In this document: positions 1 to 64,000 of the stretch, in pieces | How positions within the stretch are numbered: position 1 is the stretch's first letter | Layout of the letters: each line of letters opens with the position of its first letter | Assembly: GCA_015232315.1 (NCBI GenBank) | Contig: JADFZZ010000003.1 | Span: 156,732-220,731, forward strand | From: SAR324 cluster bacterium | GTDB lineage: Bacteria; SAR324; NAC60-12 | Direction: 5' to 3' | DNA length: 64,000 nucleotides | Made by a program: the position numbers and the translations under genes | The notes under the pieces: generated by a model | Databases searched by the model: none | Seen by the model: only the letters and a program-made list of their open reading frames with translations | What the model was told of the DNA's origin: nothing

Positions 1-356
1 ATTCTGACTTGAATGAATAACACACTCACAATGTTGAGTGAAATCATTATAGGCAAGGTAATCAATCCCCCGAACCCCGTCGCAAAGCCTGAAAAACCGG
101 CTTTGGCATCTTCAGCAAGAATCAGGTCATTTATTTTTTGGTCTAAGCTTCCATTTCCTTGAAGATATTTTTGGGCTAAATCGTCAGCAGACTTTAATCC
201 GCTCACTCCAGGTTCTAACGCGAAGGCATAGGTCCATTCCAGAGAACGAATCATCAGGCCATCTTTGTTTTTATCCTTTCTAGTAAACAAATCCCCTATG
301 GATCTCACAGGAACTTGTTTACGCATATTGCCCTTATTTTTTTCAGTCTTTTCCAT
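1..356 (-). CDS. Partial CDS (5' part only, continues beyond window start), EcsC-like protein
   Basis: ATG at 356 (minus) lies 7 nt downstream of AGGAGG (rc of 364-369). The frame stays open to position 1, so it is absent from the ORF track. Translation MEKTEKNKGNMRKQ...DAKAGFSGFATGFGGLITLPIMISLNIVSVLFIQVR resembles the Gly-rich/hydrophobic core of EcsC-family proteins. Confidence 0.45.
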   Translation of the reverse strand, partial: MEKTEKNKGNMRKQVPVRSIGDLFTRKDKNKDGLMIRSLEWTYAFALEPGVSGLKSADDLAQKYLQGNGSLDQKINDLILAEDAKAGFSGFATGFGGLITLPIMISLNIVSVLFIQVR

Positions 357-580
357 AATAAACCTCCTGATAATCAATAGTTTACTGTCATATTCACTGA
401 TTTGGTCATAAACGGTTGCTAAATACAACCCACCTCAAATCGGGTAAAAAATATTGCTTTATTTATGAGGGCACACCCTAAGTCGTTTCAGAAAACGTAT
501 ACTTTGAACGGGTGAAAAATTCATTTTTTGTGTATTCTCGAAGAAGACAAAAATTACCCCACTTCTTCATCGAGAGTATT

Positions 581-1140
581 ATGATATCTATCGCATTCAG
601 CAAAAAAGACATTCAAGAACTTCAATATGAAAGGTACCATTATCCCCATCCCCGAGTTCAACAAAGGATAGAGGCCATCTATCTAAAAAGTAAAAATCTT
701 TCTCACCGTGAAATTTGTCGATTATGTCAAATTAGTGACAAAAAGTTTAAGTAAATGGTTGAATTTGTATCAAACGGGTGGATTATCAAGGCTTAAACAA
801 TTTGGAGGGCGTGGGCAACCCAGTAAACTCAATCATCATACCACTGATATAAAAACTTATTTTCAAAATAATCCTCCCCGTACCAGTGGAGAAGCCCAGG
901 AAAAAATCGAGGAACTCACAGGAATTAAACGGAGTCCCTCTCAAGTGAGAGAATTTCTCCATCGAGAAGGCTTTGATTATCGCAAAGCAGGTTGTTTTCC
1001 TGGTAAAAACCTCGATGAAACCAAATTCAATGTTTATATTCCAAATACTATGACCATTTTGATGATGTTTCTCATGCGATTAATGACTGTATTGAGCAGG
1101 CTCCTATAAACCATTCAAAAAAGATTAACTCATTGTTATC
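581..1140 (+). pseudogene. Decayed IS630/Tc1-mariner-family transposase (frameshifted, DDE core deleted)
   Basis: Track ORFs 512-754 and 708-1109 together read as the HTH N-terminus of an IS630-type transposase (REICRLCQIS / SLSKWLNLYQTGGLSRL ... SPSQVREFLHREGFDYRKA). The frame switches at the A-run 740-744. No DDE catalytic core follows. A third frame near 1060-1190 reads a transposase-like C-terminal tail (DHFDDVSHAINDCIEQAPINHSKKINSLL). Confidence 0.6.
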
Positions 1141-1148
1141 ATGGAATT

Positions 1149-2147
1149 TTAAAAATATGAGAAAAATGAACTTTTTACCCGTTTGAAGTATACTTCATTC
1201 AAGAGATTTTTTAGGGCGTTTTTTTCATTTTCGGGTGTGAACAATGCACTCCGGCGGGTGACATGTTCTCTCAAGTTTTGCAGGAAATCAGGTTGCCTGA
1301 ATATTTTTTCCATCAGAACGGCCAGAGCCTTCGTATCCTGTGCGGGGAAATATCCCTGATAATCCGATCCCAGCAAACCAATATTTCCATCAATGCGGGA
1401 TGCCAGCACAGGAGTGCCTAGAACACATGCTTCCGACACCACATTAGCGCCTCCCTCCATCAAGGAAGAGATCACCATTGCCTGACTTTTGGCTATCAAC
1501 CGACGGGTTTTCCATGATTGTAAATTGCCGAGCCATTGATAGCGGGGATTTTCTTGTGTTTCCTTAAACAATCGCTGTTCCATGTCCGCGGAAAGAGGTT
1601 CACCCGCATGAAGAATTCTCAAGGGAATATCCTGTGCCACCAGTCTTGAAGCGTCCGCTGTTCTGAAGGGATCTTTGACTGCCCTCATGTGCCCCACCAC
1701 ACAAATGTCAAACCACTCACGGTTTTTTACAGGCTGTTGCGTCAAGGGGATGCAAGACTGATAAATCAATCGTGTTTTGACCTGATTTTCAGGAGAGAGC
1801 GCCGGAATTCCCAATTCATGCAACACCACGATCCGTTCAGCCCATTCCATTGAGAGCCTGGCTTCAGCGGAATGGTGAATGTCATGATGCAGATCGGTTC
1901 CAGTCAAGACCAGAATAAGCGGACGACCTCCACGCAGGGTTTGAAATTTAAGGATGGATTCATGACTTTTTAAAGCGTGCAAGGCAATCAGCACATCACA
2001 CGATTGCCGTTCATAACGCTCTGAGATCGCAACCCGGCATCCCAGTTCCCGCAGGATTCTGCCCCAGCGGAGCGTTGTGATCCTGTTGCCTTTGCGGGAA
2101 CCCGCGGAAGCCGGTGTGACGATCAATACCTTCAGCGCTTTTTCCAT
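1149..2147 (-). CDS. GT-B glycosyltransferase, SenB-like (selenosugar/thiosugar synthase family candidate)
   Basis: 332 aa. The N-terminus VLIVTPASAGSRKGNRITTLRWGRILRELG ... LILVLTGTDLHHDI matches my recollection of the SenB-type family. The C-terminal half carries a GT4-like EGGANVVSEA region. It overlaps the upstream methyltransferase gene by 16 nt, indicating an operon. Confidence 0.6.
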   Translation of the reverse strand: MEKALKVLIVTPASAGSRKGNRITTLRWGRILRELGCRVAISERYERQSCDVLIALHALKSHESILKFQTLRGGRPLILVLTGTDLHHDIHHSAEARLSMEWAERIVVLHELGIPALSPENQVKTRLIYQSCIPLTQQPVKNREWFDICVVGHMRAVKDPFRTADASRLVAQDIPLRILHAGEPLSADMEQRLFKETQENPRYQWLGNLQSWKTRRLIAKSQAMVISSLMEGGANVVSEACVLGTPVLASRIDGNIGLLGSDYQGYFPAQDTKALAVLMEKIFRQPDFLQNLREHVTRRSALFTPENEKNALKNLLNEVYFKRVKSSFFSYF

Positions 2148-2890
2148 ACCGTCATCTCTGAAAAAGTATGTTGAAATTTTCGACTGGTTTCTCGTATGAC
2201 AAATTCCAGCGGCTCAGGTGGTGCCAGCAATTGAAAAGATGATTCAAAAATTCGGGACATCGCCTCGAACGTATTGAAAAATCGTCCATCCTCATGAAAA
2301 CCTCCAAGCCATTTGTCACGTGGAGTGAATTCTTCCAGCCAGGTGCAGGGGGTTGTTATGAATAAAATGCCTCCTGAAACCAGACGTTGTTGGATTTGTT
2401 GAAGAAACTTCGCTGGAGACGAAAGCCGGTCAATCAGGTTACAGGCAAGAACCAGATTATAATTTTTCGGTAAAAACTCCAGAAACTGTACATCTGCCTG
2501 AACGAAATCAATTTCCGCGCTATTTTGAAATAATCCAAGATTTTCAAGGTTGATCGAACGCTGTGACCGCAACAAACCTTCCTCCTGAACACTCCATGAA
2601 AACGTTCCTGTTTTTTGCAGGGTTTTGCAGGTGTTAATGAAGGAACACGAAAGATCAACACCCGTTACATGTTTAAAATCACGAGCCAACTCAAAGCAGG
2701 AACGTCCCACCGCACATCCCAGATCAAGCGCAAGTCCCTTATCCGCGTTAGCAACATATTTCCGTGCATAAGACACACATCGTTGAGGAAAATTATCTAC
2801 ATTCAAACAGGATGGTCCATAATGAAATTCGAGATACATGGAAAGCGTTTCTGAGGTTTCATAGACCTGATCAGAATCAGACATATTCAT
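2132..2890 (-). CDS. SAM-dependent methyltransferase, stand-alone OvoA C-terminal type (putative 4-mercaptohistidine N1-methyltransferase)
   Basis: 252 aa. SAM motif I is LDLGCAVGRSCFELA. The N-terminal YETSETLSMYLEFHYG is the hallmark I associate with this family. Its start overlaps the upstream gene's stop as ATGA. Confidence 0.6.
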   Translation of the reverse strand: MNMSDSDQVYETSETLSMYLEFHYGPSCLNVDNFPQRCVSYARKYVANADKGLALDLGCAVGRSCFELARDFKHVTGVDLSCSFINTCKTLQKTGTFSWSVQEEGLLRSQRSINLENLGLFQNSAEIDFVQADVQFLEFLPKNYNLVLACNLIDRLSSPAKFLQQIQQRLVSGGILFITTPCTWLEEFTPRDKWLGGFHEDGRFFNTFEAMSRIFESSFQLLAPPEPLEFVIRETSRKFQHTFSEMTVWKKR

Positions 2891-4272
2891 GACTCTCTGG
2901 CACAGGTTCGGAATCCCACAAAAACATCATTGCGGTGAGGAAGATAGGCTTGCCGATAAGTGCCCCGAATGAGCGATGAGGACGTCGCACAGGAGCCTCC
3001 ACGGGTCACTTTATGATAACCGAACTGTAACGTGGACATGAAGGGATACATATCCACACTGAAACCGTTATAGGGTAAGAATTGAGAGGAAGTCCATTCC
3101 CAGACAGTTCCAATCATCTGAATGCAACCAAATGGACTTGGGCTGGTATTCAGGGCATAAACAGGAAGTCTTGCCAACCGGGTTGCGTCCATATCCACGT
3201 TGGTTTCATCCATGATATTTCCCCAGGGATATCGGCGAAATGCAGGCGCCTCCCTGTTGTCCAGTGCGGCGGCTTCCCATTCAAATTCGGTGGGCAGTCG
3301 TCTACCGGCCCATTGGCACCAGGCTTCAGCCTCCCAATAACTGACATGTCTGACTGGATAATCAGGTTCCAGCGGAAGCCACTGGTCAAAATGTTTTTCC
3401 CACCAGCGCCCCTCCTGTTTTTTCCAGTAGACAGGATGAGGAACTTTTATATCCGCACCCTGCACCTGGAGTGGGGAATTCAGTCTGGTTTGAAGCCATT
3501 TTTTTCCACCCCAACTCCAGAGATCTTCACGTTCATAGCCTCTGTCTTCGACAAACTCCTGATATTGCTGATTGGAGACCAGTGTTTTTGAGATGCGGAA
3601 CGGTTCAAGATGATGAATGAAGCCCGGTTTTTCGTTATCAAAGGCAAAGTACTCCATGGCAAAATCCTTATGCTCGGCAGGCATACCAATGTGATAGGCG
3701 CCTCCGGGGATTTCGGTGTCTCCTGCTGATGTTTCAAAACGGAATTCAACAGCAGAATTTTGTGAAAAATCCGGTTTGGGATATCCCAATGTTTGACGAC
3801 ACCAGATCAAGGATTCGATATGCATGTTCTGATGAAAAATCGCGTATTTATAAAGATAGAGATCTTTCGGCGTCAAGGGTTTCTGGTCAATTCTGTTCCG
3901 AATGAGTTCATACACCGCGGCCATGTATGACATTGTGGTTTCACGAGAAGGAATCAATCCCGGGATCCATCGATCTTCATGATCAATGTCAAAAGAATCC
4001 CAGATATTATCAAACCCGGGCATCAATGGCGGGTTATGATCCAGTGCGCGTAAAATAAACACCTCATAAAAAAACGCGGAATGTCCCAATTCCCAGACAG
4101 GTGGATTGATTCCCTGATGATAGGGAACATTCCGTTGTTGTGCCGTCAGTGTGTCCAGCAATGAACGTGTTCTTTCTAAAGTTTGCTCAAAGGCATTCAG
4201 TAATATTTTTTTATCATCCATCAGATTTCCAGAATTAAAAGACAGGGTTGAACAGCAATTTGAGCAGGGCAA
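2887..4272 (-). CDS. Non-haem iron sulfoxide/selenoxide synthase, OvoA N-terminal / EgtB / SenA superfamily
   Basis: DinB-like N-half with an H-x3-H-x-E iron motif (HQNMHIE). FGE-sulfatase-type C-half (...WEWTSSQF...RGGSCATSS...). The start is either TTG 4272 or ATG 4221 (MDDKKILLNAFEQ). Confidence 0.75.
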   Translation of the reverse strand: MPCSNCCSTLSFNSGNLMDDKKILLNAFEQTLERTRSLLDTLTAQQRNVPYHQGINPPVWELGHSAFFYEVFILRALDHNPPLMPGFDNIWDSFDIDHEDRWIPGLIPSRETTMSYMAAVYELIRNRIDQKPLTPKDLYLYKYAIFHQNMHIESLIWCRQTLGYPKPDFSQNSAVEFRFETSAGDTEIPGGAYHIGMPAEHKDFAMEYFAFDNEKPGFIHHLEPFRISKTLVSNQQYQEFVEDRGYEREDLWSWGGKKWLQTRLNSPLQVQGADIKVPHPVYWKKQEGRWWEKHFDQWLPLEPDYPVRHVSYWEAEAWCQWAGRRLPTEFEWEAAALDNREAPAFRRYPWGNIMDETNVDMDATRLARLPVYALNTSPSPFGCIQMIGTVWEWTSSQFLPYNGFSVDMYPFMSTLQFGYHKVTRGGSCATSSSLIRGTYRQAYLPHRNDVFVGFRTCARES

Positions 4273-4320
4273 ACTGAAAACTAAAATTCAGTCTTATTGA
4301 AAGGTGCCCCTCCGACCAAA

Positions 4321-4513
4321 TTATTTTCACCTGTGCAGGTACTTTTTTGCCACGAAGTACACAAAGAACACAAAGTAAAAAAGGGAATATGCACCAGAAA
4401 ACTTGAAAATCAGGGTTTTACTGAGGTCTTCATTTATATAAAAACCTTTTTATTCGTGTTCTTAGCGTTCTTAGCGGCTCATTTTCAAACCACCTGCACA
4501 GGTGGAAAATAAT
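4321..4513 (+). repeat. MITE-like palindromic element, family 2 (~180 bp), copy 1
   Basis: Terminal inverted repeats are ttattttcacctgtgcagg / cctgcacaggtggaaaataa. The internal arms cacgaagtacacaaagaacacaaag and cgtgttcttagcgttcttagcgg are mutually complementary. Near-identical copies occur at 25139-25325 and 41188-41376. Confidence 0.85.
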
Positions 4514-4548
4514 TGCCAGAATCAATTTCAATGGTTGTAATGACGGCT

Positions 4549-6291
4549 CTAATCCCAACGTTTGACCACTCTGCCTGAATGCGTATTTTTGGAAAAACCG
4601 GCTGGTGTCACCGCGACTTTTCCATTGACGAGAACATACTCAATTCCTGACGGATATTGATTCGGAACTTCAGGGGTGCTGTTACTGCGGATGGTTGCAG
4701 GATCAAACACCACCAGATCGGCATAATATCCTTTTCTGACCAGGCCCCGTTTTTTGATGCCAAGTTGTCTGGCGGGCAAACTGGTCGATTTCCGGATCGC
4801 TTCAGGCAGAGTCAGTAATTTTTCATCCCTGACATATTTTGAAAGAATTTTGGGATAGGTGTCATAAAACAAATGGCTGGGTTTCCCGAAGCCCATCAGG
4901 ATGGTATCTGTGACAATGGACACGTTGGGATCCTGAATGGCCGCATAGACGCTCCGTTCTGTGAATTCATCGCCGGGAAAAGTCGGGGTTTCAAAGACCA
5001 GCACATTTCCGTCTTCTTCAACCAGAATGTCACAAATGGCATCAAACGGATGTTGTCCCCGTTCCTTGCCGATCTGTACAAAATGTTTGCCTTCATATTG
5101 TTTGTTCTGTGCACTCACCACACTCATTAAAAATATGGACTTAAATCCCATCACCTTGAAAAAATTCATGGACCATGTGTTTCCCTCACGATGAGGCCAT
5201 TCTGATTTTCCACTACGAATGGCACGGTAGATGATCCGGCGAATATCCTTGTCCGCAATGCGTTGTAGCACTTTTTGCTGATCTCCGGTGAGCACCCACG
5301 GAGGAAAAAACGCCAGGGCATGCGTGAATCCTGTTCCGGTCGGCATGGCGTCAATGCCAAGGGGAAGTCCCCGGGCAATTTCACGGGTGATGGTCTTCAA
5401 TTGTTTTTTGAGCGGCAGATCAAGTGGTAGCGGAACTTTAACTTTTTTATACAACTGCGCCATGGCCCGAGCGGCGGAATTGGTGACAGCATCAACCATT
5501 TGACTGACATGCGGCAACCAGAAAAAATGCGAAATCTGGACTTTGACATTGGTTTTCCGGCTGATCTCAAGCACTTCTTCAATGGCTTGGGGCAATGTGT
5601 TGGAATAGCTTCTCAAATGACTGGTGAAAACCGCGTCATTGCGTACCAGAATTTCAGCCAGGTTTTCCAACTCCTGTTCGTCGGAAGAGACCCCCGGGAA
5701 ATACATGAGTCCCGTGCTCATTCCCAGTGCTCCGGCTTCCAGTCCTTCTTCGAGGTCATAGCGCATGGTCTTCATGGCGTCAGGAGATGGCAGTTCATTT
5801 TTTAATCCCTGCGCGGCAATCCGCAACATTCCATGAGGAACCAGCAAACCGCAGTTCAGGGCAAGTCCACCATCCGCATCCAGGGCCTGAATAAACTCCC
5901 CGAATTTTTCCCAACGGATGAACGAATTGGCATCCTGACTGATCATCGCTTCCATGTAGGTGAAGGCGGCAGCAACATGATTTTTTGACAGAGGAGCCAT
6001 TCCCATTCCGCAATTGCCACCCACGAAGGTCGTGATTCCCTGACGCAAAAGCGGTTCAAGAATATCCGGATGATGCGGCATGTGAATTACCAGATCCGCA
6101 TGGCTGTGCACATCAATGAATCCGGGACACACGACATTTCCGCCGGTGTTGATGCGTTGTGCCGCTTCGGCATGCCGTAAATCGCCAATATCCACGATCC
6201 GGTCATCACGTATGCCAACATCAGCGACATAAGGTGCTTTCCCACTGCCGTCATGAATGAGTCCATTTTCCAGAATGATATCAAATTCCAT
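4549..6291 (-). CDS. D-aminoacylase / N-acyl-D-amino-acid deacylase family amidohydrolase
   Basis: GFIDVHSHAD metal-binding motif and amidohydrolase-3-like layout, with C-terminal ...YADLVVFDP.... ATG 6291 has GGTGGA upstream. The track ORF starts at GTG 6306. Confidence 0.75.
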   Translation of the reverse strand: MEFDIILENGLIHDGSGKAPYVADVGIRDDRIVDIGDLRHAEAAQRINTGGNVVCPGFIDVHSHADLVIHMPHHPDILEPLLRQGITTFVGGNCGMGMAPLSKNHVAAAFTYMEAMISQDANSFIRWEKFGEFIQALDADGGLALNCGLLVPHGMLRIAAQGLKNELPSPDAMKTMRYDLEEGLEAGALGMSTGLMYFPGVSSDEQELENLAEILVRNDAVFTSHLRSYSNTLPQAIEEVLEISRKTNVKVQISHFFWLPHVSQMVDAVTNSAARAMAQLYKKVKVPLPLDLPLKKQLKTITREIARGLPLGIDAMPTGTGFTHALAFFPPWVLTGDQQKVLQRIADKDIRRIIYRAIRSGKSEWPHREGNTWSMNFFKVMGFKSIFLMSVVSAQNKQYEGKHFVQIGKERGQHPFDAICDILVEEDGNVLVFETPTFPGDEFTERSVYAAIQDPNVSIVTDTILMGFGKPSHLFYDTYPKILSKYVRDEKLLTLPEAIRKSTSLPARQLGIKKRGLVRKGYYADLVVFDPATIRSNSTPEVPNQYPSGIEYVLVNGKVAVTPAGFSKNTHSGRVVKRWD

Positions 6292-6349
6292 AAAGGGTAT
6301 TTCCACCAGGGTTCAAGGAATAGTGCATGAAGATCGCTTCAAAGAATAC

Positions 6350-7261
6350 TCATTCTTCACGCAGTGATGAGGAGGATGTGGGGGTTGGCACTATTTTTCC
6401 CGCATTGAGAGAACGGAGTGTTCCGTTTACTGCTTCGGAAGAACGCTCTGTCGCAAGGGGAATGATCACCGGCAGGGCATGTCTCACAATGCTGACAGAT
6501 ACTTTTTGTGCTTTGGTATGAAAATCCAGAATGGAAAACTCCAACGGGTTGATCAGTGATTCAGCCATCACTTCTTCAGAGTTCCCCACTGTTTTCGGCC
6601 GCTTTTTGTATAAGGATTCCAACCAGGGTTTCCAGTTTTTTAATCCGTTTTTTGCAGGTTGCAGGCGTAATCTGCTGTCATTGTGGATTTCATTCAGTGT
6701 CATGCTCATGGAATTCAGTGACGTGGGATGCAAATACACTTTGTGGCAATAAGTCCGATCGGGTAGTGGTTGATGGTCCAGGCAAACTGAAAACCGGCGT
6801 TCCCCCTCTGGAATTGTGATCAGGGCATCTTTCCAGAAATAGATTGTTTCTCTGGAACGATATTCATAATCAGCACGAGCCAGATCAAAGGTAAAAGTAT
6901 GGCCTGCCTTGAAAACCTGCATGGCATGATTCAGGGATTGCGGACGGATCAAAGAGCCAAAAATTTCAAAATGACTCAAGGGCCAGAATCCCGGACTCAG
7001 GTTTTGCCGCAACTCATCAGGGCATTTCATCAATGCGTTCAGCGCATGGAACATGGTGAGAGAATTGCCCAGATAAATGATTTTTTTCCACCCGTCAGAG
7101 ATCATCTGGGACGTCAGGTCAGCAATCGACAGTTGAGGTGTTGTGCACACAAAGGTGAGAGGCACACAGTGTTCTTCAAACAGCGACTGGTGCTGTTTCC
7201 AAAACAGCGAAATCGGCTGATTGTCAAAACTGTCGATGATGAAGCACGTAGAAAGTTTCAT
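6350..7261 (-). CDS. Hypothetical protein (faint, degenerate diacylglycerol-kinase/YegS-like N-terminal fold)
   Basis: 303-aa ORF filling the gap between neighbouring genes. KKIIYLGNSLTMFHALNALM sits where lipid kinases carry GGDGT. No confident family assignment. Confidence 0.5.
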   Translation of the reverse strand: MKLSTCFIIDSFDNQPISLFWKQHQSLFEEHCVPLTFVCTTPQLSIADLTSQMISDGWKKIIYLGNSLTMFHALNALMKCPDELRQNLSPGFWPLSHFEIFGSLIRPQSLNHAMQVFKAGHTFTFDLARADYEYRSRETIYFWKDALITIPEGERRFSVCLDHQPLPDRTYCHKVYLHPTSLNSMSMTLNEIHNDSRLRLQPAKNGLKNWKPWLESLYKKRPKTVGNSEEVMAESLINPLEFSILDFHTKAQKVSVSIVRHALPVIIPLATERSSEAVNGTLRSLNAGKIVPTPTSSSSLREE

Positions 7262-7268
7262 GGCATTC

Positions 7269-7880
7269 TCAAGATTGCGTCAATGGCTGAAGCGCCTGTT
7301 CCACCTGATCATGAAGTTCTTCCAGTGAGCCATTGTTGGTAATCACACAATGAGCGTAAGCCTTCCGTTCTTCATGGGTTAGCTGAGCCTGCAAGCGGGC
7401 TCTTGCCTGATCTTCAGTATAATTCTTATAGTCAACCAGACGTCTAATGGCATGATTCTCATCCGTGGTCACCACCCACACTTCATGACAGGACTTATGC
7501 CATCCGGCTTCAATCAGTATCGCGGCTTCAAGAAAAACAATTTTCTGCCCGGAAAGTTGTTTTATTTCTTCAGCAAACATCCGGGCAATCTGCGGACGGG
7601 AAATAGCATTGAGCTGTTTCAGTTTTTCCGGATCGGCAAACACTACATTTCCAAGTGCCTTGCGGTTGATGGTCTGGTCTTCATTCAAGATATCCGGCCC
7701 AAATATTGCTACTATTTTTCTGTAGCCTTCGTGTTCGGGGTGCAATACCCGATGTCCCAACTGGTCCGCGTCAATGACAGGCAGATTTTTTTGTTTTAAA
7801 TATTGTGTAACCGCGCTCTTGCCTGAGGCGATACTTCCTGTGATGCCAATAATTTTAGGGCTTGAGGGATGAGGGAGCAT
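7269..7880 (-). CDS. coaE: Dephospho-CoA kinase
   Basis: 203 aa. P-loop IGITGSIASGKS followed by VIDADQLGHRVL, the typical CoaE layout. Confidence 0.9.
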   Translation of the reverse strand: MLPHPSSPKIIGITGSIASGKSAVTQYLKQKNLPVIDADQLGHRVLHPEHEGYRKIVAIFGPDILNEDQTINRKALGNVVFADPEKLKQLNAISRPQIARMFAEEIKQLSGQKIVFLEAAILIEAGWHKSCHEVWVVTTDENHAIRRLVDYKNYTEDQARARLQAQLTHEERKAYAHCVITNNGSLEELHDQVEQALQPLTQS

Positions 7881-7968
7881 ATTGTTTTTATCAGCCGACT
7901 TGAATTTTAATAAAGCAACAGCATAATGCGCTGAATTTTTTTATGATAAACCTGTTATGAGAGAGACC

Positions 7969-9363
7969 ATGAGTATCGTTGTTCAAAAATTTGGAGGAAC
8001 CAGTCTGGGAAACAGTGACCGATTGAAGAATGTCGCGGGAATTATCAAAAATACCATCACCTCCCGGGATCTGGTTGTGGTAGTTTCAGCGCTGAGCAGT
8101 TATACCAAAGCGGAAGGAACCACCAACCGGTTATTGCAGGCAGGACAACTTGCCATTCAGGGCGGAGATTTTTCCAAGGTGATTGATCTGATTGAAGACA
8201 CCCATTTGACGGCATTGACACAATCCATCAAAAATCCGATGATCCGCGAAGAAATCAAGGAATATATTCATCATGAACTTCGATCTCTCAAGTCTTTTCT
8301 CGAAGCGATCCATGTGATTCGGGAAATTTCACCCAGATCGCATGACGTGATTGTCGGAACCGGCGAACGGCTGTCTGCCAGGCTGATGTCAGGGGTGTTG
8401 AGAGATCAGAATGTGGATGCGGTGTATGTTGATCTTTCCGAGATTTTACCGGGAACCCGCAACGTGCTGGATAAAAGCTATTACAGAGATCTGCAGAAAC
8501 TGATTGTAGAACATCTTCCCGAAAATCGGAAAACTGTAGCCATTGTCACAGGTTTTTTTGGTTTTGTTTATGGTGGCATCGTTGCCAGTATCGGACGTGG
8601 CTATTCAGACCTGACAGCCGCACTGATCGCCGCGGAACTCAAGGCTGAGGAATTACAAATCTGGAAAGAAGTGGATGGAATCTTCACCGCGGATCCCAGA
8701 AAAGTACCCACCGCCACAGTTCTGGATTACATCACTCCGGCAGAGGCTGCTGAATTGACCTATTTCGGTTCGGAAGTGTTGCATCCCTTCACCATGGAAC
8801 GGGCTATTGAAGCGTCTGTGCCGATTCGAATCAAAAACACCTTCACGCCTGAAAAACCGGGAACCGTTATTTTACCGTCTTCTCAAACTGTTGCACAGAC
8901 GAACCAGAAACAAACCGCTGTCGCTGTGACCACAAAAAAAGACGTAGTGATTATCAACATTCACTCCAACCGGATGCTGCATGCGTCAGGATTCATGTCC
9001 AAAGTGTTCAGCACTTTTCAGAAATTCGGAGTGATCGTGGATCTGATCGCGACTTCCGAAGTCAATATCTCCTGCACTTTAGATGACGCGGACCATCTGG
9101 AAGAGGTGATCAGGGATCTGGAGGGACTGGCCGATGTTACGATTTCCAGGAACAAAGCTATTCTAAGTCTGGTGGGCGAACGCATGAAATATGTTCCCGG
9201 AACGGCTGGTAAAATGTTCACGGCGCTGGCGCAACATAACATCAATATTGAAATGATTTCCCAGGGCGCGTCTGAAATCAATATTTCCTGTGTCATCCGT
9301 CAGGAAGATGCTGAGAAAGCGTTGAATGTGATCCATAAGACATTTCTGGAAAATAACGGATGA
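7969..9363 (+). CDS. Aspartate kinase (monofunctional, with C-terminal ACT domains)
   Basis: MSIVVQKFGGTSLG N-terminus. ACT-like C-terminal repeats (ILSLVGERM..., NISCVI...). ATG 7969 follows GAGAGAG. The track ORF starts at 7957. Confidence 0.9.
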   Translation: MSIVVQKFGGTSLGNSDRLKNVAGIIKNTITSRDLVVVVSALSSYTKAEGTTNRLLQAGQLAIQGGDFSKVIDLIEDTHLTALTQSIKNPMIREEIKEYIHHELRSLKSFLEAIHVIREISPRSHDVIVGTGERLSARLMSGVLRDQNVDAVYVDLSEILPGTRNVLDKSYYRDLQKLIVEHLPENRKTVAIVTGFFGFVYGGIVASIGRGYSDLTAALIAAELKAEELQIWKEVDGIFTADPRKVPTATVLDYITPAEAAELTYFGSEVLHPFTMERAIEASVPIRIKNTFTPEKPGTVILPSSQTVAQTNQKQTAVAVTTKKDVVIINIHSNRMLHASGFMSKVFSTFQKFGVIVDLIATSEVNISCTLDDADHLEEVIRDLEGLADVTISRNKAILSLVGERMKYVPGTAGKMFTALAQHNINIEMISQGASEINISCVIRQEDAEKALNVIHKTFLENNG

Positions 9364-9986
9364 AACAACAACAGATTGACCAGCTATTCATAAAACTGAG
9401 CGAAGCCATTCCAGATCCGACCACGGAATTGGTTCATAACAATCATTTTGAATTGCTGGTCGCTGTCATGTTGAGTGCCCAGGCAACAGACAAGTCCGTC
9501 AATCAGGTCACGCCAGCGCTCTTTGCGAGTTTTCCAACACCGGCTTTGATGGCAGAGGCAGGCGAACACGCCCTTCTGGAAAAAATAAAAACCATTGGAT
9601 TGGCAAAAACCAAGGCCCGAAATATTATAAAAACCTGCCGGATTCTTGTAGAAAAACATCAGGGAGAAGTGCCGGCAGACCGTGACGCCTTGGAAGCCCT
9701 TCCCGGTGTGGGTCGAAAAACAGCCAACGTGATTCTGAACACAGCGTTTCATGTACCAGTGATCGCGGTGGACACCCATGTTTTCAGGGTCTCAAACCGA
9801 ACCGGACTGGCCCCCGGAAAAACGCCGCTGGAGGTAGAAGAAAACCTGATGAAGTTTGTTCCCGAACGCTGGAAACAAGATGCCCACCATTACCTGATCC
9901 TTCACGGACGTTATGTCTGCAAAGCCAGAAATCCCACATGTGACACCTGCGCTGTTTCGCTGGAATGTGAACATCATGAGATTTGA
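9360..9986 (+). CDS. nth: Endonuclease III
   Basis: HhH-GPD motif LPGVGRKTANVIL and a C-terminal 4Fe-4S cluster loop C-x6-C-x2-C-x5-C (CKARNPTCDTCAVSLEC). Start overlaps the aspartate kinase stop. Confidence 0.92.
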   Translation: MKQQQIDQLFIKLSEAIPDPTTELVHNNHFELLVAVMLSAQATDKSVNQVTPALFASFPTPALMAEAGEHALLEKIKTIGLAKTKARNIIKTCRILVEKHQGEVPADRDALEALPGVGRKTANVILNTAFHVPVIAVDTHVFRVSNRTGLAPGKTPLEVEENLMKFVPERWKQDAHHYLILHGRYVCKARNPTCDTCAVSLECEHHEI

Positions 9987-10432
9987 TCGAAGGGGATGAA
10001 CTGTATACTAAAATTGGAAAAAACACGCTCCCCGTGGAATCTCTGGGTTGGACGTTGGTCCTGAGGGAACGATCTTCGCACTTTTTGTGGGCCCTGGAAT
10101 GTGGCCGCAAAGATCGGAAACTATTCAAGAAAGCAAAGAAAAAACTCAAACAAATGATCCGAAAAACAGGAGATTTGTCCCTGTTAACGGACGGAGAGCG
10201 ACGTTGTGGCAATTTACTGTTTGAAATCTGTAACCAGAGCATCCTCAGACCCAACAGAACCTGGATTCCCAGCAAATTCATGCCAATCATGTCGAAGCGT
10301 TCAATGCTTCCCTCCGAAGACGCTGTGCCGGATATCGCGGAAAACTGTCTACTCATTCTTGATACAAGGATCATCAAAACAAGTGTAGACCTCAACAGTC
10401 AGATGGGACAAATTTTTCATGTGACTCAATAG
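9983..10432 (+). pseudogene. DDE transposase fragment (IS1-like), lacking N- and C-terminal parts
   Basis: GDELYTKIGKN...GWTLVLRERSSHFLWALECGRKDRKLFKKA...LLTDGERRCGNLL resembles the DE..(Y/W)..(I/V)GKK / ...TD... core of IS1-type InsB proteins. It begins directly at the nth stop, and its 3' end is overlapped by the convergent CDF gene. Confidence 0.4.
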
Positions 10433-11338
10433 TGATTTATAATACTCAGGCTGTTTGGGAAAATGGGTGACAAGCGAGATGATCGATCCGCAGTGTTCAG
10501 GCCCTACTTTCCATAAATGCAGATCAGAAATCCGGTTATCCGAGTCCGCCTCAATTGTCTTTTTTATTTCAATTTTTTGACCTTCTTCCATAGTGCTGTC
10601 CAACAGGATGGGGCTTGTTTCTTTCAACAATCCAACAGCCCAAACGGTGATAACGCCGGCACCGGCGATTCCGATGACGGGATCCAGCCAGTTCCAGCCA
10701 AGGTATTTTGCGAACAACAGAGCGATCATCGCCAGCAGGGAGGTCATCATATCCGCAAGCACATGGAGGTATGCGGCCTTGAGATTGTGGTCGTGGTGGT
10801 CATGGTCATCGTCATCGTCATGGTGGTGGGCATCATGATCGTGGTGGTGGTGGTGCCCGTGTTCATGATGGCCATGGTGTCCCCGCAACAGAAAGGCGCT
10901 GAAGAGATTGATCAACAGACCAAAAAAAGCGACTCCGATGGCTTCATTGAAATGGATCTCCTGAGGCGTGAATAGACGTTGCACCGATTCGATTGCCATG
11001 ATCAGGGCGACAACTGCCAGGGCGACAGCGCTGGCAAATCCGCCAAGGACGCTGACTTTTCCGCTTCCAAAAGTAAATTGGGGATTTTGAGCGTTCCTGG
11101 CCGCATATTGATAGGCGAAGATGGTGATCGAAAACGCGGCCGCATGGGTGCCCATATGCCACCCATCTGCCAACAGTGCCATGGAGCCAAAAGCGATACC
11201 GGCGGTGATTTCAAGAACCATGGTCGTGGCGGTCAGGAACAGAACCTGTTTCGTTCTTTTTTCTCCCTGTTCCTGGATGGATGCAAAATCATGGGAGTGC
11301 TGCCATTTTTCAAGCGTTTGAGTGTGCATTTTTCTCAT
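10349..11338 (-). CDS. Cation diffusion facilitator, CzcD/ZitB-like, with a long His/Asp-rich cytoplasmic loop
   Basis: 329 aa, six TM segments, HSHDF N-terminus, loop HHGHHEHGHHHHHDHDAHHHDDDDDHDHHDHN, and a C-terminal CDF domain. An alternative start exists at 11329. Confidence 0.88.
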   Translation of the reverse strand: MRKMHTQTLEKWQHSHDFASIQEQGEKRTKQVLFLTATTMVLEITAGIAFGSMALLADGWHMGTHAAAFSITIFAYQYAARNAQNPQFTFGSGKVSVLGGFASAVALAVVALIMAIESVQRLFTPQEIHFNEAIGVAFFGLLINLFSAFLLRGHHGHHEHGHHHHHDHDAHHHDDDDDHDHHDHNLKAAYLHVLADMMTSLLAMIALLFAKYLGWNWLDPVIGIAGAGVITVWAVGLLKETSPILLDSTMEEGQKIEIKKTIEADSDNRISDLHLWKVGPEHCGSIISLVTHFPKQPEYYKSLLSHMKNLSHLTVEVYTCFDDPCIKNE

Positions 11339-11366
11339 CCTTCAACAGGGGTTCATCAATGAAAAA

Positions 11367-12035
11367 TTATCCAATTTTCCAGACAAAGATATTTTTGACA
11401 ATTTCTTCGTCCAGCGCCAGTTCCATTTGTTCAAACTTGATACAGAAAGCGGGTTTTTTACGATGCATCGCGACCACCACACCCGGCATGAGTCCAAAAG
11501 ACATCAACTGGTGCCAATTCGAGTGACTTCCGGGTTTGATGTAGGTAATTTTCCCTTGCTCACCTGGCTCAAGTTCATTCAACGGTGTCACGGTTTTATT
11601 GACAGTCCGATGACCATTTTTACAGCAGGGGCCTTGGGGGATCGGCCTTCCATCAGGGCAAACTTCGGGATGTCCCAGCAGGGTACAAATGGATTCTTCG
11701 ACTTCAGGAAGCAGACTGTGTTCAACCTGGCATGCGATTCTTTCCATTTCCGTTTTTTTCAGTTTCAGGATGCTGGTAACCAGCACTTCCGCCAGCCGGT
11801 GCCGTCGGATAATGGCCTCCGCGTGTTCTTTTCCCTTGCTCGAAAAAACCACCTTGTCGGTCGTCTTCACAATCATGCCTTGTTGTTCTAAGGCTAACAG
11901 ATCCTCAGCAATGATGTCTGTGGAACATTTTTTTTGAATGTCGGTTAAAGAATATTTTTTATTTTCTCCCGCACACCAAATGGCTTCCAGGACTTCTTCC
12001 TGTCGCTCATTGATTCTCAATTGCATCTCAGTCAT
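11367..12035 (-). CDS. DtxR-family metal-dependent regulator fused to a FeoA domain
   Basis: N-terminal winged HTH and RRHRLAEVLV (DtxR hallmark). C-terminal FeoA/SH3-like LEPGEQGKITYIKPG...LMSFGLMPGVVVAM. ATG 12035 is preceded by AGGAG. The track ORF start at 12083 would overlap feoB. Confidence 0.8.
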   Translation of the reverse strand: MTEMQLRINERQEEVLEAIWCAGENKKYSLTDIQKKCSTDIIAEDLLALEQQGMIVKTTDKVVFSSKGKEHAEAIIRRHRLAEVLVTSILKLKKTEMERIACQVEHSLLPEVEESICTLLGHPEVCPDGRPIPQGPCCKNGHRTVNKTVTPLNELEPGEQGKITYIKPGSHSNWHQLMSFGLMPGVVVAMHRKKPAFCIKFEQMELALDEEIVKNIFVWKIG

Positions 12036-12052
12036 TAAGAAACTCCTTTTTT

Positions 12053-14053
12053 TTAGACAAACGTTACGCCCAGCCAACGGCAAACATGATTCACGATACT
12101 ACACAGGATAATGGCATACGCCACGACAGCAATCATAATCGTAGAGGCGGCGCGGTTACCTCTTTCCTTGAACAGAACAATGATCGCGTTGATGCAAGGA
12201 GCCAGAAAAATCATCAGTAACAGATTCACAACCAACTGAAGGTTGGTATAAAGTCCTCGCAGGTGTTCAAGCTCAGCGGCACCACTTTCTCTACGAATCA
12301 TTGTTTTGATAAAAACCTGGATACTTTGCTCAGGCAACCCCAAAGCACTGTCGATCATTGGCCCAAAGGCTGTCTCAACAAATCTCAATCCCCCAAATCG
12401 CTGAAACAGAAAAACAACAATCGCGGCAAATATGAAAACCGGGACGGCTTCTTTCATGAAAAAATAAGTTTTGATGGCTGACATCTTGACTACATCCATC
12501 AATTTGGGAACACGCATGGTTGGTATTTCAAACACCATGGAACTGCTGCCGCCAACCATGATTTTATTGGCCACCATCCCCGCGAAAATCAGTTGTGAAA
12601 AAATGAAGAAAAACACTGTAATTGTCGCTGAGACCGGCAGGCTGTCCAGAATAATAAACATCACCGCGATCAATGGGGCACAGGGCATACAGAGAAAAAG
12701 TAAAAAAGAAGCAATGTTCTTTTCTTTATCGGTATTCAGGACTCGGGTTGTCAGGATTGCCATGGTGACACAGGAAAAACCCATGGTTAATGGAATGACG
12801 CCCTTACCGTTGAGTCCCATTTTTCTGAAAATGCGATCCAGCAAAATGGCAATACGAGGTAAATATCCGGAATCTTCCAAAATCCCGAAGGCGATGTAAA
12901 AGCAGAATATGACGGGCAATACCAACCCTAACGCCAGAAAAACCCCTGTGGGCAACACGCCAAAATCCGGGTCAACCAGCATATCTCTGAAAAATTCACT
13001 GGGAAGGTAAGAAACAAGTTGTGTTGTCCAGGGGATCAGGAATCCATCAAACAGGGTGCCATTGATGGTATCCACCAGAAACGTCGCGCCAAACGCCCCC
13101 ACAAAATAATACATCAGGGTCACCACCCCAAACGCAATGGGAATACCAGTGCTGAGCTGGGTACACCAGTCACCAAAGCGTAAAACCAAGGGATTTTCTG
13201 AAGGGGGTTCTTTGGTTTGCACCTCTTCAGCAAGTTTTGTTGCTTCTTTGTTGTAAAGGTTACTGAGGGGAATTTCAAAGGTGGTTGGGGATTCTTGCCG
13301 GTATTCTTCAGCCAACTGTTGTAACTGTAGTAGCATTCCGGATCCGTATTTTCGTTCAACATAGGTTTCAATCCCGATGTCTCCTGACAGCAGAAGCAGG
13401 CCAATCGCACGGGATGACAGTTGTTGCGGCGATAGCAGTTTTTCTACCAACTCCAGGTACTGTTCAACCTTATCGGAATAGTGGAGTAAAGCCTTCGGTT
13501 TTCTGGCGTGTCCTAATCCTGCGACTAATTCCGGAACTCCGATGCCTTCCCGGGCAATGGTGGTGAAAACAGGTATCCCTAATTTTTCTGAAAGTTTGTG
13601 ATAATTGATCGAAATGCCTCTCGAGGGTGCTTCATCCACCATGTTCACTACAAACACCATCGGCAGACCATACTCCGCATACTGTAATGTGAGGGCCAGT
13701 GATTGTTTCAATTTTTTAGCGTCTGCTAACAATATGATGCAAGGCTGATGGTCTTCAATTCCAGGCATTAAGAACACATCTCGTGAGGCGCGTTCATCTT
13801 CATTTTGCGAAAAAAGAGAATAAATGCCCGGCGTGTCATAAATGGAACTGTCCAGACCTTTTATCTGCCCCCTCGACACTGAAACGGTTGTTCCGGGAAT
13901 GTTAACACTCAAATTCTGAGAACCAGACAGTCTGGAAAACAAGGTTGATTTACCAACATTCATGTTTCCAATGATGACCGCGTTAGACGCAGCCAGGGTC
14001 GACGTTTCGCAGGCATCGTGTTGATCAGAATGGCATTTTTTACATTTAGTCAT
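12053..14053 (-). CDS. feoB: Ferrous iron transporter FeoB
   Basis: 666 aa. G-domain GNMNVGKSTLFSRLSG followed by a polytopic membrane domain. It carries an unusual Cys/His-rich N-terminal extension, MTKCKKCHSDQHDAC. Confidence 0.92.
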   Translation of the reverse strand: MTKCKKCHSDQHDACETSTLAASNAVIIGNMNVGKSTLFSRLSGSQNLSVNIPGTTVSVSRGQIKGLDSSIYDTPGIYSLFSQNEDERASRDVFLMPGIEDHQPCIILLADAKKLKQSLALTLQYAEYGLPMVFVVNMVDEAPSRGISINYHKLSEKLGIPVFTTIAREGIGVPELVAGLGHARKPKALLHYSDKVEQYLELVEKLLSPQQLSSRAIGLLLLSGDIGIETYVERKYGSGMLLQLQQLAEEYRQESPTTFEIPLSNLYNKEATKLAEEVQTKEPPSENPLVLRFGDWCTQLSTGIPIAFGVVTLMYYFVGAFGATFLVDTINGTLFDGFLIPWTTQLVSYLPSEFFRDMLVDPDFGVLPTGVFLALGLVLPVIFCFYIAFGILEDSGYLPRIAILLDRIFRKMGLNGKGVIPLTMGFSCVTMAILTTRVLNTDKEKNIASFLLFLCMPCAPLIAVMFIILDSLPVSATITVFFFIFSQLIFAGMVANKIMVGGSSSMVFEIPTMRVPKLMDVVKMSAIKTYFFMKEAVPVFIFAAIVVFLFQRFGGLRFVETAFGPMIDSALGLPEQSIQVFIKTMIRRESGAAELEHLRGLYTNLQLVVNLLLMIFLAPCINAIIVLFKERGNRAASTIMIAVVAYAIILCSIVNHVCRWLGVTFV

Positions 14054-14322
14054 AAATCACAAACTCAGGGGTTCAACGGATTGACTGGCTTGCGGAAACG
14101 TGTGTTCGCCAGAACTTTACAGGTGATACGTTCAACGTTCCAAAGCACAAATTATCTTGCTATTGTGTAGGGGAAAACTAATGCTCACCAATAGCAAATT
14201 GGTCATTTCGTATATGGTTAATATTGTGCAAAGTCAATTGGTTAAATTGAGAAATTTGAGAATTGCCAGAGCTTTGGTAATTTGTTTTTTGGACAACATG
14301 ACACTTCAATAAAAGGAACATT

Positions 14323-14946
14323 ATGGGCGATTGTTGCAGTAACGCGGGATGCGAAATTGAAAAACTCAGAGAGCGGCAATATGGAACTTTAAAATGGGTA
14401 TTGATCATCAACGCAACCATGTTTCTGGTGGAAATGACCGCGGGAATCATGGCTCATTCGACAGCCCTCCTTGCCGATTCATTGGACATGTTGGGTGATG
14501 CCATTACCTATGGTTTCAGCTTGTATGTGGTCAACCGATCAATGCTGTGGAAAGCAAAAGCCTCGCTATTGAAAGGCGGGATCATGGCCAGCTTCGGAGT
14601 GTTTGTGTTGGGAGAAGCCGTCTACAAGATTTTGTATCCAACCGTTCCAACCTATGAAACCGTTGGTGCGATTGGTCTTCTAGCTCTGGTCGCAAATGCT
14701 TATTGTCTGTTCCTTTTGTGGCAACATAGATCTGAAGACATCAACATGCGTTCTGTTTGGCTTTGCTCCCGAAATGATATCATTGCCAATGTATCAGTTT
14801 TAGCTTCCGGGGTGGGTGTTTGGCTGACTCACGAACAGTGGCCCGATATTGTTGTGGGGCTTGGAATTGCGACCCTCTTTTTACAAACTTCGTTTCATGT
14901 CATTAAAGAAGCCCTGGCTGTAGTCCCCGAAAGCCAAAATGCATGA
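14323..14946 (+). CDS. Short cation diffusion facilitator (transmembrane domain only)
   Basis: 207 aa. TM2 motif LLADSLDMLGD. Six TM segments, and the protein ends right after TM6 with no cytoplasmic CTD. Cys-rich N-terminus MGDCCSNAGCE. Confidence 0.75.
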   Translation: MGDCCSNAGCEIEKLRERQYGTLKWVLIINATMFLVEMTAGIMAHSTALLADSLDMLGDAITYGFSLYVVNRSMLWKAKASLLKGGIMASFGVFVLGEAVYKILYPTVPTYETVGAIGLLALVANAYCLFLLWQHRSEDINMRSVWLCSRNDIIANVSVLASGVGVWLTHEQWPDIVVGLGIATLFLQTSFHVIKEALAVVPESQNA

Positions 14947-15281
14947 TGTTTTATTTGGACTATAAATATAAAAATTACCTCTTGAAAAGTAATTTAATTC
15001 GTATATAAGAAGATTATTCACTTCATAAGGTAATTTTTTATTAACAGGAGACGACACATCTCCAAATGAAACAACTTGAAAGGCAGGGGTTTATGATTTC
15101 GGAAATAATAATTGTTATTGCGACAATCTATTTTGGATACATTTTTTTCACAAAAGTGTCTCAGTTCTTCAGCAAGGTATTTCGGGTTGTGACATTGATT
15201 TATTTGGAAGATAAAATCCGGGCCATTAATGAAAGGGGCGCCTCTGCTTAAAAATCCAGAGGCCTGAGGCGATGATGGGTT

Positions 15282-15716
15282 TTATACGAAATGAACATGT
15301 CCTTTGGCCTCCAAATCCCTGAGGACCGTTTGGCAAAACCCTTGTTTTCCTCTGATAAGAAAGGTTTTACGCTCTCCTTTTTCATGTGTAAACAAGCCCC
15401 ACAACAGTTCAACTTTTTTATAATCGGGGCTGGTCCACTCAATTTTGAATTCTTCATCGACCTGAGTCATCTTTTTAAGGGAGAAACCTAAGGAAGAGAC
15501 TGGAATCTGCTTACGTTTCCGCTTAAAGGTTTCTTCTGTGATGACGATTGGTTTTGCTTGTTCAAGCTCATTTGTTTTATGCGTTTTTTGTGTAATGACA
15601 ATTGGCACAGTTTCAATTTTTTCCTGCCGCTGAGCGTTTTTCCCCACTGTAGAAACAGCAATCAGTTTTCTATTCATTTTTGAATTTTCCGGCAATTTTT
15701 TGAATTTTTTATGCAT
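15282..15716 (-). CDS. Hypothetical protein, translationally coupled to mamK copy 1
   Basis: ATG 15716 follows GGAGGAG with a 5-nt spacer and overlaps the mamK-1 stop (ATGCATAA). 144 aa with a Lys-rich N-half. The C-half reads FSLKKMTQVDEEFKIEWTSPDYKKVELLWGLF.... No family recognised. Confidence 0.6.
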   Translation of the reverse strand: MHKKFKKLPENSKMNRKLIAVSTVGKNAQRQEKIETVPIVITQKTHKTNELEQAKPIVITEETFKRKRKQIPVSSLGFSLKKMTQVDEEFKIEWTSPDYKKVELLWGLFTHEKGERKTFLIRGKQGFCQTVLRDLEAKGHVHFV

Positions 15717-17241
15717 TAACTCCTCCTTCAATGACTTCGCCTAATTCATTCCAGTTTTCAACTGGAACCTCCATCGCAATTTTCAAAGCTCCATGACATC
15801 CCGCAAAATCAGGATCTTCAACACCTGTCACATAGACCGACCCATAATCCCTCAGATGTTCCTGCAAAACTTTATCCAGCCCTTTTATCCTGGAACAACG
15901 TCCTGAAAGATAGATGTTATTCAAGGTATCATCCTGATCTTCCGGATCAATCCGTTGTAGCAGTGTTTCCATACAATCCAGGATCGGTTCGATCAAGGTT
16001 TCACAGGCTGTTCTGATTTCTCTGGTAAGGTCAAACTGTTGAGGTTTCCCCGCTACCCTTAACGTCACAATCACCGATTTTTCGGGTTTACCGACAAAGG
16101 CATGCTGCTCTTTGATCGATTGTACCTGTTTTTTTGAAATTTGAACTTCGGGAAAGTGTTCTGAAATCAATTTTTTTAATATGTGATCAATATAATCCCC
16201 TCCCTGGGCAATCGTTAATTGCTCCTCGTCTTCAGGAATTTTTCCTGTCAAAACACAGATATCCGTCGTGCCGGCACCAATATCGATCACAATCGCATGA
16301 TTCAATTTCCCTAATCCATAGGCCACCATGAATGGCTCAGAAACAACAAGTGTTGTCCCTGCCAAATCCCGGGCCAGTTTGAGGAGATCTTCCTTGTGGT
16401 TGAATGATGTTCTTGCGGGGACACCAATGACAAGGGAAATGTCGTCGTGTTCCCCGGGTTGTGCCAGCTTCACCGCATGCTCAAGAATTAATCTGGCAGA
16501 ATCCATTTCTGTTGCTTTGATCACACCAGCTTCCAGTGGATAATGGATATCAAGCGATGATTGTTTCGAAAGAGCCTCTTCGCCAATCGCTTTTGTTCCA
16601 TTCAACAACTGAGCTCCAATAAGATCCTTCGGATAACCCACGACTGAAGGAAACATGGCTTTTGCGCCTCTATTGGATTGAACCGCGGTTTTTGATGTAC
16701 CCAGTTCAATGCCGATTCTCAGTTGATTGCTTGAATCTTTATTCATCGCGGAACCCCCAGGTTGTTTTGAATCAGTGGTCATTATTTTTTTAGCGGCCTG
16801 GATGTTTTGTGCCAGTTCCTCAACTTTACGGAGCAAGCTCCCGTGTGAGGGTTTTTGCGGTGCGGCTGGTGATTCAACGGATGATTTCGTTGATTCTTTT
16901 TCATGAGTTGCTTCACGTTTCAGGGGCTCCTTTTTTGTTTTATTGTTGCCTGATTGAGCGTCTGCTTCTGTTGTGAGCGATTTTGGGCCTGTCTTGTCAT
17001 TCCTGGCCGTGGTTCCCAGTATGGCATTTTTCACCAGGGATACGGCAGAGGTTTTATCTTTTTTTTCAGGCTCATCCGCAGATGCGGATTCATCAATTTT
17101 TTCAGAGGCCTTAAACGTTTCCACAACATGTTCTTTGGCGGTTAGGGTTTCCTCAGTCTGATCATCAGCATCTGGTTGACCAGCAATCTTGTCAGGATTG
17201 CCTAATAACATCCCCATGATGTCTGGTGTGTTTTTACGCAT
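15709..17241 (-). CDS. mamK: Actin-like magnetosome filament protein MamK (copy 1) with a ~170-aa acidic/Lys-rich N-terminal extension
   Basis: The C-terminal ~337 aa are colinear with the copy at 31042-32067 and carry actin-fold motifs (LRIGIELGTSKT, VIDIGAGTTDI, IYLSGRCS). ATG 17241 overlaps the parA-like stop (ATGCGTAA). An internal alternative start lies at ATG 16746 (MNKDSSNQLRIG). Confidence 0.85.
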   Translation of the reverse strand: MRKNTPDIMGMLLGNPDKIAGQPDADDQTEETLTAKEHVVETFKASEKIDESASADEPEKKDKTSAVSLVKNAILGTTARNDKTGPKSLTTEADAQSGNNKTKKEPLKREATHEKESTKSSVESPAAPQKPSHGSLLRKVEELAQNIQAAKKIMTTDSKQPGGSAMNKDSSNQLRIGIELGTSKTAVQSNRGAKAMFPSVVGYPKDLIGAQLLNGTKAIGEEALSKQSSLDIHYPLEAGVIKATEMDSARLILEHAVKLAQPGEHDDISLVIGVPARTSFNHKEDLLKLARDLAGTTLVVSEPFMVAYGLGKLNHAIVIDIGAGTTDICVLTGKIPEDEEQLTIAQGGDYIDHILKKLISEHFPEVQISKKQVQSIKEQHAFVGKPEKSVIVTLRVAGKPQQFDLTREIRTACETLIEPILDCMETLLQRIDPEDQDDTLNNIYLSGRCSRIKGLDKVLQEHLRDYGSVYVTGVEDPDFAGCHGALKIAMEVPVENWNELGEVIEGGVNA

Positions 17242-17971
17242 AGACCCTCTCGGTAAGTTGTTCATAATCTATTGCGCCTTGAGATTGAGGAGCAAATTCA
17301 TAGATGGTTTGCGCATATCCCGGTGCTTCAGAGAGTCGAACATTGTAATGAATCGGATTACAAAGTCGATCAGGATAAAATTCTTCCAACTGTTTTAATA
17401 TTTCTACAGATTTTTTAACGCGTCCATCCAGAAAAGTAGGGACAATATAGCGTAATTTTAAGTTTTTATTGTATTTCTGAACAGCTTCCACACTCTTGAT
17501 AAAGCTTGAAAGGCCATGAATGGTCATGACTTCCAGTGAAATCGGGCACAGAATTTCTTCAGCATAAAACAGGACATTCAAGGTCACTGAATCCCACCCC
17601 GGTGAGGTATCGACCAATACAAAATCAAACTTTTTTTCAATGGATGTGAACGCTTCTGAAAGGGTGTATTCCCCCCCGAGGTCTGTTCTGTCAATCAAAC
17701 GTTTGATCCCGGCTATTTCACGTCCTCCCGCGATAATCCACAGATTTTCTCTGACTTGAATGGTTGCCTCATCCACGCCACAGTCCCCAGTGATCACATC
17801 TGACAGATTCACTTTAGGTTTCAAACCAAACATGAAAGACACCTGCCCCTGTGTATCAGTGTCCAACAGCAAGACCCTGGCCCCTTTTTTCGCAAGGCCG
17901 GCAGCGAGATTCACTGCCGTCGTGGTTTTTGCGACCCCCCCCTTACTCAATGATATGGCAATTTTTCTCAT
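17234..17971 (-). CDS. ParA/MinD-family P-loop ATPase
   Basis: Deviant Walker A SKGGVAKTT, then LLLDTDTQG and Walker B FVLVDTSPG. ATG 17971 follows GGAGA. The track ORF begins at TTG 18016. Confidence 0.85.
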   Translation of the reverse strand: MRKIAISLSKGGVAKTTTAVNLAAGLAKKGARVLLLDTDTQGQVSFMFGLKPKVNLSDVITGDCGVDEATIQVRENLWIIAGGREIAGIKRLIDRTDLGGEYTLSEAFTSIEKKFDFVLVDTSPGWDSVTLNVLFYAEEILCPISLEVMTIHGLSSFIKSVEAVQKYNKNLKLRYIVPTFLDGRVKKSVEILKQLEEFYPDRLCNPIHYNVRLSEAPGYAQTIYEFAPQSQGAIDYEQLTERVYA

Positions 17972-18204
17972 TCTTGATCTCCGAATAGGGTACTTCCTCC
18001 TTGATGTATCTACCAACTAGGTTCGTTTAACATGCTGCCACAAAGGATGCAAGCCCTCTGGAAAACAGGAATCAAAGGTGGAAACGGCCATCACATACTC
18101 ATAAGTTGGCTGAAGAATTTTAAACACAACCTTTATAGAACATTTCAGGGCAGTTAAAGACAAAAATCATGTCAATATACCCAATTTTTATTTTATTTTT
18201 TCCT

Positions 18205-18233
18205 TTGATATTCTCATTTAATCCGTGTAGTTT
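18205..18233 (+). promoter_or_regulatory. Candidate sigma70-type promoter for the mamI-1 operon
   Basis: TTGATA-17 nt-TAGTTT within the 270-bp AT-rich divergent intergenic region between the parA-like gene and mamI-1. Sequence pattern only. Confidence 0.25.
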
Positions 18234-18289
18234 GCCGCTGATCATCACTTTATCTCAGTGAAAACCTGTCTCCAGTCATCTTTTTTTGA

Positions 18290-18547
18290 GTGAGAAAAAT
18301 GAAAATTTTAAATTTTGAAACCAATGATATAAAAAATAAGCTGAAACTAGACAGTATGCCCAACGGGAATCTATTTGTCGGATTGGTGGTCTGCCTCCTT
18401 GGTTTTTGGGGACTCTATGTCTGGTGGTGGTCTGTTGCGGAAGTGTTACGGGGAGTTGTGCCCATTATCCTTATTTTATTCGGTTTGGTTGCAATTGGCG
18501 CAGGTATCTCTAAAAAACAAACCAATAACCAGGTCGATGAAAAATAA
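18290..18547 (+). CDS. mamI: MamI (copy 1)
   Basis: Two-TM hairpin with the hallmark GFWGLYVWWWSVAEVLRGVVPI, matching GLWSLFIWWWSVAEFLRGFTPI in copy 2. The start is uncertain (GTG 18290, ATG 18299 or ATG 18356). Confidence 0.8.
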   Translation: MRKMKILNFETNDIKNKLKLDSMPNGNLFVGLVVCLLGFWGLYVWWWSVAEVLRGVVPIILILFGLVAIGAGISKKQTNNQVDEK

Positions 18548-18558
18548 AAAAGGCTGTT

Positions 18559-20091
18559 ATGAGTTCTGATACTGGAAATTGTCCCAGAAGATTGCGCAAA
18601 TATTTTTACATGATTCCAATCGCTTCAGTCGCGCTTGTTTTTTTCCTGTACTGGAACGATATGTTCTTTGACAATCGTACTCACAAAGGGACGACCGCAG
18701 AGATGTTCAGTGTGGCCTTCAATGCGTTGACAGGAGGTGATAATCCGACGACTTCTGTACAGGCACGTCAAAATCCAATGCCTTATGCCCAAAATCCTGT
18801 TGCCGTGCCTGTGGCGCAAGCCCCTCAGAATACGATGATATATGGACAACAGCCCTTTGCGAATTCGCCTCAAAATGCCACGACTCTTGCCCAAACTCCC
18901 TTTGTCGTGCCTGTAGTCCAGGCCCCTCAGAATAAGATGAGTTTTGCGCAAACCCCCTATGCTGTTCAGGTTGTTGAATCGCCCTTCACTCGAGTTGCTG
19001 AGTTTGCTAAACAAACTGTAGTGAATATCAGTGCGTTGCGTTTTACCGGTGCGCAACAAAATATGCAACCGGATACTCAGCAACCTACGTTCACCGCACC
19101 ATTCAGTGGTCAGGCCGTTGAAAGTATCGGTTCGGGGGTGATTGTTACGCAAGATGGGTATATTGTTACAAATTTTCATGTTGTTGAAAATGCTGATGAA
19201 ATTTTTGCGACAGTTTTTTTAAATAATGGATCGACCCAGTATCATGCCGATGTCATTCAATTATCTGAACTGCTGGATCTCGCGCTCATCAAAATTGAGC
19301 CGGCGACGCCTTTACAACCGGCACCTTTGAGTGATGAGAATCGCGTCATCAGAGTGGGCGAAGAAGTGTTGGCCATCGGCAGTCCTTTTGGTCTTGATCA
19401 AACAGTGAGCAAAGGAATCATTTCAGGCTTAAAAAAATCAATCCGGATTGATAACATTACCCACAAAAACCTGATCCAGACTGATGCCGCGATTAATCGT
19501 GGAAACTCCGGAGGCCCGCTGGTTGATATGGCCGGTTATGTGATCGGAGTTAACACCGCGATTTTTACTCCAACCGCTTCTTTCGTGGGAATCAGTTTTG
19601 CCATCCCATCGACCGAGGTTATCGAATTTCTGGAAGGTCTCATCACACTCCCCACGGTGCAGCCAAACTTGAACACTCCTGCAACAGCAACTCGAGTCGC
19701 AGGGCAAAAACTACCCTCAGTTATTGGCGAAAATCGCTTTTCAATACCTCCGTATGTTCCTTCGCAGGGGATGAACGTTGCCTTTAATCCCAATGGAAAC
19801 ATTGTGGAGTGGATGGGCGCCGAACTGACCGACATCACAACGGCCATACAAAAGAATTTTAATCTGGATAGCGGTGCGTTTCTGACCAATGTGTATTCCG
19901 GATCGAATGCCGACAAGGCCGGATTGCAACCTGGCGATGTGATATTCAGGGTTGATGGCAGGCCCGTTGGAAATGTCAATGAGCTGATCAATTTTGCTGA
20001 TCAAAATGGCGGTACCGCTCGTGTGTCAGTCATCAGGAATGGTCAAAAACGCAACATTGATATTGATATTGACAACAATAAAGCCCCTTGA
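18559..20091 (+). CDS. mamE: MamE-like HtrA/trypsin-type serine protease with one PDZ domain and no magnetochrome (copy 1)
   Basis: 510 aa: TM, Gln/Pro-rich linker, intact triad contexts TNFHVV / LDLALIKI / GNSGGP, and a C-terminal PDZ (GLQPGDVIFRVDG). No CxxCH motif anywhere in the protein. Confidence 0.85.
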   Translation: MSSDTGNCPRRLRKYFYMIPIASVALVFFLYWNDMFFDNRTHKGTTAEMFSVAFNALTGGDNPTTSVQARQNPMPYAQNPVAVPVAQAPQNTMIYGQQPFANSPQNATTLAQTPFVVPVVQAPQNKMSFAQTPYAVQVVESPFTRVAEFAKQTVVNISALRFTGAQQNMQPDTQQPTFTAPFSGQAVESIGSGVIVTQDGYIVTNFHVVENADEIFATVFLNNGSTQYHADVIQLSELLDLALIKIEPATPLQPAPLSDENRVIRVGEEVLAIGSPFGLDQTVSKGIISGLKKSIRIDNITHKNLIQTDAAINRGNSGGPLVDMAGYVIGVNTAIFTPTASFVGISFAIPSTEVIEFLEGLITLPTVQPNLNTPATATRVAGQKLPSVIGENRFSIPPYVPSQGMNVAFNPNGNIVEWMGAELTDITTAIQKNFNLDSGAFLTNVYSGSNADKAGLQPGDVIFRVDGRPVGNVNELINFADQNGGTARVSVIRNGQKRNIDIDIDNNKAP

Positions 20092-20150
20092 TGAATACAG
20101 TTCCTCAAAAACCAATACAAAAATGACACAGACTCAACTCTAGATTCACA

Positions 20151-20325
20151 TAGATTAGCGTGAGTTCGGGATAATGATTATCATGGAATAGACATTCCCC
20201 TAACCCCTTTCCAAGGGGGAATTATGAAGCAATCCACCGAGATAATCCCCTTTGAGGGGGGCTTGGGGGGGCAATGCGGATTTAATTCGCTTTAATTTCT
20301 TAATCCCGAACTCACGTTAGATTAG
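20151..20325. repeat. MITE-like element related to family 1 (variant with its own termini)
   Basis: Terminal inverted repeats are agattagcgtgagttcggga / tcccgaactcacgttagatt. It contains the family hairpins cccctaacccctttccaaggggg and cccctttgagggggg, but in swapped order. Confidence 0.7.
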
Positions 20326-20362
20326 AAATATCCACCAAATTAGAAAACGTGGCAGGAAAGCA

Positions 20363-21118
20363 ATGAATGATTTAAGTAAATATTTTTTGCCAATGGCGTT
20401 GCTCATTTTTGCGGGTATTCTCCTAGTCAACCTGTTTGATTCACCCGATTATGAGAAGGTCAGGGAACCGGTCGAGTCTGAGCCTGTCACCGCCAAAGAG
20501 GTAGTAGGCATGCCGGTCGCCATGACGGCTCCCATGACCACAAATCCCACGGTGCCTTCCTATATTTCCCCCACGATACAATTGGCGGAAGGGCATTGGC
20601 AGGGCATGGAAACGATTCCCCTGTCCGTTGAAATTAAAAAAAAGCTGAATATTCCCCTGTCAATGGAAGGCGTTCTCATTGATGAAGTGACACTGAGTTC
20701 CTTCGAGTCAGGTGTGGTCGCTGGTGATATCCTGGTTGCGATTGCCCGGAATAAAGTTAGAACCATTGAAGATGTAGAGCGACTTTCAAAACAGGTAAGA
20801 GAATCAAGCAGTGTTTTATTAACGGTGGTCAGAAAGAACAGAACTTTAGAATTTGTACTTAAAAGCAAAGATATTTTGGGGTTTTCACAATCTGAAACCG
20901 CACCGATGATTCTCCCCAGTGATATCATGCCGCATCCCTATCGTGGGGAGTGTGTGAGTTGCCATCCTATCGGAACAATTGGGCATATCACACCTGACCC
21001 TGACGGGATTCCGTTACCTGTACCAACTATCAGGGTAGGGGCCGTCAGTCCGCATAGAGATCGAGGTCCCTGTGAGGCCTGCCATGTGATAATAGCCAAT
21101 AAACAGACATTGAGATAG
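20363..21118 (+). CDS. mamP: MamP-like (or MamE-Cter-like) PDZ protein with two magnetochrome domains
   Basis: 251 aa: N-terminal TM, a PDZ (GVVAGDILVAIARNKV), then PHPYRGECVSCHPIG and PHRDRGPCEACHVI (two CxxCH units in magnetochrome context). RBS GGCAGGAAAG. Confidence 0.75.
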   Translation: MNDLSKYFLPMALLIFAGILLVNLFDSPDYEKVREPVESEPVTAKEVVGMPVAMTAPMTTNPTVPSYISPTIQLAEGHWQGMETIPLSVEIKKKLNIPLSMEGVLIDEVTLSSFESGVVAGDILVAIARNKVRTIEDVERLSKQVRESSSVLLTVVRKNRTLEFVLKSKDILGFSQSETAPMILPSDIMPHPYRGECVSCHPIGTIGHITPDPDGIPLPVPTIRVGAVSPHRDRGPCEACHVIIANKQTLR

Positions 21119-21216
21119 TTTTGAGGTGTTGAGATAGTATTCTGTGATTTTCTCATGTTTGTGATGCGATGCGTCCTTAAATTTTTATTACTATTAACCC
21201 CCGGGATTTAAATTTT

Positions 21217-21987
21217 ATGGTGGAGGAATACCAATCTCCGTTAGAGGACAAAAAAGAACGTTTCCAGCGCATGAAGGAGATGGCGGAACGGTTGTTCCAT
21301 GAGATAAAGCCCAAGAAAAAACCACTTCAGATCAAGCGCCAGGGACCTGTCATTTGGGTTTCTATTTTAGCGGCCATCGTGTTGCTGGTGACGGTCCTTA
21401 TCGAGATCAATATTTTTATTCTTAATGAAGAGAAGGCGCTGGCGGCAACGGCTAATGTGCAAACATCGTTGCAACGCCGGGCGGATTTGTTTGTGAATAT
21501 TGTCAATGTGGCACTCAACCAGGCTGTGCTGGAATATGAATTAATCCAGTATGTCGCGGATTCACGATCTCAACTTACAAAAGTGAAGGATCTCGACACG
21601 GCAAAGCTAAAGCTGGAGGCTATCGAAAACCTGAAAAAAGGTTCCCCCTCCGAATTTTCTATGACCAAACTGACAGCGTTGGTGGAACAATACCCTCAAA
21701 TAAAATTTTCATCGACTTACGCCTTATTGATTAATCAGTTGATGGAAATGGAAAACCAGATTACCAGAAGGCGAGTGCTTCAAAATGAAGCTATACGGAT
21801 GTATAACACTGCAATCACTCAATTCCCCTGGAATTATCTTGCGCAGATGACTGGCTTTCATCATTATCAGTACTATGAAATGAAAGACAAAACGTCGCAC
21901 ACTGTTCCCGTTTTACAGTCGGATATGTTTAATGAATTATTGCCTGACGTAACACGTTCCACGAACCAACCACCGGTTAACGAATAA
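21217..21987 (+). CDS. mamQ: MamQ (LemA family), copy 1
   Basis: 256 aa: N-terminal TM and LemA core (LQRRADLFVNIVN...YPQIKFSSTY...RRRVLQNEAIRMYNTAITQFPWN). Paralogue of 36070-36813. Confidence 0.85.
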   Translation: MVEEYQSPLEDKKERFQRMKEMAERLFHEIKPKKKPLQIKRQGPVIWVSILAAIVLLVTVLIEINIFILNEEKALAATANVQTSLQRRADLFVNIVNVALNQAVLEYELIQYVADSRSQLTKVKDLDTAKLKLEAIENLKKGSPSEFSMTKLTALVEQYPQIKFSSTYALLINQLMEMENQITRRRVLQNEAIRMYNTAITQFPWNYLAQMTGFHHYQYYEMKDKTSHTVPVLQSDMFNELLPDVTRSTNQPPVNE

Positions 21988-22004
21988 ATCAAGGTTGTAT
22001 AAAA

Positions 22005-22472
22005 ATGGCCAAAGACAAGAAAAAAGGAAGGAATCAAATCATCCTTATACTGGTGTTGATCGCCTTGGTAATTTCCGGTGGAACAGGTGTTATTTTAAGG
22101 CATGAACTGACTCATCGTGAGGCCGGTTTGATTTTTGGACATTTCCCGAAACCCACAGAACCTCGTTTGATGCAACCCATCGTCAATCGGGTACTGGGCA
22201 CAGAACCTAAAAAAGTTCTCATTAGACGCATTCCTAAAATCAGTAGCAATATGCGCATGCCTCATGCCTACTGGGGGGAATGCAGTAGATGTCATTTGTA
22301 CAGTGATAAAACGGTCAATTATAGCGCGACACCAGTAGGAAAGTTACTGGGAGAAGTTTCATCCATTAAAAAAGTAGGTCCACGCATCAGGCCTGATTCA
22401 TTCATGCCCCATCCTGCCGCAGGGCGATGTATCATGTGTCATGATATTGTCATAGACAGTAGTAAATCTTAA
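22005..22472 (+). CDS. mamT: MamT-like double-magnetochrome protein
   Basis: 155 aa: TM, then MPHAYWGECSRCHLY and MPHPAAGRCIMCHDIV (two CxxCH units preceded by P-H). Confidence 0.6.
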   Translation: MAKDKKKGRNQIILILVLIALVISGGTGVILRHELTHREAGLIFGHFPKPTEPRLMQPIVNRVLGTEPKKVLIRRIPKISSNMRMPHAYWGECSRCHLYSDKTVNYSATPVGKLLGEVSSIKKVGPRIRPDSFMPHPAAGRCIMCHDIVIDSSKS

Positions 22473-22543
22473 TTCATCTCAATGGTGTCACCTCTCCAAA
22501 ATCATCTGGTCGTCAACTGTTGCACTTATAAAAGAGATCAATC

Positions 22544-23869
22544 ATGTCAATGATCGCAAGCTGGCTCTGGAATCCTCTGCTCAGCTTTATATATATTGAA
22601 CTGGGTGTGCTGATACTCGTCCTCACTGGATTTGCCGCCTGGCGTAACGTGATTCCAGCTCTAAGGAACAGTTGGACGCAAAGAAACCTCCATAAAAAAC
22701 AAGAGGATGACCATGCTCGTTATATCTCACCTGTTCATGGATTTTTTGCCGCACTGGCCGCAAGCGTTGGCGTTGGTAATTTAGCGGGTGTCGGTACTGC
22801 CATTCATCTGGGAGGCCCGGGGGCCTTGTTCTGGATGTGGGTTTCAGCACTGGTTGGGATGAGTTTTCGTTTGTGTTCTGTCTGGTTGGCAATGCGTTAT
22901 CAAAGCGAGGATCACACAGATCTGGCTTATGCAACGCCCATGTCCTACTTGCAACGATTACAACCGGGTTGGGCCTGGATTCCTGTGGCGTTGGCCACCC
23001 TGTTGATGGTTAAGGGCTTTATCACCTCCAATCTGATTCAATCCAACTCCGTTGCTCATGCGTTGCAGGACGAATTGGGAATTTCCAGTTTTCTGGTTGC
23101 AATCTGCATGTCTGCTCTGGTGGCGTTTGTGATTCTTGGCGGGATGCAGAGAATCGTAGATTTCAGTGTGACAGTGGCGCCCTGGATGGTGCTGGTTTAT
23201 TTCATTGGTGGAATGGTCATTTTATTATCAAACCTGTCAGCCACTGTTCAGGTTATTGGTCTGGTTTTTAAGCATGCTTTCACACCTTATTCCGCCACTG
23301 GTGGACTGATTGGTTATGGCGTTCTGCAAAGCATCCAGTTTGGAACATCCAGAGGCATTTTTTCGCATGCCTCTGGAATCGGAGTTGCCCCGTTTCTTCA
23401 TGCAACGAATAATGCCAGTAAAAAGGATAATGCCTATCTTGCCGCATTTGTTCCCGTTGTAGATACCTTGATTGTCTGTTCGGTGACAGGCCTGGTCATC
23501 CTGACTGTTGGAAACTGGACCCGGTTCAATGGTGCCTATTTAACCTCTTCCTCTTTTCAGTCGTTTTATGGAAACTGGGGCGTTGTGATGCTCATGACTT
23601 GTTTGGTCGTCTTTGCGTTCACCACCATGATCAGTTGGGCCTATTATTCTGAACGATGTTATCAATACCTTGGCGGAACAAGAATCCGGGCATTCCGTTG
23701 GTTCTTTGTGTTCATCACGTTTTGCGGTCCTTTTCTTCCAGTTCGCCTGATTTGGTCAGTTGCGGATATCATGATTGGATTGGTCATTATTATCCATCTC
23801 TTCCCTCTGGTTTATCTGGTTCTACAGCATCGAGATGATTTACTGAGAGAATTGGTTGGCGATCACTGA
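22544..23869 (+). CDS. Alanine/glycine:cation symporter (AGCS) family transporter
   Basis: 441 aa. Signature ALAASVGVGNLAGVGTAIHLGGPGALFWMW. Polytopic membrane protein. Confidence 0.8.
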   Translation: MSMIASWLWNPLLSFIYIELGVLILVLTGFAAWRNVIPALRNSWTQRNLHKKQEDDHARYISPVHGFFAALAASVGVGNLAGVGTAIHLGGPGALFWMWVSALVGMSFRLCSVWLAMRYQSEDHTDLAYATPMSYLQRLQPGWAWIPVALATLLMVKGFITSNLIQSNSVAHALQDELGISSFLVAICMSALVAFVILGGMQRIVDFSVTVAPWMVLVYFIGGMVILLSNLSATVQVIGLVFKHAFTPYSATGGLIGYGVLQSIQFGTSRGIFSHASGIGVAPFLHATNNASKKDNAYLAAFVPVVDTLIVCSVTGLVILTVGNWTRFNGAYLTSSSFQSFYGNWGVVMLMTCLVVFAFTTMISWAYYSERCYQYLGGTRIRAFRWFFVFITFCGPFLPVRLIWSVADIMIGLVIIIHLFPLVYLVLQHRDDLLRELVGDH

Positions 23870-24285
23870 GAAAAACCTCTGTTGATAAATCCGGTTAAAA
23901 TCATTCAGCATCGGTGTAATGGCATGAAATCATTCATGTAATCTGTTTTTTTTTGGGGGGGGTAGTAAAAAGATTTGTCCATAAAAATGTTTTTTATCAT
24001 GAATAAAAATATATTAAATATATAGTTTATTGTTGAAATTGTTGCATCAATTGGCTATCTACCCAGTGGGTACAGATTGCACTGTTTTTTATTCCTTTGA
24101 TCTCATCAGGGGGTGGCTTGGAAGTTGCTCATGCTGATTTTGTTTGTGCAATCAGAAAACAGGAGTTCCGTAAAACTCCCGTTTGCTCATTTGCATGAAG
24201 TAGTAACAGTAACTGTTCTCGTCGAAAAATCAGATGAGAAAATTGGTACTTACGTACCGTAATCGTTGAATAATAAGGAGACGAT

Positions 24286-24528
24286 ATGATTGATAAATTG
24301 GGTGATCTTGTTGAGTATGGTATAGAAGGGATCGAATATATTGGCACGGGTTGCAAAACAGTTGCCGGATGTGACTCTTATAGTTTTTATACTGGCACAA
24401 AAGCCGCGGCGTTTTTTGGTATCGGGGGAATCGGTTTTTCAGTGCTTGGACCGGCAATCTTGCTTTTGCTGGCTGTAGGTGGAGTGTATTGGTGGTATCT
24501 GAGCAATCAACCCGGTGAGGTTGAATAG
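24286..24528 (+). CDS. Small membrane protein, unknown function
   Basis: Strong RBS AAGGAGA 6 nt upstream. 80 aa with a Gly-rich C-terminal TM, AAFFGIGGIGFSVLGPAILLLLAVGGVYWWYL. Confidence 0.5.
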   Translation: MIDKLGDLVEYGIEGIEYIGTGCKTVAGCDSYSFYTGTKAAAFFGIGGIGFSVLGPAILLLLAVGGVYWWYLSNQPGEVE

Positions 24529-24680
24529 GAACAAACTACAGGTTTCTTTATGGTGGAAACCTTTGTAAAACCCGCGTTTGCGGGAACGAGGCCCAGCTTC
24601 GTAAGTAGGAACCGTGCCCTATGTCACAGGGCATGTTCAAAAATCCTTGATGTGATTAAAACTAAATTTAGAGGAATGAT

Positions 24681-25007
24681 ATGCCTGAATCAAAGGTTTT
24701 GGAAAGTGAGTTTACGATGAAATCGTATGTATTAGCGTTCATGAGTTATCTTGGCATTTTATGTTTGGTGCCAATCCTGTTGAATAAGGATGATGAATAT
24801 GTTTATTTCCATGCCCGGCAAGGATTAGTATTGTGGATATGGAGCGTCATTGCGATTTTCGCACTCTATATTCCTGTCATTGGACAATTCTTCTTCGGCT
24901 TATCTGCTTTTATCATCTTAATATATTCATTTGTCGGGATAACTTCCGTATTGCTGGCCAAAGCCTGGAAACTTCCGTTTGTTGGTGATTGGTCAGAAAA
25001 ATTATAA
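24681..25007 (+). CDS. Small multi-TM protein, DUF4870-like
   Basis: RBS AGAGGAA. 108 aa. ...LNKDDEYVYFHARQGLVLWIW... resembles the F-H-A-x-Q motif of DUF4870-type membrane proteins. Confidence 0.55.
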   Translation: MPESKVLESEFTMKSYVLAFMSYLGILCLVPILLNKDDEYVYFHARQGLVLWIWSVIAIFALYIPVIGQFFFGLSAFIILIYSFVGITSVLLAKAWKLPFVGDWSEKL

Positions 25008-25138
25008 AAAAAGAGATGAGATCGGAGTTCAACTCACAAAATGCTCCCTTGAAGTCAGTTGGTTTTTAGTCGAAAAAACTATGGATCAACTGATTTTCGT
25101 CCATATCCAATAATGTATTCTCATGATAATCAATTTTT

Positions 25139-25325
25139 AGAGCTGTGCAGGTACTTTTTTAGCCACGAAGTACACGAAGAACACAAAGTAAAAAAGGGAA
25201 TATGCACCAGAAAACTTGAAAATCAGGGTTTCACGGAGGACTTCATTTATATAAAAAACCTTTTTTTTCGTGTTCTTAGCGTTCTTAGCGGCTCATTTTC
25301 AAACCCACCTGCACAGCTCGAATAA
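25139..25325 (+). repeat. MITE-like palindromic element, family 2, copy 2
   Basis: Near-identical to 4321-4513. Termini are gagctgtgcaggt / acctgcacagctc. Track ORF 25059-25325 merely reads through it. Confidence 0.85.
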
Positions 25326-25749
25326 TTTGAGGATGAAATCCTGTGACCGGTCACCACGGTAGTTCACTTCTTCTGATACAGCAGGAGTTTTCTACATAAA
25401 AAACATGAGAGCATGGTTCTGAGAATACATGCGTCATAGCTGAAAATTTGTTAGAGGTGTTTTTATTCAGACATTAACAATCAATATCCCCTTAACAGCG
25501 TAATAAATGTGTAGTCTGAGCAGGAAAAAATTCTTTTTTGAAAGTTAAACCAATCCCAGACAGAAAACGTTAGTTTTGGCGCCCCTGGAAGCCGGATCAA
25601 GTCCGGCATGACAATCACTCCACAGTGTCATTCCGGGCGAAGACCCGGAATCCAGAAAATTCCACAAAACTACACATTTCTGCTTAGGTTTGGTTTATTT
25701 CAGAATTGTGTCATGTTTCGGTGCTAAGTATAAAAAATGGAGTTGTGAT

Positions 25750-25944
25750 ATGCCAAGTATAGTTGTAGGAACATTGTCTTTTGCTTTAGGATTGTGGAGT
25801 TTGTTCATTTGGTGGTGGTCTGTGGCTGAATTTTTACGGGGATTCACACCTATCGCTCTCATATTGTTCGGACTGATTGCCATAGGCGCATCAATGTCCA
25901 CAAAGGAAAACAGGACAAAGGACAAAAAGGATAATGACTTATGA
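25750..25944 (+). CDS. mamI: MamI (copy 2)
   Basis: ATG 25750 lies 7 nt after GGAG. 64 aa: MPSIVVGTLSFALGLWSLFIWWWSVAEFLRGFTPIALILFGLIAIG. The stop overlaps the mamE-2 start (ATGA). Confidence 0.85.
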   Translation: MPSIVVGTLSFALGLWSLFIWWWSVAEFLRGFTPIALILFGLIAIGASMSTKENRTKDKKDNDL

Positions 25945-28679
25945 GTATTAAAGATACCTGTCCTCAACGAGAAACTTGCTTGAACAGTGATGATTGTGGC
26001 GATAAAAAGATTTGTCCGCAAAGATATAAAAAATATATCGTCATCACTGCAATCATTTCTTTAATTTTTGTATTTGCGGTCGTCCGATACGAATTGTATG
26101 ACGAATACTATGGCTCACAGAAAAATACCAGCCATCATGCGATCTTCCCGACACCGGATGCAAATCAATATCAGCCTCGGAACCCTGTGCCTGGTCCATC
26201 GCTGTCTCAACAAAATACTCAGCCTGGCAATGGTAATGGCGGTCCATATCGTTCACCAAACCCCAATGGAGGTCACCGTTCCCCCCCCAATAACGGCCCA
26301 CTCCGATCACAGAATCCTAATGGAGGAGGTCCATACCGTTCACAAAATCCTGTGAATGCTGTTGCTGTGGCGCAAACTCAAACTCCGATGGCAACCATGC
26401 CTGTCCAGCAAAGCCCCCTGGTACAGATAATCGAGTTTGCCAAACAAACGGTGGTGAACATCAGTACAATTCGCCCTATATCTACCCAAAAACAGAATCA
26501 AAATCCGAATCAGCAAGCTGGATTCACTTCACCTAATAGTGGTGAAGGAATGGAAAGTATCGGATCAGGCGTAATTGTCACCCAGGATGGGTATATTGTC
26601 ACCAATTATCATGTTGTGCAAAAATCACCGGATCTTTACGTCATCGTTTTCACAGACAATGGAACATCCCAGTACCCTGCTGAGATCATTGCCATGTCAG
26701 AACGACTTGATCTGGCGTTGATAAAGATTGAACCGAATATGATGCTTCAACCAGCTCCCTTGAGTAATGATCGCAGACTCAGCCTGGGCGAAGAAGTCGT
26801 CGCGATTGGCAGTCCTTTTGGTCTGGACCAGACTGTGAGTAAAGGGATCATTTCCGGCTTAAAAAAATCAATCAGAATTGACAACATCACCCATAAGAAT
26901 CTGATCCAGACAGATGCCGCCATCAATCGGGGGAATTCTGGAGGACCATTGATTGATATGACCGGTTATGTCATTGGGATAAACACAGCCATTTATGTCC
27001 CATCCGCGTCTTTTGCAGGGATCAGCTTTGCGGTTTCTTCCAAGGATGCGATCGAATTTTTAGAGGACTTGATTCGGTTACCACGCATTCAGCCAAATCT
27101 GAATGCCCATGCAAAAGCAATTAGGGTCGCGGCGGTAAACGCACCGGCAATTGTGGCCGGAACGCCCAATCCGCATGGTGATAGAGGTCCCTGTGAACTA
27201 TGTCATCAGATTATCGGAAATCAATCCACCGGACAGTTCAACAATGCCATGCCTGTCGCGGCGGTCATTGCGCCACCCATCATGGCAGGTGCCGCCATGC
27301 CGCATGGCGACAGGGGACCTTGCGAACAATGTCATCAAATCATCAATCCAACTCAGTCTAATGCGGCCATGCCTGTCGCCGCGATCATTGCGCCACCCAT
27401 CATGGCAGGTGCCGCCATGCCACATGGTGACAGGGGACCTTGCGAACAATGTCATCAAATCATTGGCAATCAATCACCTGGACAGCAATTCGCTGCTTCC
27501 CCCAATGTTGTCGCGCAACAGAATCAATTCGCCATGCCACCCGGACGTTATCAGGGGAATCAGGTTCCAGGCCAACCACAGGGAGCAAATGTGGCGTTCA
27601 CTGTGCCAAACATGGATTTGGAGTGGATGGGGGCCTTCCTGAAACAAATGACTCAAGATGTCGGTGGCGGTGTGTTTTTAAGTGCGATTACACCGAATTC
27701 CAAGGCACAGAAAGCTGGTTTGCAAGCAGGTGATATCATCTTTCGGGTGGAGGGGAAAAAAATACTGGATCCAAAAGATCTGATTGAGTTTACAAAGAAT
27801 ATCAATGATACCGCACGCGTGTCAGTGATCAGGAATGGGAATAAGCAGGATATCTTTGTGGACCTGCAGAACAAACCCGCGCCTGTTGACAATGTCGGTC
27901 CACCGGAAGTAACTCCACCAGATCAACCTGCGGCAGTAGGAAATGGTATTCAACAACCGATTGCTGGAAATGGTGCTGAACCACCGTTTGCTGGAAATGG
28001 TGCTGAACCACCGTTTGCGGGAAATGGTATTCAGCGTCCTCCCAGACGCAGACCAGCTCTGACTGAACTTGAATTATTAGGAATGGAGCTTACCCCGAAT
28101 ATGAACGGACAAGCTCAAGTCACTGATATTGGACGTAATTCAGTGGCATTCCGGTCTGGCATTCGAATGAATGATCTGATTCTTTCAATTGATCAGGTTC
28201 CCATTGAGTCACTTGCCACCGTCAATGAGTTGATCAATATCAACCAACCGGACAATGCTATTGAAATTGTACGGGGTAACCGTCAATTTTTTATCAGACT
28301 CACCGACAACCCCATGCCACAGAATCAACAGGCAATGGCTGGAAATGTCGCTTTGCAGAACCGTATGTCGGCAAATCAAGGGGGTGGGGCAGTGAATGGA
28401 GCTATGCAGAATCCTGCACCAGGACCAGCAGTCACAGAACTGGAAATATTAGGAATGGAAATTAAACCCACTCCAGAGGGCGGGGCGCTTGTAAGAAATG
28501 TTGATATCAATACCCTGGCATACAATGCGGGAATTCGAAAAAATGATATCATCGTCTCAATTGATCAGGTTCCAATAAAAGATCTTGCTACGATGCAGGA
28601 AATGATCAACGTCAAACAACCCGATAATCTGGTTGAAATTGCGAGAAATAATCGTAAGCAATTTTTAACTCTTAAATAA
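25941..28679 (+). CDS. mamE: MamE (copy 2): protease core + three magnetochromes + three PDZ domains
   Basis: 912 aa: Cys-rich N-terminus, TM, Pro/Asn/Gly-rich linker, intact triad contexts TNYHVV / LDLALIKI / GNSGGP. Three magnetochrome units each read PHGDRGPC-E-x-CHQII. Three PDZ-like segments follow. Confidence 0.9.
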   Translation: MSIKDTCPQRETCLNSDDCGDKKICPQRYKKYIVITAIISLIFVFAVVRYELYDEYYGSQKNTSHHAIFPTPDANQYQPRNPVPGPSLSQQNTQPGNGNGGPYRSPNPNGGHRSPPNNGPLRSQNPNGGGPYRSQNPVNAVAVAQTQTPMATMPVQQSPLVQIIEFAKQTVVNISTIRPISTQKQNQNPNQQAGFTSPNSGEGMESIGSGVIVTQDGYIVTNYHVVQKSPDLYVIVFTDNGTSQYPAEIIAMSERLDLALIKIEPNMMLQPAPLSNDRRLSLGEEVVAIGSPFGLDQTVSKGIISGLKKSIRIDNITHKNLIQTDAAINRGNSGGPLIDMTGYVIGINTAIYVPSASFAGISFAVSSKDAIEFLEDLIRLPRIQPNLNAHAKAIRVAAVNAPAIVAGTPNPHGDRGPCELCHQIIGNQSTGQFNNAMPVAAVIAPPIMAGAAMPHGDRGPCEQCHQIINPTQSNAAMPVAAIIAPPIMAGAAMPHGDRGPCEQCHQIIGNQSPGQQFAASPNVVAQQNQFAMPPGRYQGNQVPGQPQGANVAFTVPNMDLEWMGAFLKQMTQDVGGGVFLSAITPNSKAQKAGLQAGDIIFRVEGKKILDPKDLIEFTKNINDTARVSVIRNGNKQDIFVDLQNKPAPVDNVGPPEVTPPDQPAAVGNGIQQPIAGNGAEPPFAGNGAEPPFAGNGIQRPPRRRPALTELELLGMELTPNMNGQAQVTDIGRNSVAFRSGIRMNDLILSIDQVPIESLATVNELININQPDNAIEIVRGNRQFFIRLTDNPMPQNQQAMAGNVALQNRMSANQGGGAVNGAMQNPAPGPAVTELEILGMEIKPTPEGGALVRNVDINTLAYNAGIRKNDIIVSIDQVPIKDLATMQEMINVKQPDNLVEIARNNRKQFLTLK
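27244..27470 (+). repeat. Tandem 120-bp duplication inside mamE-2 (duplicated magnetochrome unit)
   Basis: 27244-27343 and 27364-27463 are nearly identical and encode AMPVAA(V/I)IAPPIMAGAAMPHGDRGPCEQCHQII twice. Confidence 0.9.
27939..28046 (+). repeat. Four tandem 27-bp units inside mamE-2
   Basis: They encode GNGIQQPIA-GNGAEPPFA-GNGAEPPFA-GNGIQRPP. The two central units are identical at the DNA level except the last codon. Confidence 0.85.
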
Positions 28680-28695
28680 ATAGGGGGGATCCAGT

Positions 28696-30816
28696 ATGGC
28701 TAGTGGAGAAAGTAATCAAATAAGAAGACAGTCTACAAGACAAGCAGATGCATCAGAGACTGTTCTGCAATTGAACAGGCTTGAGACAAACCCCTGGAGA
28801 AATACCGGGGAGAGTTCACGAATTTCTTCGTCAATTATCACAAGAACCTTGCCTCGATCAAATAATGAAGATTCTGACCAGCCAAGGAACTTTGTCAAAT
28901 TTTCAGAAAACGAAAATCCATGGAAAAAAGCTGAAACCCAACAACCCGAAAAGGTCGGACCCCTGAACATTACTAAAAGGACCCATGTATACCATGCAAC
29001 GAATAATCCATGGGATCGAGCCGCTGAGCGAGAGCGTATAGCCGCGGAACAACGCCTTGCGGCGCAAAAGGCTGAAGAGGAAGCAAAAGCGGCAATTGCC
29101 GAGCAGGAACGACAATTGAGAGAAGCCGAACTGGAACGCATCACAGTTCAACGGGCTTTGGATGAAAGAAAAGCGGCAATTGCCGGGCAGGAACGACAAT
29201 TGAGAGAAGCCGAGTTGAAACGTTTGACTGAGCAGAAAAAAGAAGAGACTCGAAGAGCGGCTTTGGCTGAACAGGAGCTTCAGGCAAAAGAAGCTGAACT
29301 GAAGCGTTTGGCCGCACAAAAAGAAACTGAGGCCCGAAGAGCGGCGTTGGCTGAGCAGGAGCTTCAGGCAAAAGAAGCTGAACTGAAGCGCTTAACTGAA
29401 CAAAAAGCGGCAGAGGCGGGAAGATTGGCCTTGGTAGAACAGGAACTTCTGGCAAAACAACGGGAACTTGAACAGCAATCCTCGAAGGAAAAAGAAAAAG
29501 AGTACCTTGCCGAACAGGAAATTCAGACAACTGAAGAAGATTCGGAAACGCAGGATTCCGAACATGAGCAGGAACTTCAGGCAAAAGAAGCTGAACTGAA
29601 AATTTTAGCTTCGGAGAAGGCCGAAGAAGAAAGAAAAATTGCTTTGCTTGAGCAGGAGCGTCAGGCAAAAGAAACCGAATTGAAGCGTTTGGCCGCGGAG
29701 AAAACCGAAGACGAGAAAAGAGCCGCGATGGCAGAGCAGGAGCGTCAGGCAAAAGAAACCGAATTGAAGCGTTTGGCTGCGGAGAAAGCCGAAGACGAGA
29801 AAAGAGCCGCGATGGCAGAGCAGGAGCGTCAGGCAAAAGAAGCCGCATTAGAACTTCAAGTTGCTCAGAAAGCAGCAGAAACAAGAAAAGCGGCTCTTGC
29901 AGAGCAAGAACGTCAGTTAAAGGAAGTAGAGCAGGAACTTCACGCAGCACAGAAGGCCGAAGAAGAAAGAAGATTTGCCCTGTATGAACAAGAACGTCTG
30001 GCAAAGGAAGCTGAGGAGGACCGTTTGGAAAAGGAAGCAGAATTAGAAAAACAAGCCTTTGAAATTCCCGGTGAAAATACAAGCCGACGGGGTTTTAATA
30101 TTCCTAAAATCATGCTGGAACGCCAATCTGTTCAGGAACGTCAGGCAAAAGAAAAGGCAGAGGCTGAACTGAAAGCTTCTCAAGTAGCCCGGGAAGACCG
30201 GGCAAAAGAAAAAGCAGAGGCTGAAAGAACCGCATCCCTTGCGACCAGCGAAAGTCAGGCCCGTGAAGTGGAATCTGAACCACGGGTATCCCCGGAGAAA
30301 ACCACAAAGGTAGAAAATGAAACAGCACTGGTTGTTGTTAATACAAAGCAAAAGAAAAAAAGGTCTATAGCGGTTTCAGGTGTTGGAAGCAAACGTGTGT
30401 CTCTCCCAAAAGTGCGTGAGACTTCTGATAAAACAGACACTGTCAGGAAAAAAGTTGGTTTCGGATTTTTTAGAGCTAAAGCAAAAGGAGAAACCGAAAC
30501 CAAAAATGAAAATTCAGTCATCAAACCGGCTTTGCAAAGCCGACTTGGTTTTCGTAAAAAGGTAGAAACTGAAAATTCTGAAGCCAGGTCACAAACACCT
30601 AAAAAAATAAATTTCGGGAAATCCTTCAAATTACCGGATTTTTCAATAGCGTCATCCAAACCAAAACAGAAAATCAGTATTGAGGTTTCAGGAACTAAAG
30701 AAGCATCAACTTCCGAAACTGAAACGTCTTTAATCAAAGCCAGGTCAGGGAATACACTGGACTCTGGAAAAAAACTTTTTACTTCCTATGAAGTAAAAAG
30801 AAAGAAAAAAGCATAA
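28696..30816 (+). CDS. Highly charged repeat / coiled-coil protein at the mamJ position
   Basis: 706 aa. A G-rich RBS lies upstream. About eleven tandem 28-aa E/K/A/Q-rich repeats (e.g. AEQERQAKETELKRLAAEKAEDEKRAAM) are followed by a Ser/Lys-rich tail. No family recognised. Confidence 0.8.
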   Translation: MASGESNQIRRQSTRQADASETVLQLNRLETNPWRNTGESSRISSSIITRTLPRSNNEDSDQPRNFVKFSENENPWKKAETQQPEKVGPLNITKRTHVYHATNNPWDRAAERERIAAEQRLAAQKAEEEAKAAIAEQERQLREAELERITVQRALDERKAAIAGQERQLREAELKRLTEQKKEETRRAALAEQELQAKEAELKRLAAQKETEARRAALAEQELQAKEAELKRLTEQKAAEAGRLALVEQELLAKQRELEQQSSKEKEKEYLAEQEIQTTEEDSETQDSEHEQELQAKEAELKILASEKAEEERKIALLEQERQAKETELKRLAAEKTEDEKRAAMAEQERQAKETELKRLAAEKAEDEKRAAMAEQERQAKEAALELQVAQKAAETRKAALAEQERQLKEVEQELHAAQKAEEERRFALYEQERLAKEAEEDRLEKEAELEKQAFEIPGENTSRRGFNIPKIMLERQSVQERQAKEKAEAELKASQVAREDRAKEKAEAERTASLATSESQAREVESEPRVSPEKTTKVENETALVVVNTKQKKKRSIAVSGVGSKRVSLPKVRETSDKTDTVRKKVGFGFFRAKAKGETETKNENSVIKPALQSRLGFRKKVETENSEARSQTPKKINFGKSFKLPDFSIASSKPKQKISIEVSGTKEASTSETETSLIKARSGNTLDSGKKLFTSYEVKRKKKA
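29030..30050 (+). repeat. Array of 84-bp (28-codon) tandem repeats within the 706-aa gene
   Basis: Units 29651-29734 and 29735-29818 are almost identical. Earlier units (about 29270-29440) form a second near-identical pair, and the outer units are more diverged. Confidence 0.85.
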
Positions 30817-31041
30817 TCATTTTCTAAAATTTGTAATCGTAAAAAATTTCCTGCTGTCAATAATTTGGTGAAGAAATCCTGTGGTTTCCCACGATGTCAT
30901 CCCCGTGAAAACGGGGAACCAGGAGTGCGCCGATGGATTCCGTGTCAAGCACGGAATGACGCCGGGCAAAGGTTTGAACCGGATGCCATCGTCAGAAAAT
31001 TTACAGCGGGAAAAATTATTAGTCCAATCATGAGGGGGTAT

Positions 31042-32067
31042 ATGAAAAAAACACAATTGAGAATAGGTATTGATCTTGGCACATCAAGAACAGCAGTTCG
31101 TTCAGACCGTGGCGCAAAAGCCGTTTTTCCATCGGTGGTCGGGTATCCACGAGACATTATTGGAACCAAGCTGTTGAATGGAACAAAAGCCGTGGGTGAT
31201 GATGCCATTGAAAAAAGGTCATACTTGACGCTGATCAATCCTCTGGATTTGGGCGTGATCAAGGAAACAAGTGAAATCGATATGGAAGCGGCAAAAGATA
31301 TTTTGGAACATGCCATAGCGATTACGCAACCGGAAGAACATGATGAGATTTGTGCTGTGATTGGTGTTCCTGCCAGAGCCTCCTTTTCCAACAAGGAAAC
31401 TCTGCTTCGCTTGGCAAAAGAACTGACTGAAGTGACACTGGTCGTTTCTGAACCATTCATGGTGGCCTATGGGATGGGCAAACTGAACAAGGCTATCATG
31501 ATTGATATTGGTGCCGGAACAACGGATATTTGCGCGTTGAAAGGGGTTGTGCCCAATTCAGAGGATCAGGTTACAATCTCAAAAGGCGGAGATCATATTG
31601 ACCATCTGTTGAAGGCGATGATACAGGAACATTACCCTGATATTCAGATCACCAAACGCGTTGTTCAGAATATTAAAGAAAAATACTCCTTCGTTGGAGA
31701 CATCAAAGAACCGGTGATCGTTCAGTTCAGAGCCAATGGAAAACCCAAGGAATATGATGTGTCTAAAGAAATAAAAGCCGCCTGTGAATCTTTGATAGCG
31801 CCGATTGTCGAGCAGGTTGAATATTTACTGGTCCGGTTTGATCCTGAAGATCAGGAAGAAGCATTACTGAATATTTATCTTGCTGGAAACGGATCTCTGA
31901 TCAGGGGCCTGGACAAAGCAATCGCGGAAAAACTGAAGGAATGTGGTGAGGTCAAGGTGTCCTGTGTGGCTGATCCTGATTTTGCAGGATGCAATGGGGC
32001 CTTGAAGCTCGCGGTGGATCTGCCGATTGAGCACTGGCATCAAATCGGAGACGTCATAGGATCTTAA
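31042..32067 (+). CDS. mamK: Actin-like magnetosome filament protein MamK (copy 2)
   Basis: ATG 31042 follows GAGGGGG. 341 aa with LRIGIDLGTSRT, MIDIGAGTTDI and IYLAGNGS. The track ORF start at 30865 runs through REP-like hairpins and is unlikely to be real. Confidence 0.9.
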   Translation: MKKTQLRIGIDLGTSRTAVRSDRGAKAVFPSVVGYPRDIIGTKLLNGTKAVGDDAIEKRSYLTLINPLDLGVIKETSEIDMEAAKDILEHAIAITQPEEHDEICAVIGVPARASFSNKETLLRLAKELTEVTLVVSEPFMVAYGMGKLNKAIMIDIGAGTTDICALKGVVPNSEDQVTISKGGDHIDHLLKAMIQEHYPDIQITKRVVQNIKEKYSFVGDIKEPVIVQFRANGKPKEYDVSKEIKAACESLIAPIVEQVEYLLVRFDPEDQEEALLNIYLAGNGSLIRGLDKAIAEKLKECGEVKVSCVADPDFAGCNGALKLAVDLPIEHWHQIGDVIGS

Positions 32068-32071
32068 ACTC

Positions 32072-32299
32072 ATGGTAATGGCAAAACGCATTTTTTCATT
32101 CATTCTATGGGCATTGGTCCTGGTTTTTACCCTGGAAAATTTTGATATTGTCCAGGTGCGATTTATTGCAGGGCCTCTTGTGAAAATGCCCCTTGCGTTT
32201 GTTTTGGTGATCGGCTTTGTTGCCGGTTATCTACTTGCCGCAATCAGCACAAGAATAAAAATATACAAGCGTGACAGAGAACTGGAAGATAATGATTAA
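32072..32299 (+). CDS. mamL: MamL-like small two-TM protein (LapA-domain-like)
   Basis: 75 aa. FSFILWALVLVFTLENFDIVQVRFIAGPLVKMPLAFVLVIGFVAGYLL followed by a basic/acidic tail. It sits between mamK and mamM, as mamL does in mamAB operons. Confidence 0.45.
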   Translation: MVMAKRIFSFILWALVLVFTLENFDIVQVRFIAGPLVKMPLAFVLVIGFVAGYLLAAISTRIKIYKRDRELEDND

Positions 32300-32319
32300 A
32301 GCGGAACGATCGGTCAAAA

Positions 32320-33222
32320 ATGCAATTTTCTAAATGTACTGTTTGTTATAAAACAATTGGCTGGACGGGGCTTGTCTCCAATATTTTTCTGTCAGGCTTG
32401 AAGTTGTTTGTCGGGATCGTCGCAGGCTCGCAGGCGCTGATTGCGGACGCGATGTATTCATTTAAAGATCTCATTTCGTCGGTTCTGATCATCATCGGAT
32501 TGAAAATTTCCTTAAAACCGGTTGATCTTGAGCACCCTTACGGGCATGGCAAGGTTGAATTTATCCTTACCTTGGTGGTCAGTGTGGTCTTTATCGGTTT
32601 GACGGGATTAATACTCCTGTTGACCATGGACCATTTTTTTCAGGGCTACCACAAACCACCTCACCTTATCGCGTTAGCTGTCGCTGTATTTTCCGTCGTC
32701 GCGAATCTGTTCCTGTTCAAATATACCAGATGTGTTTCGACTCAAATCAACAGTCCAATGGTCAAAACCTTATCCAAGCATCATGGTGCTGACGCCTTGT
32801 CATCCGTCGCTGTTTCGGCGGGTATCATCGGCGCGCATTACATGGGCCTGATCTGGATGGATTCGCTGGTAGCCGTCTTTGAAACGATCCATCTGTTATA
32901 TCTCGGTGTTGAGATATTCTGGGAATCGTTTAAAGGTTTGATGGATTATTCCGCTCCAGCCGATGTTTTGAGAAAAATTCAACAGACAGTATTGGACTTT
33001 GACGAGGTAAAGACGGTAGAAACCCTCAAAACAAGGCAAGTTGGACAAGGTATATGGATTGATATTGTGATTGGAGTGAATCCTGATTTGAGAGTGGATG
33101 AAGCCTATGATGTCGGGTGTCAGGTTGAAGCTGTGCTGTTTGAAACGATCGAGCATGTGGCCGCTGTGAATGTACGTTTTGGAGCTCATGATTCCAGAAA
33201 ACTCCTTACTCAAGGATTGTAA
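32320..33222 (+). CDS. mamM: MamM (CDF family)
   Basis: 300 aa. The N-terminus MQFSKCTVCYKTIGW, the TM2 site LIADAMYSFKD (Tyr/Asp) and TM5 HHGADALSS match what I recall of MamM. A C-terminal CDF domain is present. Confidence 0.85.
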   Translation: MQFSKCTVCYKTIGWTGLVSNIFLSGLKLFVGIVAGSQALIADAMYSFKDLISSVLIIIGLKISLKPVDLEHPYGHGKVEFILTLVVSVVFIGLTGLILLLTMDHFFQGYHKPPHLIALAVAVFSVVANLFLFKYTRCVSTQINSPMVKTLSKHHGADALSSVAVSAGIIGAHYMGLIWMDSLVAVFETIHLLYLGVEIFWESFKGLMDYSAPADVLRKIQQTVLDFDEVKTVETLKTRQVGQGIWIDIVIGVNPDLRVDEAYDVGCQVEAVLFETIEHVAAVNVRFGAHDSRKLLTQGL

Positions 33223-33224
33223 TC

Positions 33225-35072
33225 ATGAAAAAAGAACAATTTTTTTGTGAAAGCCAGTGGAAAATAGGAGCGGCATTTCTGACAATTATCGCTGTTTCCT
33301 TATTTTTCTGGGGTGTCCATATTCTTACGGAGCACCACGAATACAACATCTCCTATGTTCCAGAGACATCGACTCCGGATTCTGCCAAGGCAGTTTCAGT
33401 CAAAGCTGAAGTTGCTCAAAAACCTGTATTTCCAGCCGATTTTGAAAAGACGATTGTCTCGATTGGAATTGACAGTGGCCAGGATACTCCACTTGCGATA
33501 TTAGGTTCGGGGGTCCTTGTCAGCGATGATGGGCATATTGTGACGGCTGACCATTTGGTTGCCGGTTTATCCGGTTTACATGTTCTGCAAAACAATGTTC
33601 GTTATGAATCACATCTCATCAAAAGAGTTGCCAAGTCCAACATAGCCCTCTTGAAAATTGAATCACTCAAAGCCTTTCCCTTTACCTCCATTGATTGTTC
33701 GATGATTGAAATTGGTACGCCTGTTTACGCGTTTGGAAGGGATCAAGGGATCATAGCAAAAGAAGGCATTGCCCGGAATACAGGTGTGTCTCTGGCCATC
33801 AATGACATGATCTATCCTGACCTGATCACAACTGACGCGATCTATACCTGGGCTCAAAGCGGTGGACCCTTGATGAATGTTTTCGGCAATATGGTAGGAC
33901 TGAACATCGCGATCAGTGGCCCACAGAATTCGATTCAGGGTTTTGCTGTACCGGCACCAACTATTTGCTCAAAATTCCGAGAGATTGTTCACGTTGATTC
34001 GATCACAAATATTAAGGTTTATGCCGGGGGCCTCACCAGTCAGTTCTGGAAAAACACCAGAGAAACAGCGAGTGAATACGCTACTCAAATTCGAAATACG
34101 ATTGAATCCAGTTCATCATCTGACTTGATGGTCTACATCGAAGGGAATAAGGGGGATCTCTGGAAACAAGCCAGATTTGTCGCGGATCGAATGGCTGAAA
34201 TCTACAATAAGGCTGATGGGATCAACTACTTGAACAATGCGGTGAGTGATCCTGAACTCAATTTTTTCGGCTACCATATCAGTGGGGTTATCGGACTCCT
34301 GCTCCTCGGGTTTGTCTCCGGTATCAGTGCCGGTATGGTGACAATGGGCGGTGGGATCATTAAAGTCAGTGGCTTGATGATTATTTTTGGCTATGGTCTG
34401 ATCATCATCCGGCCTGTGGCCTATATCACTAATATATTTGTCTACAGTGCCGCGGCCCTGCGTTACAAAAAAGACAATCTGATTTCCTGGCACAACGTAA
34501 AACCGCTCATTCCATTTGCGCTTTTTGGTTTCGTTTTTGGCTATTTTACAGGGATTTATTTAAACAATTCAACAATCAGAATGATGCTTGGGATATATGC
34601 GTTATTGATTGGAATAAAAGTGGTCACAGAAATTATAAGAAGCGCCATGGGATATCCTGAATTTGAAGGGATTTCTCAAAACCAGACAGGTCATCGCTTC
34701 AAAAATAGCTGGCTGGGATTGCCGATGGGAGTTATGAGTGGTATTTTGGGAATCAGCGGGGGTGTCATTGAGGTTCCATTACAGCGTTATGTTGCCAAAG
34801 TTCCTTTGAAAGAGGCCATTGCCAACAGCTCCGTGTTAGTTTTCTGGACATCTTCACTGGGTGCTGTAATCTCCATGGTGCATGGTGCGGGGATTGGCGC
34901 GTTTGAGATCGATACCCCTCTGATCCTGGCATTGATTGTAATACCCGGTGCGTATTTCGGTGGAATGGTGGGAGCATGGCTTACCAAAATAATGCCGATA
35001 AACCTCCTCAAGAGTATCTACTGTGTCTTGATGTTCTTAATTGCGGCACGAATGATGTTATTCACTTTTTAA
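33225..35072 (+). CDS. mamO: MamO: trypsin-like domain fused to a TauE/SafE-type transporter
   Basis: 615 aa. N-terminal protease-like domain (GSGVLVSDDGHIVTADHLV; SNIALLKIE; AQSGGPLMN). The C-terminal ~250 aa have two TauE-type half-repeats (MGGGIIKVSG..., ISGGVIEVPLQ...). Confidence 0.88.
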   Translation: MKKEQFFCESQWKIGAAFLTIIAVSLFFWGVHILTEHHEYNISYVPETSTPDSAKAVSVKAEVAQKPVFPADFEKTIVSIGIDSGQDTPLAILGSGVLVSDDGHIVTADHLVAGLSGLHVLQNNVRYESHLIKRVAKSNIALLKIESLKAFPFTSIDCSMIEIGTPVYAFGRDQGIIAKEGIARNTGVSLAINDMIYPDLITTDAIYTWAQSGGPLMNVFGNMVGLNIAISGPQNSIQGFAVPAPTICSKFREIVHVDSITNIKVYAGGLTSQFWKNTRETASEYATQIRNTIESSSSSDLMVYIEGNKGDLWKQARFVADRMAEIYNKADGINYLNNAVSDPELNFFGYHISGVIGLLLLGFVSGISAGMVTMGGGIIKVSGLMIIFGYGLIIIRPVAYITNIFVYSAAALRYKKDNLISWHNVKPLIPFALFGFVFGYFTGIYLNNSTIRMMLGIYALLIGIKVVTEIIRSAMGYPEFEGISQNQTGHRFKNSWLGLPMGVMSGILGISGGVIEVPLQRYVAKVPLKEAIANSSVLVFWTSSLGAVISMVHGAGIGAFEIDTPLILALIVIPGAYFGGMVGAWLTKIMPINLLKSIYCVLMFLIAARMMLFTF

Positions 35073-35133
35073 TCCGGGATAATTTCGGGAGCAACCCTGA
35101 CTTGATTATCAAGTAATTACCGGGGCTCTCATA

Positions 35134-35281
35134 CAATGTCATCAACTCTGAATGGTGCTGAGCATTAATTCCCCCTTGGTTTAAGGGGGATAGGGGGATG
35201 TAATTCTGAGTGTTAAATCCCCCATACCCCCTTTGTAAAGGGGGATTATCCAGCGAAGAATTTTTTAAGTTGACGACATTG
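35134..35281 (-). repeat. MITE-like element, family 1 (~150 bp), with flanking direct repeat
   Basis: Termini are caatgtcatcaac / gttgacgacattg. The core carries hairpins cccccttggtttaaggggg and ccccctttgtaaaggggg. GGGCTCTCATA occurs at 35123-35133 and again at 35281-35291. Confidence 0.85.
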
Positions 35282-35400
35282 GGCTCTCATAGCCCGATGT
35301 GTTCGGAGGAACTCCGTATAAAAATAACAAAGACCGAATCAGAACGCATGCCATTGAGTGTCTGGTTCGTACAAAAAACAATCGTTAATGTGGAGAAACC

Positions 35401-36063
35401 ATGGCAAATAAAAAGAAAATAGAGGTTGATGTTGATTTTTCAGATACCCTCAGTTTTTACCTGCATTCCGGATTGAAGACAGCGCAGAAAATTTCTGATG
35501 CGTCGATTGAGTGGTATCGGAACATTTTTTCTCTCGAAAATGAGGAAAAAACTGATTATTTTTATGCCAAAGGAATTGATCACGCAAAGAAAGGAAAATA
35601 CGCAAAGGCGATTCCCTTACTAAGCGCAGTCCATCAGGGCATGCCCCAGGATGCTGAGGTATTACACTATCTTGGACTATCCTATCTGAAAACAGGTGAA
35701 GAAGAGAAGGGACTCGCCTGTTTGGAAAAAGTGACAAAAATTGAAGGAACCCATACAAAAACAATGATCCTGCTTGGTTTGCTCTATAGCAAAAAGAAGG
35801 ACTATGAAAAAGCGGTCGCGGTTCTTGAAAATGCGGTTGCCTATGAAAAAAAGGATCCCGCGCTGTATTATCGCCTGGGGTTTGCGTATGATAATCTGAA
35901 AAAACATGACAAGGCCATTCAATGTTTTGAAAAAGCACTTGATCTGGATCCCGACAATGTCAATGTTTGCCAGGCTCTTGGACTTGCGCATGAGTCTCAG
36001 GGAAATCGGGACGAGGCCGTTGCGTATTTCAAGAAAGCCCTGGAAATGGAAGAGAAAGTGTGA
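35401..36063 (+). CDS. mamA: MamA (TPR protein)
   Basis: 220 aa. Consecutive TPR units (AEVLHYLGLSYLKTGEEEKGLACLEKV..., ALYYRLGFAYDNLKKHDKAIQCFEKAL..., NVCQALGLAHESQGNRDEAVAYFKKAL). It follows mamO, as in mamAB operons. Confidence 0.8.
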   Translation: MANKKKIEVDVDFSDTLSFYLHSGLKTAQKISDASIEWYRNIFSLENEEKTDYFYAKGIDHAKKGKYAKAIPLLSAVHQGMPQDAEVLHYLGLSYLKTGEEEKGLACLEKVTKIEGTHTKTMILLGLLYSKKKDYEKAVAVLENAVAYEKKDPALYYRLGFAYDNLKKHDKAIQCFEKALDLDPDNVNVCQALGLAHESQGNRDEAVAYFKKALEMEEKV

Positions 36064-36069
36064 GGCCCT

Positions 36070-36813
36070 ATGGGGGATGAAACCACAATTGACAGGGAAC
36101 AAGAGGAACGAATACGCCGCACAAGAGAACTGGCGGAGCGTTTGTTTCAGGATGAAATCAACCCCAAAAAAGCATCCCGCAAGAAAAAACAAGGTCCTAT
36201 CGTTTTAATTTATTTCATAGGATTTATTGTTTTTGCGATTTCAGTCTTATACCGTGTCAATATGTTCATTAGTTTGGAAGAAGAAGTTTTTGCCTCGGTG
36301 GGACAGATTGATGTCGCGTTGCAAAGACGAATGAATTTATTTGAGAATATTGTGAACACAACACTCAATCAAGGGATTCTGGAATATAAAATTGTTAAAA
36401 ATGTCGCGGATTCCCGTGCGGGTTTTGCTCAAAATTCTGAACTCAGTGGTGTGGTTGACAACCTGGAAAATCTGGAGGCTCTTAAATCCTCACTCGAGGG
36501 GGCTTCTTTTTCCAAACTGATTGCGCTGATGGAACAATATCCGGAAATAAAATTTTCAGACAACTATTCCCGGTTGATCAACAACCTGGTTGATCTGGAA
36601 GATCTCCTGCTTAGAAAACGAGATGCCCGAATTGAACAAATCCGCATTTACAATACCGCGATTACCACGTTTCCTTCAACGTTTCTCGCAAAAATAACAG
36701 GGTTTAAGCGCTATGAATATTTCGAAATGGAGCTACAGTCCCTCCATAACGTGCCAATGTTGAAACCAACTATGTTTAAGCGACTTTTACCTGAATCCAG
36801 GAAGAGCCCATGA
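36070..36813 (+). CDS. mamQ: MamQ (LemA family), copy 2
   Basis: 247 aa. LemA core (LQRRMNLFENIVN...YPEIKFSDNY...RIEQIRIYNTAITTFPSTF). Colinear with copy 1. Confidence 0.88.
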   Translation: MGDETTIDREQEERIRRTRELAERLFQDEINPKKASRKKKQGPIVLIYFIGFIVFAISVLYRVNMFISLEEEVFASVGQIDVALQRRMNLFENIVNTTLNQGILEYKIVKNVADSRAGFAQNSELSGVVDNLENLEALKSSLEGASFSKLIALMEQYPEIKFSDNYSRLINNLVDLEDLLLRKRDARIEQIRIYNTAITTFPSTFLAKITGFKRYEYFEMELQSLHNVPMLKPTMFKRLLPESRKSP

Positions 36814-37676
36814 GATTTGAAGCCTGTAAACAATGCCGAACTGAACAGGGGATCCACTCCTTTTTAGTCAATCTGTTCATGGCCCTTTTTAAAGGGGTGC
36901 TGGGTGTTTTAACCGGAAGCGCGGCGCTGGTCGCTGACGGGTTGCATTCTTCAGCCGATGTGATCGCCACCAGTGTGACCATGGTCAGCGTTTGGATATC
37001 CGGAAAACCGGCAAGTAAATCCTATGCGTATGGCTATGGAAATATTCAGTTTATTTCCGCGGCAATTGTTGGAATGATCCTGTTGTTAGGTGCGCTTTAC
37101 TTATTTGTAAACGCCACCATCAACATCGTCAGTGGTCTCATCGAAAGCCCCAATATGCTGGCCGTGATTGGCGCCATCGTTTCTATCACCATGAATCAGT
37201 TATTGTTCCATTATCAAAAGTGTGTCGGGCAGGAAAACAACAGTCCGGCAATCATGTCCAATGCCTGGGACAATCGTTCGGATGCGCTTTCCTCAGCGGC
37301 GGTGTTGTTTGGAATCATTGTGGCTGTTTTAGGTTTTCCGATCGCGGATCCCTTGGCGGCTATCGCTGTTTCACTCGTAATCGTCAAGATCGCTGTTGAA
37401 CTTCTTATCGATGCGGTCAATGGATTGATGGATCATTCACCAGATATCACTGAATTGCATGAAGTTTATCGTGTTGCTGAAAGCATTGAAGGGGTTCGTG
37501 GTATTTCATCCCTTAAAATGAGACGTCATGGTGAAATAACACTGGTTGATATTGGAATCAAAGTTCCCCCGGATATGAGAGTTTATGAAGGCGATTTAAT
37601 TGCTCTGGCGGTGAAGGTAAAAGTTTCCAAATCCATGGAGCATGAAACGGACGTTCAAGTTTTTGTAGGAGTTTGA
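36810..37676 (+). CDS. mamB: MamB (CDF family)
   Basis: 288 aa. The N-terminus MRFEACKQCRTEQ, TM2 LVADGLHSSAD (His/Asp) and TM5 WDNRSDALSS (Asp/Asp) match my recollection of MamB. ATGA overlap with the mamQ-2 stop. Confidence 0.88.
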   Translation: MRFEACKQCRTEQGIHSFLVNLFMALFKGVLGVLTGSAALVADGLHSSADVIATSVTMVSVWISGKPASKSYAYGYGNIQFISAAIVGMILLLGALYLFVNATINIVSGLIESPNMLAVIGAIVSITMNQLLFHYQKCVGQENNSPAIMSNAWDNRSDALSSAAVLFGIIVAVLGFPIADPLAAIAVSLVIVKIAVELLIDAVNGLMDHSPDITELHEVYRVAESIEGVRGISSLKMRRHGEITLVDIGIKVPPDMRVYEGDLIALAVKVKVSKSMEHETDVQVFVGV

Positions 37677-37677
37677 A

Positions 37678-38256
37678 ATGAGGCCAAAAGAGTTTTCAGT
37701 TCCCATGGGAATTGTTGTGCTGATTGTTATATCGATTCTCGCGATTGGTTATAATAATAAATTAACCAAAGAAAATTCATTGCCGCCAACCGACCCGAAT
37801 CAGCAGGATCTGACTCAATCGACACTACATCCAGCAGTTCAAGGGGTTCCGCAAACACCTGATATCCCAGTGCAGATGGCTCCACAAACTCAGTCAACGA
37901 TTCCTACTCAAGTTCCCTTGAAAGCAGCTCCAACAAGGTTCAGAGATCCCCTCATAGTGACGTTCAGCGGGACTATTACGGCTGCGCATGAAATTGTTGA
38001 TCAAGGTGGGATGACGCATATGTTTATTCAAAATGACATGGGTCTGGAACAGGAAATATCTGTGGCACCAGCATGGTATCTTGTATTCATTGGTTGCCCT
38101 TTAGCCACTGGAACGTATGTCGATGGGAAAGGTTTTGTTTTCGATAGAATGGATGGTGACGCGTCGATTTACGCGAAAAAAATTCGCCTGGCAACAGGAG
38201 TTTGTCGATTCCGCAATGATGAAGGATTTGCGCTTTGGTCTGATCGGTTGAGATAG
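37678..38256 (+). CDS. Single-pass membrane protein at the mamS position (possible MamS-like)
   Basis: 192 aa: N-terminal TM, Pro/Gln-rich linker, and a C-terminal globular part ...VAPAWYLVFIGCPLATGTYVDGKGFVFDR...CRFRNDEGFALWSD. Tightly coupled to mamB (1-nt spacer). Homology to MamS could not be verified here. Confidence 0.6.
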   Translation: MRPKEFSVPMGIVVLIVISILAIGYNNKLTKENSLPPTDPNQQDLTQSTLHPAVQGVPQTPDIPVQMAPQTQSTIPTQVPLKAAPTRFRDPLIVTFSGTITAAHEIVDQGGMTHMFIQNDMGLEQEISVAPAWYLVFIGCPLATGTYVDGKGFVFDRMDGDASIYAKKIRLATGVCRFRNDEGFALWSDRLR

Positions 38257-38280
38257 CAGGGCTGTTCCGTTCTCTGGTAG

Positions 38281-38300
38281 GACGGGACTACGTGCCCGTC
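38281..38300 (+). terminator. Weak hairpin downstream of mam module 2
   Basis: gacggg-actacgtg-cccgtc (6-bp stem), with a T-run 12 nt later. It could equally be a REP-like repeat. Confidence 0.25.
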
Positions 38301-38336
38301 AAACATACGATTTTTGGTGTTGGCGGGGCCTGTAAT

Positions 38337-38494
38337 CCAATGTCGTCAACTTAAGAAATTTTTCGCTGGGAAATCCCCCTTTACAAAGGGGGCCAGGGGG
38401 ATTTAACGCTCAGAATGACATCCCCCTAACCCCCTTGAACCAAGGGGGAATGGAGACACAGGACCATTCAAAATGCTTAAGTTGACGACATTGG
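38337..38494 (+). repeat. MITE-like element, family 1, with a perfect 19-bp TIR
   Basis: ccaatgtcgtcaacttaag ... cttaagttgacgacattgg. The core carries ccccctttacaaaggggg and cccccttgaaccaaggggg. Imperfect flanking duplication GCCTGTAATCC / GCATGTAATCC. Confidence 0.9.
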
Positions 38495-38679
38495 CATGTA
38501 ATCCCCGCCTACCATCCGGTTGACGCTCAAAATAAGGAGAAATGAACAGCCCTGACTGGATACCTGCCTTCGCAGGTAGGACATTGAAGGGCAAACTGTA
38601 AACTAAAATGCAGTCTTTTTGAGAAGAAAAATTAAAACAGATTGGGGAAAAAGCGTTCTCTGTTTTGGGGCATTTTTAG

Positions 38680-39531
38680 CTAAATGAAATGCGTTGACAG
38701 ACTCTCGATCGCATCAGAATCTTTCATGATATATTCAATCAACGATAACAGATAAACAATCTCCCTGCTCATCTCTTTCATCTCAGAATAATACCATTCC
38801 GCCTGCTGATCCTCGTTTTTCCTGAGAGCCTCCACCGTATTTTGGGCCACTTCATGAAAAAACACATGCAACTCATCCAGTTTTTTAATCTCTTGGATTG
38901 AATTGTAATGTTGTGCTTGGAGATTTTTAGTCCAAAACCCGAGATCGCACTCAGTTGCTGTTGCCAGCGATGTGTGTCGTCCTCGATTTTTGAAGGCGGA
39001 AGGCATATTTTCTGTCCATTGCACATGCTTCAATCGCACATGACTGACCTGAAGTGGACTACCAAGGTTCTGTTCCGGATCACGCTGAGTCTTGGTGTTC
39101 ATGAGATAATCCAGCAAAGAACTCAAGGGATGCGACATCTTTTCCTGGCGCTCCTGCATTTGCGTTGAGGCAAGTTCCAATTCTGTCAAAAGATAGATAA
39201 TCTCCCGACTTACTTCAGTCAGACTTTCCAGCTTCAGATTGATTTCCTCCGTGGTTTTATCCGTCCGGTTTGACATAAGTTCGGAAACTTTGTCATGAAA
39301 CTGAGTATGAACAGAATCCAGCCGTTGAACCGCGTCAAACTGATGAAACTTTTTCAATCCTGAAGCCTTCAACCATAAACCCAAATCGCATTCCATATGG
39401 TTATCGACAGGAGAAAGTGTCTCCTCATTTGTCAGTGCCTGTTTCAAATCAAACATCCATTTCAAATGCAGGATTCTGGCAATATTCACATCGAGAGTTT
39501 CACTATTTTTTCGCATAGACCGATTCTCCAT
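38680..39531 (-). CDS. Stand-alone protein with two tandem CZB (chemoreceptor zinc-binding) domains
   Basis: Two complete CZB signatures: HLKW...CDLGLW...HTQFH and HVQW...CDLGFW...HVFFH. Each is followed by a helical segment containing REI(I/V)YLL. Confidence 0.8.
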   Translation of the reverse strand: MENRSMRKNSETLDVNIARILHLKWMFDLKQALTNEETLSPVDNHMECDLGLWLKASGLKKFHQFDAVQRLDSVHTQFHDKVSELMSNRTDKTTEEINLKLESLTEVSREIIYLLTELELASTQMQERQEKMSHPLSSLLDYLMNTKTQRDPEQNLGSPLQVSHVRLKHVQWTENMPSAFKNRGRHTSLATATECDLGFWTKNLQAQHYNSIQEIKKLDELHVFFHEVAQNTVEALRKNEDQQAEWYYSEMKEMSREIVYLLSLIEYIMKDSDAIESLSTHFI

Positions 39532-39739
39532 TCAACTTCACAAAAGTAATTTCAAAATTTCCCTGAGATTCTCACAACCGGGCTATGGCCCACAACTGCT
39601 TTCCCATACACTCATAAATTTTCATAATCAAGAGTAGTTTTTATCTCAGTTCAATTGACTTATTCCTGATGATCTTATATGTGAAGCTGGTGATCTGATT
39701 GTTAACAATTTTGCATTAATTTATGAACGTGAACCAAAC

Positions 39740-41161
39740 ATGGGACTCTTGATGGAAAAACAACCGGTTCTATTAATCATAGATGATGAGCCAGACCTTT
39801 GGGAGACGATCAAAAACGCTCTCAAGCGGGAAGCCTATGAACTGGTATTTGCTCAAAATGGAAAGCAGGGTCTTGAGCTTTTTCATGAAAGAACTCCCAG
39901 CCTCATTCTATTGGATTTACGCATGCCGGGCATGAACGGCCTGGAGTTTCTGCAAACCATCAAACCAGAACCCTCTGATCCATATTTTGTTTATGTTTTG
40001 ACAGGACATGGAAACAATGAAGATGTTAAAGCTTGTTATGCGGCAGGAGCTCACGGGTTTTTACGTAAACCTTTCAACATCCATGAGCTTCGTGGAGTCT
40101 TGAAACGAAGCATTCAGCTCATTAAAAACAGGGAATTAAGTTCTAACAACAAAGATGCTTACGTCGATTTTATTGTAAACAGCTCCAACTGTCGTACACC
40201 GGAACAATTAACTGAAACCTTCTTCGAAGCTGTCAAACGCCTTTATTTTGAAAACTGGGGTTCACTCAACGTTTCAATCCTTACCAGGAATGAGGGGAGC
40301 GTTTTTGGACTTTCAGACCAAACCTCAGTTGTGAAAGATGGTGCCGCACTTGAGCGGACAGACTTAAATTCTGTCACGAACCTGAGTGCCTTGGAACAGA
40401 AAATATTAAAAAAAACATTGAATGAATATACGGTTGAAACCAAAGAAGGTCAGGCAAAGGATGCACCCACAGTCCATGCCGCCTGGGCAATTTTCTGGGA
40501 ACTGGAGGGGGATCCTGCTGATTCAAGTGGGCTGGCGGTCCTCATACGCAATTATCCATCGCTTGAATGTTCTGATGAAACTCAGTTGGCAACGAGGAAA
40601 AATATCAGGGAAGACATTGAGAATGCTGTGGCCAAGATGCTTGAACGGGTTTCTGAAGTTATGGAAAAACTCAACACCCAAAGAAAGCTGAAAGAAACCA
40701 ATGCTTTGCTGGAAAAACAAAAAACCGAACTTGAACATGAACGGGAAACAACTAAAAAGATTGTGCTTTTCTCTGTGCAGGAATTTCAGGTCATCTTTGA
40801 GGACAGCAATGACAATCAGGAAAAACAGATGGAACTTTGGGAAAACGCGCTCGCCTCTGTTAAAGAATCCTTCAATAAAGCCCTTGAGGCCACTGAAAAT
40901 ACGGTTAGAAGTCGAAATCAACAAATTTCAATGTGGAGGGATTCTGTGGATCAAGTGACCCGGTCCTTCACACAGGCAATGTCCTGTTTCACCGAATTGC
41001 AACCCGGCCAGCAGACCTTTCTGACGAATCTGAATAAACTGAAATCCCTTTACAGTGACACGGATTTGAATGAAAAACTAACACCCGGACAAATGAGTCA
41101 TACCGACGTGTCGGGCCAACAGGAAAACGTTGATGACCTGCTGGCCTCCTTAGGCTTGTGA
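39740..41161 (+). CDS. Response-regulator receiver protein with unknown central domain, coiled coil and CheZ-type C-terminal peptide
   Basis: 473 aa. REC with IIDDE, LLDLRMP, LTGHG, FLRKP. The C-terminus ...SGQQENVDDLLASLGL resembles the CheZ C-terminal CheY-binding peptide (...QDQVDDLLDSLGF). Confidence 0.8.
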   Translation: MGLLMEKQPVLLIIDDEPDLWETIKNALKREAYELVFAQNGKQGLELFHERTPSLILLDLRMPGMNGLEFLQTIKPEPSDPYFVYVLTGHGNNEDVKACYAAGAHGFLRKPFNIHELRGVLKRSIQLIKNRELSSNNKDAYVDFIVNSSNCRTPEQLTETFFEAVKRLYFENWGSLNVSILTRNEGSVFGLSDQTSVVKDGAALERTDLNSVTNLSALEQKILKKTLNEYTVETKEGQAKDAPTVHAAWAIFWELEGDPADSSGLAVLIRNYPSLECSDETQLATRKNIREDIENAVAKMLERVSEVMEKLNTQRKLKETNALLEKQKTELEHERETTKKIVLFSVQEFQVIFEDSNDNQEKQMELWENALASVKESFNKALEATENTVRSRNQQISMWRDSVDQVTRSFTQAMSCFTELQPGQQTFLTNLNKLKSLYSDTDLNEKLTPGQMSHTDVSGQQENVDDLLASLGL

Positions 41162-41187
41162 AACTCAGCGTCCGGAAACCCGATCAA

Positions 41188-41376
41188 AAGTTTCCACCTG
41201 TGCAGGTGGTTTGAAAATGAGCCACCAAGAACGCTAAGAACACGAAAAAAAGGTTTTTTATATAAATGAAGTCCTCCGTGAAACCCTGATTTTCAAGTTT
41301 TCCGGTGTATATTCCCTTTTTTACTTTGTGTTCTTCGTGTACTTCGTGGCTGAAAAAGTACCTGCACAGCTCGATG
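41188..41376 (-). repeat. MITE-like palindromic element, family 2, copy 3 (inverted)
   Basis: Its reverse complement is near-identical to 25139-25325. Track ORF 41184-41441 merely reads through it. Confidence 0.85.
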
Positions 41377-41425
41377 TTATTTATTGAACGTTTCTTAGCC
41401 GGATAATACATCTTCAGAAAATAAA

Positions 41426-43693
41426 ATGAAAAAACTGCCACTCATTTTGATCATTGACGATGAAACCGATATTTGGGATGTGATTTCGCACGCCCTCAAA
41501 CGGGAGTCTGTTGAGTTGATCTTCGCGAAAAACGGGAAGGAAGGCCTGGAACTTTTTTATGAACGGAAGCCCCTTGTGGTGCTTCTTGATCTGCGCATGC
41601 CTGTCATGAACGGAATGCGCTTTCTGGAAACGCTCCAACCCAAACATTCAGACCCTTATTCTGTGCTGGTTTTAACCGGTCATGGGGACGATGAAGAAGT
41701 AAAAATCTGTTACCAATCGGGCGTTCATGGATTTCTGCGTAAACCAATCAATGTGTTTGAACTTCGTGGACTGCTCCTGCAGACGATTGAACTGAAACAG
41801 GCACAGGTTGATTTAAAAAATCAGTTTGAACAACTCCGGCAACTCCAGCTTGAGAAAGATCAGGAATCGCATCGGTTAGCCGATGAACAAGACATTTCCG
41901 GTTTTTTCAGCTCTGTGTTTTATCTGTTTGTTCTGGCCAACCTGGAAGAACGGTCGGTGGATGAAATTCTCGAATCCGCTGAAGACTTTTTAAAAAATGA
42001 GATGAAGCTCGATGTCGTATTGATGCTGGACTCCGAAAAATCTAACAGTGTTTTTCAGGAAGGAGAACAGGAGCTTTTGCTAAGGGCTGTCATTTCCGGA
42101 GAATCCATCACTCGTCTGGAACAGGCCTTCATCTGCTATGTCCCGCCGTTGGCTGTTCTGGTGAGAGATCAAGTCAATATTGATCAGGATAAAATTCAGA
42201 CTTTCGTTTCAGCGGCCGCGTCACGACTGCTCTTCGCCATTGCGGAAGAAAACAAACGTATCATGAACAGAATCCTGGAAGAGGCCATTTTCATGGTCAA
42301 TTCCAGGGGGAAAATCGAGCCGGGTTTCAGTGATGTGTGTTTATCCATGTTTCAAATCAAAGATCGGGAGCAGTTTATTGAAATGCTTCCCGGTGAATTG
42401 TTGTTCGGGAAAAACGCTAAAGCGGAACAATTCTTTGAATGGCTTCAGTTATGTTATAACAGTTTTCTGGATTTTGATGATTTGGTGGCTGTTCAACCCT
42501 CTGAACTTCTTACTGAAGAGGGCAGATGCTTAAGTTTGAAAATGAGTCCGGTCTATAATAATGATCGACAACTGCATTTCATTTTGTTCAAATTGACTGA
42601 CATCACTGAACAAAAACTTCAACGTGCCAAAGTCACGGAAGAGGAAGAACACAATGCGATGATCATCAAAGTCGCCTCCGATCAGGAAGGCTTTCTCCAG
42701 TTACTGGATGAGGTGGAGATGTTATTTCTGGAAATTTACGGGGAATTGAGCCTGCCTGAGGAGGAACTCAATATCCAGAAACTGTTTCGCTATTTTCACA
42801 CTCTCAAAGGCGGAACAGCCAGTTACGGCATGAAACGTGTCGCCGCCGCGTTCCATGAACTTGAAAATCAACTGACCCTCTTTCAGGATTCCTTTCAGTC
42901 TATTGATCTAATATTCATTTCCCAAATGCTCAACAACACCAACGAAGTTCAGGCGCTTTACAACCAGACCCTGGAATACCTCAACGCCTTTATCCCTCAG
43001 GCTCCCGGCAAATCCCGCGAAAAAAACTATAAGGTTTCTGAATTAAAAGTTAAAAAGGTTGAAGAGGCCGCCGCCAGAATTCTGCCGATTCCCCTGTTAC
43101 AACCGATACTGATCGAAGTGGATCGTTTGCGGATGGAACCGATTGGCTCACGCTTCAAAAGACTGGTCTTCATGGTGGAAGAACTTTCCACCCGTTTCAA
43201 TAAACTGGTGGAAGTCAAACTTGTCGGGACAGACCTCGAAGTTCATATAGAGCCCCTGAGATACTTTTTGGGAACCCTGGTCCATTTGATCCGGAATTGT
43301 GTGGATCATGGGATTGAAGAACCGGAAACGAGAATCCGCAACGGTAAACCCGAAACCGGCACAATCACCATTAAAACCTTTAAAGAAGGAAATCTCTTAA
43401 AAATTTCGATTGCGGATGATGGAAAAGGGATTGATGTCAGAACCCTTGCGAGAATCGCTCTGGAAAAAAAGTTGATGAACGAAGAAGCCCTCGAAGCCGC
43501 CACAGAACAGGACTTGCTACAACTCATTTTCGCAGCTGGTTTTTCTACAAAAGAGGAAATTTCGGATATTTCCGGACGTGGTGTGGGAATGGGCGCCATC
43601 AAGAGCGCTGTGGAGGCTCTGCGAGGGTCCATCAGCATCATCAGCACGTTGGGCGAAGGAACAACCTTCGAAATTGCTATCCCCCATTTTTAA
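41426..43693 (+). CDS. REC - GAF/PAS-like - HPt - CheA-type ATPase kinase lacking a CheW-like domain
   Basis: 755 aa. REC (IIDDE, LLDLRMP, LTGHG, FLRKP). HPt motif FHTLKGGTASYG. CheA P4-type boxes HLIRNCVDHGIE, DDGKGID, GRGVGM, GEGTTFEIAIP. The protein ends 3 aa later. Confidence 0.85.
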   Translation: MKKLPLILIIDDETDIWDVISHALKRESVELIFAKNGKEGLELFYERKPLVVLLDLRMPVMNGMRFLETLQPKHSDPYSVLVLTGHGDDEEVKICYQSGVHGFLRKPINVFELRGLLLQTIELKQAQVDLKNQFEQLRQLQLEKDQESHRLADEQDISGFFSSVFYLFVLANLEERSVDEILESAEDFLKNEMKLDVVLMLDSEKSNSVFQEGEQELLLRAVISGESITRLEQAFICYVPPLAVLVRDQVNIDQDKIQTFVSAAASRLLFAIAEENKRIMNRILEEAIFMVNSRGKIEPGFSDVCLSMFQIKDREQFIEMLPGELLFGKNAKAEQFFEWLQLCYNSFLDFDDLVAVQPSELLTEEGRCLSLKMSPVYNNDRQLHFILFKLTDITEQKLQRAKVTEEEEHNAMIIKVASDQEGFLQLLDEVEMLFLEIYGELSLPEEELNIQKLFRYFHTLKGGTASYGMKRVAAAFHELENQLTLFQDSFQSIDLIFISQMLNNTNEVQALYNQTLEYLNAFIPQAPGKSREKNYKVSELKVKKVEEAAARILPIPLLQPILIEVDRLRMEPIGSRFKRLVFMVEELSTRFNKLVEVKLVGTDLEVHIEPLRYFLGTLVHLIRNCVDHGIEEPETRIRNGKPETGTITIKTFKEGNLLKISIADDGKGIDVRTLARIALEKKLMNEEALEAATEQDLLQLIFAAGFSTKEEISDISGRGVGMGAIKSAVEALRGSISIISTLGEGTTFEIAIPHF

Positions 43694-43703
43694 TCAGGAA
43701 AAG

Positions 43704-46031
43704 ATGGAACATCTGGAAAAACTGAAAATTCTGGTACTCGATGATGAAACCGATCTCTGGGAAACCATTCAGGATGCTTTGAAACGGGAACCTTATGAAT
43801 TACACTTTGCCAAAAATGGCAGGGAAGGGTTAGAGCGTTTTTATGAAGTGAAACCCATCGCTGTCCTGCTTGACTTACGCATGCCCGTCATGGACGGTTT
43901 CGCCTTTCTGGACAAGCTTCGTCCAAACCGGGAAGATCCGTATTTTGTTCTTGTCCTCTCGGGTCATGGGGATGATGACGATGTGAAAGCCGCTTATCAG
44001 TTGGGCGCGCAGGGATTCCTTCGCAAGCCGTTCAATGTGTTTGAACTCCGGGGAATCCTCAAACAAAATATTGACTTAAAACAAACGCAAAACCATTCAA
44101 AACAGGAATTACAGCGTCTCTATCAGGAACAATTACAGGAAGCCGCCCGCCTGAAAGCCGAGCAGGAAATATCGGCCTTTTTCAGTTCGGTGTTCTATTT
44201 TGTGCTGGAAAATCTCGAGGAGAGGTCCCCTGAAGAAATATTGGCCTCCATTGAAAGTTTCCTGCGGGATGAAATGCGTCTGGATGTCGCGGTAATTCTG
44301 GATTCCCGACAACAACTGAACAGCTTCAATACCGTGGAAAAAGAACTACTGCTCAATGCGGAAGCGGAAGGAGAACTGATTTTTCGGGAAGGCGGTTATC
44401 TCATCTGCCTGATACGCCCCCTGTATGTCCTGATCAGAAATCCGCCGGATGATTTCGACCAGGACAAACTCCACACCTTTGTTTCTACCGCGGCGTCACG
44501 CCTGGGTTTCGCGATTGCCCAGGACAGCAAACGGATCATGCATGAGGTGTTTGAAGAAGCCGTACTCTTGATCAACAGTCTCGGAGAGATTGAACCCGGC
44601 TTCACTGATATTTGTTTGAAGTTGTTCCATATTGCCGATAAGGCCACGTTTCTGCAAACAACACCGGGAACCCTGATGTATGGAAACACCCCTGACGCGG
44701 AACACTTTCAGGAATGGATTCGCTTATGTTTTGAGGGGGCGCTGGATTTTTCGGACATGCGTGCGTTGCAACCGACAGAAATGAAATCCCCGGACCACAA
44801 AATTCTGGAGATAGAGATGATCCCTATCCGTGATAAGGATCAGAGTTTGAAATTTATATTGATAAAATTTAAAGACGTCACCGCCTTGCGTGAACAGCAG
44901 GTTGAACTTGAACACCAGCAACATGTGCAGTTAGCAACCCTGAAAGTCATCAAAAATCGATCAGCATTCCTGAATTATTATCGCCTGGTGATGGATAGTT
45001 TTTCCAGTCAGGACGCAATCTTATCGGTTCCGCATACTGATCTGATTCGTTCGTTACATACCGCAAAAGGGATGTCAGGTGTCTTTTACCTGAAAGGCAT
45101 CCAGCAAAAATGTCATGATGCCGAAACCCTGTTAAAACTTGAACCGACACTTTCACCGGGAAGTTCTGTGATCGAATTGATCCAATCCATTGCTGACTGG
45201 CTTCAGGATTTCATCAACAAAGAGGTTTTACACTGGGTTCTGGGGGAAGATGACCGGTCCTTCACCGTTGACAAAAACTGGTTTTTACATATCCAGCGTC
45301 AGTTTCAGGTTCAAACGGATTTCACGCAGAACAGGGTTCAGCATCTTCTGCGGCAAATCACCTTCATCCCGTTGATATCTCTGTTCAAGCATTTTGAAAC
45401 GGTTCTGCAGGATTTGGCAGTGGCTCGGGGTAAAAGTCTGTACCCTCTCATGATCAATGACGATTCCGGCATTTTTGTACCACCGAAGGTATTGGATAAC
45501 TTAATAAACTCCATGAGTCATCTCTTTCGCAATGCGGTCGATCATGGCATAGAAACCACTGAGACCAGGACCATGCTGGATAAAAATGAAATGGGTCGTA
45601 TTGATCTTCATTTAGAAAGTGATGCGACTCACCTGATCATCCGGGTTTCAGATGATGGACAAGGCATTGATCAAAACAAACTGTTGAAGCATGCCGTCTC
45701 AAAAAACCTGATTTCGGCTGAAAAAGCCACAACGCTGAACAACGATGAAATCCGGCATCTGGTTTTTTGGGATGGCCTATCCACAAAAGAAGAAGTTGAT
45801 CTGGTGAGCGGTCGAGGTGTCGGGATGAGTGATGTGAGAGCCTCATGCAGGGAACTTGGCGGCACCATTGATTATCAAACCGGGATTGGTAAAGGAACCA
45901 TCTGGACCATCGCTCTGCCCCTGGAACGTATTTATGGCGAACTGGTTCCGCCTGAATACTATGCGTTGAACATTGTTGAATCTGTCCCTGAAAAGTCGGG
46001 GGTTGGTCCTGTTTTCTGTCACAAATTGTAG
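43704..46031 (+). CDS. REC - GAF/PAS-like - HPt - CheA-type ATPase kinase (paralogue of 41426-43693)
   Basis: ATG 43704 follows AGGAAAAG. 775 aa. Same REC signatures, HPt LHTAKGMSGVF, ATPase boxes HLFRNAVDHGIE, DDGQGID, GRGVGM, GKGTIWTIALP. No P5-like domain. Confidence 0.85.
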   Translation: MEHLEKLKILVLDDETDLWETIQDALKREPYELHFAKNGREGLERFYEVKPIAVLLDLRMPVMDGFAFLDKLRPNREDPYFVLVLSGHGDDDDVKAAYQLGAQGFLRKPFNVFELRGILKQNIDLKQTQNHSKQELQRLYQEQLQEAARLKAEQEISAFFSSVFYFVLENLEERSPEEILASIESFLRDEMRLDVAVILDSRQQLNSFNTVEKELLLNAEAEGELIFREGGYLICLIRPLYVLIRNPPDDFDQDKLHTFVSTAASRLGFAIAQDSKRIMHEVFEEAVLLINSLGEIEPGFTDICLKLFHIADKATFLQTTPGTLMYGNTPDAEHFQEWIRLCFEGALDFSDMRALQPTEMKSPDHKILEIEMIPIRDKDQSLKFILIKFKDVTALREQQVELEHQQHVQLATLKVIKNRSAFLNYYRLVMDSFSSQDAILSVPHTDLIRSLHTAKGMSGVFYLKGIQQKCHDAETLLKLEPTLSPGSSVIELIQSIADWLQDFINKEVLHWVLGEDDRSFTVDKNWFLHIQRQFQVQTDFTQNRVQHLLRQITFIPLISLFKHFETVLQDLAVARGKSLYPLMINDDSGIFVPPKVLDNLINSMSHLFRNAVDHGIETTETRTMLDKNEMGRIDLHLESDATHLIIRVSDDGQGIDQNKLLKHAVSKNLISAEKATTLNNDEIRHLVFWDGLSTKEEVDLVSGRGVGMSDVRASCRELGGTIDYQTGIGKGTIWTIALPLERIYGELVPPEYYALNIVESVPEKSGVGPVFCHKL

Positions 46032-46058
46032 GGGCGAACCTGTGTGTTCGAACTGATA

Positions 46059-46346
46059 CCAATGTCGTCAACTTAAGGCGTTCTTCGCCGTGGAATCCCC
46101 TTTTCAAAGGGGTCATGGGGGATTTAAAGCTCAGAATAACATCCCACTAACCCCCTTGAACCAAGGGGAATTGGTGCCAGCGCCTTCACAATGTCGTCAA
46201 CTTAAGGCGTTCTTCGCCGTGGAATCCCCCTTTTCAAAGGGGTCATGGGGGATTTAAAGCTCAGAATAACATCCCCCGCCCCAGCACCCTTAAACCAAGG
46301 GGGAATTGGTGCCAGCACCTTCACAGGGCTTAACTTAACAGACGTG
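46059..46346 (+). repeat. Two head-to-tail family-1 MITE copies (46059-46188 truncated, 46189-46346 complete)
   Basis: Both begin caatgtcgtcaacttaaggcgttcttcgccgtggaatcccc. Only the second has a right end, and it is of the other subtype (cttaacttaacagacgtg). Confidence 0.85.
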
Positions 46347-46628
46347 GACGAGACGTCAGGAACCAGAGTAGTGTTAAAAAACTTTTGATCGGGTACTTAC
46401 CATCCGGTTGACGCTAAGGAACATTCGAAAAATAAAACAGATAAATTCTCCGAACAATATTTCCTGTCGGGCACACGTAGAGACGCGCTATAGCACGTCT
46501 CTACAGACCAGAACAGGAGAGACTGGATTGGAAAATGTTTACAACTTATTCTTTTGCCGTTCCTAAAATCATAAGAACAACCCCGGGTGTACTGTCGGCG
46601 CAATCCGTTTCATTAAAAGGTTTCAAAC

Positions 46629-49508
46629 ATGCTGCATATAGGCATTATCGGTGGATCTCAAAAACAGATTGATACCTTACTGGCCATCCATAACACCAAT
46701 AAAGTCCCCTTTTTTTCCAGATCAAATGCTGTCATTTCCGTGATTGAAGCGGAGGAATCCGCAGAGGAATTGCTGATTGATGCATTGTTTTATGTGTCGC
46801 CAGTCAGTCATCTGGAACATGATTCAAAGCAGGCGAGAGCGTCCATGAAATGGATCCGGGGACTCCGGAACTACTCCTCTTATGGCGTCCGGAAAACGAT
46901 ACGAGGTTGTCACCATCTGTTGATCGGAGACATTCCACAGTATTTGAACCAGATCAAAAAAATGGATATAGATCTGTTTGTTCATTTTCAGGAGAACCCT
47001 GAATGGCAAATCGTCGACAGCATAGAACTCTTGTTCCATAAGAGGGACTTGATTGAAATGCCCGAGATCCATTCTGTGACAGATTCCTCCAAAAACACGC
47101 GTCAAGCCTCAACGAATGTCCGTATCCCTGTCAGTGAAATCGATACAGTCCGGTTTCAGGAAAACGGGGATAATGAGAAGGCGTCCTTGAACGAATCATC
47201 GCCCCGGTTTCATTCGGTGCGCCTGAAAGATCAGGAAGGAGCCCAAACGATTGCGGAACTGAAGGGTGTGGATATTCCGTTTCAAAATATCACCTCCCTG
47301 ACTTTCAAGCAAAAAGGCCAGGGCAGGATGTCCCTGCCCGTTGATTCAATCCAGGCCTTGAAATCCGGGAAACACAACGTTTGGGCGCTGGAATTATTCG
47401 AATTGTGGAAAATCCGGGAAAAAGTATGTGCTTCGGGGACATTTCAGTTACGTCTGGACGCGACAGCCTTCAAAGACCTGGTCATTGATGAGGCTTCCTA
47501 TCTGCCGATCAGATTGAATCATGCTCTTTCGCGGGTCAACCGCCGGTGTGAAGCGCAACAATGGGACAAGTACATGGAATTCCGGACCTTCAGTCTTCAG
47601 GAACGTCCTGTTTTGATCGCGCTTGACGCGGATTTGGCGGCCATCCTGGTGAAACAGATCGGGAACATCGGGTTCAAGGATGTACGGATCATTACCAATG
47701 ATGATGAACTCGGGCAGACACTGAATGAATGCCATCTCTTCAATGAAAATCAGGAGTTTTCAACCACAGTCAAGTTTCCTACCTTAATCACGACCCAGGC
47801 TCGACAAGCGCAGATTAAACAACAATATCCGGCAATCCAATGTTATGGAATTCCCGGGTTTGACCTCATTGATCCCAAAAATATCGGGCAAAACGCGGAA
47901 CGGGAACTTTTAAAAAATGAAGTCGAAAACAAGATTCAGAGTCTCCTGCAAGAGGCTGAAAACAACCCCTTGCAGACGTTTTACCTCAAAATCGTTCATC
48001 TGTTCATGATGTACCAGCTTGAGGAAAATACCACTGATATCATCGCCAAACTGCAGAAACAGACGGAACATTTTATTGGAAATTTATCCAGACTGTTTCA
48101 GGCGGAAGCCCGGAAAATTCAGGAACAGAAGAATCTAAAACTGAAAATAGAGGCTAAAATCAAAGAATTGAACGCGGAGATTACCAAATTAAACCTTGCG
48201 ATCACTGAGGCGGAACAAAAAATCAAAAAACTGGATGGAGCTTTGCAGCAAAAAAAGGCCCTGACGGATCAAATGGCTGAACAGGAACATACCGTGAATG
48301 ATCTCAAAGACCAAATCAGCGCGACAATCCTGGAACAGGAAAAACTGAAACTGGAAGTCGAGGCCGACCGTGCGGATCGTGAGCAAACTACTCTGCAACT
48401 GGAAGAACTTAAAAAAAAGTATGATGATTTGTTGTTCCAGCACGAAAAAAATAAAGTGATTTTCGGTACGCCGGAGCAGGTCGCAAGAATCAAAAAACAG
48501 ATTCAAAAATTCCCTGCACGGAAACAGTCGCTGGAGGACCAGATTGCGGCAACTCAAAATATGCTCGACACACTGTCTGTTGCGGTGAAGCAACTCAACG
48601 GAACACAAAATAAATGTGCTCAACTCGAAACGCGTCTGAAAAATGAGAAGCATACCCTGGAACAGTTATCCGAAAAAGTGGAAGTCACCATGGGAAAACA
48701 TGAACGGGCCTTGAAGGCGTTTCTGTTGCATCATGAGAAGGTTACAAGCCGTTTGAATCTGGTTCAGGAAGCCTTGAATAAACTGAACCTCCGCTATCAA
48801 AAACTCAGCACCGATCTGATGGGGCGTGAATCGGCCTACCAACAGGAAAAGAGCCATGCTGAGTCGTTTGGTCAAAAAATTCTGAACTGGATCAGAAATA
48901 TCGGGGACATCAGTGAACTGGGCGAAGGGCTTTCCACTCTGGGAAACGAGGCCGATGTGGGCTTGCGGGAAATTAAAGAACTGATTGAGATGATCAATAA
49001 ATTGATGACTCTGCGGAAAATTCAGGATGCCGACCAGTCCCTGGTAACAGATGTCATGGCGACCCTGGAGAAAAATTTCACTTTTTATCATTTGCCGCAA
49101 CTGGAACAACTGGAGGCTCCGCTCGTTTTTATCGGGGACAAGATGAATTATCCTGTTTTCACCAACAAGTTACTGTCCATGGTTCAGGCCAATGAACAAA
49201 AGGGCGTCACGTTGAACTGGGATCGGTTTGAACATACCAATGTCTCATTTTCCAAACAGATCATCCTGCTCGACCTTTCAGATCGGGCCGACGATGAAGA
49301 ACTTCATGCGAAAGTCGGTGAGTTTTGCATGCAACTGGCGTTGCAAAACTTTATGATCATCCTGTTACCTGATGAAGTTCTCTTTGACCCTAAATGGCAG
49401 GTCTTCAGAAGCATGTCACTCTGCCTTCCCGCAAAACATCTGGACACCTTTCTGGCACCGCCCTTGTTCCAATGGATGCAAAACATCCAAAAATGGAATG
49501 CGCTGTAG
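46629..49508 (+). CDS. Large coiled-coil protein, unknown function
   Basis: 959 aa. The central ~330 aa are heptad-rich (KIKELNAEITKLNLAITEAEQKIKKLDGALQQKK...). The globular N- and C-terminal parts have no recognisable catalytic motifs. Confidence 0.75.
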   Translation: MLHIGIIGGSQKQIDTLLAIHNTNKVPFFSRSNAVISVIEAEESAEELLIDALFYVSPVSHLEHDSKQARASMKWIRGLRNYSSYGVRKTIRGCHHLLIGDIPQYLNQIKKMDIDLFVHFQENPEWQIVDSIELLFHKRDLIEMPEIHSVTDSSKNTRQASTNVRIPVSEIDTVRFQENGDNEKASLNESSPRFHSVRLKDQEGAQTIAELKGVDIPFQNITSLTFKQKGQGRMSLPVDSIQALKSGKHNVWALELFELWKIREKVCASGTFQLRLDATAFKDLVIDEASYLPIRLNHALSRVNRRCEAQQWDKYMEFRTFSLQERPVLIALDADLAAILVKQIGNIGFKDVRIITNDDELGQTLNECHLFNENQEFSTTVKFPTLITTQARQAQIKQQYPAIQCYGIPGFDLIDPKNIGQNAERELLKNEVENKIQSLLQEAENNPLQTFYLKIVHLFMMYQLEENTTDIIAKLQKQTEHFIGNLSRLFQAEARKIQEQKNLKLKIEAKIKELNAEITKLNLAITEAEQKIKKLDGALQQKKALTDQMAEQEHTVNDLKDQISATILEQEKLKLEVEADRADREQTTLQLEELKKKYDDLLFQHEKNKVIFGTPEQVARIKKQIQKFPARKQSLEDQIAATQNMLDTLSVAVKQLNGTQNKCAQLETRLKNEKHTLEQLSEKVEVTMGKHERALKAFLLHHEKVTSRLNLVQEALNKLNLRYQKLSTDLMGRESAYQQEKSHAESFGQKILNWIRNIGDISELGEGLSTLGNEADVGLREIKELIEMINKLMTLRKIQDADQSLVTDVMATLEKNFTFYHLPQLEQLEAPLVFIGDKMNYPVFTNKLLSMVQANEQKGVTLNWDRFEHTNVSFSKQIILLDLSDRADDEELHAKVGEFCMQLALQNFMIILLPDEVLFDPKWQVFRSMSLCLPAKHLDTFLAPPLFQWMQNIQKWNAL

Positions 49509-49819
49509 ACCCCTCATTTTCCTCCATTGTAATTAATTTTTTTCCTCCCGGCTAAAATAGATTTTTTGGCATGGTCTTTGTTATATTCTGTCCTGAAGGT
49601 CAGATGTTGTCCTGAATCTCATATCCTGTATTGCTTTTATGCAATAAAACAGGTTATAGCTAACATGATGTGTTCCGGGTTTCTGATTCCCGATGTTTTG
49701 TAAAAACCTCATCGAACCAGTCCTGATCACATCACAAACGCAGGAGACAGACTCCACGTATTGAGCATTCTTCAACTGGAATGCGGAAATATTGAATAAC
49801 CTTTTGCAATAAAAACGAT

Positions 49820-50185
49820 ATGTCCAAGAAAGCTTTGGTAATGGATGATTCACCGATTATCCGGAAAATGTTGACACATGGCCTGACCCGTTCGTTTGGC
49901 TTTGAGGTCATTGAAGCCGAAAATGGTCAGGATGGATTGACAAAGACCTCCCAACACGAGTTTGATTTGATTTTTTCCGATATCAATATGCCGGTCATGA
50001 CGGGGGTAGAATTTCTTGAAAAGTTCCGTAGCACCAACACCACAACCCCGGTGTTCATGCTTACCTCGGAAAAAGAAGATGTTTACAAACAAAAATGTCT
50101 GGATTTAGGAGCAACCGATTTTTTCAAAAAGCCGTTCAAACCAAATACCATCGAAGCCGCGTTGAAACAACTTCTGGAGGGGTGA
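49820..50185 (+). CDS. cheY: Single-domain response regulator, CheY-like
   Basis: 121 aa. VMDDS, FSDINMP (acceptor Asp), MLTSE (Thr), FFKKP (Lys). Confidence 0.85.
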   Translation: MSKKALVMDDSPIIRKMLTHGLTRSFGFEVIEAENGQDGLTKTSQHEFDLIFSDINMPVMTGVEFLEKFRSTNTTTPVFMLTSEKEDVYKQKCLDLGATDFFKKPFKPNTIEAALKQLLEG

Positions 50186-50233
50186 TCAGGCTGATTCATC
50201 AATTGCCAGACTTCTGGTTCCCATGCTCTGCGT

Positions 50234-50388
50234 CAAGGCTGTTAAGTTAAGAAATTACCTGCGAGAAAATCCCCCTTTTCAAAGGGGGCATGGGGGATTT
50301 AACGCTCAGAGTTACATCCCCCTAACCCCCCTTAAACCAAGGGGGAATTGGTGCCAGTGACTTCACAGGGCTTAACTTAACAGACGTG
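50234..50388 (+). repeat. MITE-like element, family 1, flanked by an 11-bp direct repeat
   Basis: Termini are caaggctgttaagttaag / cttaacttaacagacgtg. ATGCTCTGCGT occurs at 50223-50233 and 50389-50399. Confidence 0.9.
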
Positions 50389-50414
50389 ATGCTCTGCGTG
50401 GGAACCTCCGGGGG

Positions 50415-50566
50415 CAATGTCGTCAACTTAAGGCGTTCTGCGCCGGGGAAGCCCTCTTTTCAAAGGGGGCTTGGAGGATTTAACGCTCAGAATTACATCC
50501 CCCTAACCCCCTTGAAACAAGGGGGAATTGAAACACAGCACCATTCAGAATGCTTAACTTCTAACA
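50415..50566 (+). repeat. MITE-like element, family 1, with a degenerate right end
   Basis: It starts caatgtcgtcaacttaaggcg, has a conserved core, and its right terminus is decayed (cttaacttctaacacc). It lies 26 bp after the previous copy. Confidence 0.8.
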
Positions 50567-50577
50567 CCTGAAAACAA

Positions 50578-53500
50578 ATGGGTATAGTCATTGAACTGAG
50601 AGACTACAAAGACAATAGTGACAGTGGCGACTTGCCGTTAGGCAAAGACAGCTTTCAGGAAGTGACAACGGCCAGACAGTTGGTCGCGTTTGTCAAAAAG
50701 ACTGAAGGCAGTTGCGCTCTGACGATCAATTTGCCCAAAGTTGAATTGGCTAAAGCCATTCCCCAATTGGTTGAGTTACTGCACAAAAGCAATCCGGCAA
50801 TCCAGAAGCATGTGCTGGAAATCCTTGGCAATATGGGAATGCCGGAAGTCGTTCCCCACATCATTCCTTATTGTTTTCAACCAGACCCCTATCTCAAAGC
50901 CCAGGCAGTCAAGTCGCTCGAACTGTTGGGGCAACCGTCGGCGATCCTGCCCTTGAAAGATTTGCTCAATGATAAAAATCAACGCATTCAGAAAATTGTC
51001 AGGAATGCCTTGAGTAAACTCATCAGCAATGAATTTTTGTTGACGATGGTCAGCAACGAAGAAGAAAAATCAGGAATTTCTACAGAAGAAACATTCTTTG
51101 AGCTGATTTCTATCTTCAATGAAGAAGAATTCCATAATTTGTCTCCCGGCACAATGAAGTCAATTATTGAATTCTTCCGTAAAAATCATGAGAAAGCCCG
51201 ACGAACCGAAGAAAAACTCCTGCAAAAGCAATGGGAAGCCGATGCGGTAACGCAAAAATTATTTGAACTGCAACAGCAGTTGAAACAGAAATACTCTGAA
51301 TCCAGACTGGAACTCGATCTTTTCAGGAAAAGTATTTTGTCCCACACCGAAGAGCGGCATCTCTTACCGGGGGTGATCGACACTCAAAGTCATGAGTTGG
51401 AGCAGTTACATACACGTTTTGATGATCTTACCCGTGAAAACGCTGACGCCAAACTTGAGATTTCAAAGTTGCTGGCCACGCTTGAAGAGCAAAGGTCACA
51501 ACACAGGGCATCCCTGGCAACCCGGGAAACAGAAGCCGAGGCGGATGAAATCGGGTTGGAGCAAGCCTTAACCGCATCTCTCGAAGAAAATGAAACAGAA
51601 AATGAGGATGACGAACTAGAGCTGGAAGAGTCTTTAGGCGCTCTTGATTCAGCCTCCGACAACGAATTGACAGCGGAACATTTTGATCCGGGCATTGTAA
51701 TCTTTAATGAAGAAATCCTGGACGATCTGCTACTCAATGATCAAGCCCTTGAGTCCAGTGCACCGGCCAAACGGATGTTGTCTGAAAAAATTGTGATGGT
51801 CGAGCAAAATCATGATGCGTCAGACTACCTCAAAAGTTTGTTGAGATATGCCGGCTTTTCCAACATTGTGGTGTTTCATGATGGCCGACTTGCTTATGAA
51901 ACAATCCGTCAATCCCATGATACCATCAGCCTGATTCTGACGGCACGGTCTATTCCGCAAATGAACGGTCTGGAACTGTTAACCAAAGTGCGATCGTTTG
52001 AACAGGAAGACGGCTTGAAACCCTGTCCGGTGTTGATGATCACTGAAGATCTCAACACCTACAAAGTCAATGAACTCCACAAAGCCGGAGCAGCCGAAGT
52101 ATTTCCAAGGTTATTTATTCCTGAAAACTTCGTTGACAGGGTTATTCACCATTCTGGCGCCGAAAAGGCCTTGAGTGCTTCGAATCTGACCCTGGAGGCG
52201 GCCAAAGAAGAACTGCTCAATCTTGCTAAAACCTGTCAAGTCCAGTTTTGTAAAACCACTAAAAAACGCATCACCCTGTCTGTCAAATTCCCTCAGGATC
52301 TTCGTGCCGCGCCAACACGCATTCCCGGATTTCAGGAGATTTTTAAAACACTCATCGAATTCAGCATCGTTTCCGCGGTAAACCGCTCAACAGTCACTCT
52401 GCATTTCAAATCAACGGACTCATCCCGCGATTCAGTATTCCAGTTGAACGCCAGTTTTATTCCAGACAAAGGGAACACTTTTCTTTCTCTGGAAAATCAA
52501 TTCAATGATTTAGAGGACGTTGCCTCTGGAGAATTGAAAGAAGTTCAGAACACGGATACCCTGGGACAAAAATTCATCCAGATCACACTGGCGTTCTCAC
52601 AGCAGGGAATGATTCAATCCACTAAAGATGGACGTCACTCCAGTGAAGACTTCGATGATGAAGAAGTCTTTGATTTACTGGACGATCTGGAAGAAGACGG
52701 AAGCGATATCCAGAAAATTGTCTCCTCCCTGCATAAACTTTGTGAGGAAGAACCGTTCCGGTTGTTTTCAGTATTGGACTATCTCCATGATGGCCATTTC
52801 GAACAGGCTCACCGGGAAATTTTAGAAATGTTGCAGAAGTTGGACAGGGTCGATATCATCCCCTATTTAATCCGGCGTTTTCCTCAACTGCACAAGGAAT
52901 ACAAGCTGTGGACACTGTCCTTCATTGCTGAAAAAGATCTCAAAGCAGGACTGTACTTTATCATCAGTGTTCTCCGGGACGAGGATGAAGAAGTTCGGCA
53001 TCGGGTTCTGTCGGTTCTGCTCAAGCATTTTGACGCGTCTTTTCTGCACCTGTTGATGCATTCTTTTGTCCGTACCTTCCACCTGCCACGGACGATCAAA
53101 CAGACCGATATCCTCAGACGCCTTCCGCCAAAGGAACGCTCGGCGTTTTTTCAGGTTCTGTTGTACAATGAATCCTTTGAACTATCGGTTCCGTTCCTGT
53201 TCGGCTATCTGGACGCGGCGGCGCCCTATGAACAAGAATCGATTTACACTGCGTTGGCGGCCCAGGAATCGCTGGCGTATCTGGCTGAAGAACAGACAGA
53301 AATTCTCAAAAACCATTTTGAACAACAGCACGTTCTGCGACGTTTGCCTCGAATCACCTTGAGTTTGTTGCTGTCCACCAAGGCCGATCTGCTGAAATGG
53401 TTGATGAAACAGATCAAGCCCGCTCATTGGGTCGAAGTCTTCAAAGCAAGATTTGTGAAAGACATCAAATCAGGCTGGGAAGCCATGGGCATGTTTGTTC

Positions 53501-54426
53501 AGGAGGGAATGCAGGAAATACTCGATCATATCGTCCAGGCCGATGAATTGCTGGAAGCTGAGACTCTGGCAGAAGATCAGGAAAAAGAGATTTATCGAAT
53601 GCTTCACATGAGTAAAGGCATTGCCTTGAGTCTGGACCTGGAAATATTGGTCGCACTCTATCATTATGTGGAAGATCTGTGGTCCCATACCTTGAACAGG
53701 GACGACATGGATTTGGCAGAGTTGGACACTTTTAAAAAGCACTATAAATGCTTGCTCGATGTGACAAAAGCCGCTTCACGGATCTTGCGTCTGGCTGAAC
53801 ATGACGACTCCTTCCTGCGTGAAAAAATCGCGCTCAACAGTGTTTTCCCGAGAATGCAGCACCTCTTCAATAAATTGACAACGATGCTGAGAAAAAAAGC
53901 AACGTTGACCCTGCTCGAAGAAAAAGAGTTTTACCTGAACCCGAATTTGCTGAATTCCTTGAATGAGATGCTTATTCAATTATTAAAAAACAGTGTGGAC
54001 CATGGTGTGGAACTGAGTGAAGCCCGTCTTCGGGCCGGGAAATCTGAGGTTGGTGAAATTCAGTTGAGAATTGGTGAAAACAACGGGAACCTTCAGATCA
54101 TTGTTTCTGATGATGGCCAGGGACTTCAAATTGAGAGAATCGCAAAAAAATGTATTGAGAAAAATTTGTTGACTGAAGCTCAGGCAACGGCTCTTCTGAC
54201 AGACCCTGCCAGACACCATGAACTGTATGAGTTTATTTTTGCGTCTCAATTCAGCACAGCTCAAACCACCTCTGAGGTTTCCGGACGAGGCGTTGGTATG
54301 GATATCATCAAATCAGAATTGAATGACATGGGTGGAACGATCGCTATCGAATCAAAAGCCGGAATCGGCAGTTCCTTCATTCTTCAAATCCCCTTGCAGG
54401 AAAATCAAATCGTAACTGAAGCCTGA
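50578..54426 (+). CDS. HEAT-repeat / pseudo-receiver / HPt / CheA-type ATPase giant kinase
   Basis: 1282 aa: N-terminal HEAT/PBS-lyase-type repeats, a coiled coil, an acidic tract, and a REC-like fold without an acceptor Asp (LILTARSIPQMNG). More HEAT-like repeats follow, then HPt LHMSKGIALS and ATPase boxes LLKNSVDHGVE, DDGQGLQ, GRGVGM, GIGSSFILQIP. No P5 domain. Confidence 0.8.
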   Translation: MGIVIELRDYKDNSDSGDLPLGKDSFQEVTTARQLVAFVKKTEGSCALTINLPKVELAKAIPQLVELLHKSNPAIQKHVLEILGNMGMPEVVPHIIPYCFQPDPYLKAQAVKSLELLGQPSAILPLKDLLNDKNQRIQKIVRNALSKLISNEFLLTMVSNEEEKSGISTEETFFELISIFNEEEFHNLSPGTMKSIIEFFRKNHEKARRTEEKLLQKQWEADAVTQKLFELQQQLKQKYSESRLELDLFRKSILSHTEERHLLPGVIDTQSHELEQLHTRFDDLTRENADAKLEISKLLATLEEQRSQHRASLATRETEAEADEIGLEQALTASLEENETENEDDELELEESLGALDSASDNELTAEHFDPGIVIFNEEILDDLLLNDQALESSAPAKRMLSEKIVMVEQNHDASDYLKSLLRYAGFSNIVVFHDGRLAYETIRQSHDTISLILTARSIPQMNGLELLTKVRSFEQEDGLKPCPVLMITEDLNTYKVNELHKAGAAEVFPRLFIPENFVDRVIHHSGAEKALSASNLTLEAAKEELLNLAKTCQVQFCKTTKKRITLSVKFPQDLRAAPTRIPGFQEIFKTLIEFSIVSAVNRSTVTLHFKSTDSSRDSVFQLNASFIPDKGNTFLSLENQFNDLEDVASGELKEVQNTDTLGQKFIQITLAFSQQGMIQSTKDGRHSSEDFDDEEVFDLLDDLEEDGSDIQKIVSSLHKLCEEEPFRLFSVLDYLHDGHFEQAHREILEMLQKLDRVDIIPYLIRRFPQLHKEYKLWTLSFIAEKDLKAGLYFIISVLRDEDEEVRHRVLSVLLKHFDASFLHLLMHSFVRTFHLPRTIKQTDILRRLPPKERSAFFQVLLYNESFELSVPFLFGYLDAAAPYEQESIYTALAAQESLAYLAEEQTEILKNHFEQQHVLRRLPRITLSLLLSTKADLLKWLMKQIKPAHWVEVFKARFVKDIKSGWEAMGMFVQEGMQEILDHIVQADELLEAETLAEDQEKEIYRMLHMSKGIALSLDLEILVALYHYVEDLWSHTLNRDDMDLAELDTFKKHYKCLLDVTKAASRILRLAEHDDSFLREKIALNSVFPRMQHLFNKLTTMLRKKATLTLLEEKEFYLNPNLLNSLNEMLIQLLKNSVDHGVELSEARLRAGKSEVGEIQLRIGENNGNLQIIVSDDGQGLQIERIAKKCIEKNLLTEAQATALLTDPARHHELYEFIFASQFSTAQTTSEVSGRGVGMDIIKSELNDMGGTIAIESKAGIGSSFILQIPLQENQIVTEA

Positions 54427-54591
54427 ACAATAGTAAGCGTTCAGCCGTCAGTTATCAGTACGATATTTTTTGCTATTGAGTTATAATGCTTCTGAAGCGT
54501 ATAAACACTGAAAGCTGAATAATGAAAGCTGAACGCTTACGAACAATATTCTGTTCAGGTGTCAGTTTGACACCAAATCAATAGGAGAAAT

Positions 54592-54891
54592 ATGCTACCC
54601 ACTACTGAAAAAAAAAATGACCGTATTACAGCACGAGTGCCTACAGATATACGCGAACGTCTGATAGAAGCCGCAGCGTTTTCTGGAGCGACCCTGAACC
54701 AGTTTTTAATCCAGGCCGCAATTGAAAAGGCCAACACAATCCTTGAAAAAGAACGGATCATCCATCTCTCTTATCATGATGCGGAAGTATTTTTTAAGGC
54801 ACTGGAAAATCCCCCCAAGCCCAATCAACGTTTACGGAAAGCCATAACAAAATATAAAGATTCAGGCCTCTATGAACCCGTTCAAGATTGA
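54592..54891 (+). CDS. Type II antitoxin, DUF1778 / TacA-like (RHH)
   Basis: 99 aa. RITARVPTDIRERLIEAAAFSGATLNQFLIQAAIEKA. Overlaps the downstream GNAT gene by 20 nt. Confidence 0.85.
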   Translation: MLPTTEKKNDRITARVPTDIRERLIEAAAFSGATLNQFLIQAAIEKANTILEKERIIHLSYHDAEVFFKALENPPKPNQRLRKAITKYKDSGLYEPVQD

Positions 54892-55375
54892 GCTACTGAC
54901 AACAAAACATCACAAACAGAAATTTGATTGTGGTGTGAAAGAACTTAATCATTACCTTCAATCAATGGCATCTCAACATGCCACTAAAGGAATTTCCAGA
55001 ACTTTTGTTCTCGTACATCCTCAGGAACCAGAGAATATCCTGGGGTTTATCACTCTGTCCATCTGTGAGATTAACGCTCAAATACTTCCAACGCAGTTCG
55101 CCAAGAAGTTTCCCTCTAAAGTTCCTGGCGCAAAGATTGGTCGATTAGCCATCTCCCGAAAACATCAACGACAAGGATTAGGAGAACTCTTGATGCTTCA
55201 TGCAATGAATCAAACGCTTCTGGTTCATCATGTCTTTGGCCTTACCGGAGTATTAGTTGATGCTAAACATGAACAGGCACAACAGTATTACATCCGCTAT
55301 GGATTTATCCCATTACCCCAAATACCACTGACGTTATTTCTTCCGATAAAAACTCTCTTGGAAGCATTTAAATGA
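54872..55375 (+). CDS. GNAT-family acetyltransferase toxin (TacT/AtaT-like)
   Basis: 167 aa. FDCGVKELNHYLQ..., RLAISRKHQRQGLGELLMLHA (acetyl-CoA site), ...YYIRYGFIPL. The pairing with a DUF1778 gene is typical. Confidence 0.85.
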   Translation: MNPFKIELLTTKHHKQKFDCGVKELNHYLQSMASQHATKGISRTFVLVHPQEPENILGFITLSICEINAQILPTQFAKKFPSKVPGAKIGRLAISRKHQRQGLGELLMLHAMNQTLLVHHVFGLTGVLVDAKHEQAQQYYIRYGFIPLPQIPLTLFLPIKTLLEAFK

Positions 55376-55415
55376 ACAATCGCAATTGTTCGAGAAAGCC
55401 AACAGGGAAAACGCA

Positions 55416-56642
55416 ATGACTAATAAAGTTATCGATCTGTACCACTACAGAGATCCATCCTCCACCATGGAGACTGTCCTGACGCTTTTGTCGAAATGGT
55501 CACAAAAATCCCGGGAGCAGGCAAACCTTGATCATTTGAGATTAAGGAGCCTCCTGCCAGCCCTGTTTCTGGAATTCAACCATTATGAAATGGAGCTCAG
55601 AATCAAAGTGATCGATCTGCTGGCACAGGCTCAGATTTCAGAAGCTGTGCCCTTTCTGGTTGCCTATCTGAGTGATTCTGACCCGGAAATGAAAGCAAGT
55701 GTAATTCAGGCCCTGGGCGTGCTGAAGAATCACTTTGCGGTTCTGCCTTTGAAAAACGCCTATGATCATGAATCCCCGGAACTCAGGCAGGAGATTCTCA
55801 AAGCACTGAGCCTGCTGGTGGACGATGTGTTCTTTTCTCATTTTTTGGGGAGTGATCCAAATCTGAACAGAATTACGATTGCCATGGAACTTCTGGACAT
55901 GCTCTCGTCCGAAAATCAGCAATTACTATCTCCCCGGGGATTCAGAATGTTCCTGGATCAACTGCTTCCACATTTTTTAAAAATCCGACGTGCGGATTTT
56001 GATGTAAAAACATTAAAACAGACCATAAACACACTCGAAAATGAATTACATACGCATCATGATCAACATGAGCGTGCCCTTGAAACAATGAAATTCCAAA
56101 TGAAAATCCAGCATTTGCAGTTACAGGGTTTTCTGGAAGTTCCTTCTGCCCGGGATGTTTTGGAAAGTGACGCGCCTGTTGAGGAAAAACCGTACCCTGT
56201 GCAACCTCAAAAGTTTTTGAGTTTGAAGGAGGTGATTATTCAGGCAAACAAAAGTGTCCTTGAAGAAGACACCCGTAACAATGTGAGGAAAAAGGTAACC
56301 TTTACCAAAACGCTACAGCTCGAACCTTCGATGGCTGAGAACTTACTGTTGCTTCTGAAACACCTCATGAGCCTGGCAAATTCAATTGCGAGACCAGACC
56401 GGAAGGTTCAGATCCGGATCAATGACATACACGCGGATCAACCTAGCACTTCCACTATTATCACGATGAAAGGAACCGCCGTTGATCCAACCTCACTTGA
56501 ACGTTTGATCTCAACCCATCCCGTGTATCAGGAACTGAAAAGAACGGTTTCTTTTCTTGGCTGGACAGTAGACAGAACCATGGATCGTGGTGATTTCTGT
56601 ATCACGATTCAGGTAAAATCTCCCTCTTCAACTTTACCTTGA
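55416..56642 (+). CDS. HEAT-repeat protein, paralogue of the N-terminal part of the 1282-aa kinase
   Basis: About 408 aa from ATG 55416 (the track ORF begins at TTG 55386). VIDLYHYRD... and the HEAT units (AVPFLVAYLSDSDPEMKASVIQALGVL...) parallel VIELRDYKD... and PHIIPYCFQPDPYLKAQAVKSLELL in the larger protein. No HPt or ATPase boxes. Confidence 0.7.
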   Translation: MTNKVIDLYHYRDPSSTMETVLTLLSKWSQKSREQANLDHLRLRSLLPALFLEFNHYEMELRIKVIDLLAQAQISEAVPFLVAYLSDSDPEMKASVIQALGVLKNHFAVLPLKNAYDHESPELRQEILKALSLLVDDVFFSHFLGSDPNLNRITIAMELLDMLSSENQQLLSPRGFRMFLDQLLPHFLKIRRADFDVKTLKQTINTLENELHTHHDQHERALETMKFQMKIQHLQLQGFLEVPSARDVLESDAPVEEKPYPVQPQKFLSLKEVIIQANKSVLEEDTRNNVRKKVTFTKTLQLEPSMAENLLLLLKHLMSLANSIARPDRKVQIRINDIHADQPSTSTIITMKGTAVDPTSLERLISTHPVYQELKRTVSFLGWTVDRTMDRGDFCITIQVKSPSSTLP

Positions 56643-56702
56643 AAACAATAAGGAATTGTAAAAGAATCAATTGTAAAAGTTTGCTCGTGCCCTACGTCCC
56701 GT

Positions 56703-56856
56703 TCAGGGCTGTTAAGTTAAGAAATTACCTGCGAGAAAATCCCCCTTTTCAAAGGGGGCAGGGGGATTTAAAGCTCAGAATAACATCCCCCTAACCCCCT
56801 TAAACCAAGGGGGAATTGGTGCCAGTGCCTTCACAGTGCTTAACTTAACAGACGTG
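56703..56856 (+). repeat. MITE-like element, family 1, flanked by a 10-bp direct repeat
   Basis: Termini are tcagggctgttaagttaag / cttaacttaacagacgtg. TACGTCCCGT occurs at 56693-56702 and 56857-56866. Confidence 0.9.
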
Positions 56857-56925
56857 TACGTCCCGTGGTTCCTAACCAGAAAGTTTTCCCTGTTATTTTT
56901 TGAACGTTCCTAACAGTTGTTTCCT

Positions 56926-58050
56926 ATGATTGAGCACAAAATTATCATTGTTGATGATGAAATGATCATCCGGCATATGATAGAAAAAAAATTATCAGAT
57001 CAGGGTATTGAGGTGCTTCAGGCAACCGATGGACTCAGTGGACTCCAATTGATTCTTGAACATCCTGAGGTCAAACTTATTGTGACTGATTATAAAATGC
57101 CCCGGATGGATGGTTTTACCATGCTGAAAAAAGCCAGAGAGATCCGCTCGGACTTTCGTTTTATTCTGATGTCCGGTCATGCTCAAGGAGGCGATATTAT
57201 TGATGCCTTGAGGTTGTCTGCCAGTGATTTTTTTATTAAACCGTTCAATTTGGGGACTTTTTCGACATCCATCAAACGCAATTTGATTGAAATCGAGCAG
57301 GAAGCCACACAAAAGCACCTACAGGAACAATTGCTCCAGTCTGCCAAATTGGCTTCCATCGGGGAGTTAGCCACTGGAATTGCTCATGAAATAAATCAAC
57401 CACTGTCCTATATCAGCGGCCATGTTCAAACACTTCTGGAAGATATTGAACTGGAAGATGTCACCTTGAAGGAGGTTTATGCTTTAATGAAAGAGTTCGA
57501 AAAACGCATCGGGCGAATCAACTCCATAATATCCCATCTCCGCTTCTTTGGTCGTGAGCACGGATCAACATTCAGTGAGACAAATCTGGTCGATGTTTTC
57601 GAAAGCTGTCTGCTACTCCTCAACGAAAAAATTCGCCTCAGAAGCATTGAACTGAAATTTGAACACAGTGAAAATCTGCCTTTGATCAAAGGAAATTCTC
57701 ATCAGTTGGAGCAGGTGTTGATCAACTTGTTCCAAAATGCCATTGACGCTCTGGAACATCGAAACGATGGGCGCATCACCGTTCAAATCAACCATCATCC
57801 TGAAAAGGAGGTCATTGAGATACGCTTTACAGACAATGGAAGCGGCATTTCACCCAAGGATTTAGGTCACATTTTTGATCCGTTCTTCACGAAAAAACCG
57901 GTAGGAAAGGGGACGGGTCTCGGGCTATCCATCTCGTTTGGCATCATCCAGGCCCATCGGGGAACCATTGTCTGTGAGTCGGAACTCAATAAGGGAACCT
58001 GTTTCATCATCACCTTACCGACACCAACGGATCGAGAACAGACAGACTAA
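56926..58050 (+). CDS. Hybrid REC - HisKA - HATPase_c sensor histidine kinase
   Basis: REC (IVDDE, IVTDYKMP, LMSGH, FFIKP). H-box GIAHEINQPLSYI, N-box NLFQNAIDAL, G1 DNGSGI, G2 GTGLGLSIS. The track ORF begins at TTG 56917. Confidence 0.88.
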   Translation: MIEHKIIIVDDEMIIRHMIEKKLSDQGIEVLQATDGLSGLQLILEHPEVKLIVTDYKMPRMDGFTMLKKAREIRSDFRFILMSGHAQGGDIIDALRLSASDFFIKPFNLGTFSTSIKRNLIEIEQEATQKHLQEQLLQSAKLASIGELATGIAHEINQPLSYISGHVQTLLEDIELEDVTLKEVYALMKEFEKRIGRINSIISHLRFFGREHGSTFSETNLVDVFESCLLLLNEKIRLRSIELKFEHSENLPLIKGNSHQLEQVLINLFQNAIDALEHRNDGRITVQINHHPEKEVIEIRFTDNGSGISPKDLGHIFDPFFTKKPVGKGTGLGLSISFGIIQAHRGTIVCESELNKGTCFIITLPTPTDREQTD

Positions 58051-58063
58051 GGGGCCGCCAAAC

Positions 58064-58092
58064 GTAGAGACGGGTTTGAAACCCGTCTCTAC
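58064..58092 (+). terminator. Stem-loop 14 nt after the kinase stop (possible intrinsic terminator or REP-like hairpin)
   Basis: gtagagacgggt-ttgaa-acccgtctctac (12-bp perfect stem) followed by cggttatttcttt. A related hairpin, gtagagacg...cgtctctac, occurs at 46477-46504. Confidence 0.5.
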
Positions 58093-58214
58093 CGGTTATT
58101 TCTTTATGCCCCCTAAACCTGAAGGCAATGATTGATTTTATGACAGAATTTTAATCTTGTGAATGTGCCGTCAATCATTATTCTGACGCCCTTGATTATT
58201 TCCGGGGTAACGTT

Positions 58215-58367
58215 CACGTTTGTTACGTTAAGCACTGTGAAGGCACTGGCACCAATTCCCCCTTGGTTTAAGGGGGTTAGGGGGATGTTATTCTGAGCTT
58301 TAAATCCCCCATGCCCCCTTTGAAAAGGGGGATTTTCTCGCAGGTAATTTCTAACTTAATAGCCTTG
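58215..58367 (-). repeat. MITE-like element, family 1 (inverted orientation)
   Basis: Reverse complement of the 56703-type copy. Imperfect flanking duplication (G)GGGTAACG(TT) / (A)GGGTAACG(CG). Confidence 0.85.
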
Positions 58368-58485
58368 AGGGTAACGCGTGTGTCTCCTGATTCATCTTTC
58401 GTCAGTTTTTTTACATCAATCTGGTTCGGGAATTGTTCCAGCCAAGAATTATGATCTATTTTTTCAATGATTGTCTGATAATAAA

Positions 58486-59640
58486 ATGAAAACACAGACC
58501 GCCTCAGATCCCTATTCCTTTGACCGTATTTCTCCTGCTCCTGTTTCCGCTGACCAATGCACAGATTGCCGTAGCTATTTAATCTCTCTTTCTTTTTTCG
58601 CGAACGTAATTTTTGTGGTGATAGAAGGGTTTGTTGGAATCATGGCCGGTAGTCATGCCCTGGTCGCGGGCGCACTGCATTCACTGTCAGACACCACCAC
58701 TTTTGGCCTGAATTATTTTGAGGATCGGCGGCATTTAGCCAACGTACAAAAGGTGAATCCGGGCATCAATGTTTTCATGGGTGTCACCATGTTCATCGCG
58801 GGGGCCTGGATATGTGCCCGCAGTGTGTCGGCTCTTGTGATCAATGACCCCTATCGTCCCGGACTCATGGGGCTTTCGGTCGCGGCGATTTCAGTCGGCC
58901 TCAACTGGTATCTGTGGAATTTATCAAAATGTGTCTATGAAAATCACAAAGACCAGCGCGTCAACATCTGCAAGATTCAAAACACCCTCAATTTTTTTTC
59001 AGCGGTATTGACACTGACTGGCGTTTTGCTGGCTGATCTTGGTTTTGTATTTTTTGACCCCCTGTTTGCCGTTTTTATTGCTCTCACCATGATTTTCGCT
59101 TCCTCGTCCATCCTGCGAGAGACCTTTGGGGCCGATGATAATTTTACGCCGAAATCCAGGATGGTGATTTATCTGGTCATAGCCTTCCATGCCGCAATCA
59201 TTATATTCTTTGTGACGGCTACAACCATCAAAGTCCTTGATAGCCGCAATGTGATTCTTATTCCTTCAGAAGGCACAACGCTCGATAGCAAAATAGATTC
59301 CAGGCTGGGAAGATCCAACTATTTTATCATTTACGATATTCGCACTGACAGTGCTGTCACTGTGATCAATACAGACCGGAATGTCGAAGGGGACGTGAGC
59401 CACAACTTAATTGGTGTGATCGATGAGTACAACGTCGGTGTTGTGATCGCGCCGCATGTTGGCAAAGAAGTGTTTGATAAACTGGTATCAAAAAAGACAG
59501 CGATGTATTATGACGGTCACAATGTCACTGTCAACCAGGCCTTGCAGGATCAACAATCCGGACTTCTGGAGCAGGCTACAATCAACAACGTGGATCGTGG
59601 CTATGGCCGTAATGTTGTCAAATGGCTCAGTGTCTGGTAA
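58486..59640 (+). CDS. CDF-like membrane domain fused to a NifX/NifB-C-terminal-like (Nitro_FeMo-Co type) domain
   Basis: About 384 aa from ATG 58486. TM2 SHALVAGALHSLSD is CDF-like with Gly in place of the first Asp. After an extra TM, the C-terminal ~110 aa (SRLGRSNYFIIYD...VGVVIAPHVGKEVFDKL...MYYDGHNVTVNQAL) match the NifX-type cofactor-binding fold pattern. Confidence 0.65.
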   Translation: MKTQTASDPYSFDRISPAPVSADQCTDCRSYLISLSFFANVIFVVIEGFVGIMAGSHALVAGALHSLSDTTTFGLNYFEDRRHLANVQKVNPGINVFMGVTMFIAGAWICARSVSALVINDPYRPGLMGLSVAAISVGLNWYLWNLSKCVYENHKDQRVNICKIQNTLNFFSAVLTLTGVLLADLGFVFFDPLFAVFIALTMIFASSSILRETFGADDNFTPKSRMVIYLVIAFHAAIIIFFVTATTIKVLDSRNVILIPSEGTTLDSKIDSRLGRSNYFIIYDIRTDSAVTVINTDRNVEGDVSHNLIGVIDEYNVGVVIAPHVGKEVFDKLVSKKTAMYYDGHNVTVNQALQDQQSGLLEQATINNVDRGYGRNVVKWLSVW

Positions 59641-59757
59641 GTACTCGACCATAAATCTTTAACCATTTTTTCTGGTTCCCTACCTCTGGTGGGGAACCCT
59701 CCTTATCCCCCTCCGGTGGCTTGCCAACGAGCCGTGGAAGGGCACCAGAGGTGCGTT

Positions 59758-59952
59758 ATGGAACGGTTCCCGACGAGATGTCTTGAAGCACAAAAAACAG
59801 GTAATGAACGATTAAGTCGAATGGAAACACGTCTGGCTCATGTAGAGCATGAGCTTCATTCAGGGTTCCATGAACTCAGTTCAAAAATGGATCAAACTCG
59901 CCAGGAAACAGTTGATTTATTACGTCAACTCGTCACAAACACCCGAAAATAA
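59758..59952 (+). CDS. Small hypothetical helical protein
   Basis: ATG 59758 follows GAGGTG. 64 aa: MERFPTRCLEAQKTGNERLSRMETRLAHVEHELHSGFHELSSKMDQTRQE.... No family recognised. The longer track ORF (from 59689) reads through a hairpin repeat. Confidence 0.3.
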   Translation: MERFPTRCLEAQKTGNERLSRMETRLAHVEHELHSGFHELSSKMDQTRQETVDLLRQLVTNTRK

Positions 59953-60041
59953 AAACTAAATGCCCCCAAAAAAGCCAAAATCATTATTCGCCCCTACCGA
60001 TTGCATTCCGTTCCACTTCGTTTTCCCCAAAAGAGATCTAC

Positions 60042-61193
60042 ATGTCTGACAACCTGAGTCAGCTTCTCAGTGAAACTGATTTGTTCCGAATTAATCGAAA
60101 AGGCCGGTTTTTAATGTGTGAGTTATTGACCGCGCATCAAACCCTGACCACGAGTTATGTGAATGGGGGCTTCAGGGAAAACCAGAAATGGCTGATCAAT
60201 CACCAAAGCTGTGAAGCGTCGGCTCATGAGGAGGTACATTCCAGAATCGCGGAACTTGGACAGGCCCGATACCACACAACCATTTGCGATTCCTTCGGGT
60301 TTTCTGAGGAGCAGGTTTCTCTGATGAGCACCGCGGCCAACATGCACTATGCCGCTGTCAAACAGGAAACATTTCGTGACATGACTGTAACAGCTTGTGT
60401 GACCGCAGGCGTTCAGGGCAATGCTTCTCGCAGTGGCGACCCCGCCAAATATGATGAATCCTTCAAGGGCTGGAATGAAGTCCCACCAGAGGGAACCATC
60501 AATACATTGCTGTTGATCAATGTGCCCTTAACTCCTGCCGCCGTGACCAGATCTGTTGTGACAATGACTGAAGCCAAAAGCGCGGCGTTGGAAGAACTGT
60601 CTGTGGGAAGCCGATATTCTCAAGGCTTGGCCACAGGAACCGGGACAGACCAGTTTTGTATTGCCTCACCGATTGCCCCTGAACAATACTCAAAAACATG
60701 GACTGGCGCTCATACAAAAATTGGTGAGTTGATCGGCAAAGCTGTCACTTTATCAACCAGAGAAGCCTTGCGCTGGCAAAATGGTCTGGAAATGTCTTAT
60801 ACCCGAAGTGTGTTTCACATCCTGCAACGGTATGGATTGACTGAAGCAGTCTGGAACCAAATGCTTGCCCGTTTTTCAACAGAGCAGGAACTTCGATTGT
60901 TCAAAGCAAATCAAAAGGCTTTTATCTACGATCCTCAAATTTCCTGCGGTGCCTTCACCCTTGCGGTTTTGCTTGATAAACAACGTTATGGCGTCATCCC
61001 TGAAGCGGTTGTTGCTGAACAGATTGTTCATGAGCTTGCCTTGCTGATGTGTGTTTTAGGGCAGAATCACCAACAATTTGCCGCAAATCTGCATACCTTG
61101 AAACAGAATTCACTCCCGCCACTTGAACTGTTTGTGTATGCCATTGTGGAAGGAACCAGACTGAAATGGTCTGAGAAGGAGAATAGCGCATGA
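60042..61193 (+). CDS. cbiZ: Adenosylcobinamide amidohydrolase CbiZ
   Basis: 383 aa. VTACVTAGVQGNASRSGDP ... GTINTLLLINVPLTPAA...TEAKSAALEEL...ATGTGTDQFCIA matches the CbiZ pattern. Confidence 0.8.
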   Translation: MSDNLSQLLSETDLFRINRKGRFLMCELLTAHQTLTTSYVNGGFRENQKWLINHQSCEASAHEEVHSRIAELGQARYHTTICDSFGFSEEQVSLMSTAANMHYAAVKQETFRDMTVTACVTAGVQGNASRSGDPAKYDESFKGWNEVPPEGTINTLLLINVPLTPAAVTRSVVTMTEAKSAALEELSVGSRYSQGLATGTGTDQFCIASPIAPEQYSKTWTGAHTKIGELIGKAVTLSTREALRWQNGLEMSYTRSVFHILQRYGLTEAVWNQMLARFSTEQELRLFKANQKAFIYDPQISCGAFTLAVLLDKQRYGVIPEAVVAEQIVHELALLMCVLGQNHQQFAANLHTLKQNSLPPLELFVYAIVEGTRLKWSEKENSA

Positions 61194-62149
61194 TTTCCTG
61201 CCTTACTGTTCTGATCGGAATGTTGTTGCTGGACGCCTTGCTTGGAGATCCCCGTGTTGCCTGGCATCCTGTTTGTCTGATAGGCCGATCCTTGAGTTTT
61301 TTTGAGGAAAAACTGCGTCAAATCGGCTGGAATGGTTATATCGGCGGAATACTCCTGTTTTTTTGTCTGGCTGTGACATGGGTGCTGCCTGTGACAGGGA
61401 TCATGATCTGGCTTGCCAGAGAAATGCCGATCGCTGGCTGGCTGTTTCAGATTATAACCGGATTTTTCCTGCTGGCGATACACTCCCTGTTGGCACATTC
61501 CTGGAACATACTGAAAGCCGCTGATTCAGGCAATCTGGATCTGGCCCATCAGGAAACAGCGAAACTGGTAGGACGGGATACCGCACCCATGAGTCTGGAT
61601 GATTGCAGACGATCGGCGGTTGAGAGCATGGGCGAAAGCTTGACGGATGGAATCATCGCACCCCTGTTTTATTATTTTCTGCTGGGAATTCCCGGAATGC
61701 TGATGTTTAAAATCATCAGTACGATGGACTCCATGGTGGGATATAAAACGGAAAAGTACCTGAAATTCGGCTGGTTTGGCGCACGGGCTGATGATGTCCT
61801 CAATTATATCCCTGCCCGACTCAGTTTTATTCTAATCACCTTGCTTGCCTCGGTGTTACCCGGTTATTCAGGACGGTATGCTTTCAAAATCGGCTGGTCT
61901 CAGCATCATCTGATCCCCGGTCCCAATGCCGGCTGGAGTGAAGCCGCAATGGCCGGAGCACTGCGTATCAGAATTGCGGGGCCTATCTGGAAAAAAGGTG
62001 TGAAGGTCACAGATCTCTGGATTGGAGACTCTCAAGATCCTGAGGCCTGCTCTCATGGTGAGGTGTTTAAAACCATGGCTATGGTCGTCTTGAGTTCCCT
62101 GGTGTTCTGTATGATTTCAATAGTTACGATTTTCTGGATTGTCGGATAA
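61190..62149 (+). CDS. cobD: Adenosylcobinamide-phosphate synthase CobD/CbiB
   Basis: 319 aa. LLDALLGDPRVAWHPVCLIGR N-terminal hallmark. Membrane protein. Start overlaps the cbiZ stop (ATGA). Confidence 0.88.
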   Translation: MISCLTVLIGMLLLDALLGDPRVAWHPVCLIGRSLSFFEEKLRQIGWNGYIGGILLFFCLAVTWVLPVTGIMIWLAREMPIAGWLFQIITGFFLLAIHSLLAHSWNILKAADSGNLDLAHQETAKLVGRDTAPMSLDDCRRSAVESMGESLTDGIIAPLFYYFLLGIPGMLMFKIISTMDSMVGYKTEKYLKFGWFGARADDVLNYIPARLSFILITLLASVLPGYSGRYAFKIGWSQHHLIPGPNAGWSEAAMAGALRIRIAGPIWKKGVKVTDLWIGDSQDPEACSHGEVFKTMAMVVLSSLVFCMISIVTIFWIVG

Positions 62150-62157
62150 GACAGACC

Positions 62158-62892
62158 ATGCGAGATGAATTATTCAAACATCCGGAATCATCCAAAAAAT
62201 TTGAATTCAACGAAGCGGTCGCCAATGTTTTTGAGGACATGCTGTCGCGCTCAATTCCATTTTATCAGGAAGTGCTTCGACTCACCGGGGAATTAACCCT
62301 GAAATTCTGTCATCCCGGCAGCGTGATTTATGATCTGGGATGTTCCACTGGAACCCTGATTCATTATCTGGCGGATCTCATCGCCCCCTTCCGGATTCCG
62401 GTAACCATCAAGGGAATTGACTCCTCACAGGCGATGCTGGACAAGGCCAGAAGCCAAAGTAACTCAAGCCATGAACCGTTAGCCATCGAATGGATTTGTG
62501 GTGATATCCAGACAACACCAATACTCAAGCCGACCGTAATCATCCTGAATTACACCCTGCAGTTCGTTTCTCCAGAGACCCGTCAAGCTTTTGTTACAAA
62601 ACTCCATGCTGAACTGGAACCGGGCGGCCTGTTGATCATGAGTGAAAAATTACGGTCTGATCAGCTTGTGGTCCGTGAACTGGAAACCGAATGTTATGAA
62701 AGTTTGAAACGACGTCATGGATATTCAGAAATAGAAATTTCCAGAAAACGACAGGCTCTGGAAAATGTTCTGGTTAGTTTCTCTCTGGAGGATAACCTGT
62801 CTCTGTTGCGGAACGCCGGTTTTGAATCTTCGGGTATCGCCTTCAAATGGCATAATTTCGCGACCTTCTGGGCTGTAAAAGATCCTATGTGA
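62158..62892 (+). CDS. cmoA: Carboxy-S-adenosyl-L-methionine synthase
   Basis: 244 aa. FEFNEAVANVFEDMLSRSIPFYQEV, YDLGCSTG, LNYTLQFV, GYSEIEISRKRQALENVL are colinear with E. coli CmoA. Confidence 0.88.
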   Translation: MRDELFKHPESSKKFEFNEAVANVFEDMLSRSIPFYQEVLRLTGELTLKFCHPGSVIYDLGCSTGTLIHYLADLIAPFRIPVTIKGIDSSQAMLDKARSQSNSSHEPLAIEWICGDIQTTPILKPTVIILNYTLQFVSPETRQAFVTKLHAELEPGGLLIMSEKLRSDQLVVRELETECYESLKRRHGYSEIEISRKRQALENVLVSFSLEDNLSLLRNAGFESSGIAFKWHNFATFWAVKDPM

Positions 62893-62920
62893 TCGGTCCT
62901 TGAACCTTCTCAGGCATTCT

Positions 62921-64000
62921 ATGAAAACCCCTCCAAAATCGGGCACTCCGTTGTCTTACTGGAATTTTATCATTCCAATGTTCAGTTTGAATTTTTGTGT
63001 GTTTGTGGATCATCTGATGATGATTCCGCTCAGTGGGCAAATTGCCGGGGATATTGGCATGTCCATCGAAAACAGCGCGATGCTGGTCTCGGCGTATCCG
63101 TTTGCCGCAGCCGTTTCTCTGGTGTTACTGGCCCCCTTCTCGGACAGGATCGGCCGTAAACGCATGTTGTTGTTCCTGACCCTTGGATTTGCCTTTGCCA
63201 CCCTGGGGATCACGTTTTCGAAAAACATCATCCTGGTCTTTTTATTCAGAATTCTGGCCGGAGTATTTGGCGGACCGATTGTGCCAAACGCCCTGGCCTT
63301 TGCGGGAGATTCGTTTGAAGGTCCGCTGAGGACCCGGGCACTGACCAATCTCATGCTGGCGTTTTCTGTTTCATCCATTCTGGGTGTCCCTTTTGGTGCG
63401 GCACTTGGGGATATGTTTGGCTGGGAAGCCGCCTTCTATGCGGTTTCAACCGGTTCATTCCTGTGTTGTCTGATTTTATTGAAATTGCAGGCGGTGCCGA
63501 CCGGTGCTGAACGCGGCAGAATATCCCGGCAATATGTCGAATTGATATCCTTATGGAAAGAACCTTATATCCGGCGGGTATTTTATCTTCAGATTTTCAT
63601 GATGATCGGATTGTTTGGCATGGTTCCCAATCTCAGCGCCTGGCTTGGCACCAACTGGCAGATGACGTCCACTCAAATCGGACTGCTTTATACCCAGGGC
63701 GGTGTCGCGGCGGTGATCTCCAATATTCTGGCCGGAAGATTGATGCGGGCAGGCTATAAACTGGAACTCATCACCGCGGGATCCCTGATTATGGGAGTTA
63801 CAATGATGATGTTCACCCTGGAGTTTTTCACCATGGCCACCGCAGGATTGGTCTTTGCCGGCATCATGTTTGGCGGAACCATCCGTATGCCGGCCTTTCA
63901 GATCATCCTGTCCGAGATTGTAGATATTTCACGACGGGGCCGATTGATGTCCATGAGCATGATTGTGGCCAACATGATCATGGGACTGGGGGGAATCTGG
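62921..64000 (+). CDS. MFS transporter (partial, 3' end beyond window)
   Basis: ATG 62921. The frame is open to 64000 (360 codons), so it is absent from the track. FSDRIGRKRMLL (MFS motif A-like) and multiple TM segments. Confidence 0.8.
   Translation, partial: MKTPPKSGTPLSYWNFIIPMFSLNFCVFVDHLMMIPLSGQIAGDIGMSIENSAMLVSAYPFAAAVSLVLLAPFSDRIGRKRMLLFLTLGFAFATLGITFSKNIILVFLFRILAGVFGGPIVPNALAFAGDSFEGPLRTRALTNLMLAFSVSSILGVPFGAALGDMFGWEAAFYAVSTGSFLCCLILLKLQAVPTGAERGRISRQYVELISLWKEPYIRRVFYLQIFMMIGLFGMVPNLSAWLGTNWQMTSTQIGLLYTQGGVAAVISNILAGRLMRAGYKLELITAGSLIMGVTMMMFTLEFFTMATAGLVFAGIMFGGTIRMPAFQIILSEIVDISRRGRLMSMSMIVANMIMGLGGIW

Follow-up and report, generated by a model that had tools for sequence, protein, structure and literature searches.

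Copy 1 of the two MamK genes in the analysed window (64,000 nucleotides of an uncultured SAR324 cluster bacterium, known as a MAG, to which all positions refer) probably encodes the fusion of a ParA adaptor with an actin, translated mainly or partly from the ATG at position 17241 and coupled to the preceding parA-like gene. The mamK1 open reading frame lies on the minus strand (15709..17265, 518 aa) and its ninth residue (M9) is this ATG. The 510-aa product would consist of a 15-residue ParA-contact peptide, a disordered, polyampholytic linker (about 120 residues), an amphipathic helix and a complete MamK domain.

The parA-like gene (17234..17971, minus strand), the first of a parA-mamK1-orf144 unit, codes for a 245-aa ATPase with the deviant Walker A sequence SKGGVAKTT and with matches to the Pfam families AAA_31, CbiA and ParA. 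An annotated 'ParA family protein' of the SAR324 MAG GCA_015231535.1 (L008, below the close relative) shows 99% identity to this product, and a ParA encoded on a 19.7-kb Rhabdochlamydia plasmid shows 53%. Among the matches listed, a further 119 ParA homologues have 57-63% identity, some of them small and others extended by a zinc ribbon. At least 21 loci with small ParAs (46-62% identical to that of the window) have a gene of 75-150 aa that overlaps the ParA stop and opens with the motif RKxTPD[IVL][LM]Gx[LI]L or, allowing for variation at its first position, (R/K)KxTPD[IVL][LM]Gx[LI]L. This number was taken from inspected loci instead of an automated motif count, which misses loci already known to have the motif; the same under-detecting count scored 0 of 20 zinc-ribbon ParA loci as positive. 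The two genes overlap by 8 nt, or by 11-26 nt, and such a pair of a ParA and a motif-bearing partner is also borne by the complete Rhabdochlamydia plasmid. The motif stands at the very start of the partner proteins, for example MADTKRKETPDILGSLLGG (locus L009), MAERKKTPDILGSLLGG (locus L019) and MVDRLETPDIMSSLMS (the plasmid), and is followed by a disordered linker rich in P, A, K and S and then by an RHH-like or DUF4177-like cargo domain.

MamK1-long opens in the same manner. Its first 15 residues, MRKNTPDIMGMLLGN (17197..17241, minus strand), form the N-terminal peptide that is the signature of the partners of this ParA subfamily, and constitute a putative ParA-docking and ATPase-stimulating peptide. 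When an HMM of the motif (16 positions, 18 partner N-termini) was run against the 1147 six-frame ORFs of the window, the mamK1 ORF was the sole match (E = 2e-5, against 3.3 for the runner-up), with its alignment beginning at M9. Judged by the comparison of sequences, the MamK1 motif is homologous to the N-termini of the ParA partners and the junction has the same architecture, a homology that rests on a short peptide and on its position, the rest of the arm being without homologues. Because the partner signature occupies these first 15 residues, the extension is better read as a ParA adaptor arm than as an analogue of MamJ. Full-length HMMs of the type A and type B partners aligned only with the motif and, non-specifically, with the linker. 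A hidden remnant of the RHH or DUF4177 domain was sought in the arm with the partner-family HMMs, with a negative result, and MamK is found in that position. Similarly, the downstream ORF of 144 aa (15282..15716, minus strand), whose ATG overlaps the mamK1 stop (ATGCATAA) and is preceded by GGAGGAG, was tested as a split-off C-terminal domain of the partner, and this was negative. This ORF is annotated as 131 aa in the close relative, has a pN/pS of 0.39 and matches no Pfam family.

The arm itself comprises 165 codons (17241-16747, minus strand), exactly as delimited in the first-pass annotation. Its start and the parA stop share 8 nt (ATGCGTAA, 17234..17241, minus strand), as can be read from the sequence, with the ATG at 17241-17239 and the TAA at 17236-17234, an overlap which suggests translational coupling. 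An SD-like GAGAGGG site (-6.3 kcal/mol) serves this ATG and is identical in the close relative. A second candidate start, ATG 16746, follows a short variable linker (16747..16776, minus strand) that holds an SD-like GGGGG at 16758-16754. This site is stronger than that of ATG 17241 (-9.6 kcal/mol in the window) and comparable to those of mamK2 (-12.0 kcal/mol) and of a 706-aa gene of the same window (-9.9 kcal/mol). The internal start would yield the actin-like core only (15709..16746, minus strand), that is the 345-aa short form (P0001) adopted by the public gene calls of both genomes, in which 11 residues precede the fold (family median 13); the caveat to this effect in the first-pass annotation was a fair one. 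The coding strand from parA to 16746 contains neither a promoter-like nor a terminator-like site, and no known RNA was found in the region. If the long form is made, the public annotation truncates mamK1 and leaves a false 'intergenic' gap of 487 nt in two genomes.

The coding status of the arm bears directly on the choice between these starts. As had been noted earlier, the frame is open from the parA-like stop, and the 173 codons 5' of ATG 16746 hold no stop, compared with 7 and 21 stops in the other two frames of the same strand. The probability of such an open frame is 1e-4 by mononucleotide shuffling, 3.8e-4 by dinucleotide shuffling and 1.4e-4 analytically. The codon log-odds of the arm (0.247 per codon) equals the mean of real genes, the 99th percentile of off-frame windows being 0.03, and its G content at codon positions 1, 2 and 3 (0.36, 0.09 and 0.19) is also like that of real genes. 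The choice among synonymous codons resembles that of genes (z = -0.9) and departs from what base composition alone would give (z = +3.8). The close relative, 97.5% identical and assembled independently, was reached through the ParA search, whereas scans of genome and metagenome contigs with the MamK1 protein for orthologues gave nothing useful; the fusion has been seen in one lineage only, represented by the window and this genome. There the frame of the arm is likewise open and without indels. The two arms differ by 16 substitutions, of which 8 are synonymous (pN/pS 0.30, binomial P 0.017; a test on these 16 substitutions and one close relative), and S to T, K to R and I to V make up most of the nonsynonymous ones. 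Neither the ribosome-binding site of M9 nor any of the first 32 codons has changed, with no substitutions from 17300 to about 17145. With its open frame, its gene-like codon usage and its conservation in a second genome, apparently by purifying selection, the extension very probably belongs to the translated MamK1, as the first-pass annotation had argued from the open frame. A sequencing frameshift as the origin of the fusion is ruled out because the independent assembly shows the same frame.

The same data weigh on the alternative that only the 345-aa MamK1 is made, from ATG 16746, and that the upstream frame is the functionless fossil of a ParA-partner gene which has lost its cargo domain and its stop, and which would be translated to no purpose or not translated. 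We consider this unlikely. It would agree with the strength of the internal SD, with the canonical MamK length of the short form, with the choice of the gene callers in both genomes, with the lack of homologues of the arm beyond the motif and with the occurrence of the fusion in a single known lineage. However, an untranslated fossil should gain stops and indels, whereas none of either was observed, the absence of stops being improbable (P about 1e-4) in 173 codons of an A-rich strand; the codon usage and the selection on the arm also speak against a fossil, as does the absence of a promoter-like or terminator-like site between parA and ATG 16746. Moreover, it is the motif and the coupled start that are perfectly conserved and the internal SD that has changed: 6 substitutions fall in the 18 nt 5' of ATG 16746, and its SD-like site is weakened from -9.6 kcal/mol in the window to -5.7 kcal/mol in the close relative.

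The core of MamK1 is a recognisable member of its family. NCBIfam MamK (NF040964) matches with 426.7 bits (cutoff 400) over residues 182-512 only, phmmer aligns residues 170-503 from M9 with the Magnetospirillum MamK structure 5LJW (E = 7e-98; 5JYG and 5LJV also at about 1e-97), and AlphaFold models the core with a pLDDT above 90. The likeness to Magnetospirillum MamK extends to the location in a magnetosome gene cluster, as mamI-like, mamE-like, magnetochrome, LemA/mamQ-like and CDF genes surround mamK1 and the cluster is syntenic with those of SAR324 and TL4. In contrast to Magnetospirillum MamK, 176 residues precede the GIxLGT sequence in MamK1 (median of 13 among 120 homologues), the protein is a divergent second copy and the gene paired with mamK1 is parA, not one like mamJ. 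A further difference is found in the nucleotide-binding motifs, where all 41 invariant columns of our alignment (A1) are kept and the near-invariant phosphate-1 Asp of GIDLGT is replaced by Glu (GIELGT). Within its clade no MamK is more divergent than MamK1 (51-60% identity, pN/pS 0.44), which is 60% identical to MamK2; because of this divergence and of the Glu at the phosphate-1 position, its filament activity is no more than putative. MamK copy 2 (31042..32067) has 341 aa, with 8 residues before the fold, and lacks an extension, as first described.

The arm that precedes this core is of mixed composition. After the N-terminal peptide, residues 16-133 from M9 (16843..17196, minus strand) form a disordered linker with an acidic first part and a basic second part, and AlphaFold gives a pLDDT below 50 for arm residues 11-130. 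Just before the actin fold a single helix is predicted, GSLLRKVEELAQNIQAAKKIMT (16777..16842, minus strand; residues 134-155 from M9), which is amphipathic, with a pLDDT of 62-70 and the highest hydrophobic moment of the arm (0.49); compared with the close relative it shows conservative changes only, K to R and I to V. The earlier statement that the extension has no predicted fold motifs thus holds for Pfam and NCBIfam, which have no match on residues 1-181 of the mamK1 ORF, but does not hold for this helix. Similarly, the description of the arm as acidic and of low complexity is accurate as far as it concerns a compositional bias (toward K, A, T, E and S; entropy 3.83 bits) and the first ~70 residues, whereas the arm as a whole is near-neutral and not repetitive: 27 D and E stand against 26 K and R (net charge -1, pI 6.3), residues 9-78 carrying a net charge of -7 and residues 79-173 one of +6, and no tandem repeats were found. 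No homologue of the arm was detected by phmmer in 1.84 billion representative proteins (0 hits) or by a word-index search of 5.8 billion proteins.

The helix raises the question of whether the long form is made with an arm that acts on MamK itself, by controlling polymerisation or bundling or by binding a membrane through the helix (cf. the N-terminal helix of MreB), the ParA motif being a leftover. Such a role appears rather improbable. The high hydrophobic moment directly before the fold would fit it, and in several unrelated lineages MamK begins with an extension of 30-156 aa that lacks the ParA motif and in some cases has helices; in TL4 the extension is obligatory, the 35 codons next to the fold being free of in-frame starts. 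On the other hand, the part of the arm most conserved in the close relative is the region of the ParA-partner motif and not the helix or the linker, and parA, probably coupled in translation to the long start, is itself under strong constraint (pN/pS 0.05 against the close relative). The extended MamKs that were compared (TL4 P0025, 490 aa; Magnetococcales P0026, 467 aa; P0023, P0013 and P0009; P0006, P0015 and P0019) resemble MamK1 in that the core follows a disordered or helical extension, of 36-156 aa, and TL4 resembles the window further in that its extended MamK is the additional copy, which in a syntenic cluster lies outside the mamAB-like operon. However, their extensions are unrelated in sequence, none has the RKxTPDI motif and none of those inspected lies directly after parA. 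The similarity of the arm to the extension of the long TL4 MamK is not significant (E = 0.38), the BLAST coverage of 86% being low-complexity padding.

The first-pass annotation had proposed a built-in MamJ-like tether, and in this respect it has to be revised. An acidic disordered arm that links magnetosome membranes to MamK, ParA not being involved, is very unlikely. The sequences of MamJ-like adaptors are little conserved and their genes lie beside the cognate mamK, and, like MamJ or the MamJ-like Mg-1g50 of MV-1, the arm is a disordered hydrophilic segment tied to its MamK, just before the actin fold (PMC10653835); acidity is seen in its first 70 residues, and it occupies the place at which genes for acidic or coiled-coil proteins precede mamK in related clusters. 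It differs from these adaptors in that it is fused rather than encoded separately, is not net acidic (net charge -1) and has neither tandem repeats or a repeat domain nor detectable similarity to these proteins, no MamJ being matched in the 1.84 billion representatives. The acidic or coiled-coil proteins flanking mamK genes in related clusters end in LFTSYEV(V/K)KK, and the arm has no C-terminal motif of this type. Its reading as a fused copy of these local proteins was rejected, BLASTP against nine flanking proteins having shown no similarity (best E 0.44) in addition to the absence of the motif. A separate candidate, a 706-aa protein of the acidic or coiled-coil type (28696-30816), already stands directly upstream of mamK2. 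Furthermore, a MamJ function would leave the ParA-partner motif and the coupled start unexplained.

A ParA adaptor fused to MamK, which we favour, is best compared with the known partners of ParA and MinD ATPases, in which a charged disordered N-terminus binds the ATPase and the remainder binds the cargo (PMC10241942). As for plasmid ParG-type partners and McdB of the carboxysome, MamK1-long directly follows the ATPase gene with a start that overlaps its stop, and a short charged N-terminal peptide leads into a disordered linker; the motif is moreover shared with no fewer than 21 partner genes of this ParA subfamily, including that of the Rhabdochlamydia plasmid. Unlike in these systems, the cargo part is a complete actin-like domain with no detectable RHH-like or DUF4177-like domain, no centromere-like repeats were found upstream of the window parA, and MamK1-long would itself polymerise. 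The fusion may have originated by replacement of the small cargo domain of the partner (RHH-like, of the DNA-binding type, on plasmids; or DUF4177-like) by MamK. It is possible, although we propose it only tentatively, that a plasmid-type ParA module was captured by the magnetosome cluster, that the DNA-binding domain of its adaptor was swapped for an actin and that the filament has become the cargo of a ParA gradient.

In this model the ParA ATPase would have the MamK1 filament, together with its magnetosome chain, as a multivalent cargo. Arms projecting from the filament would bind ParA dimers in their ATP-bound state and promote hydrolysis of the ATP, and the resulting ParA gradient would position or partition the filament in the manner known for plasmids and carboxysomes. 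Arm-less MamK1, made from the internal start at 16746, may be present in addition and would co-polymerise and set the density of the arms. Translation from 17241, binding and stimulation of ParA, positioning of the filament on the nucleoid and production of both isoforms are inferences. An N-terminal addition need not prevent polymerisation of a MamK, as N-terminal EGFP-MamK fusions still form filaments, and other foreign MamKs have already been expressed heterologously (PMC10653835). In other magnetosome clusters (L003, L092) an unrelated ParA (32% identity to the window ParA) is located between mamE and mamK. In L003 it is followed by a protein with a basic N-terminus, and in L092 the ParA and a 422-aa gene precede mamK. 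Such ParAs may do the same job through separate adaptors.

The positioning and segregation of magnetosome chains have been explained by MamK treadmilling, which was explicitly contrasted with ParA-type systems (PMC5059902). A ParA-docking peptide on MamK would be the first indication of a physical coupling of the two machineries. The motif defines an uncurated family of ParA partners and could serve in the search for the cargos of orphan ParAs. If the proposed fusion acts in this way, an actin filament would join the list of ParA/MinD cargos, and the system would unite type I (ParA) and type II (actin) segregation in a natural hybrid that positions an organelle.

The window carries a magnetosome gene cluster whose nearest relatives are found in SAR324 metagenome-assembled genomes (MAGs) and in 'Deltaproteobacteria bacterium TL4'. 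Three minus-strand genes are joined through overlapping stop and start codons: a parA-like gene (17971-17234, 245 aa), the MamK1 reading frame (17265/17241-15709) and a 144-aa ORF (15716-15282), whose ATG overlaps the mamK1 stop (ATGCATAA) and is served by a GGAGGAG ribosome-binding site. No family match was found for this ORF, and its resemblance to a 144-aa gene upstream of the long TL4 MamK (VSSLGFSLKK vs VSSLGLKLG) is not significant (E = 2). Within the 518-aa MamK1 frame, the MamK family model covers residues 182-512 only (426.7 bits, cutoff 400), and it is also this part that matches the solved MamK structures of Magnetospirillum (E about 1e-97). The phosphate-1 Asp of MamKs, conserved as GIDLGT in at least 90% of 40 aligned sequences, is replaced by Glu in MamK1 (GIELGT, codon E187 of the 518-aa frame, window 16681-16683) and likewise in its relative at L008, the orthologous locus of another SAR324 MAG; to judge from sequence, this may alter the ATPase or filament dynamics of the divergent MamK1. 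MamK2 (31042-32067, 341 aa) lies in the usual mamK-mamM-mamO-mamQ-mamB context and, as the first-pass annotation had stated, lacks an extension, with 8 residues before the fold.

The window also contains two mamE-like trypsin/PDZ protease genes (510 and 912 aa; 18290-20091 and 25941-28679, both on the plus strand), the first coming after a mamI-like 85-aa ORF and the second encoding magnetochrome-type CxxCH repeats. A Na+/alanine symporter gene inside the cluster (22544-23869) is kept in the SAR324 relative and in TL4. An iron/metal transport block (8000-14950) adjoins the cluster, with FeoB (12053-14053), a truncated CDF protein of 207 aa (14323-14946) and a DmeF-type CDF (10349-11338); a selenoneine SenB-like glycosyltransferase is encoded at 1149-2147.

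The first-pass annotation had placed a translated N-terminal extension, or arm, upstream of the MamK1 actin fold, and its coordinates proved exact, with 165 codons from ATG 17241 (M9, residue 9 of the 518-aa frame) to the codon preceding the internal ATG 16746. The frame is open as claimed: from the upstream stop onwards it runs for 173 codons without a stop, compared to 7 and 21 stops in the two remaining frames of this A-rich strand, and a stop-free run of this length is rare in shuffled sequence (P = 1e-4 for mononucleotide and 3.8e-4 for dinucleotide shuffles). A codon log-odds score whose training set was 39 further genes from the window gave 0.247 per codon for the extension, equal to the mean of in-frame windows (off-frame 99th percentile, 0.03). 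Its base composition at the three codon positions resembles that of coding sequence, and its synonymous codon choice fits the genes of the genome (z = -0.9), not base composition alone (z = +3.8). Scans of the stretch for Rfam families, tandem repeats and coding-strand promoters or terminators found none. In the public annotation of both genomes MamK1 is 345 aa long (P0001 in the window) and the 165-codon arm appears as a 487-nt intergenic gap, which in the NCBI annotation of the relative follows parA (L008 3022-3508; GCA_015231535.1 JADGBI010000041). The extension is thus real and was missed by public annotation, and it is likely to be translated.

Searches with MamK1 as query returned no close relative besides its own 345-aa public call, and the ParA search led to a 99%-identical ParA in SAR324 MAG GCA_015231535.1, in which the L008 contig is the orthologous locus, with 97.5% nucleotide identity. 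When the extension was looked for in this orthologue, as had been proposed, the upstream frame was found open and free of indels. The extension differs by 16 substitutions, of which eight are synonymous, compared to 23% expected under neutrality (binomial P = 0.017), and the amino-acid changes are mostly S to T, K to R and I to V. The pN/pS ratio is 0.30 for the extension, 0.44 for the MamK1 core, 0.39 for the downstream ORF and 0.05 for parA. The frame is thus no assembly artefact and has been kept by selection, although the test, resting on one close relative, has modest power. The ATG 17241 region (ribosome-binding site and first 32 codons) shows no substitution between the two genomes; six lie in the 18 nt ahead of the internal ATG, and the Shine-Dalgarno pairing energy there goes from -9.6 kcal/mol in the window to -5.7 kcal/mol in L008. 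The earlier caveat that translation might start at 16746 stands; use of this ATG is still plausible, and long and short MamK1 forms could co-exist.

The proposal that the arm is an acidic, MamJ-like tether did not pass these sequence-based tests, as the arm is not net acidic (27 D+E vs 26 K+R, pI 6.3), has no repeats, is unlike MamJ and the local flanking proteins, and a separate 706-aa coiled-coil protein ending LFTSYEVKRKKKA already lies upstream of mamK2. The two parts of the arm are of opposite charge, residues 9-78 being acidic (net -7) and 79-173 basic (net +6). In an AlphaFold run on an alignment of 40 MamKs (residues counted from M9), residues 11-130 have pLDDT values below 50, and a single predicted helix (134-155, GSLLRKVEELAQNIQAAKKIMT; pLDDT 62-70, hydrophobic moment 0.49) precedes the confident actin fold. 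For the arm itself, neither a word-index search (5.8 billion proteins) nor a complete phmmer scan (1.84 billion representatives) detected a homologue.

In SAR324 and TL4 clusters, mamK is flanked by genes for acidic or coiled-coil proteins, which have unrelated bodies but all end in LF(T/V)S(Y/H)(E/D)V(V/K/R)KK. These proteins include the 706-aa protein (28696-30816, plus strand, ending ...KKLFTSYEVKRKKKA) and proteins at L003 8595-9626 and 9645-9995, L001 (the TL4 locus) 634-1068 and 2715-4718, L004 2-415, L005 1-708 and L006 7807-9774. They match no Pfam family; their common tail may be what MamJ-like adaptors use to bind MamK or the magnetosome.

The beginning of the arm resembles proteins encoded next to related ParAs. 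The ParA of the window is 57-63% identical to 119 other listed homologues, some of them small ParAs and others extended by a zinc ribbon. In the metagenomic locus L009, the ParA stop is overlapped by a gene that starts with MADTKRKETPDILGSLLGG; the long MamK1 form starts with MRKNTPDIMGMLLGN. Among 80 metagenomic loci retrieved with a ParA alignment, at least 21 encode a small ParA that shares 46-62% identity with that of the window and have a gene of 75-150 aa overlapping the ParA stop, often by 8 nt as in the window, and starting with the (R/K)KxTPD[IVL][LM]Gx[LI]L motif of the arm; the motif was seen in none of 20 loci whose ParA is of the zinc-ribbon form. A 16-position motif HMM run against 1147 six-frame ORFs of the window matched only the MamK1 frame (E = 2e-5; next best 3.3), aligned exactly at M9. 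The first 15 residues are thus very probably homologous to ParA-partner N-termini. In the partners the motif is followed by a low-complexity linker and a small C-terminal domain, either RHH-like (KATYYL...) or DUF4177-like, the latter scoring under the Pfam threshold; neither type of partner is a curated family. Full-length partner HMMs aligned to the arm over motif and linker only, which indicates that it holds no RHH or DUF4177 remnant. The downstream 144-aa ORF was tested as the missing C-terminal domain and rejected. The partners (L009-L061 and plasmid NZ_CP075586) form an uncurated family with an N-terminal RKxTPD[IVL]LGxLL and interchangeable C-terminal domains. The same pair is found on the complete Rhabdochlamydia plasmid of 19.7 kb (ParA 53% identical to that of the window, partner starting with MVDRLETPDIMSSLMS), which indicates a plasmid-partition origin. 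Partners of the DUF4177 type suggest cargos other than DNA for this ParA subfamily.

Partners of ParA/MinD ATPases contact the ATPase through a charged disordered N-terminus and bind cargo with the remainder (PMC10241942). Long MamK1 shares with them the family N-terminal peptide, the linker and the coupled gene junction, but has MamK in place of the cargo domain. The most economical reading of these sequences is that a gene fusion has turned the MamK1 filament into cargo for the neighbouring ParA, to which the arm would link it; the chances that it does so in the cell are about even. This reading implies that ATG 17241, not 17265, is the ancestral and probably also the current start. An arm at the N-terminus need not prevent polymerisation, since MamK carrying N-terminal EGFP still forms filaments (PMC10653835). 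The best description of long MamK1 is an actin-like MamK with the N-terminal module of a ParA partner fused to it; all functional steps are inferred.

Among the 120 best MamK matches, whose median is 13 residues before the fold, about one in ten has an N-terminal extension, and these extensions are of several unrelated kinds. The extra MamK of TL4 (P0025, L001 1096-2568, annotated as 490 aa) has its last in-frame start 35 codons upstream of the fold, so that it cannot lack an extension. Its place in a syntenic cluster, between two LFTSYEV-motif genes, is comparable to that of MamK1, but it lacks the ParA-partner motif, and its extension cannot be aligned to the arm. Two other clusters have the order mamI-mamE-parA-X-mamK (L003 7843-9626, SAR324 GCA_015231825; L092 2898-4956, JGI Ga0063294), each with a separate disordered or coiled-coil protein directly after ParA. 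In L003 the N-terminus of this protein is basic (KKKRMGSNPLEFI) and its C-terminus carries the LFTSYEVVKK that mamK-flanking proteins have in common; its basic peptide (MVEKKKRMGSNPLEFI) resembles partner N-termini of another ParA group (L058 and L059, RRRKSLGRDPFEG). Identity is 46% between the ParAs of L003 and L092 and 32% between either of them and that of the window; their lineage differs from that of the window's ParA. Magnetosome segregation is usually set in contrast to ParA systems (PMC5059902), and no paper describing ParA recruitment beside mamK was found in the literature searched. With ParAs of a different lineage in these clusters, recruitment of a ParA-type ATPase to a place beside mamK appears to have happened more than once.

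Follow-up and report, generated by a model that had tools for sequence, protein, structure and literature searches.

A soluble, helical 28-residue-repeat protein at the MamJ position of a SAR324 magnetosome island, a probable lineage-specific chain organiser

Which protein takes the place of MamJ between mamE and mamK in magnetosome islands other than those of Magnetospirillum? Published work reports no MamJ orthologues outside Magnetospirillum and holds that unrecognised adaptors probably exist (PMC10653835). We analysed a 64,000-nt window of a SAR324 cluster bacterium genome (contig JADFZZ010000003.1, positions 156,732 to 220,731 of the forward strand) carrying a SAR324-type, mamAB-type magnetosome island; coordinates below are positions in this window. 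The gene order mamI-mamE-X-mamK-(75 aa)-mamM-mamO-mamA-mamQ-mamB-mamS agrees with the first-pass annotation, which had placed an ORF, here called X, in the mamJ slot. X (28696..30816), its parts and both of its neighbours are on the + strand. Upstream, the slot is delimited by mamE (25941..28679), coding for a protein with a trypsin domain, three magnetochrome domains and three PDZ domains, and the downstream neighbour is mamK copy 2 (31042..32067), coding for an actin-like protein. A second mamK (copy 1; 15709-17265, - strand) is also present in the window.

X encodes 706 aa with a pI of about 8.5, a net charge of +1 and no hydrophobic segment. The gene starts 16 nt past the mamE stop codon, is preceded by a strong ribosome-binding site (GGGGGG, 28683..28688, 7 nt 5' of the ATG, read directly from the sequence) and shares its strand with mamK, which makes an operon likely. 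Promoter and terminator scans around X gave chance level only, and no terminator signal above chance was found between X and mamK. The 225-nt non-coding spacer between the two genes (30817..31041, + strand) is significantly structured as RNA (fold z-score of -2.75; 0 of 200 shuffles equally stable) and was seen in the window and in a second SAR324 contig only, where a 1-nt indel argues against coding. No Rfam match was found to the spacer in a scan of 28400-31300, and no tRNA was found in the window. This second contig, L052 of a SAR324 MAG, is 97-98% identical, and its copy of X is likewise 706 aa long, with an equal number of repeats and no indels. The dN/dS between the two orthologues was 0.28 across the gene, falling to 0.14 in the helices, with the N-terminal region the fastest-diverging part of the protein. 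The two strains also share an 862-bp tract without any difference. X is a genuine gene that purifying selection has conserved. A 313-aa antisense ORF (29141-30082) presumably arises from the Glu/Ala/Lys codon repeats and was dismissed because the ribosome-binding site, the dN/dS and the unit-conservation signal belong to the sense frame.

The protein is tripartite, consisting of a disordered N-terminus with three NPW motifs (28696..29007, residues 1-104; AF2 pLDDT <50), three helices composed mostly of 28-aa units, and a disordered basic tail. The tandem 28-aa repeats reported in the first-pass annotation were recovered as 12 units in two blocks of six, three of them degenerate, with the consensus AEQERQAKEAELKRLAAQKAEEERRAAL and with Glu and Gln at the most conserved positions. 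Block 1 (29014..29517, residues 107-274) and block 2 (29563..30066, residues 290-457) each consist of six 84-bp units and are separated by a 15-aa acidic Ser/Thr/Asp/Glu insert (29518..29562, residues 275-289) that puts the two blocks out of register and falls where helix 1 gives way to helix 2. TRF detected 84-bp arrays at 29205-29457 and 29566-29916, and protein identity at lag 28 was 0.48. The units at 29651-29734 and 29735-29818, previously noted as nearly identical, do match at 82 of 84 positions (in frame, 29647-29730 and 29731-29814, in block 2). With a pS of 0.12 they are the sole recent pair, so that the proposal of an array evolving by recent duplication holds for this pair and not for the others, for which pS was 0.4-0.9 and pN 0.1-0.3. 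Across units pN/pS was 0.34 with synonymous sites near saturation. Because pS is high and pN low outside the one pair, the array is mostly old and held by purifying selection.

AF2 predicted helices at residues 105-276, 287-455 and 472-523 (the third at 30109..30264), in a model with a pTM of only 0.23. The first two contain blocks 1 and 2, respectively, and are near equal in length (172 and 169 residues); fully extended, the three would measure approximately 25, 25 and 8 nm. The long coiled coil predicted in the first-pass annotation was not confirmed. The helices are long, but power at 3.45-3.65 residues was not above that of shuffles, and in the best heptad register only 22% of a/d positions were strongly hydrophobic and approximately 30% were charged. 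A canonical (dimeric) coiled coil is not supported. Considered as an ER/K single alpha-helix, X has a charged fraction of 0.45-0.49, with i+4 Glu-to-Lys/Arg pairs approximately 1-2 sd and i+3 pairs approximately 2.5-3.6 sd above shuffles. The centre, predicted to be helical, carries a net charge of -23 and has no Pro-rich repeats. Maximum hydropathy over 19 residues was 0.07 and maximum Gly content over 40 residues was 12%; X is cytoplasmic, without a hydrophobic segment.

All three Trp residues of X sit in its NPW motifs, located at residues 32-34 (28789..28797, ETNPWRN), 74-76 (28915..28923, NENPWKK) and 104-106 (29005..29013, TNNPWDR); the C-terminal motif has Phe and Tyr. The tail (30265..30813, residues 524-706; disordered in the AF2 model) contains the element KKKRSIAVSGV and the aromatic-basic patches GFGFFRAKAK, LGFRKK and NFGKSFKLPDF. 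As had been noted, it is rich in Ser and Lys, residues 561-706 being 17.8% Lys and 13.7% Ser with a net charge of +19. The conserved near-terminal peptide GKKLFTSYEVKRKKKA (30766..30813) includes LFTSYEV at residues 694-700, and the protein ends LFTSYEV-KRKKK. The pattern [LFMIV]F[TVE]S[YH][ED][VI], with Lys/Arg after it, gave seven matches in 2.0 M six-frame residues (~1 Mb of loci), each at the C-terminus of a mamK-flanking ORF and 4-12 residues short of its stop codon. These ORFs come from SAR324-clade loci and encode otherwise dissimilar proteins. Among ORFs of at least 300 aa, NPW was found in mamK-upstream proteins only. The stretch between the peptide and the C-terminus differs in length and sequence from protein to protein, so the peptide is unlikely to serve as a C-terminal ligand of PDZ or TPR type.

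SAR324 relatives surfaced through a protein search with MamK, and it was synteny, not standard searches, that gave the relatives of X; no island exceeded 59% identity to MamK in scans of genomes and metagenomes. Distant SAR324-clade slot proteins follow the same plan, with an NPW N-terminus, a basic tail and LFTS[Y/H]EV-KK near the end. Both terminal motif sets are kept and the centre is replaced by other helical repeats. A search of the same slot in other islands yielded proteins of the same plan with different repeat cores. The slot protein of locus TL4, whose MamK is 69% identical to that of the window, has NPW at residues 31, 71 and 95 (32, 74 and 104 in X), tail elements KKKRTVAVSVV and LGFGAFKGFGF matching those of X, and the end GKKLVESYEIVRKPK, but a core of the hexapeptide EEQRKA. 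It was the single top match among 6,594 background ORFs when the N-terminus, the C-terminal tail and the full length of X were searched separately, although each alignment was statistically weak (E = 0.04-0.4). TL4 encodes three proteins with the C-terminal peptide. Locus L054 encodes two proteins with it, one of which (L054a) has one NPW motif, and the L055 slot protein combines the same terminal peptide with acidic V/E/T repeats and a glycine-rich C-terminal module. The likeness of X to these proteins appears in short motifs and collinearity. The earlier description of X as unrelated-looking and as a candidate non-homologous analogue was too strong, since NPW and LFTS[Y/H]EV-KK are common to this SAR324-clade mamK-flanking set and L055 adds the glycine-rich module. 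In many lineages the slot between mamE and mamK is filled by fast-evolving modular proteins; it is empty in some related islands (L005, L058), indicating that the function is dispensable or replaceable. A second mamK on the L054 contig (P0010) lies at the contig end, and the sequence upstream of it is non-coding only.

We read X as the form that a family of proteins encoded immediately 5' of mamK (the 'MamJ position') takes in this SAR324 lineage. Rather than a MamJ substitute of unrelated origin, it is probably an organiser of magnetosome chains that is specific to this lineage. In its specific form, to which we give an even chance, X would be a derived, soluble rod-type member of this adaptor family that docks via its terminal short motifs. 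Such a protein would have lost the glycine-rich membrane anchor while its variable centre became a charged alpha-helical rod of approximately 420 residues, serving as a spacer or tether whose length could change by gain or loss of units. The terminal motifs would be docking sites, with MamK filaments (presumably of copy 2) as the likeliest partner, given that the genes are neighbours and that in MamJ, taken as an analogue, the termini and not the repeats are functional. The basic aromatic tail may make peripheral contact with the surface of the magnetosome or with a different acidic partner, and X could thus link magnetosomes along the MamK filament, or set their spacing there, while staying out of the magnetosome membrane.

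The charge of the tail and its aromatic-basic patches would also suit a tether or spacer that is independent of MamK, with the tail bound to acidic lipids or the nucleoid. Its rod, formed by two main helices of near equal length, would set how far magnetosomes lie from each other or from a scaffold. The slot proteins of L041 and L042 have histone-H1-like Lys/Ala/Pro tracts that resemble those of the nucleoid-tethering proteins AlgP and PhaF (PMC13052382). However, neither a DNA-binding nor a known lipid-binding domain was found in X, and the adjacency to mamK of every protein with the C-terminal peptide would be left unexplained. We consider this explanation unlikely.

The partner of X could also be a parA-like ATPase and not MamK, since the slot protein directly follows a parA-like gene in four related islands (L007, L042, L043, L054). 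In that case X would serve the island's ParA/MinD-like ATPase as a cargo adaptor comparable to McdB, the carboxysome adaptor of the ParA-type McdA, with its termini contacting the ATPase or the magnetosome. Two of the proteins that directly follow parA (L054a and L054b) carry the C-terminal peptide of X, and in the window itself a parA-like gene (17234-18016, - strand) lies directly upstream of the disordered extension of MamK copy 1. McdB-type adaptors are likewise hyper-divergent, combine disorder with a helical, coiled-coil core, are best conserved in a short aromatic terminal motif and depend on a terminal aromatic residue (PMC13052382); McdB is encoded next to its ParA-type ATPase. X itself is not adjacent to parA, the gene in the window being approximately 10.7 kb away on the other strand, and the 30.7-kb island contig of TL4 encodes no parA yet has its three peptide-carrying proteins. 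X is also far larger than McdB, differs from it in cargo and scaffold, and has no C-terminal Trp like the invariant one of McdB; a ParA-type system for magnetosomes is undescribed (PMC13052382). On this balance a ParA adaptor appears rather improbable.

Database searches gave no homologue of X outside the syntenic set. No family was found in Pfam, NCBIfam or PHROGs, even at E = 10, and no Pfam or NCBIfam model matched any slot protein; neither a PDB sequence search with X nor a Foldseek search of the AF2 model against PDB gave a match. A word-indexed search of 5.8 billion proteins returned two matches at E = 2e-4 (secreted esterase, AEQER-type low-complexity helix), and an exhaustive HMMER search of 1.84 billion representatives returned an LRR protein and a sulfotransferase-like protein that has a 28-aa repeat of its own; the latter two were rejected as compositional or repeat matches. 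Exact look-ups of X, MamB and MamK gave no match. The family represented by the SAR324-clade set was itself undetected in the 1.84-billion-protein search, and X showed no alignable similarity to 25 Magnetococcales and Nitrospinota slot proteins (phmmer, blastp, HMMs). This absence from every library and large database searched, together with the empty slot in some relatives, could suggest a fast-evolving filler or decaying ORF that does nothing specific, or else a coiled-coil protein of generic housekeeping type whose place in the island is accidental. Against this, the 706-codon frame is intact in two strains at a low dN/dS, the repeat peptide has been kept across near-saturated synonymous divergence, the termini are conserved out to TL4 despite the distance between the MamKs, the ribosome-binding site is strong and no housekeeping coiled-coil family matched X. 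We regard such an origin as very unlikely.

MamJ of Magnetospirillum has an N-terminal region at 23-81 and a C-terminal region at 293-426. Like X, MamJ (paralogue LimJ) is encoded between mamE and mamK, has a hypervariable repeat centre between more conserved termini and is largely non-globular, and by analogy the two may share the role of linking magnetosomes to MamK. MamJ function needs the terminal regions and not the CAR domain (PMC3905215). By their descriptions the two proteins are set apart by their centres, MamJ being strongly acidic with disordered Glu/Pro/Ala-rich repeats (CAR) and X being near-neutral with a helical centre. The glycine-rich C-terminal helix of MamJ, which is essential, inserts into the magnetosome membrane with the help of MamF-like proteins (PMC11628618), whereas X has no such anchor. 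Slot proteins with a glycine-rich module are found in Magnetococcales, Nitrospinota and some SAR324 (alignment A1), and in L055, the Magnetococcales and the Nitrospinota the module matches the published MamJ architecture (PMC11628618). These proteins share with X the slot, a variable repeat centre and a basic stretch before the C-terminus, as well as NPW/xPW in L007, L042 and L043. Their terminal pattern, hydrophobic-F-x-[S/A]-[Y/F]-x-x-KKK, aligns with DLLFVSYDVKKKQ of L055 and is fitted by the end of X, KLFTSYEVKRKKK, although X itself falls outside alignment A1. They differ from X in having the module VESLGxGI...GGGNIVIGAVG and in being acidic (pI 4-5). Searching with the A1 profile gave three short hypothetical proteins only and no link to a named MamJ. 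L055 bridges the set of X to the acidic, anchor-bearing slot proteins of MamJ architecture in Magnetococcales and Nitrospinota.

That X is a true MamJ orthologue, a membrane-inserted adaptor between magnetosome membrane and MamK exactly as in Magnetospirillum, is disfavoured and deserves very little credence, for despite the same slot, the variable repeat centre and a nearby MamF-like gene (24681-25007; Pfam annotation on L052), its hydropathy and Gly content are far below those of the anchor-bearing slot proteins (1.3-2.05 and 20-28%), its pI is higher (8.5 as opposed to roughly 4-5) and the glycine-rich module profile found nothing significant in the window. With the anchor absent and the protein not acidic, X can't work exactly like MamJ. 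Of the earlier proposal of a functional MamJ analogue, what stands is the mamJ position, the repeats with a variable central domain, and a sensible candidate for magnetosome-chain organisation.

If X is the soluble rod-type adaptor that we favour, an acidic design anchored in the membrane has given way to a soluble helical rod in one lineage, and nature would have supplied an experiment on whether an adaptor needs the acidity and the membrane anchor of MamJ. The two short conserved motif sets of the SAR324 slot proteins are directly testable binding peptides. More tentatively, NPW and LFTS[Y/H]EV-KK could be portable magnetoskeleton docking signals, recognised by MamK or a magnetosome-surface receptor, that plug a set of otherwise unrelated proteins of SAR324-type magnetotactic bacteria into the chain machinery; a degenerate form of the terminal peptide, hydrophobic-F-R-A-F-K-P-x-K-K, would then be the conserved functional end of the Magnetococcales MamJ-like proteins, and X would represent an anchor-less 'ruler' class with its length set by the number of 28-aa units. 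Such signals would serve rods like X, small acidic proteins and anchor-bearing MamJ-like proteins.

Two further systems resemble X by description. In RS-1, coiled-coil proteins organise chains together with MamK (PMC12748827). Mad20, Mad23, Mad25 and Mad26 are, like X, soluble helical or coiled-coil island proteins without transmembrane domains (PMC12748827), but they belong to mad-type islands whereas the island of X is mamAB-type, and the helices of X have no clear heptad; no Mad-family match was found in the window with Pfam and NCBIfam, which may hold no Mad models. In Magnetovibrio blakemorei MV-1, a MamJ-like protein encoded upstream of mamK-II improves MamK function (PMC10653835). Like X, the MamJ-like Mg-1g50 of MV-1 is encoded directly upstream of a mamK, has no CAR domain and is invisible to full-length BLAST, with no orthologues found elsewhere (PMC10653835). 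Mg-1g50, at 289 aa, was found via similarity to the MamJ termini and is experimentally backed, whereas X is known from sequence.

The gene studied here (window 28696-30816, + strand; 706 aa, hereafter X) starts 16 nt past its upstream neighbour's stop codon, with a G-rich Shine-Dalgarno sequence 7 nt 5' of its ATG. That neighbour, itself preceded by a MamI gene, encodes a protease of the MamE type, in which a trypsin domain is combined with three magnetochrome and three PDZ domains, and an actin-like MamK (copy 2) lies downstream of X, placing X in the mamJ slot as the first-pass annotation had proposed. Past mamK copy 2 follow, in order, a 75-aa ORF, a CDF transporter, a MamO-like protein (trypsin and TauE), the TPR protein MamA, MamQ, MamB and MamS. 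The MamK copy 2 search returned a SAR324 MAG (99% identical, truncated), 'Deltaproteobacteria bacterium TL4' (TL4; 69%) and other SAR324 MAGs (60-68%), and judged by these relatives the island is SAR324-type. It consists of two sub-clusters (window 18290-23869 and 25690-38256) with mamI, mamE, mamQ/LemA and mamK duplicated, which flank mamP, mamT and a Na:Ala symporter gene, and TL4 has the same layout. A 313-aa antisense ORF across the X repeats (29141-30082, - strand) is taken as an artefact of Glu/Ala/Lys codon repeats and not as a gene.

By standard searches X is an orphan, with no family matches in Pfam, NCBIfam or PHROGs, no PDB relatives by sequence or by fold, and only repeat or low-complexity look-alikes returned by two large protein searches. 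We found no published description of X or of slot proteins (the products of the gene directly upstream of mamK) from SAR324, and mamJ is not mentioned in the paper in which SAR324 magnetosome clusters were reported (PMC7602337).

TRF detected 84-bp arrays within X, and protein self-identity was 0.48 at lag 28. The tandem 28-aa units described earlier were recovered, although they number twelve and not about eleven, in two blocks of six (residues 107-274 and 290-457) separated by a 15-residue acidic insert. The tail was Lys/Ser-rich, as had been noted, with a net charge of +19; the pI of X is about 8.5, and both a hydrophobic segment and a glycine-rich segment are absent from it. A single-sequence AF2 model predicted disorder at residues 1-104 and 524-706 and helices at 105-276, 287-455 and 472-523 (pLDDT about 80-93). 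The long coiled coil suggested by the first-pass annotation was not established: hydrophobic periodicity near 3.5 residues did not exceed that of dinucleotide-free shuffles, and in the best heptad register only 22% of a/d positions were strongly hydrophobic (49% with Ala) and about 30% were charged. Glu-to-Lys/Arg i+4 pairs were only mildly enriched. Because the heptad signal was poor and the most conserved unit positions were Glu and Gln, not hydrophobic residues, we call the centre a predicted charged alpha-helical rod, a name that leaves out its monomer or oligomer state.

Window 20617-31808 aligns to a SAR324 MAG contig (L052) at 97-98% DNA identity. The L052 copy of X likewise has 706 codons; no indels separate it from the window copy, and the repeat number is unchanged in this one other strain. 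Between the two, dN/dS of X was 0.28 (N-terminus 0.26, helices 0.14, tail 0.50; small counts), compared to 0.05-0.12 for neighbouring mam genes. Units within X differed with pN of 0.1-0.3 and pS of 0.4-0.9, synonymous sites being near saturation, and the sole recent pair was units 318 and 346 (pS 0.12). The dN/dS and inter-unit pN/pS values together indicate that X is functional and moderately constrained. The unit pair previously singled out as near-identical matched at 82/84 positions; the proposal that the array is evolving by recent unit duplication, however, holds for units 318 and 346 and not for the others, and the array is, by these divergences, mostly old with one recent duplication.

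The longest identical tract in the 11 kb shared with L052 (862 bp, window 29309-30171) spans the repeat region; its flanks differ by 1.5-6%, and about 13 differences would be expected at the average divergence of the X gene. Recent recombination or a sweep, concerted evolution or an assembly effect are possible causes. The region from the MamF-like gene to the mamE start (25117-26116) was hypervariable, with 339 and 94 differing alignment columns (indels counted) in two 500-bp bins and about 5-45 in other bins, and the length of MamE differs (912 aa in the window, 904 aa in L052). L052 also jumps from within mamK (window about 31808) into mamB (L052 10764-10890 = window 37305-37431, 100% identity), reflecting either a 5.5-kb deletion variant without mamL, M, O, A and Q or a chimeric assembly.

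Searching the same slot in other islands identified proteins with the end motifs of X. The TL4 slot protein (422 aa) carries NPW motifs at residues 31, 71 and 95, compared to 32, 74 and 104 in X, whose only three Trp residues lie within them. It has KKKRTVAVS where X has KKKRSIAVS, and it ends in ...GKKLVESYEIVRKPKRH and X in ...GKKLFTSYEVKRKKKA. Its core of helical EEQRKA hexapeptide repeats is unlike that of X, and it carries GF-rich basic patches. When the N-terminus, last 67 residues and full length of X were searched separately against 6,594 background ORFs of the fetched loci, the TL4 slot ORF was the single top match; each match was weak alone (E = 0.04-0.4), and taken jointly, with synteny, these sequence matches are persuasive. 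In a further SAR324 MAG (L054) the order is mamE-parA-343 aa-116 aa-mamK, where both small proteins terminate in LFTSYEVVKK and the 343-aa protein has an NPW motif. Two proteins flanking the other mamK of TL4 end in FLFTSHEVVKKRK and KLFTSYEVRKKPKRSK.

A relaxed pattern of this terminal peptide (LFTS[Y/H]EV-KK type) occurred 7 times in 2.0 M six-frame residues and nowhere else in them, in 7/7 cases 4-12 residues before the stop and in an ORF flanking a mamK gene; the peptide was thus associated exclusively with genes neighbouring mamK. Among ORFs of at least 300 aa, NPW was found only in mamK-upstream proteins, some of them encoded on an unclassified metagenome contig and in a Nitrospinota MAG. 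Neither NPW nor the terminal peptide occurs in a 959-aa protein (46629-49508) that is encoded immediately downstream of the island, surrounded by HEAT-repeat proteins and response-regulator/histidine-kinase hybrids; it matched nothing in Pfam, and a long part of its sequence is Leu/Glu/Lys/Gln-rich and coiled-coil-like. A 149-aa ORF after MamK copy 1 (15282-15731, -) and a 144-aa ORF before the long MamK of TL4 (L059 634-1068) are weakly similar (E = 0.11) and have in common a K/R-x-x-[VP]-VSSLG motif resembling the start of the glycine-rich module described below; the 144-aa ORF also terminates in LFTSHEVVKK.

Among the Magnetococcales, Nitrospinota and Thiotrichales islands fetched by MamK query, most have in front of mamK a gene for an acidic repetitive protein of 270-720 aa, rich in Ala/Glu/Val/Pro and ending in a conserved glycine-rich hydrophobic module (VESLGxGI...GGGNIVIGAVG). 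This matches exactly the published description of MamJ, in which a soluble Ala-rich acidic repeat part is joined to a C-terminal integral membrane helix that is rich in glycine, is essential for chain formation and depends on MamF-like proteins as helpers for its insertion (PMC11628618). X differs from MamJ in that this anchor is absent. The description of X as unrelated-looking appears too strong, since a partial SAR324 slot protein (L055) joins the terminal peptide of X (DLLFVSYDVKKKQ) to acidic repeats and the glycine-rich module, and in an alignment of module-bearing slot proteins its terminal peptide lines up with Magnetococcales ends (...IFRAFKPAKKK). This combination suggests that X belongs, in derived form, to a single positional family, and that it lost the anchor and acquired a helical centre. 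Two other slot proteins (L041 5946-6875; L042 5323-6987) have long histone-H1-like Lys/Ala/Thr/Pro tracts; their resemblance to AlgP and PhaF, which tether to the nucleoid, hints at magnetosome-nucleoid contact in those lineages.

The terminal motifs are conserved while the centre is replaceable, and NPW and the terminal peptide would serve as docking sites. MamK is their most likely partner, given the gene adjacency, the requirement in MamJ for the termini and not the CAR domain (PMC3905215), and the improvement of MamK function by Mg-1g50 of MV-1, whose gene lies upstream of mamK-II (PMC10653835). The rod would act as a spacer of about 25 + 25 + 8 nm and the basic aromatic tail would make peripheral contacts; soluble coiled-coil organisers act with MamK in RS-1 (PMC12748827). 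Adaptors encoded next to mamK and variable in their centre are a known concept; new are the anchor-less helical-rod design and the terminal motifs in common with relatives. Drawn from gene neighbourhood and motifs, the finding is informative and open to direct test.

The main rival, drawn from synteny, is that X is an McdB-like adaptor of a ParA/MinD-like ATPase. This is possible because in four islands the slot protein directly follows such a gene, located after mamE (L007 6690-7448; L042 4562-5326; L043 6889-7650; L054 7843-8592), and because a homologous parA-like gene in the window (17234-18016, -) directly precedes and overlaps the start of MamK copy 1 (15709-17265, -), which has a disordered N-terminal extension of ~175 residues. 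The X and TL4 proteins, however, are not adjacent to a parA gene. A 2025 review (PMC13052382) does not cover a role for a ParA-type component in positioning magnetosomes.

Between X and mamK copy 2 lies a 225-nt spacer (30817-31041) with several GC-rich hairpins, folding much better than shuffles (z = -2.75) and without Rfam matches. It was seen only in the window and L052, the TL4 spacing at that position being just 25 nt, and may tune the X:MamK ratio as an element of processing, attenuation or stability. Finally, Desulfobulbaceae and Desulfurivibrio loci (L013, L015-L018, L021, L035, L037, L038, L046-L048) encode a MamK-like actin (49-54% identical) downstream of a conserved ORF trio (about 576 aa, about 344-380 aa, and a Glu/Leu/Lys-rich, coiled-coil-like 160-208 aa). 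No flanking mam genes were seen at the loci inspected, and actin and trio may form a non-magnetosome MamK-type cytoskeletal operon.

Follow-up and report, generated by a model that had tools for sequence, protein, structure and literature searches.

In an uncultured SAR324 bacterium, what kind of signalling system lies beside the magnetosome genes, and does it serve the magnetosomes at all? The question is raised by a signalling block at positions 38680-58050 of a 64,000-nucleotide stretch of contig (hereafter the window). A first-pass annotation had seen in it CheA-type kinases without their usual receptors and coupling proteins and had suggested, from its position, a tie to magnetosome function or magnetotaxis. 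Our reading is that the block is a cytoplasmic, receptor-independent phosphorelay derived from CheA and most likely dedicated to magnetosome-related behaviour; as a whole, this reading is given an even chance. Its parts differ in strength: the architecture and the phosphorelay, read from the sequence, are very probably right, while the link to magnetosomes, suggested by synteny in one narrow lineage, is plausible and falls a little short of even.

Gene Content and Erosion of the Block

The features of the block are collected in Table 1. Domains were called with Pfam; beyond the block, the scans covered the principal (non-nested) ORFs of the window, mostly of at least 100 aa. Among these ORFs there is no MCPsignal, CheW, CheR or CheB, and the related loci of other genomes encode no MCP, CheW, CheR or CheB either. 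The earlier statements that the window lacks these partners and that this is not a canonical chemotaxis operon both hold: CheA-type P1 and P4 are present, and P5 is absent. Pfam and motifs also confirm the gene content first listed (tandem CZB, receiver protein with a CheZ-type peptide, 959-aa protein, CheY and REC-HisKA kinase), and, as had been supposed, a literature search found no paper describing such a gene set.

Table 1. Features of the signalling block and repeat copies in and around it
Feature	Position	Strand	Basis
Tandem-CZB protein, 283 aa, cytoplasmic	38680..39531	-	Pfam CZB, two stretches, E 4.5e-18
REC-473	39740..41161	+	Pfam REC
K755	41426..43693	+	Pfam REC, weak PAS_9, Hpt, HATPase_c
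K775	43704..46031	+	Pfam REC, Hpt, HATPase_c
Two tandem MITE-like copies	46059..46339	+	Self-BLAST, alignment
959-aa coiled-coil protein	46629..49508	+	No Pfam family
Stand-alone receiver, CheY-like, 121 aa	49820..50185	+	Pfam REC only, E 2e-29
HEAT-kinase A (K1282), 1282 aa	50578..54426	+	Pfam HEAT_2, REC, HEAT, HATPase_c
TacA-like antitoxin (99 aa) and GNAT toxin (167 aa)	54592..55375	+	Pfam TacA1 E 1e-22; Acetyltransf_7/10/1
HEAT protein, 418 aa	55386..56642	+	Pfam HEAT_2
REC-HisKA-HATPase hybrid kinase, 377 aa	56917..58050	+	Pfam REC, HisKA, HATPase_c
Further MITE copy	35145-35282	-	Self-BLAST
Further MITE copy	38337-38486		Self-BLAST
Further MITE copy	50233-50388		Self-BLAST
Further MITE copy	50415-50560		Self-BLAST
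Further MITE copy	56703-56860		Self-BLAST
Further MITE copy	58210-58368	-	Self-BLAST

Is the block one gene set? For its core, yes: comparison between genomes assigns to it the 959-aa protein, the CheY, the HEAT-kinase(s), the REC-PAS-HPt-kinase(s) and the REC-47x protein, whereas the CZB protein and the REC-HisKA kinase, which are not conserved in the related loci, stand outside it. The CZB gene, divergent from that of REC-473, is peripheral: it is present in L001, a locus of the window species, and tblastn found no homologue in loci L002-L008. The REC-HisKA kinase, likewise peripheral, has an LvrB-like architecture (NCBIfam hybrid_RR_LvrB matched full-length, with a score below the cut-off) and no orthologue in the related loci, where only REC-level matches occur; it is a possible candidate phosphodonor.

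Other genes have come and gone. The 418-aa HEAT protein had been taken for a paralogue of the 1282-aa protein, a reading that alignment to full-length kinases of other genomes corrects: it is the truncated orthologue of a second HEAT-kinase, HEAT-kinase B. Its residues 11-268 are 51% identical to the N-terminus of the 1356-aa HEAT-REC-kinase of L002, its residues 277-409 match residues 546-659 of the same kinase, and it is 58% identical to the 1316-aa protein of L003. The remnant still has its N-terminal HEAT/coiled-coil region and a piece of the middle domain, but no longer the pseudo-REC, the HPt or P4. The TacA/GNAT pair, present in L001 and absent at the corresponding position in L002 and L003, is an insertion within the block and outside the signalling system. 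The large intergenic gaps are due to copies of a MITE-like element of ~150 bp, with 18-bp terminal inverted repeats and internal C5/G5 hairpins. In L001, from a strain 96-99% identical to the window, only two MITE copies were detected, and a shorter unaligned stretch stands in place of 46060-46334, which holds two copies in the window. The block thus shows erosion in the window genome: HEAT-kinase B has been cut short, and MITE copies and a toxin-antitoxin pair have moved in.

Anatomy of the Three Kinases

What has been kept of CheA? K755 consists of a REC domain, a long helix, an alpha/beta domain, a PAS-like domain, a CheA-P1-type HPt (H458), ~30 aa of vestigial P3 and a CheA-type P4. K775 is its paralogue, with identical architecture, its phospho-histidine at H452 and a tail beyond P4. 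Its reading frame is open from an overlapping GTG at 43578; the start is most likely the ATG at 43704, which gives 775 aa and lies 10 nt past the K755 stop. K775 is 43-46% identical to the kinases of L002, L003 and L004 (K755, 33-34%), and these alignments mark it as the orthologue of the single or double REC-HPt-kinases of other genomes. K1282 is built differently: HEAT repeats, a coiled coil, a pseudo-receiver, an uncharacterised domain of ~170 aa, a second HEAT region and an HPt (H1010) to which P4 is fused directly, with neither P3 nor P5. Its orthologues, 51-56% identical, occur in four other assemblies.

The HxxKG and N-box motifs claimed for all three proteins are there and belong to fuller sets. 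The HPt motifs are FHTLKG, LHTAKG and LHMSKG, one per kinase, and the CheA-P1 tetrad spacing (H, K+3, H+19, E+22) is complete in each; all three kinases carry the same residues in their N, G1, F and G2 boxes. Thermotoga maritima CheA P4 aligns with the ATPase domains over their full length (E 1e-31 to 1e-42; 35-45% identity), the fold also matching, and the best NCBIfam matches of the kinases are CheA models. The structure prediction run for K755 (AF2, pLDDT 73) gave the CheA P4 fold, with Foldseek TM 0.88-0.96.

Nor is there any sign of P5, as had been noted from protein ends 3 to about 45 residues past the ATPase. In PDB searches the match to CheA P4 ends at residue 753 of 755 in K755 (phmmer, E 8e-42), 740 of 775 in K775 (E 1e-33) and 1273 of 1282 in K1282 (E 2.6e-31); the residues left over (2, 35 and 9) give no room for a P5 of ~130 aa, and Pfam finds neither CheW nor H-kinase_dim in the kinases at E<=0.01. 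From the phospho-histidine to the start of P4 there are 110, 99 and 74 aa in K755, K775 and K1282, and the K755 model places no more than two short helices, both of low confidence, between HPt and P4. Of the P3 dimerisation domain the three kinases have a vestige or nothing. Each kinase has kept the phosphotransfer chemistry of CheA (a P1-type HPt with its tetrad, a P4 with intact boxes) and shed the array-coupling parts: P2, P5/CheW and, for the most part or altogether, P3.

Could the block be just a decaying, non-functional leftover of a chemosensory cluster that lost CheW, MCP and P5? The cut of HEAT-kinase B to 418 aa and the inserted toxin-antitoxin pair and MITEs would fit such a history, but the reading frames are intact in all three kinases and all receivers, and the catalytic residues are kept, the K1282 pseudo-REC apart. 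Moreover, the P5-less layout is common to orthologues 33-56% identical and to a large family ending precisely at P4, which speaks for long-term selection, not recent decay, and makes this explanation very improbable.

Receivers, Partners and a Possible Mechanism

The receiver of K1282 reads EQ / A / T / R at the key residues; with acid pocket and phospho-Asp missing, it is a pseudo-receiver, as first described. In every other REC domain of the block the catalytic residues are complete. The 121-aa CheY-like protein has all phospho-acceptor residues when aligned to E. coli CheY, and no protein of the block is better conserved: its identity between genomes by tblastn (72-78%) exceeds that of any Mam protein compared (41-67%).

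REC-473 has a complete receiver, a conserved uncharacterised middle domain and, after a helical region and what is probably a flexible linker, an end of the pattern Q-x-x-VDDLL-x-SLG-[LF]. Its last residues, QQENVDDLLASLGL, match the very end of E. coli CheZ, SQDQVDDLLDSLGF, and are also conserved in the orthologues from L002 and L005, so the CheZ-type peptide reported earlier is well founded. Pfam and PDB sequence searches find no CheZ domain in REC-473, and no CheZ catalytic motif supports a phosphatase activity. In the 959-aa protein, a coiled coil of ~300 aa is flanked by poorly modelled N- and C-terminal alpha/beta domains, the AF2 model being confident only in the coiled coil (~490-750). 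It has only weak SMC/Rad50 coiled-coil matches and four homologues among 5.8 billion proteins, all from SAR324 or TL4.

How might these parts work together? The N-terminally fused modules would control the kinases: in K755 and K775 a phospho-accepting REC, the long helix and a sensor of alpha/beta and PAS-like domains; in the HEAT-kinases the HEAT repeats, coiled coil and pseudo-receiver, as docking or scaffold modules. As the HPt and P4 are immediate neighbours, autophosphorylation is probably in cis, and the phosphoryl group would pass to the stand-alone CheY-like receiver. REC-473 may capture CheY~P through its CheZ-type peptide, as a sink, a phosphatase-like terminator or an adaptor. It probably shares one upstream phosphodonor with K755 and K775, because the three REC domains are 59-67% identical to one another. 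The 959-aa protein would be the scaffold, and the whole would serve a magnetosome-related behaviour, either swimming control (magnetotaxis) or chain positioning.

Does the system perhaps govern chain assembly or positioning and not swimming, its HEAT and coiled-coil parts acting like Mad23, Mad25 and Mad26, with phosphorylation switching their interactions? In Desulfovibrio magneticus RS-1 the HEAT/coiled-coil protein Mad23 and the coiled-coil proteins Mad25/26 organise the chain (Russell et al. 2025, PMC12748827). Both HEAT-kinases have HEAT_2 repeats followed by a predicted coiled coil, the 959-aa protein adds its own, and the window cluster includes MamK and a second actin-like protein adjoining a ParA-like ATPase. 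However, HEAT_2 repeats and coiled coils are generic, and the likeness to the Mad proteins is one of domain types; a stand-alone CheY and a CheZ-type CheY-docking peptide are hallmarks of motor-directed pathways, and a CheY this strongly conserved is in keeping with a conserved target, for instance the flagellar switch. We regard chain control as an improbable sole function.

Association with the Magnetosome Genes

The next question is whether the phosphorelay belongs with the magnetosomes. Orthologues of the core proteins were found only in a handful of SAR324-type assemblies (SAR324/TL4). Three divergent SAR324 genomes with magnetosome genes have the block downstream of mamB, at a distance of 0.4-9 kb and with differing junctions. 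In the window, mamB is followed by a 192-aa gene and then the block. In nPCR_bin10 (L007), mamK-M-O-A-Q-B is followed by a 185-aa gene and, on the same strand, a 953-aa homologue of the 959-aa protein. In nPCR_bin7 (L008), ~9 kb of iron genes, mmsF and a Na/Ala symporter separate mamB from a 1000-aa protein, CheY and kinases. The block genes of L002 are packed as in an operon, 6-15 nt apart; that L007 and L002 are contiguous in nPCR_bin10 can only be inferred, because their contig ends do not overlap. No mam gene is seen in the few kb visible beside the block in TL4 (L004) or in the JGI contig L005.

A core still joined to a mamAB-type cluster in three rearranged SAR324 genomes, and absent elsewhere, makes a magnetosome-dedicated system the most likely reading. 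The proposed tie has circumstantial support from the position downstream of mamB; co-occurrence with mam genes is seen in those three genomes and not in the few kb visible in L004 or L005, and, as all sampled members of the narrow lineage carry magnetosome genes, lineage and phenotype are confounded.

An alternative, which we consider rather unlikely, is that the block is a lineage-specific two-component network with an unrelated task, for example in general motility, development or a redox response, which happens to adjoin the magnetosome cluster and travels with the island since the region gathers accessory and mobile DNA. One argument comes from the kinases. Elsewhere SAR324/TL4 genomes have many P5-less CheA-type kinases, which carry HAMP, GAF, CHASE5 or AhpC/redoxin sensor modules on a shared HPt-P4 unit of ~345 aa that ends at the last P4 strand. 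The named members of this apparently undescribed family are all SAR324, or deltaproteobacterial or proteobacterial MAGs, and K755 sits inside a pure P5-less clade in the P4 tree. Such kinases are thus a habit of the lineage and not a speciality of the island: the block has them, as was claimed, and shares them widely. The region is also rich in MITEs, with a toxin-antitoxin insertion, the mam junction is different in every genome (with 9 kb of other genes in nPCR_bin7), no mam gene is visible next to the block in L004 or L005, and searches turned up no homologue in magnetotactic bacteria from other phyla. Against this stand the 959-aa protein, the HEAT-kinases and REC-47x, seen only in assemblies of the magnetosome-bearing lineage; the persistence of the block by mamB in three rearranged genomes whose proteins are only 40-67% identical; and the 953-aa gene of nPCR_bin10, on the same strand behind a mamAB-type operon.

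Comparison with Known Systems

Canonical CheA has the order P1-P2-P3-P4-P5, with P1, P3, P4 and P5 as its core, and a CheW domain is present in 100% of CheAs (Berry, Andrianova & Zhulin 2023, PMC10782961), which places the block kinases outside that definition. They resemble CheA in the HPt spacing (H48/K51/H67/E70), in P4 and in their gene neighbours, among them a stand-alone receiver of CheY type and a protein that ends in a CheZ-type peptide. They differ in lacking P5, P2 and a detectable H-kinase_dim, with 0-30 aa in place of the ~60-aa P3, in the absence of chemoreceptor, coupling and adaptation genes (MCP, CheW, CheR, CheB) nearby, and in their fused REC, PAS-like and HEAT inputs, whereas CheA is defined as sensor-less.

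In database searches the P4 domains have their best full-length neighbours among the hybrid CheA-REC kinases of the Tfp/ACF type (ChpA, WspE, FrzE), which also combine receivers with CheA cores in intramolecular phosphorelays. In those, however, the receiver is C-terminal, P3 and P5 are kept and there are MCP/CheW partners; the block kinases have an N-terminal receiver, which would act as an input, and none of the array-coupling domains. The compact SAR324/TL4 kinases share the HPt-P4 unit, but with their various sensors they resemble ordinary stand-alone sensor kinases, whereas those of the block take their inputs through REC/PAS-like or HEAT/pseudo-REC modules and share a gene cluster with CheY, REC-47x and the 959-aa protein.

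CheZ is the CheY~P phosphatase of beta/gamma-proteobacteria. REC-473 recalls it in its C-terminal peptide, linker and helical region, and departs from it in having no conserved D-x3-Q catalytic motif and in carrying an N-terminal receiver and its own middle domain. Lastly, Mad23 and Mad25/26 of D. magneticus RS-1 interact mutually and with MamK (Russell et al. 2025, PMC12748827). By description, they too combine HEAT repeats with coiled coils, and their genes accompany magnetosome genes in a deep-branching magnetotactic lineage of deltaproteobacterial type; they are not kinases, whereas the SAR324 proteins add a pseudo-receiver, an HPt and a CheA-type ATPase.

Setting of the Signaling Block

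The window carries a magnetosome gene cluster, as annotated with Pfam (see the table), and its G+C content is ~45%. The nearest relatives of its proteins are found in MAGs labeled "SAR324 cluster bacterium" that stem from the survey of magnetotactic bacteria by Lin et al. 2020 (PMC7602337). This survey includes four SAR324 MAGs with magnetosome clusters and makes no mention of kinases or chemotaxis genes. Iron and metal genes are unusually dense around the cluster (10349-14946 and 58471-59640). Just upstream of mam module 1 lies a second actin-like protein, directly downstream of a ParA/MinD-type ATPase. It is of the MreB/MamK type (518 aa, with an N-terminal extension of ~180 aa), its core is 55% identical to the MamK of nPCR_bin10, and the two proteins may form a chain-positioning pair.

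Every element that the first-pass annotation had listed for the signaling block downstream of mamB was recovered in its place. One changed its identity: the 418-aa protein, taken for a HEAT paralogue, is instead a truncated protein whose orthologue in two other genomes is a second complete HEAT-REC-HPt-kinase of 1316-1356 aa (HEAT-kinase B). The remnant keeps the N-terminal 268 residues (51-58% identity) together with a piece of the middle domain. HEAT-kinase A and this remnant are separated by an inserted TacA-like antitoxin with its GNAT acetyltransferase toxin; the nPCR_bin10 and nPCR_bin7 loci (L002 and L003) have no such pair at this position.

Features of the window, with positions on its forward coordinate
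Feature	Position	Strand	Source or remark
~175-bp repeat	4331-4508	-	
Extra CDF transporter	10349-11338		
Iron-dependent-repressor C-domain fused to FeoA	11367-12083		
FeoB	12053-14053		
Extra CDF transporter	14323-14946		
Second actin-like protein and ParA/MinD-type ATPase	15709-18016	-	
Smaller module upstream	18559-22472		Pfam
MITE-like element, partial	20186-20223		
~175-bp repeat	25140-25330	-	
MamE-type Trypsin-magnetochrome-PDZ	25941-28679		Pfam
Actin-like MamK	30865-32067		Pfam
CDF transporter, MamM/MamB type	32320-33222		Pfam
MamO-type Trypsin-TauE	33225-35072		Pfam
MITE-like element	35145-35282	-	
TPR MamA	35401-36063		Pfam
LemA MamQ	36070-36813		Pfam
CDF transporter, MamM/MamB type	36810-37676		Pfam
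MITE-like element	38337-38486		
CZB protein	38680-39531	-	
REC-473	39740-41161		
~175-bp repeat	41184-41372	+	
K755	41426-43693		P1 tetrad H458/K461/H477/E480
K775	43704-46031		P1 tetrad H452/K455/H471/E474
MITE-like element	46059-46190		
MITE-like element	46189-46339		
959-aa coiled-coil protein	46629-49508		
CheY-121	49820-50185		
MITE-like element	50233-50388		
MITE-like element	50415-50560		
K1282 (HEAT-kinase A)	50578-54426		P1 tetrad H1010/K1013/H1029/E1032
TacA-like antitoxin and GNAT acetyltransferase toxin	54592-55375	+	
HEAT-kinase B remnant (418 aa)	55386-56642		
MITE-like element	56703-56860		
REC-HisKA kinase	56917-58050		
MITE-like element	58210-58368	-	
CDF fused to dinitrogenase FeMo-cofactor-binding (Nitro_FeMo-Co) domain	58471-59640		

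The long intergenic gaps of the block are occupied by copies of a MITE-like element of ~150 bp, whose ends are 18-bp inverted repeats (CAATGTCGTCAACTTAAG…) and whose interior has two C5/G5 hairpins. At least eight full copies are present, all within 20-58.4 kb, i.e., in the magnetosome cluster and the signaling block, and there are none in the window flanks (1-18 kb and 58.5-64 kb). The element was not found in the other SAR324 loci compared. In a strain of the same species (L001, 96-99% identical) only two copies were detected, and a shorter unaligned stretch stands in place of the two-copy interval 46060-46334. A second repeat family is unrelated to the first (~175 bp, 89% mean column identity, terminal inverted repeats CACCTGTGCAGGT … ACCTGCACAG), and one of its copies takes up the space from REC-473 to K755. 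Could these intergenic repeats be known RNAs? An Rfam scan of the window matched no family, the ~175-bp repeat included, and a MITE-like nature is the better description.

Kinases That Keep P1 and P4

The three kinases of the block had been called CheA-type, and this assignment holds: each ATPase domain can be aligned along its entire length with the P4 domain of T. maritima CheA (E 8e-42 for K755, 1e-33 for K775, and 3e-31 for K1282), and phmmer comparison with P4 of T. maritima and E. coli CheA gives E values of 1e-31 to 1e-42 across the three. The AlphaFold model of K755 superimposes on CheA P4 with a TM score of 0.88-0.96 (Foldseek), and the residues of the N, G1, F and G2 boxes are invariant, in line with the CheA-type N box first reported. 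As for the phosphotransfer domain, the HxxKG motif noticed at the outset is there as part of the full CheA-P1 tetrad, with the spacing of E. coli H48/K51/H67/E70; the tetrads were placed by MAFFT against P1 of twelve genuine CheAs. Pfam finds Hpt in K755 and K775. The kinases therefore possess both a P1 HPt domain, with its phospho-His and the K51/H67/E70 network, and a P4 domain.

K775 probably starts at the ATG at 43704, 10 nt past the K755 stop, which gives 775 aa. In K755 and K775, the HPt is preceded by a phosphorylatable receiver, a 60-residue helix, an alpha/beta domain and a PAS-like domain, in this order; the last is modeled with pLDDT 80-90 and has a weak PAS_9 match. In K1282, the idea that residues 530-700 are a degenerate P4 found no support (hhalign probability 1.5%).

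P5 Absent and P3 Largely Missing

The absence of P5, claimed from the first reading, is borne out by the C-termini themselves, because the kinases stop 2, 35, and 9 residues beyond the last P4 strand (K755, K775, and K1282, respectively). Pfam gives no CheW (PF01584) match in any of them. A profile search for P5, with an HMM built from 12 CheAs, likewise matches none of K755 (P0001), the representative of K775 at ≥90% identity (P0002) and the TL4 orthologue of K1282 (P0124).

P3 is also largely missing, a point that the first-pass annotation did not make. This dimerization domain is a two-helix hairpin of ~60 aa or more. The distance from the phospho-His to the start of P4 is 110, 99, and 74 residues in K755, K775, and K1282, and the K755 gap before P4 is modeled as two short helices (539-552 and 559-568) with pLDDT <50. 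H-kinase_dim (PF02895) has no Pfam match in the three kinases at E ≤ 0.01, with the caveat that HMMER often fails to recognize P3, a poorly conserved domain (PMC10782961).

Berry, Andrianova and Zhulin surveyed 13,673 CheAs and found P5 in 100% of them; the CheA core is made of P1, P3, P4, and P5, and a CheA has, by definition, no sensor domain (PMC10782961). The island kinases lack P5 and most or all of P3, and by this definition they are not CheAs, though they use CheA chemistry. NCBIfam has no model for such compact kinases, and its CheA models match over P4 only, far below cut-off.

Receivers and a CheZ-Type Peptide

CheY-121, the stand-alone 121-aa receiver, has all of D12, D13, D57, T87, and K109 when aligned with E. 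coli CheY. [quoted passage not shown] The receiver of K1282 has lost the acid pocket, the phospho-Asp, and the Lys (EQ/A/T/R), and all other receivers are complete. Those of REC-473, K755, and K775 make up one subfamily, with 59-67% identity among them and ~30% to other receivers.

REC-473 ends in QQENVDDLLASLGL versus SQDQVDDLLDSLGF in E. coli CheZ, the two aligned terminus to terminus. By BLASTP, its last 21 residues align throughout with the last 21 of CheZ at 11/21 identities (pairwise E 0.007), and the motif is invariant in REC-473 and its L002 and L005 orthologues, which are 40% identical overall. Is REC-473 then a CheZ? We reject that name. It has the C-terminal CheY-binding peptide and lacks the helical bundle with the catalytic D143/Q147: no CheZ domain was found by Pfam or PDB search, the whole-protein PDB profile search returned receivers only, and the C-terminal 184 aa retrieved no CheZ. 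The L002 and L005 orthologues do not share the sole D-x3-Q of the protein (DSVDQ).

The conserved middle domain of REC-473 (residues 128-275) occurs in TL4 as a separate 186-aa gene (L004, 6543-7103, minus strand; 45% identity), located between the gene of the 965-aa protein and cheY, which marks it as an autonomous module. In nPCR_bin10, the block extends to a DUF7793/SpoIIAA-like protein and a STAS-domain protein, which flank REC-464, the REC-473 orthologue (L002, 13435-15617); this hints at a partner-switching branch in the nPCR_bin10 block, absent from the window.

Distribution and Link to the mam Genes

Full-length homologues of the block proteins are very rare. In a set of 5.8 billion clustered proteins there are three for K755 and four for the 959-aa protein, the window's own cluster included in each case, and five for the 1282-aa kinase. 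Their sources are the window species (L001), nPCR_bin10 (L002 and L007), nPCR_bin7 (L003 and L008), "Deltaproteobacteria bacterium TL4" (L004), and a JGI metagenome contig (L005). The conserved core consists of the 959-aa protein, CheY, HEAT-kinase A, one or two REC-PAS-HPt-kinases, HEAT-kinase B, and REC-47x (REC-473 and its orthologues). In the loci compared, nothing corresponding to the CZB protein or the REC-HisKA kinase was seen beyond the window species. At the orthologous locus L002, which is free of MITEs, the genes are 6-15 nt apart and thus operon-like.

A chemosensory gene cluster co-encodes MCP and CheW and usually CheR/CheB. In agreement with the original observation, none of MCP, CheW, CheR, and CheB occurs in the principal window ORFs scanned, and no MCP, CheW, or CheR/CheB was found among the genes called on L001-L005. 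Nor is a canonical operon completed just outside the block, where mam genes lie upstream and genes for CDF, CbiZ, CobD, and a methyltransferase downstream.

Three genomes have the block linked to mam genes. In the window, mamB and the next gene are followed, after 424 nt, by the block start. The order in nPCR_bin10 is mamK-M-O-A-Q-B, a 185-aa gene, and then the 953-aa homologue, all on the same strand; the two contigs involved have no end overlap, and we infer their join. In nPCR_bin7, mamB is separated by ~9 kb (iron-related genes, mmsF, and a Na/Ala symporter) from the 1000-aa protein, CheY, and the kinases. Given that the Mam proteins of these genomes are only 40-67% identical and that the junctions differ, the adjacency has survived rearrangement. 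On the short TL4 and JGI contigs, no mam genes appear in the few kb visible near the block.

Does this tie the block to magnetosome function or magnetotaxis, as was proposed at first? The recurrent mamB adjacency in three SAR324 genomes speaks in favor of the proposal. Core and accessory genes of magnetosome clusters (mam, mms, mad, man) are kept in such clusters across magnetotactic lineages, and by this standard the block does not qualify as one of them, its homologues being confined to SAR324/TL4 assemblies. A metagenome scan gave no match to the 959-aa family and, for the N-terminal HEAT-kinase profile, a single match of 15 residues, located at the end of a contig that carries no other recognizable feature. 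The lineage is barely sampled beyond the four mam-bearing MAGs of Lin et al., so that lineage and phenotype are inseparable. Gene neighborhood in one narrow, uncultured lineage makes a connection to magnetotaxis plausible.

A Wider Family of Compact Kinases

The architecture is not limited to the island. An HPt-to-P4 profile, run exhaustively with HMMER against 1.84 billion representative proteins, gave dozens of further proteins with one colinear match of ~345 aa ending at the C-terminus or a few residues before it. Among the best 150 matches, 47 have no P5-HMM match, and 41 of these 47 stop ≤30 residues after P4, a few of them possibly cut by a contig end. Ten members scanned with Pfam have HAMP, GAF, CHASE5, AhpC/redoxin or no recognized N-terminal domain, followed by Hpt and HATPase_c, and in none of the ten is there CheW or H-kinase_dim. 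All members with a named source come from SAR324 MAGs, TL4, or an unclassified proteobacterial MAG; the compact P5-less kinase is thus a habit of the lineage, of which the island uses special versions. A neighbor-joining tree of P4 places K755 within a pure 35-member P5-less clade, and monophyly of all island kinases in that clade is not upheld, since the tree does not place K775 and the HEAT-kinases. Metagenomic data also contain giant P5-less CheA-type kinases that end exactly at P4, namely P0200 (4858 aa, annotated by JGI as CheA/HAMP), P0203 (1950 aa), and P0276 (1980 aa); P0200 and P0203 have 32 and 15 matched stretches, which are probably long arrays of HPt domains.

No paper was found on this gene set, in line with the first-pass annotation, or on the compact kinase family, and literature searches returned none linking CheA-like kinases with SAR324 magnetosome clusters and none on P5-less CheA-type sensor kinases. 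The gene set is real, conserved, and undescribed; the compact HPt-P4 family, wider than the island, is apparently undescribed as well.

Proposed Mechanism and Relation to Known Systems

The domain order of the kinases, their intact catalytic and phospho-acceptor residues, the missing array-coupling domains, and the conserved neighbors are observed, and they can be arranged in the following scheme. Input would enter through the fused N-terminal modules. In the HEAT-kinases, protein-docking modules, i.e., the HEAT repeats (HEAT_2 by Pfam in the HEAT proteins of the block), a coiled coil, and the pseudo-receiver, would take the place of the active receiver. The close identity of the REC-473, K755, and K775 receivers points to a common phosphodonor, for which an HPt domain or, in the window species, the REC-HisKA kinase is a candidate. 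The nearly direct fusion of HPt to P4 is most simply read as autophosphorylation in cis. From there, the phosphoryl group would pass to the stand-alone receiver, whose phosphorylated form REC-473 may bind via its CheZ-type peptide; the idea that REC-473 acts as a phosphatase is unsupported, as it has no CheZ domain and no conserved D-x3-Q. With its coiled coil of ~300 aa, the 959-aa protein is most readily understood as a putative scaffold; in its AF2 model (four-sequence alignment, pLDDT 52.7) the coiled coil alone is confident and the terminal domains are below 50. Candidate outputs are the flagellar switch and the organization of the magnetosome chain.

Whether magnetotactic bacteria have dedicated signaling between the magnetosome chain and motility is still debated. 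A conserved CheA/CheY-type module attached to the mamAB cluster of an early-branching lineage is a concrete candidate for such signaling. One could go further and imagine that the HEAT/coiled-coil modules and the 959-aa protein dock the kinases on the magnetosome chain or its actin-like filament, so that the chain replaces the MCP/CheW array as input and its state, position, or torque is relayed to CheY phosphorylation and motor control. We consider this unlikely; if it were true, it would amount to a dedicated magnetoreceptive pathway built from a CheA stripped of P3 and P5 and fused to magnetosome-binding scaffolds.

Beyond magnetotaxis, CheA is a class II histidine kinase that acts by way of receptor arrays. 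Its catalytic core (P1 and P4) is used here without P3 and P5 and with its own input modules fused to it, which bears on the evolution of chemotaxis kinases and on whether P1-P4 works as a monomeric, cis-phosphorylating unit. The block differs from a chemosensory cluster in having neither MCP nor CheW, and its kinases differ from CheA in lacking P5 and most or all of P3; with a chemosensory phosphorelay it shares the CheA core, CheY, and the CheZ-type docking peptide. ChpA, WspE, and other hybrid CheA-REC kinases resemble the island kinases in P4 similarity only. Finally, the HEAT-plus-coiled-coil modules of the block recall the chain-organizing network of Mad23, Mad25, and Mad26 in D. magneticus (PMC12748827), a likeness that may serve as a lead.
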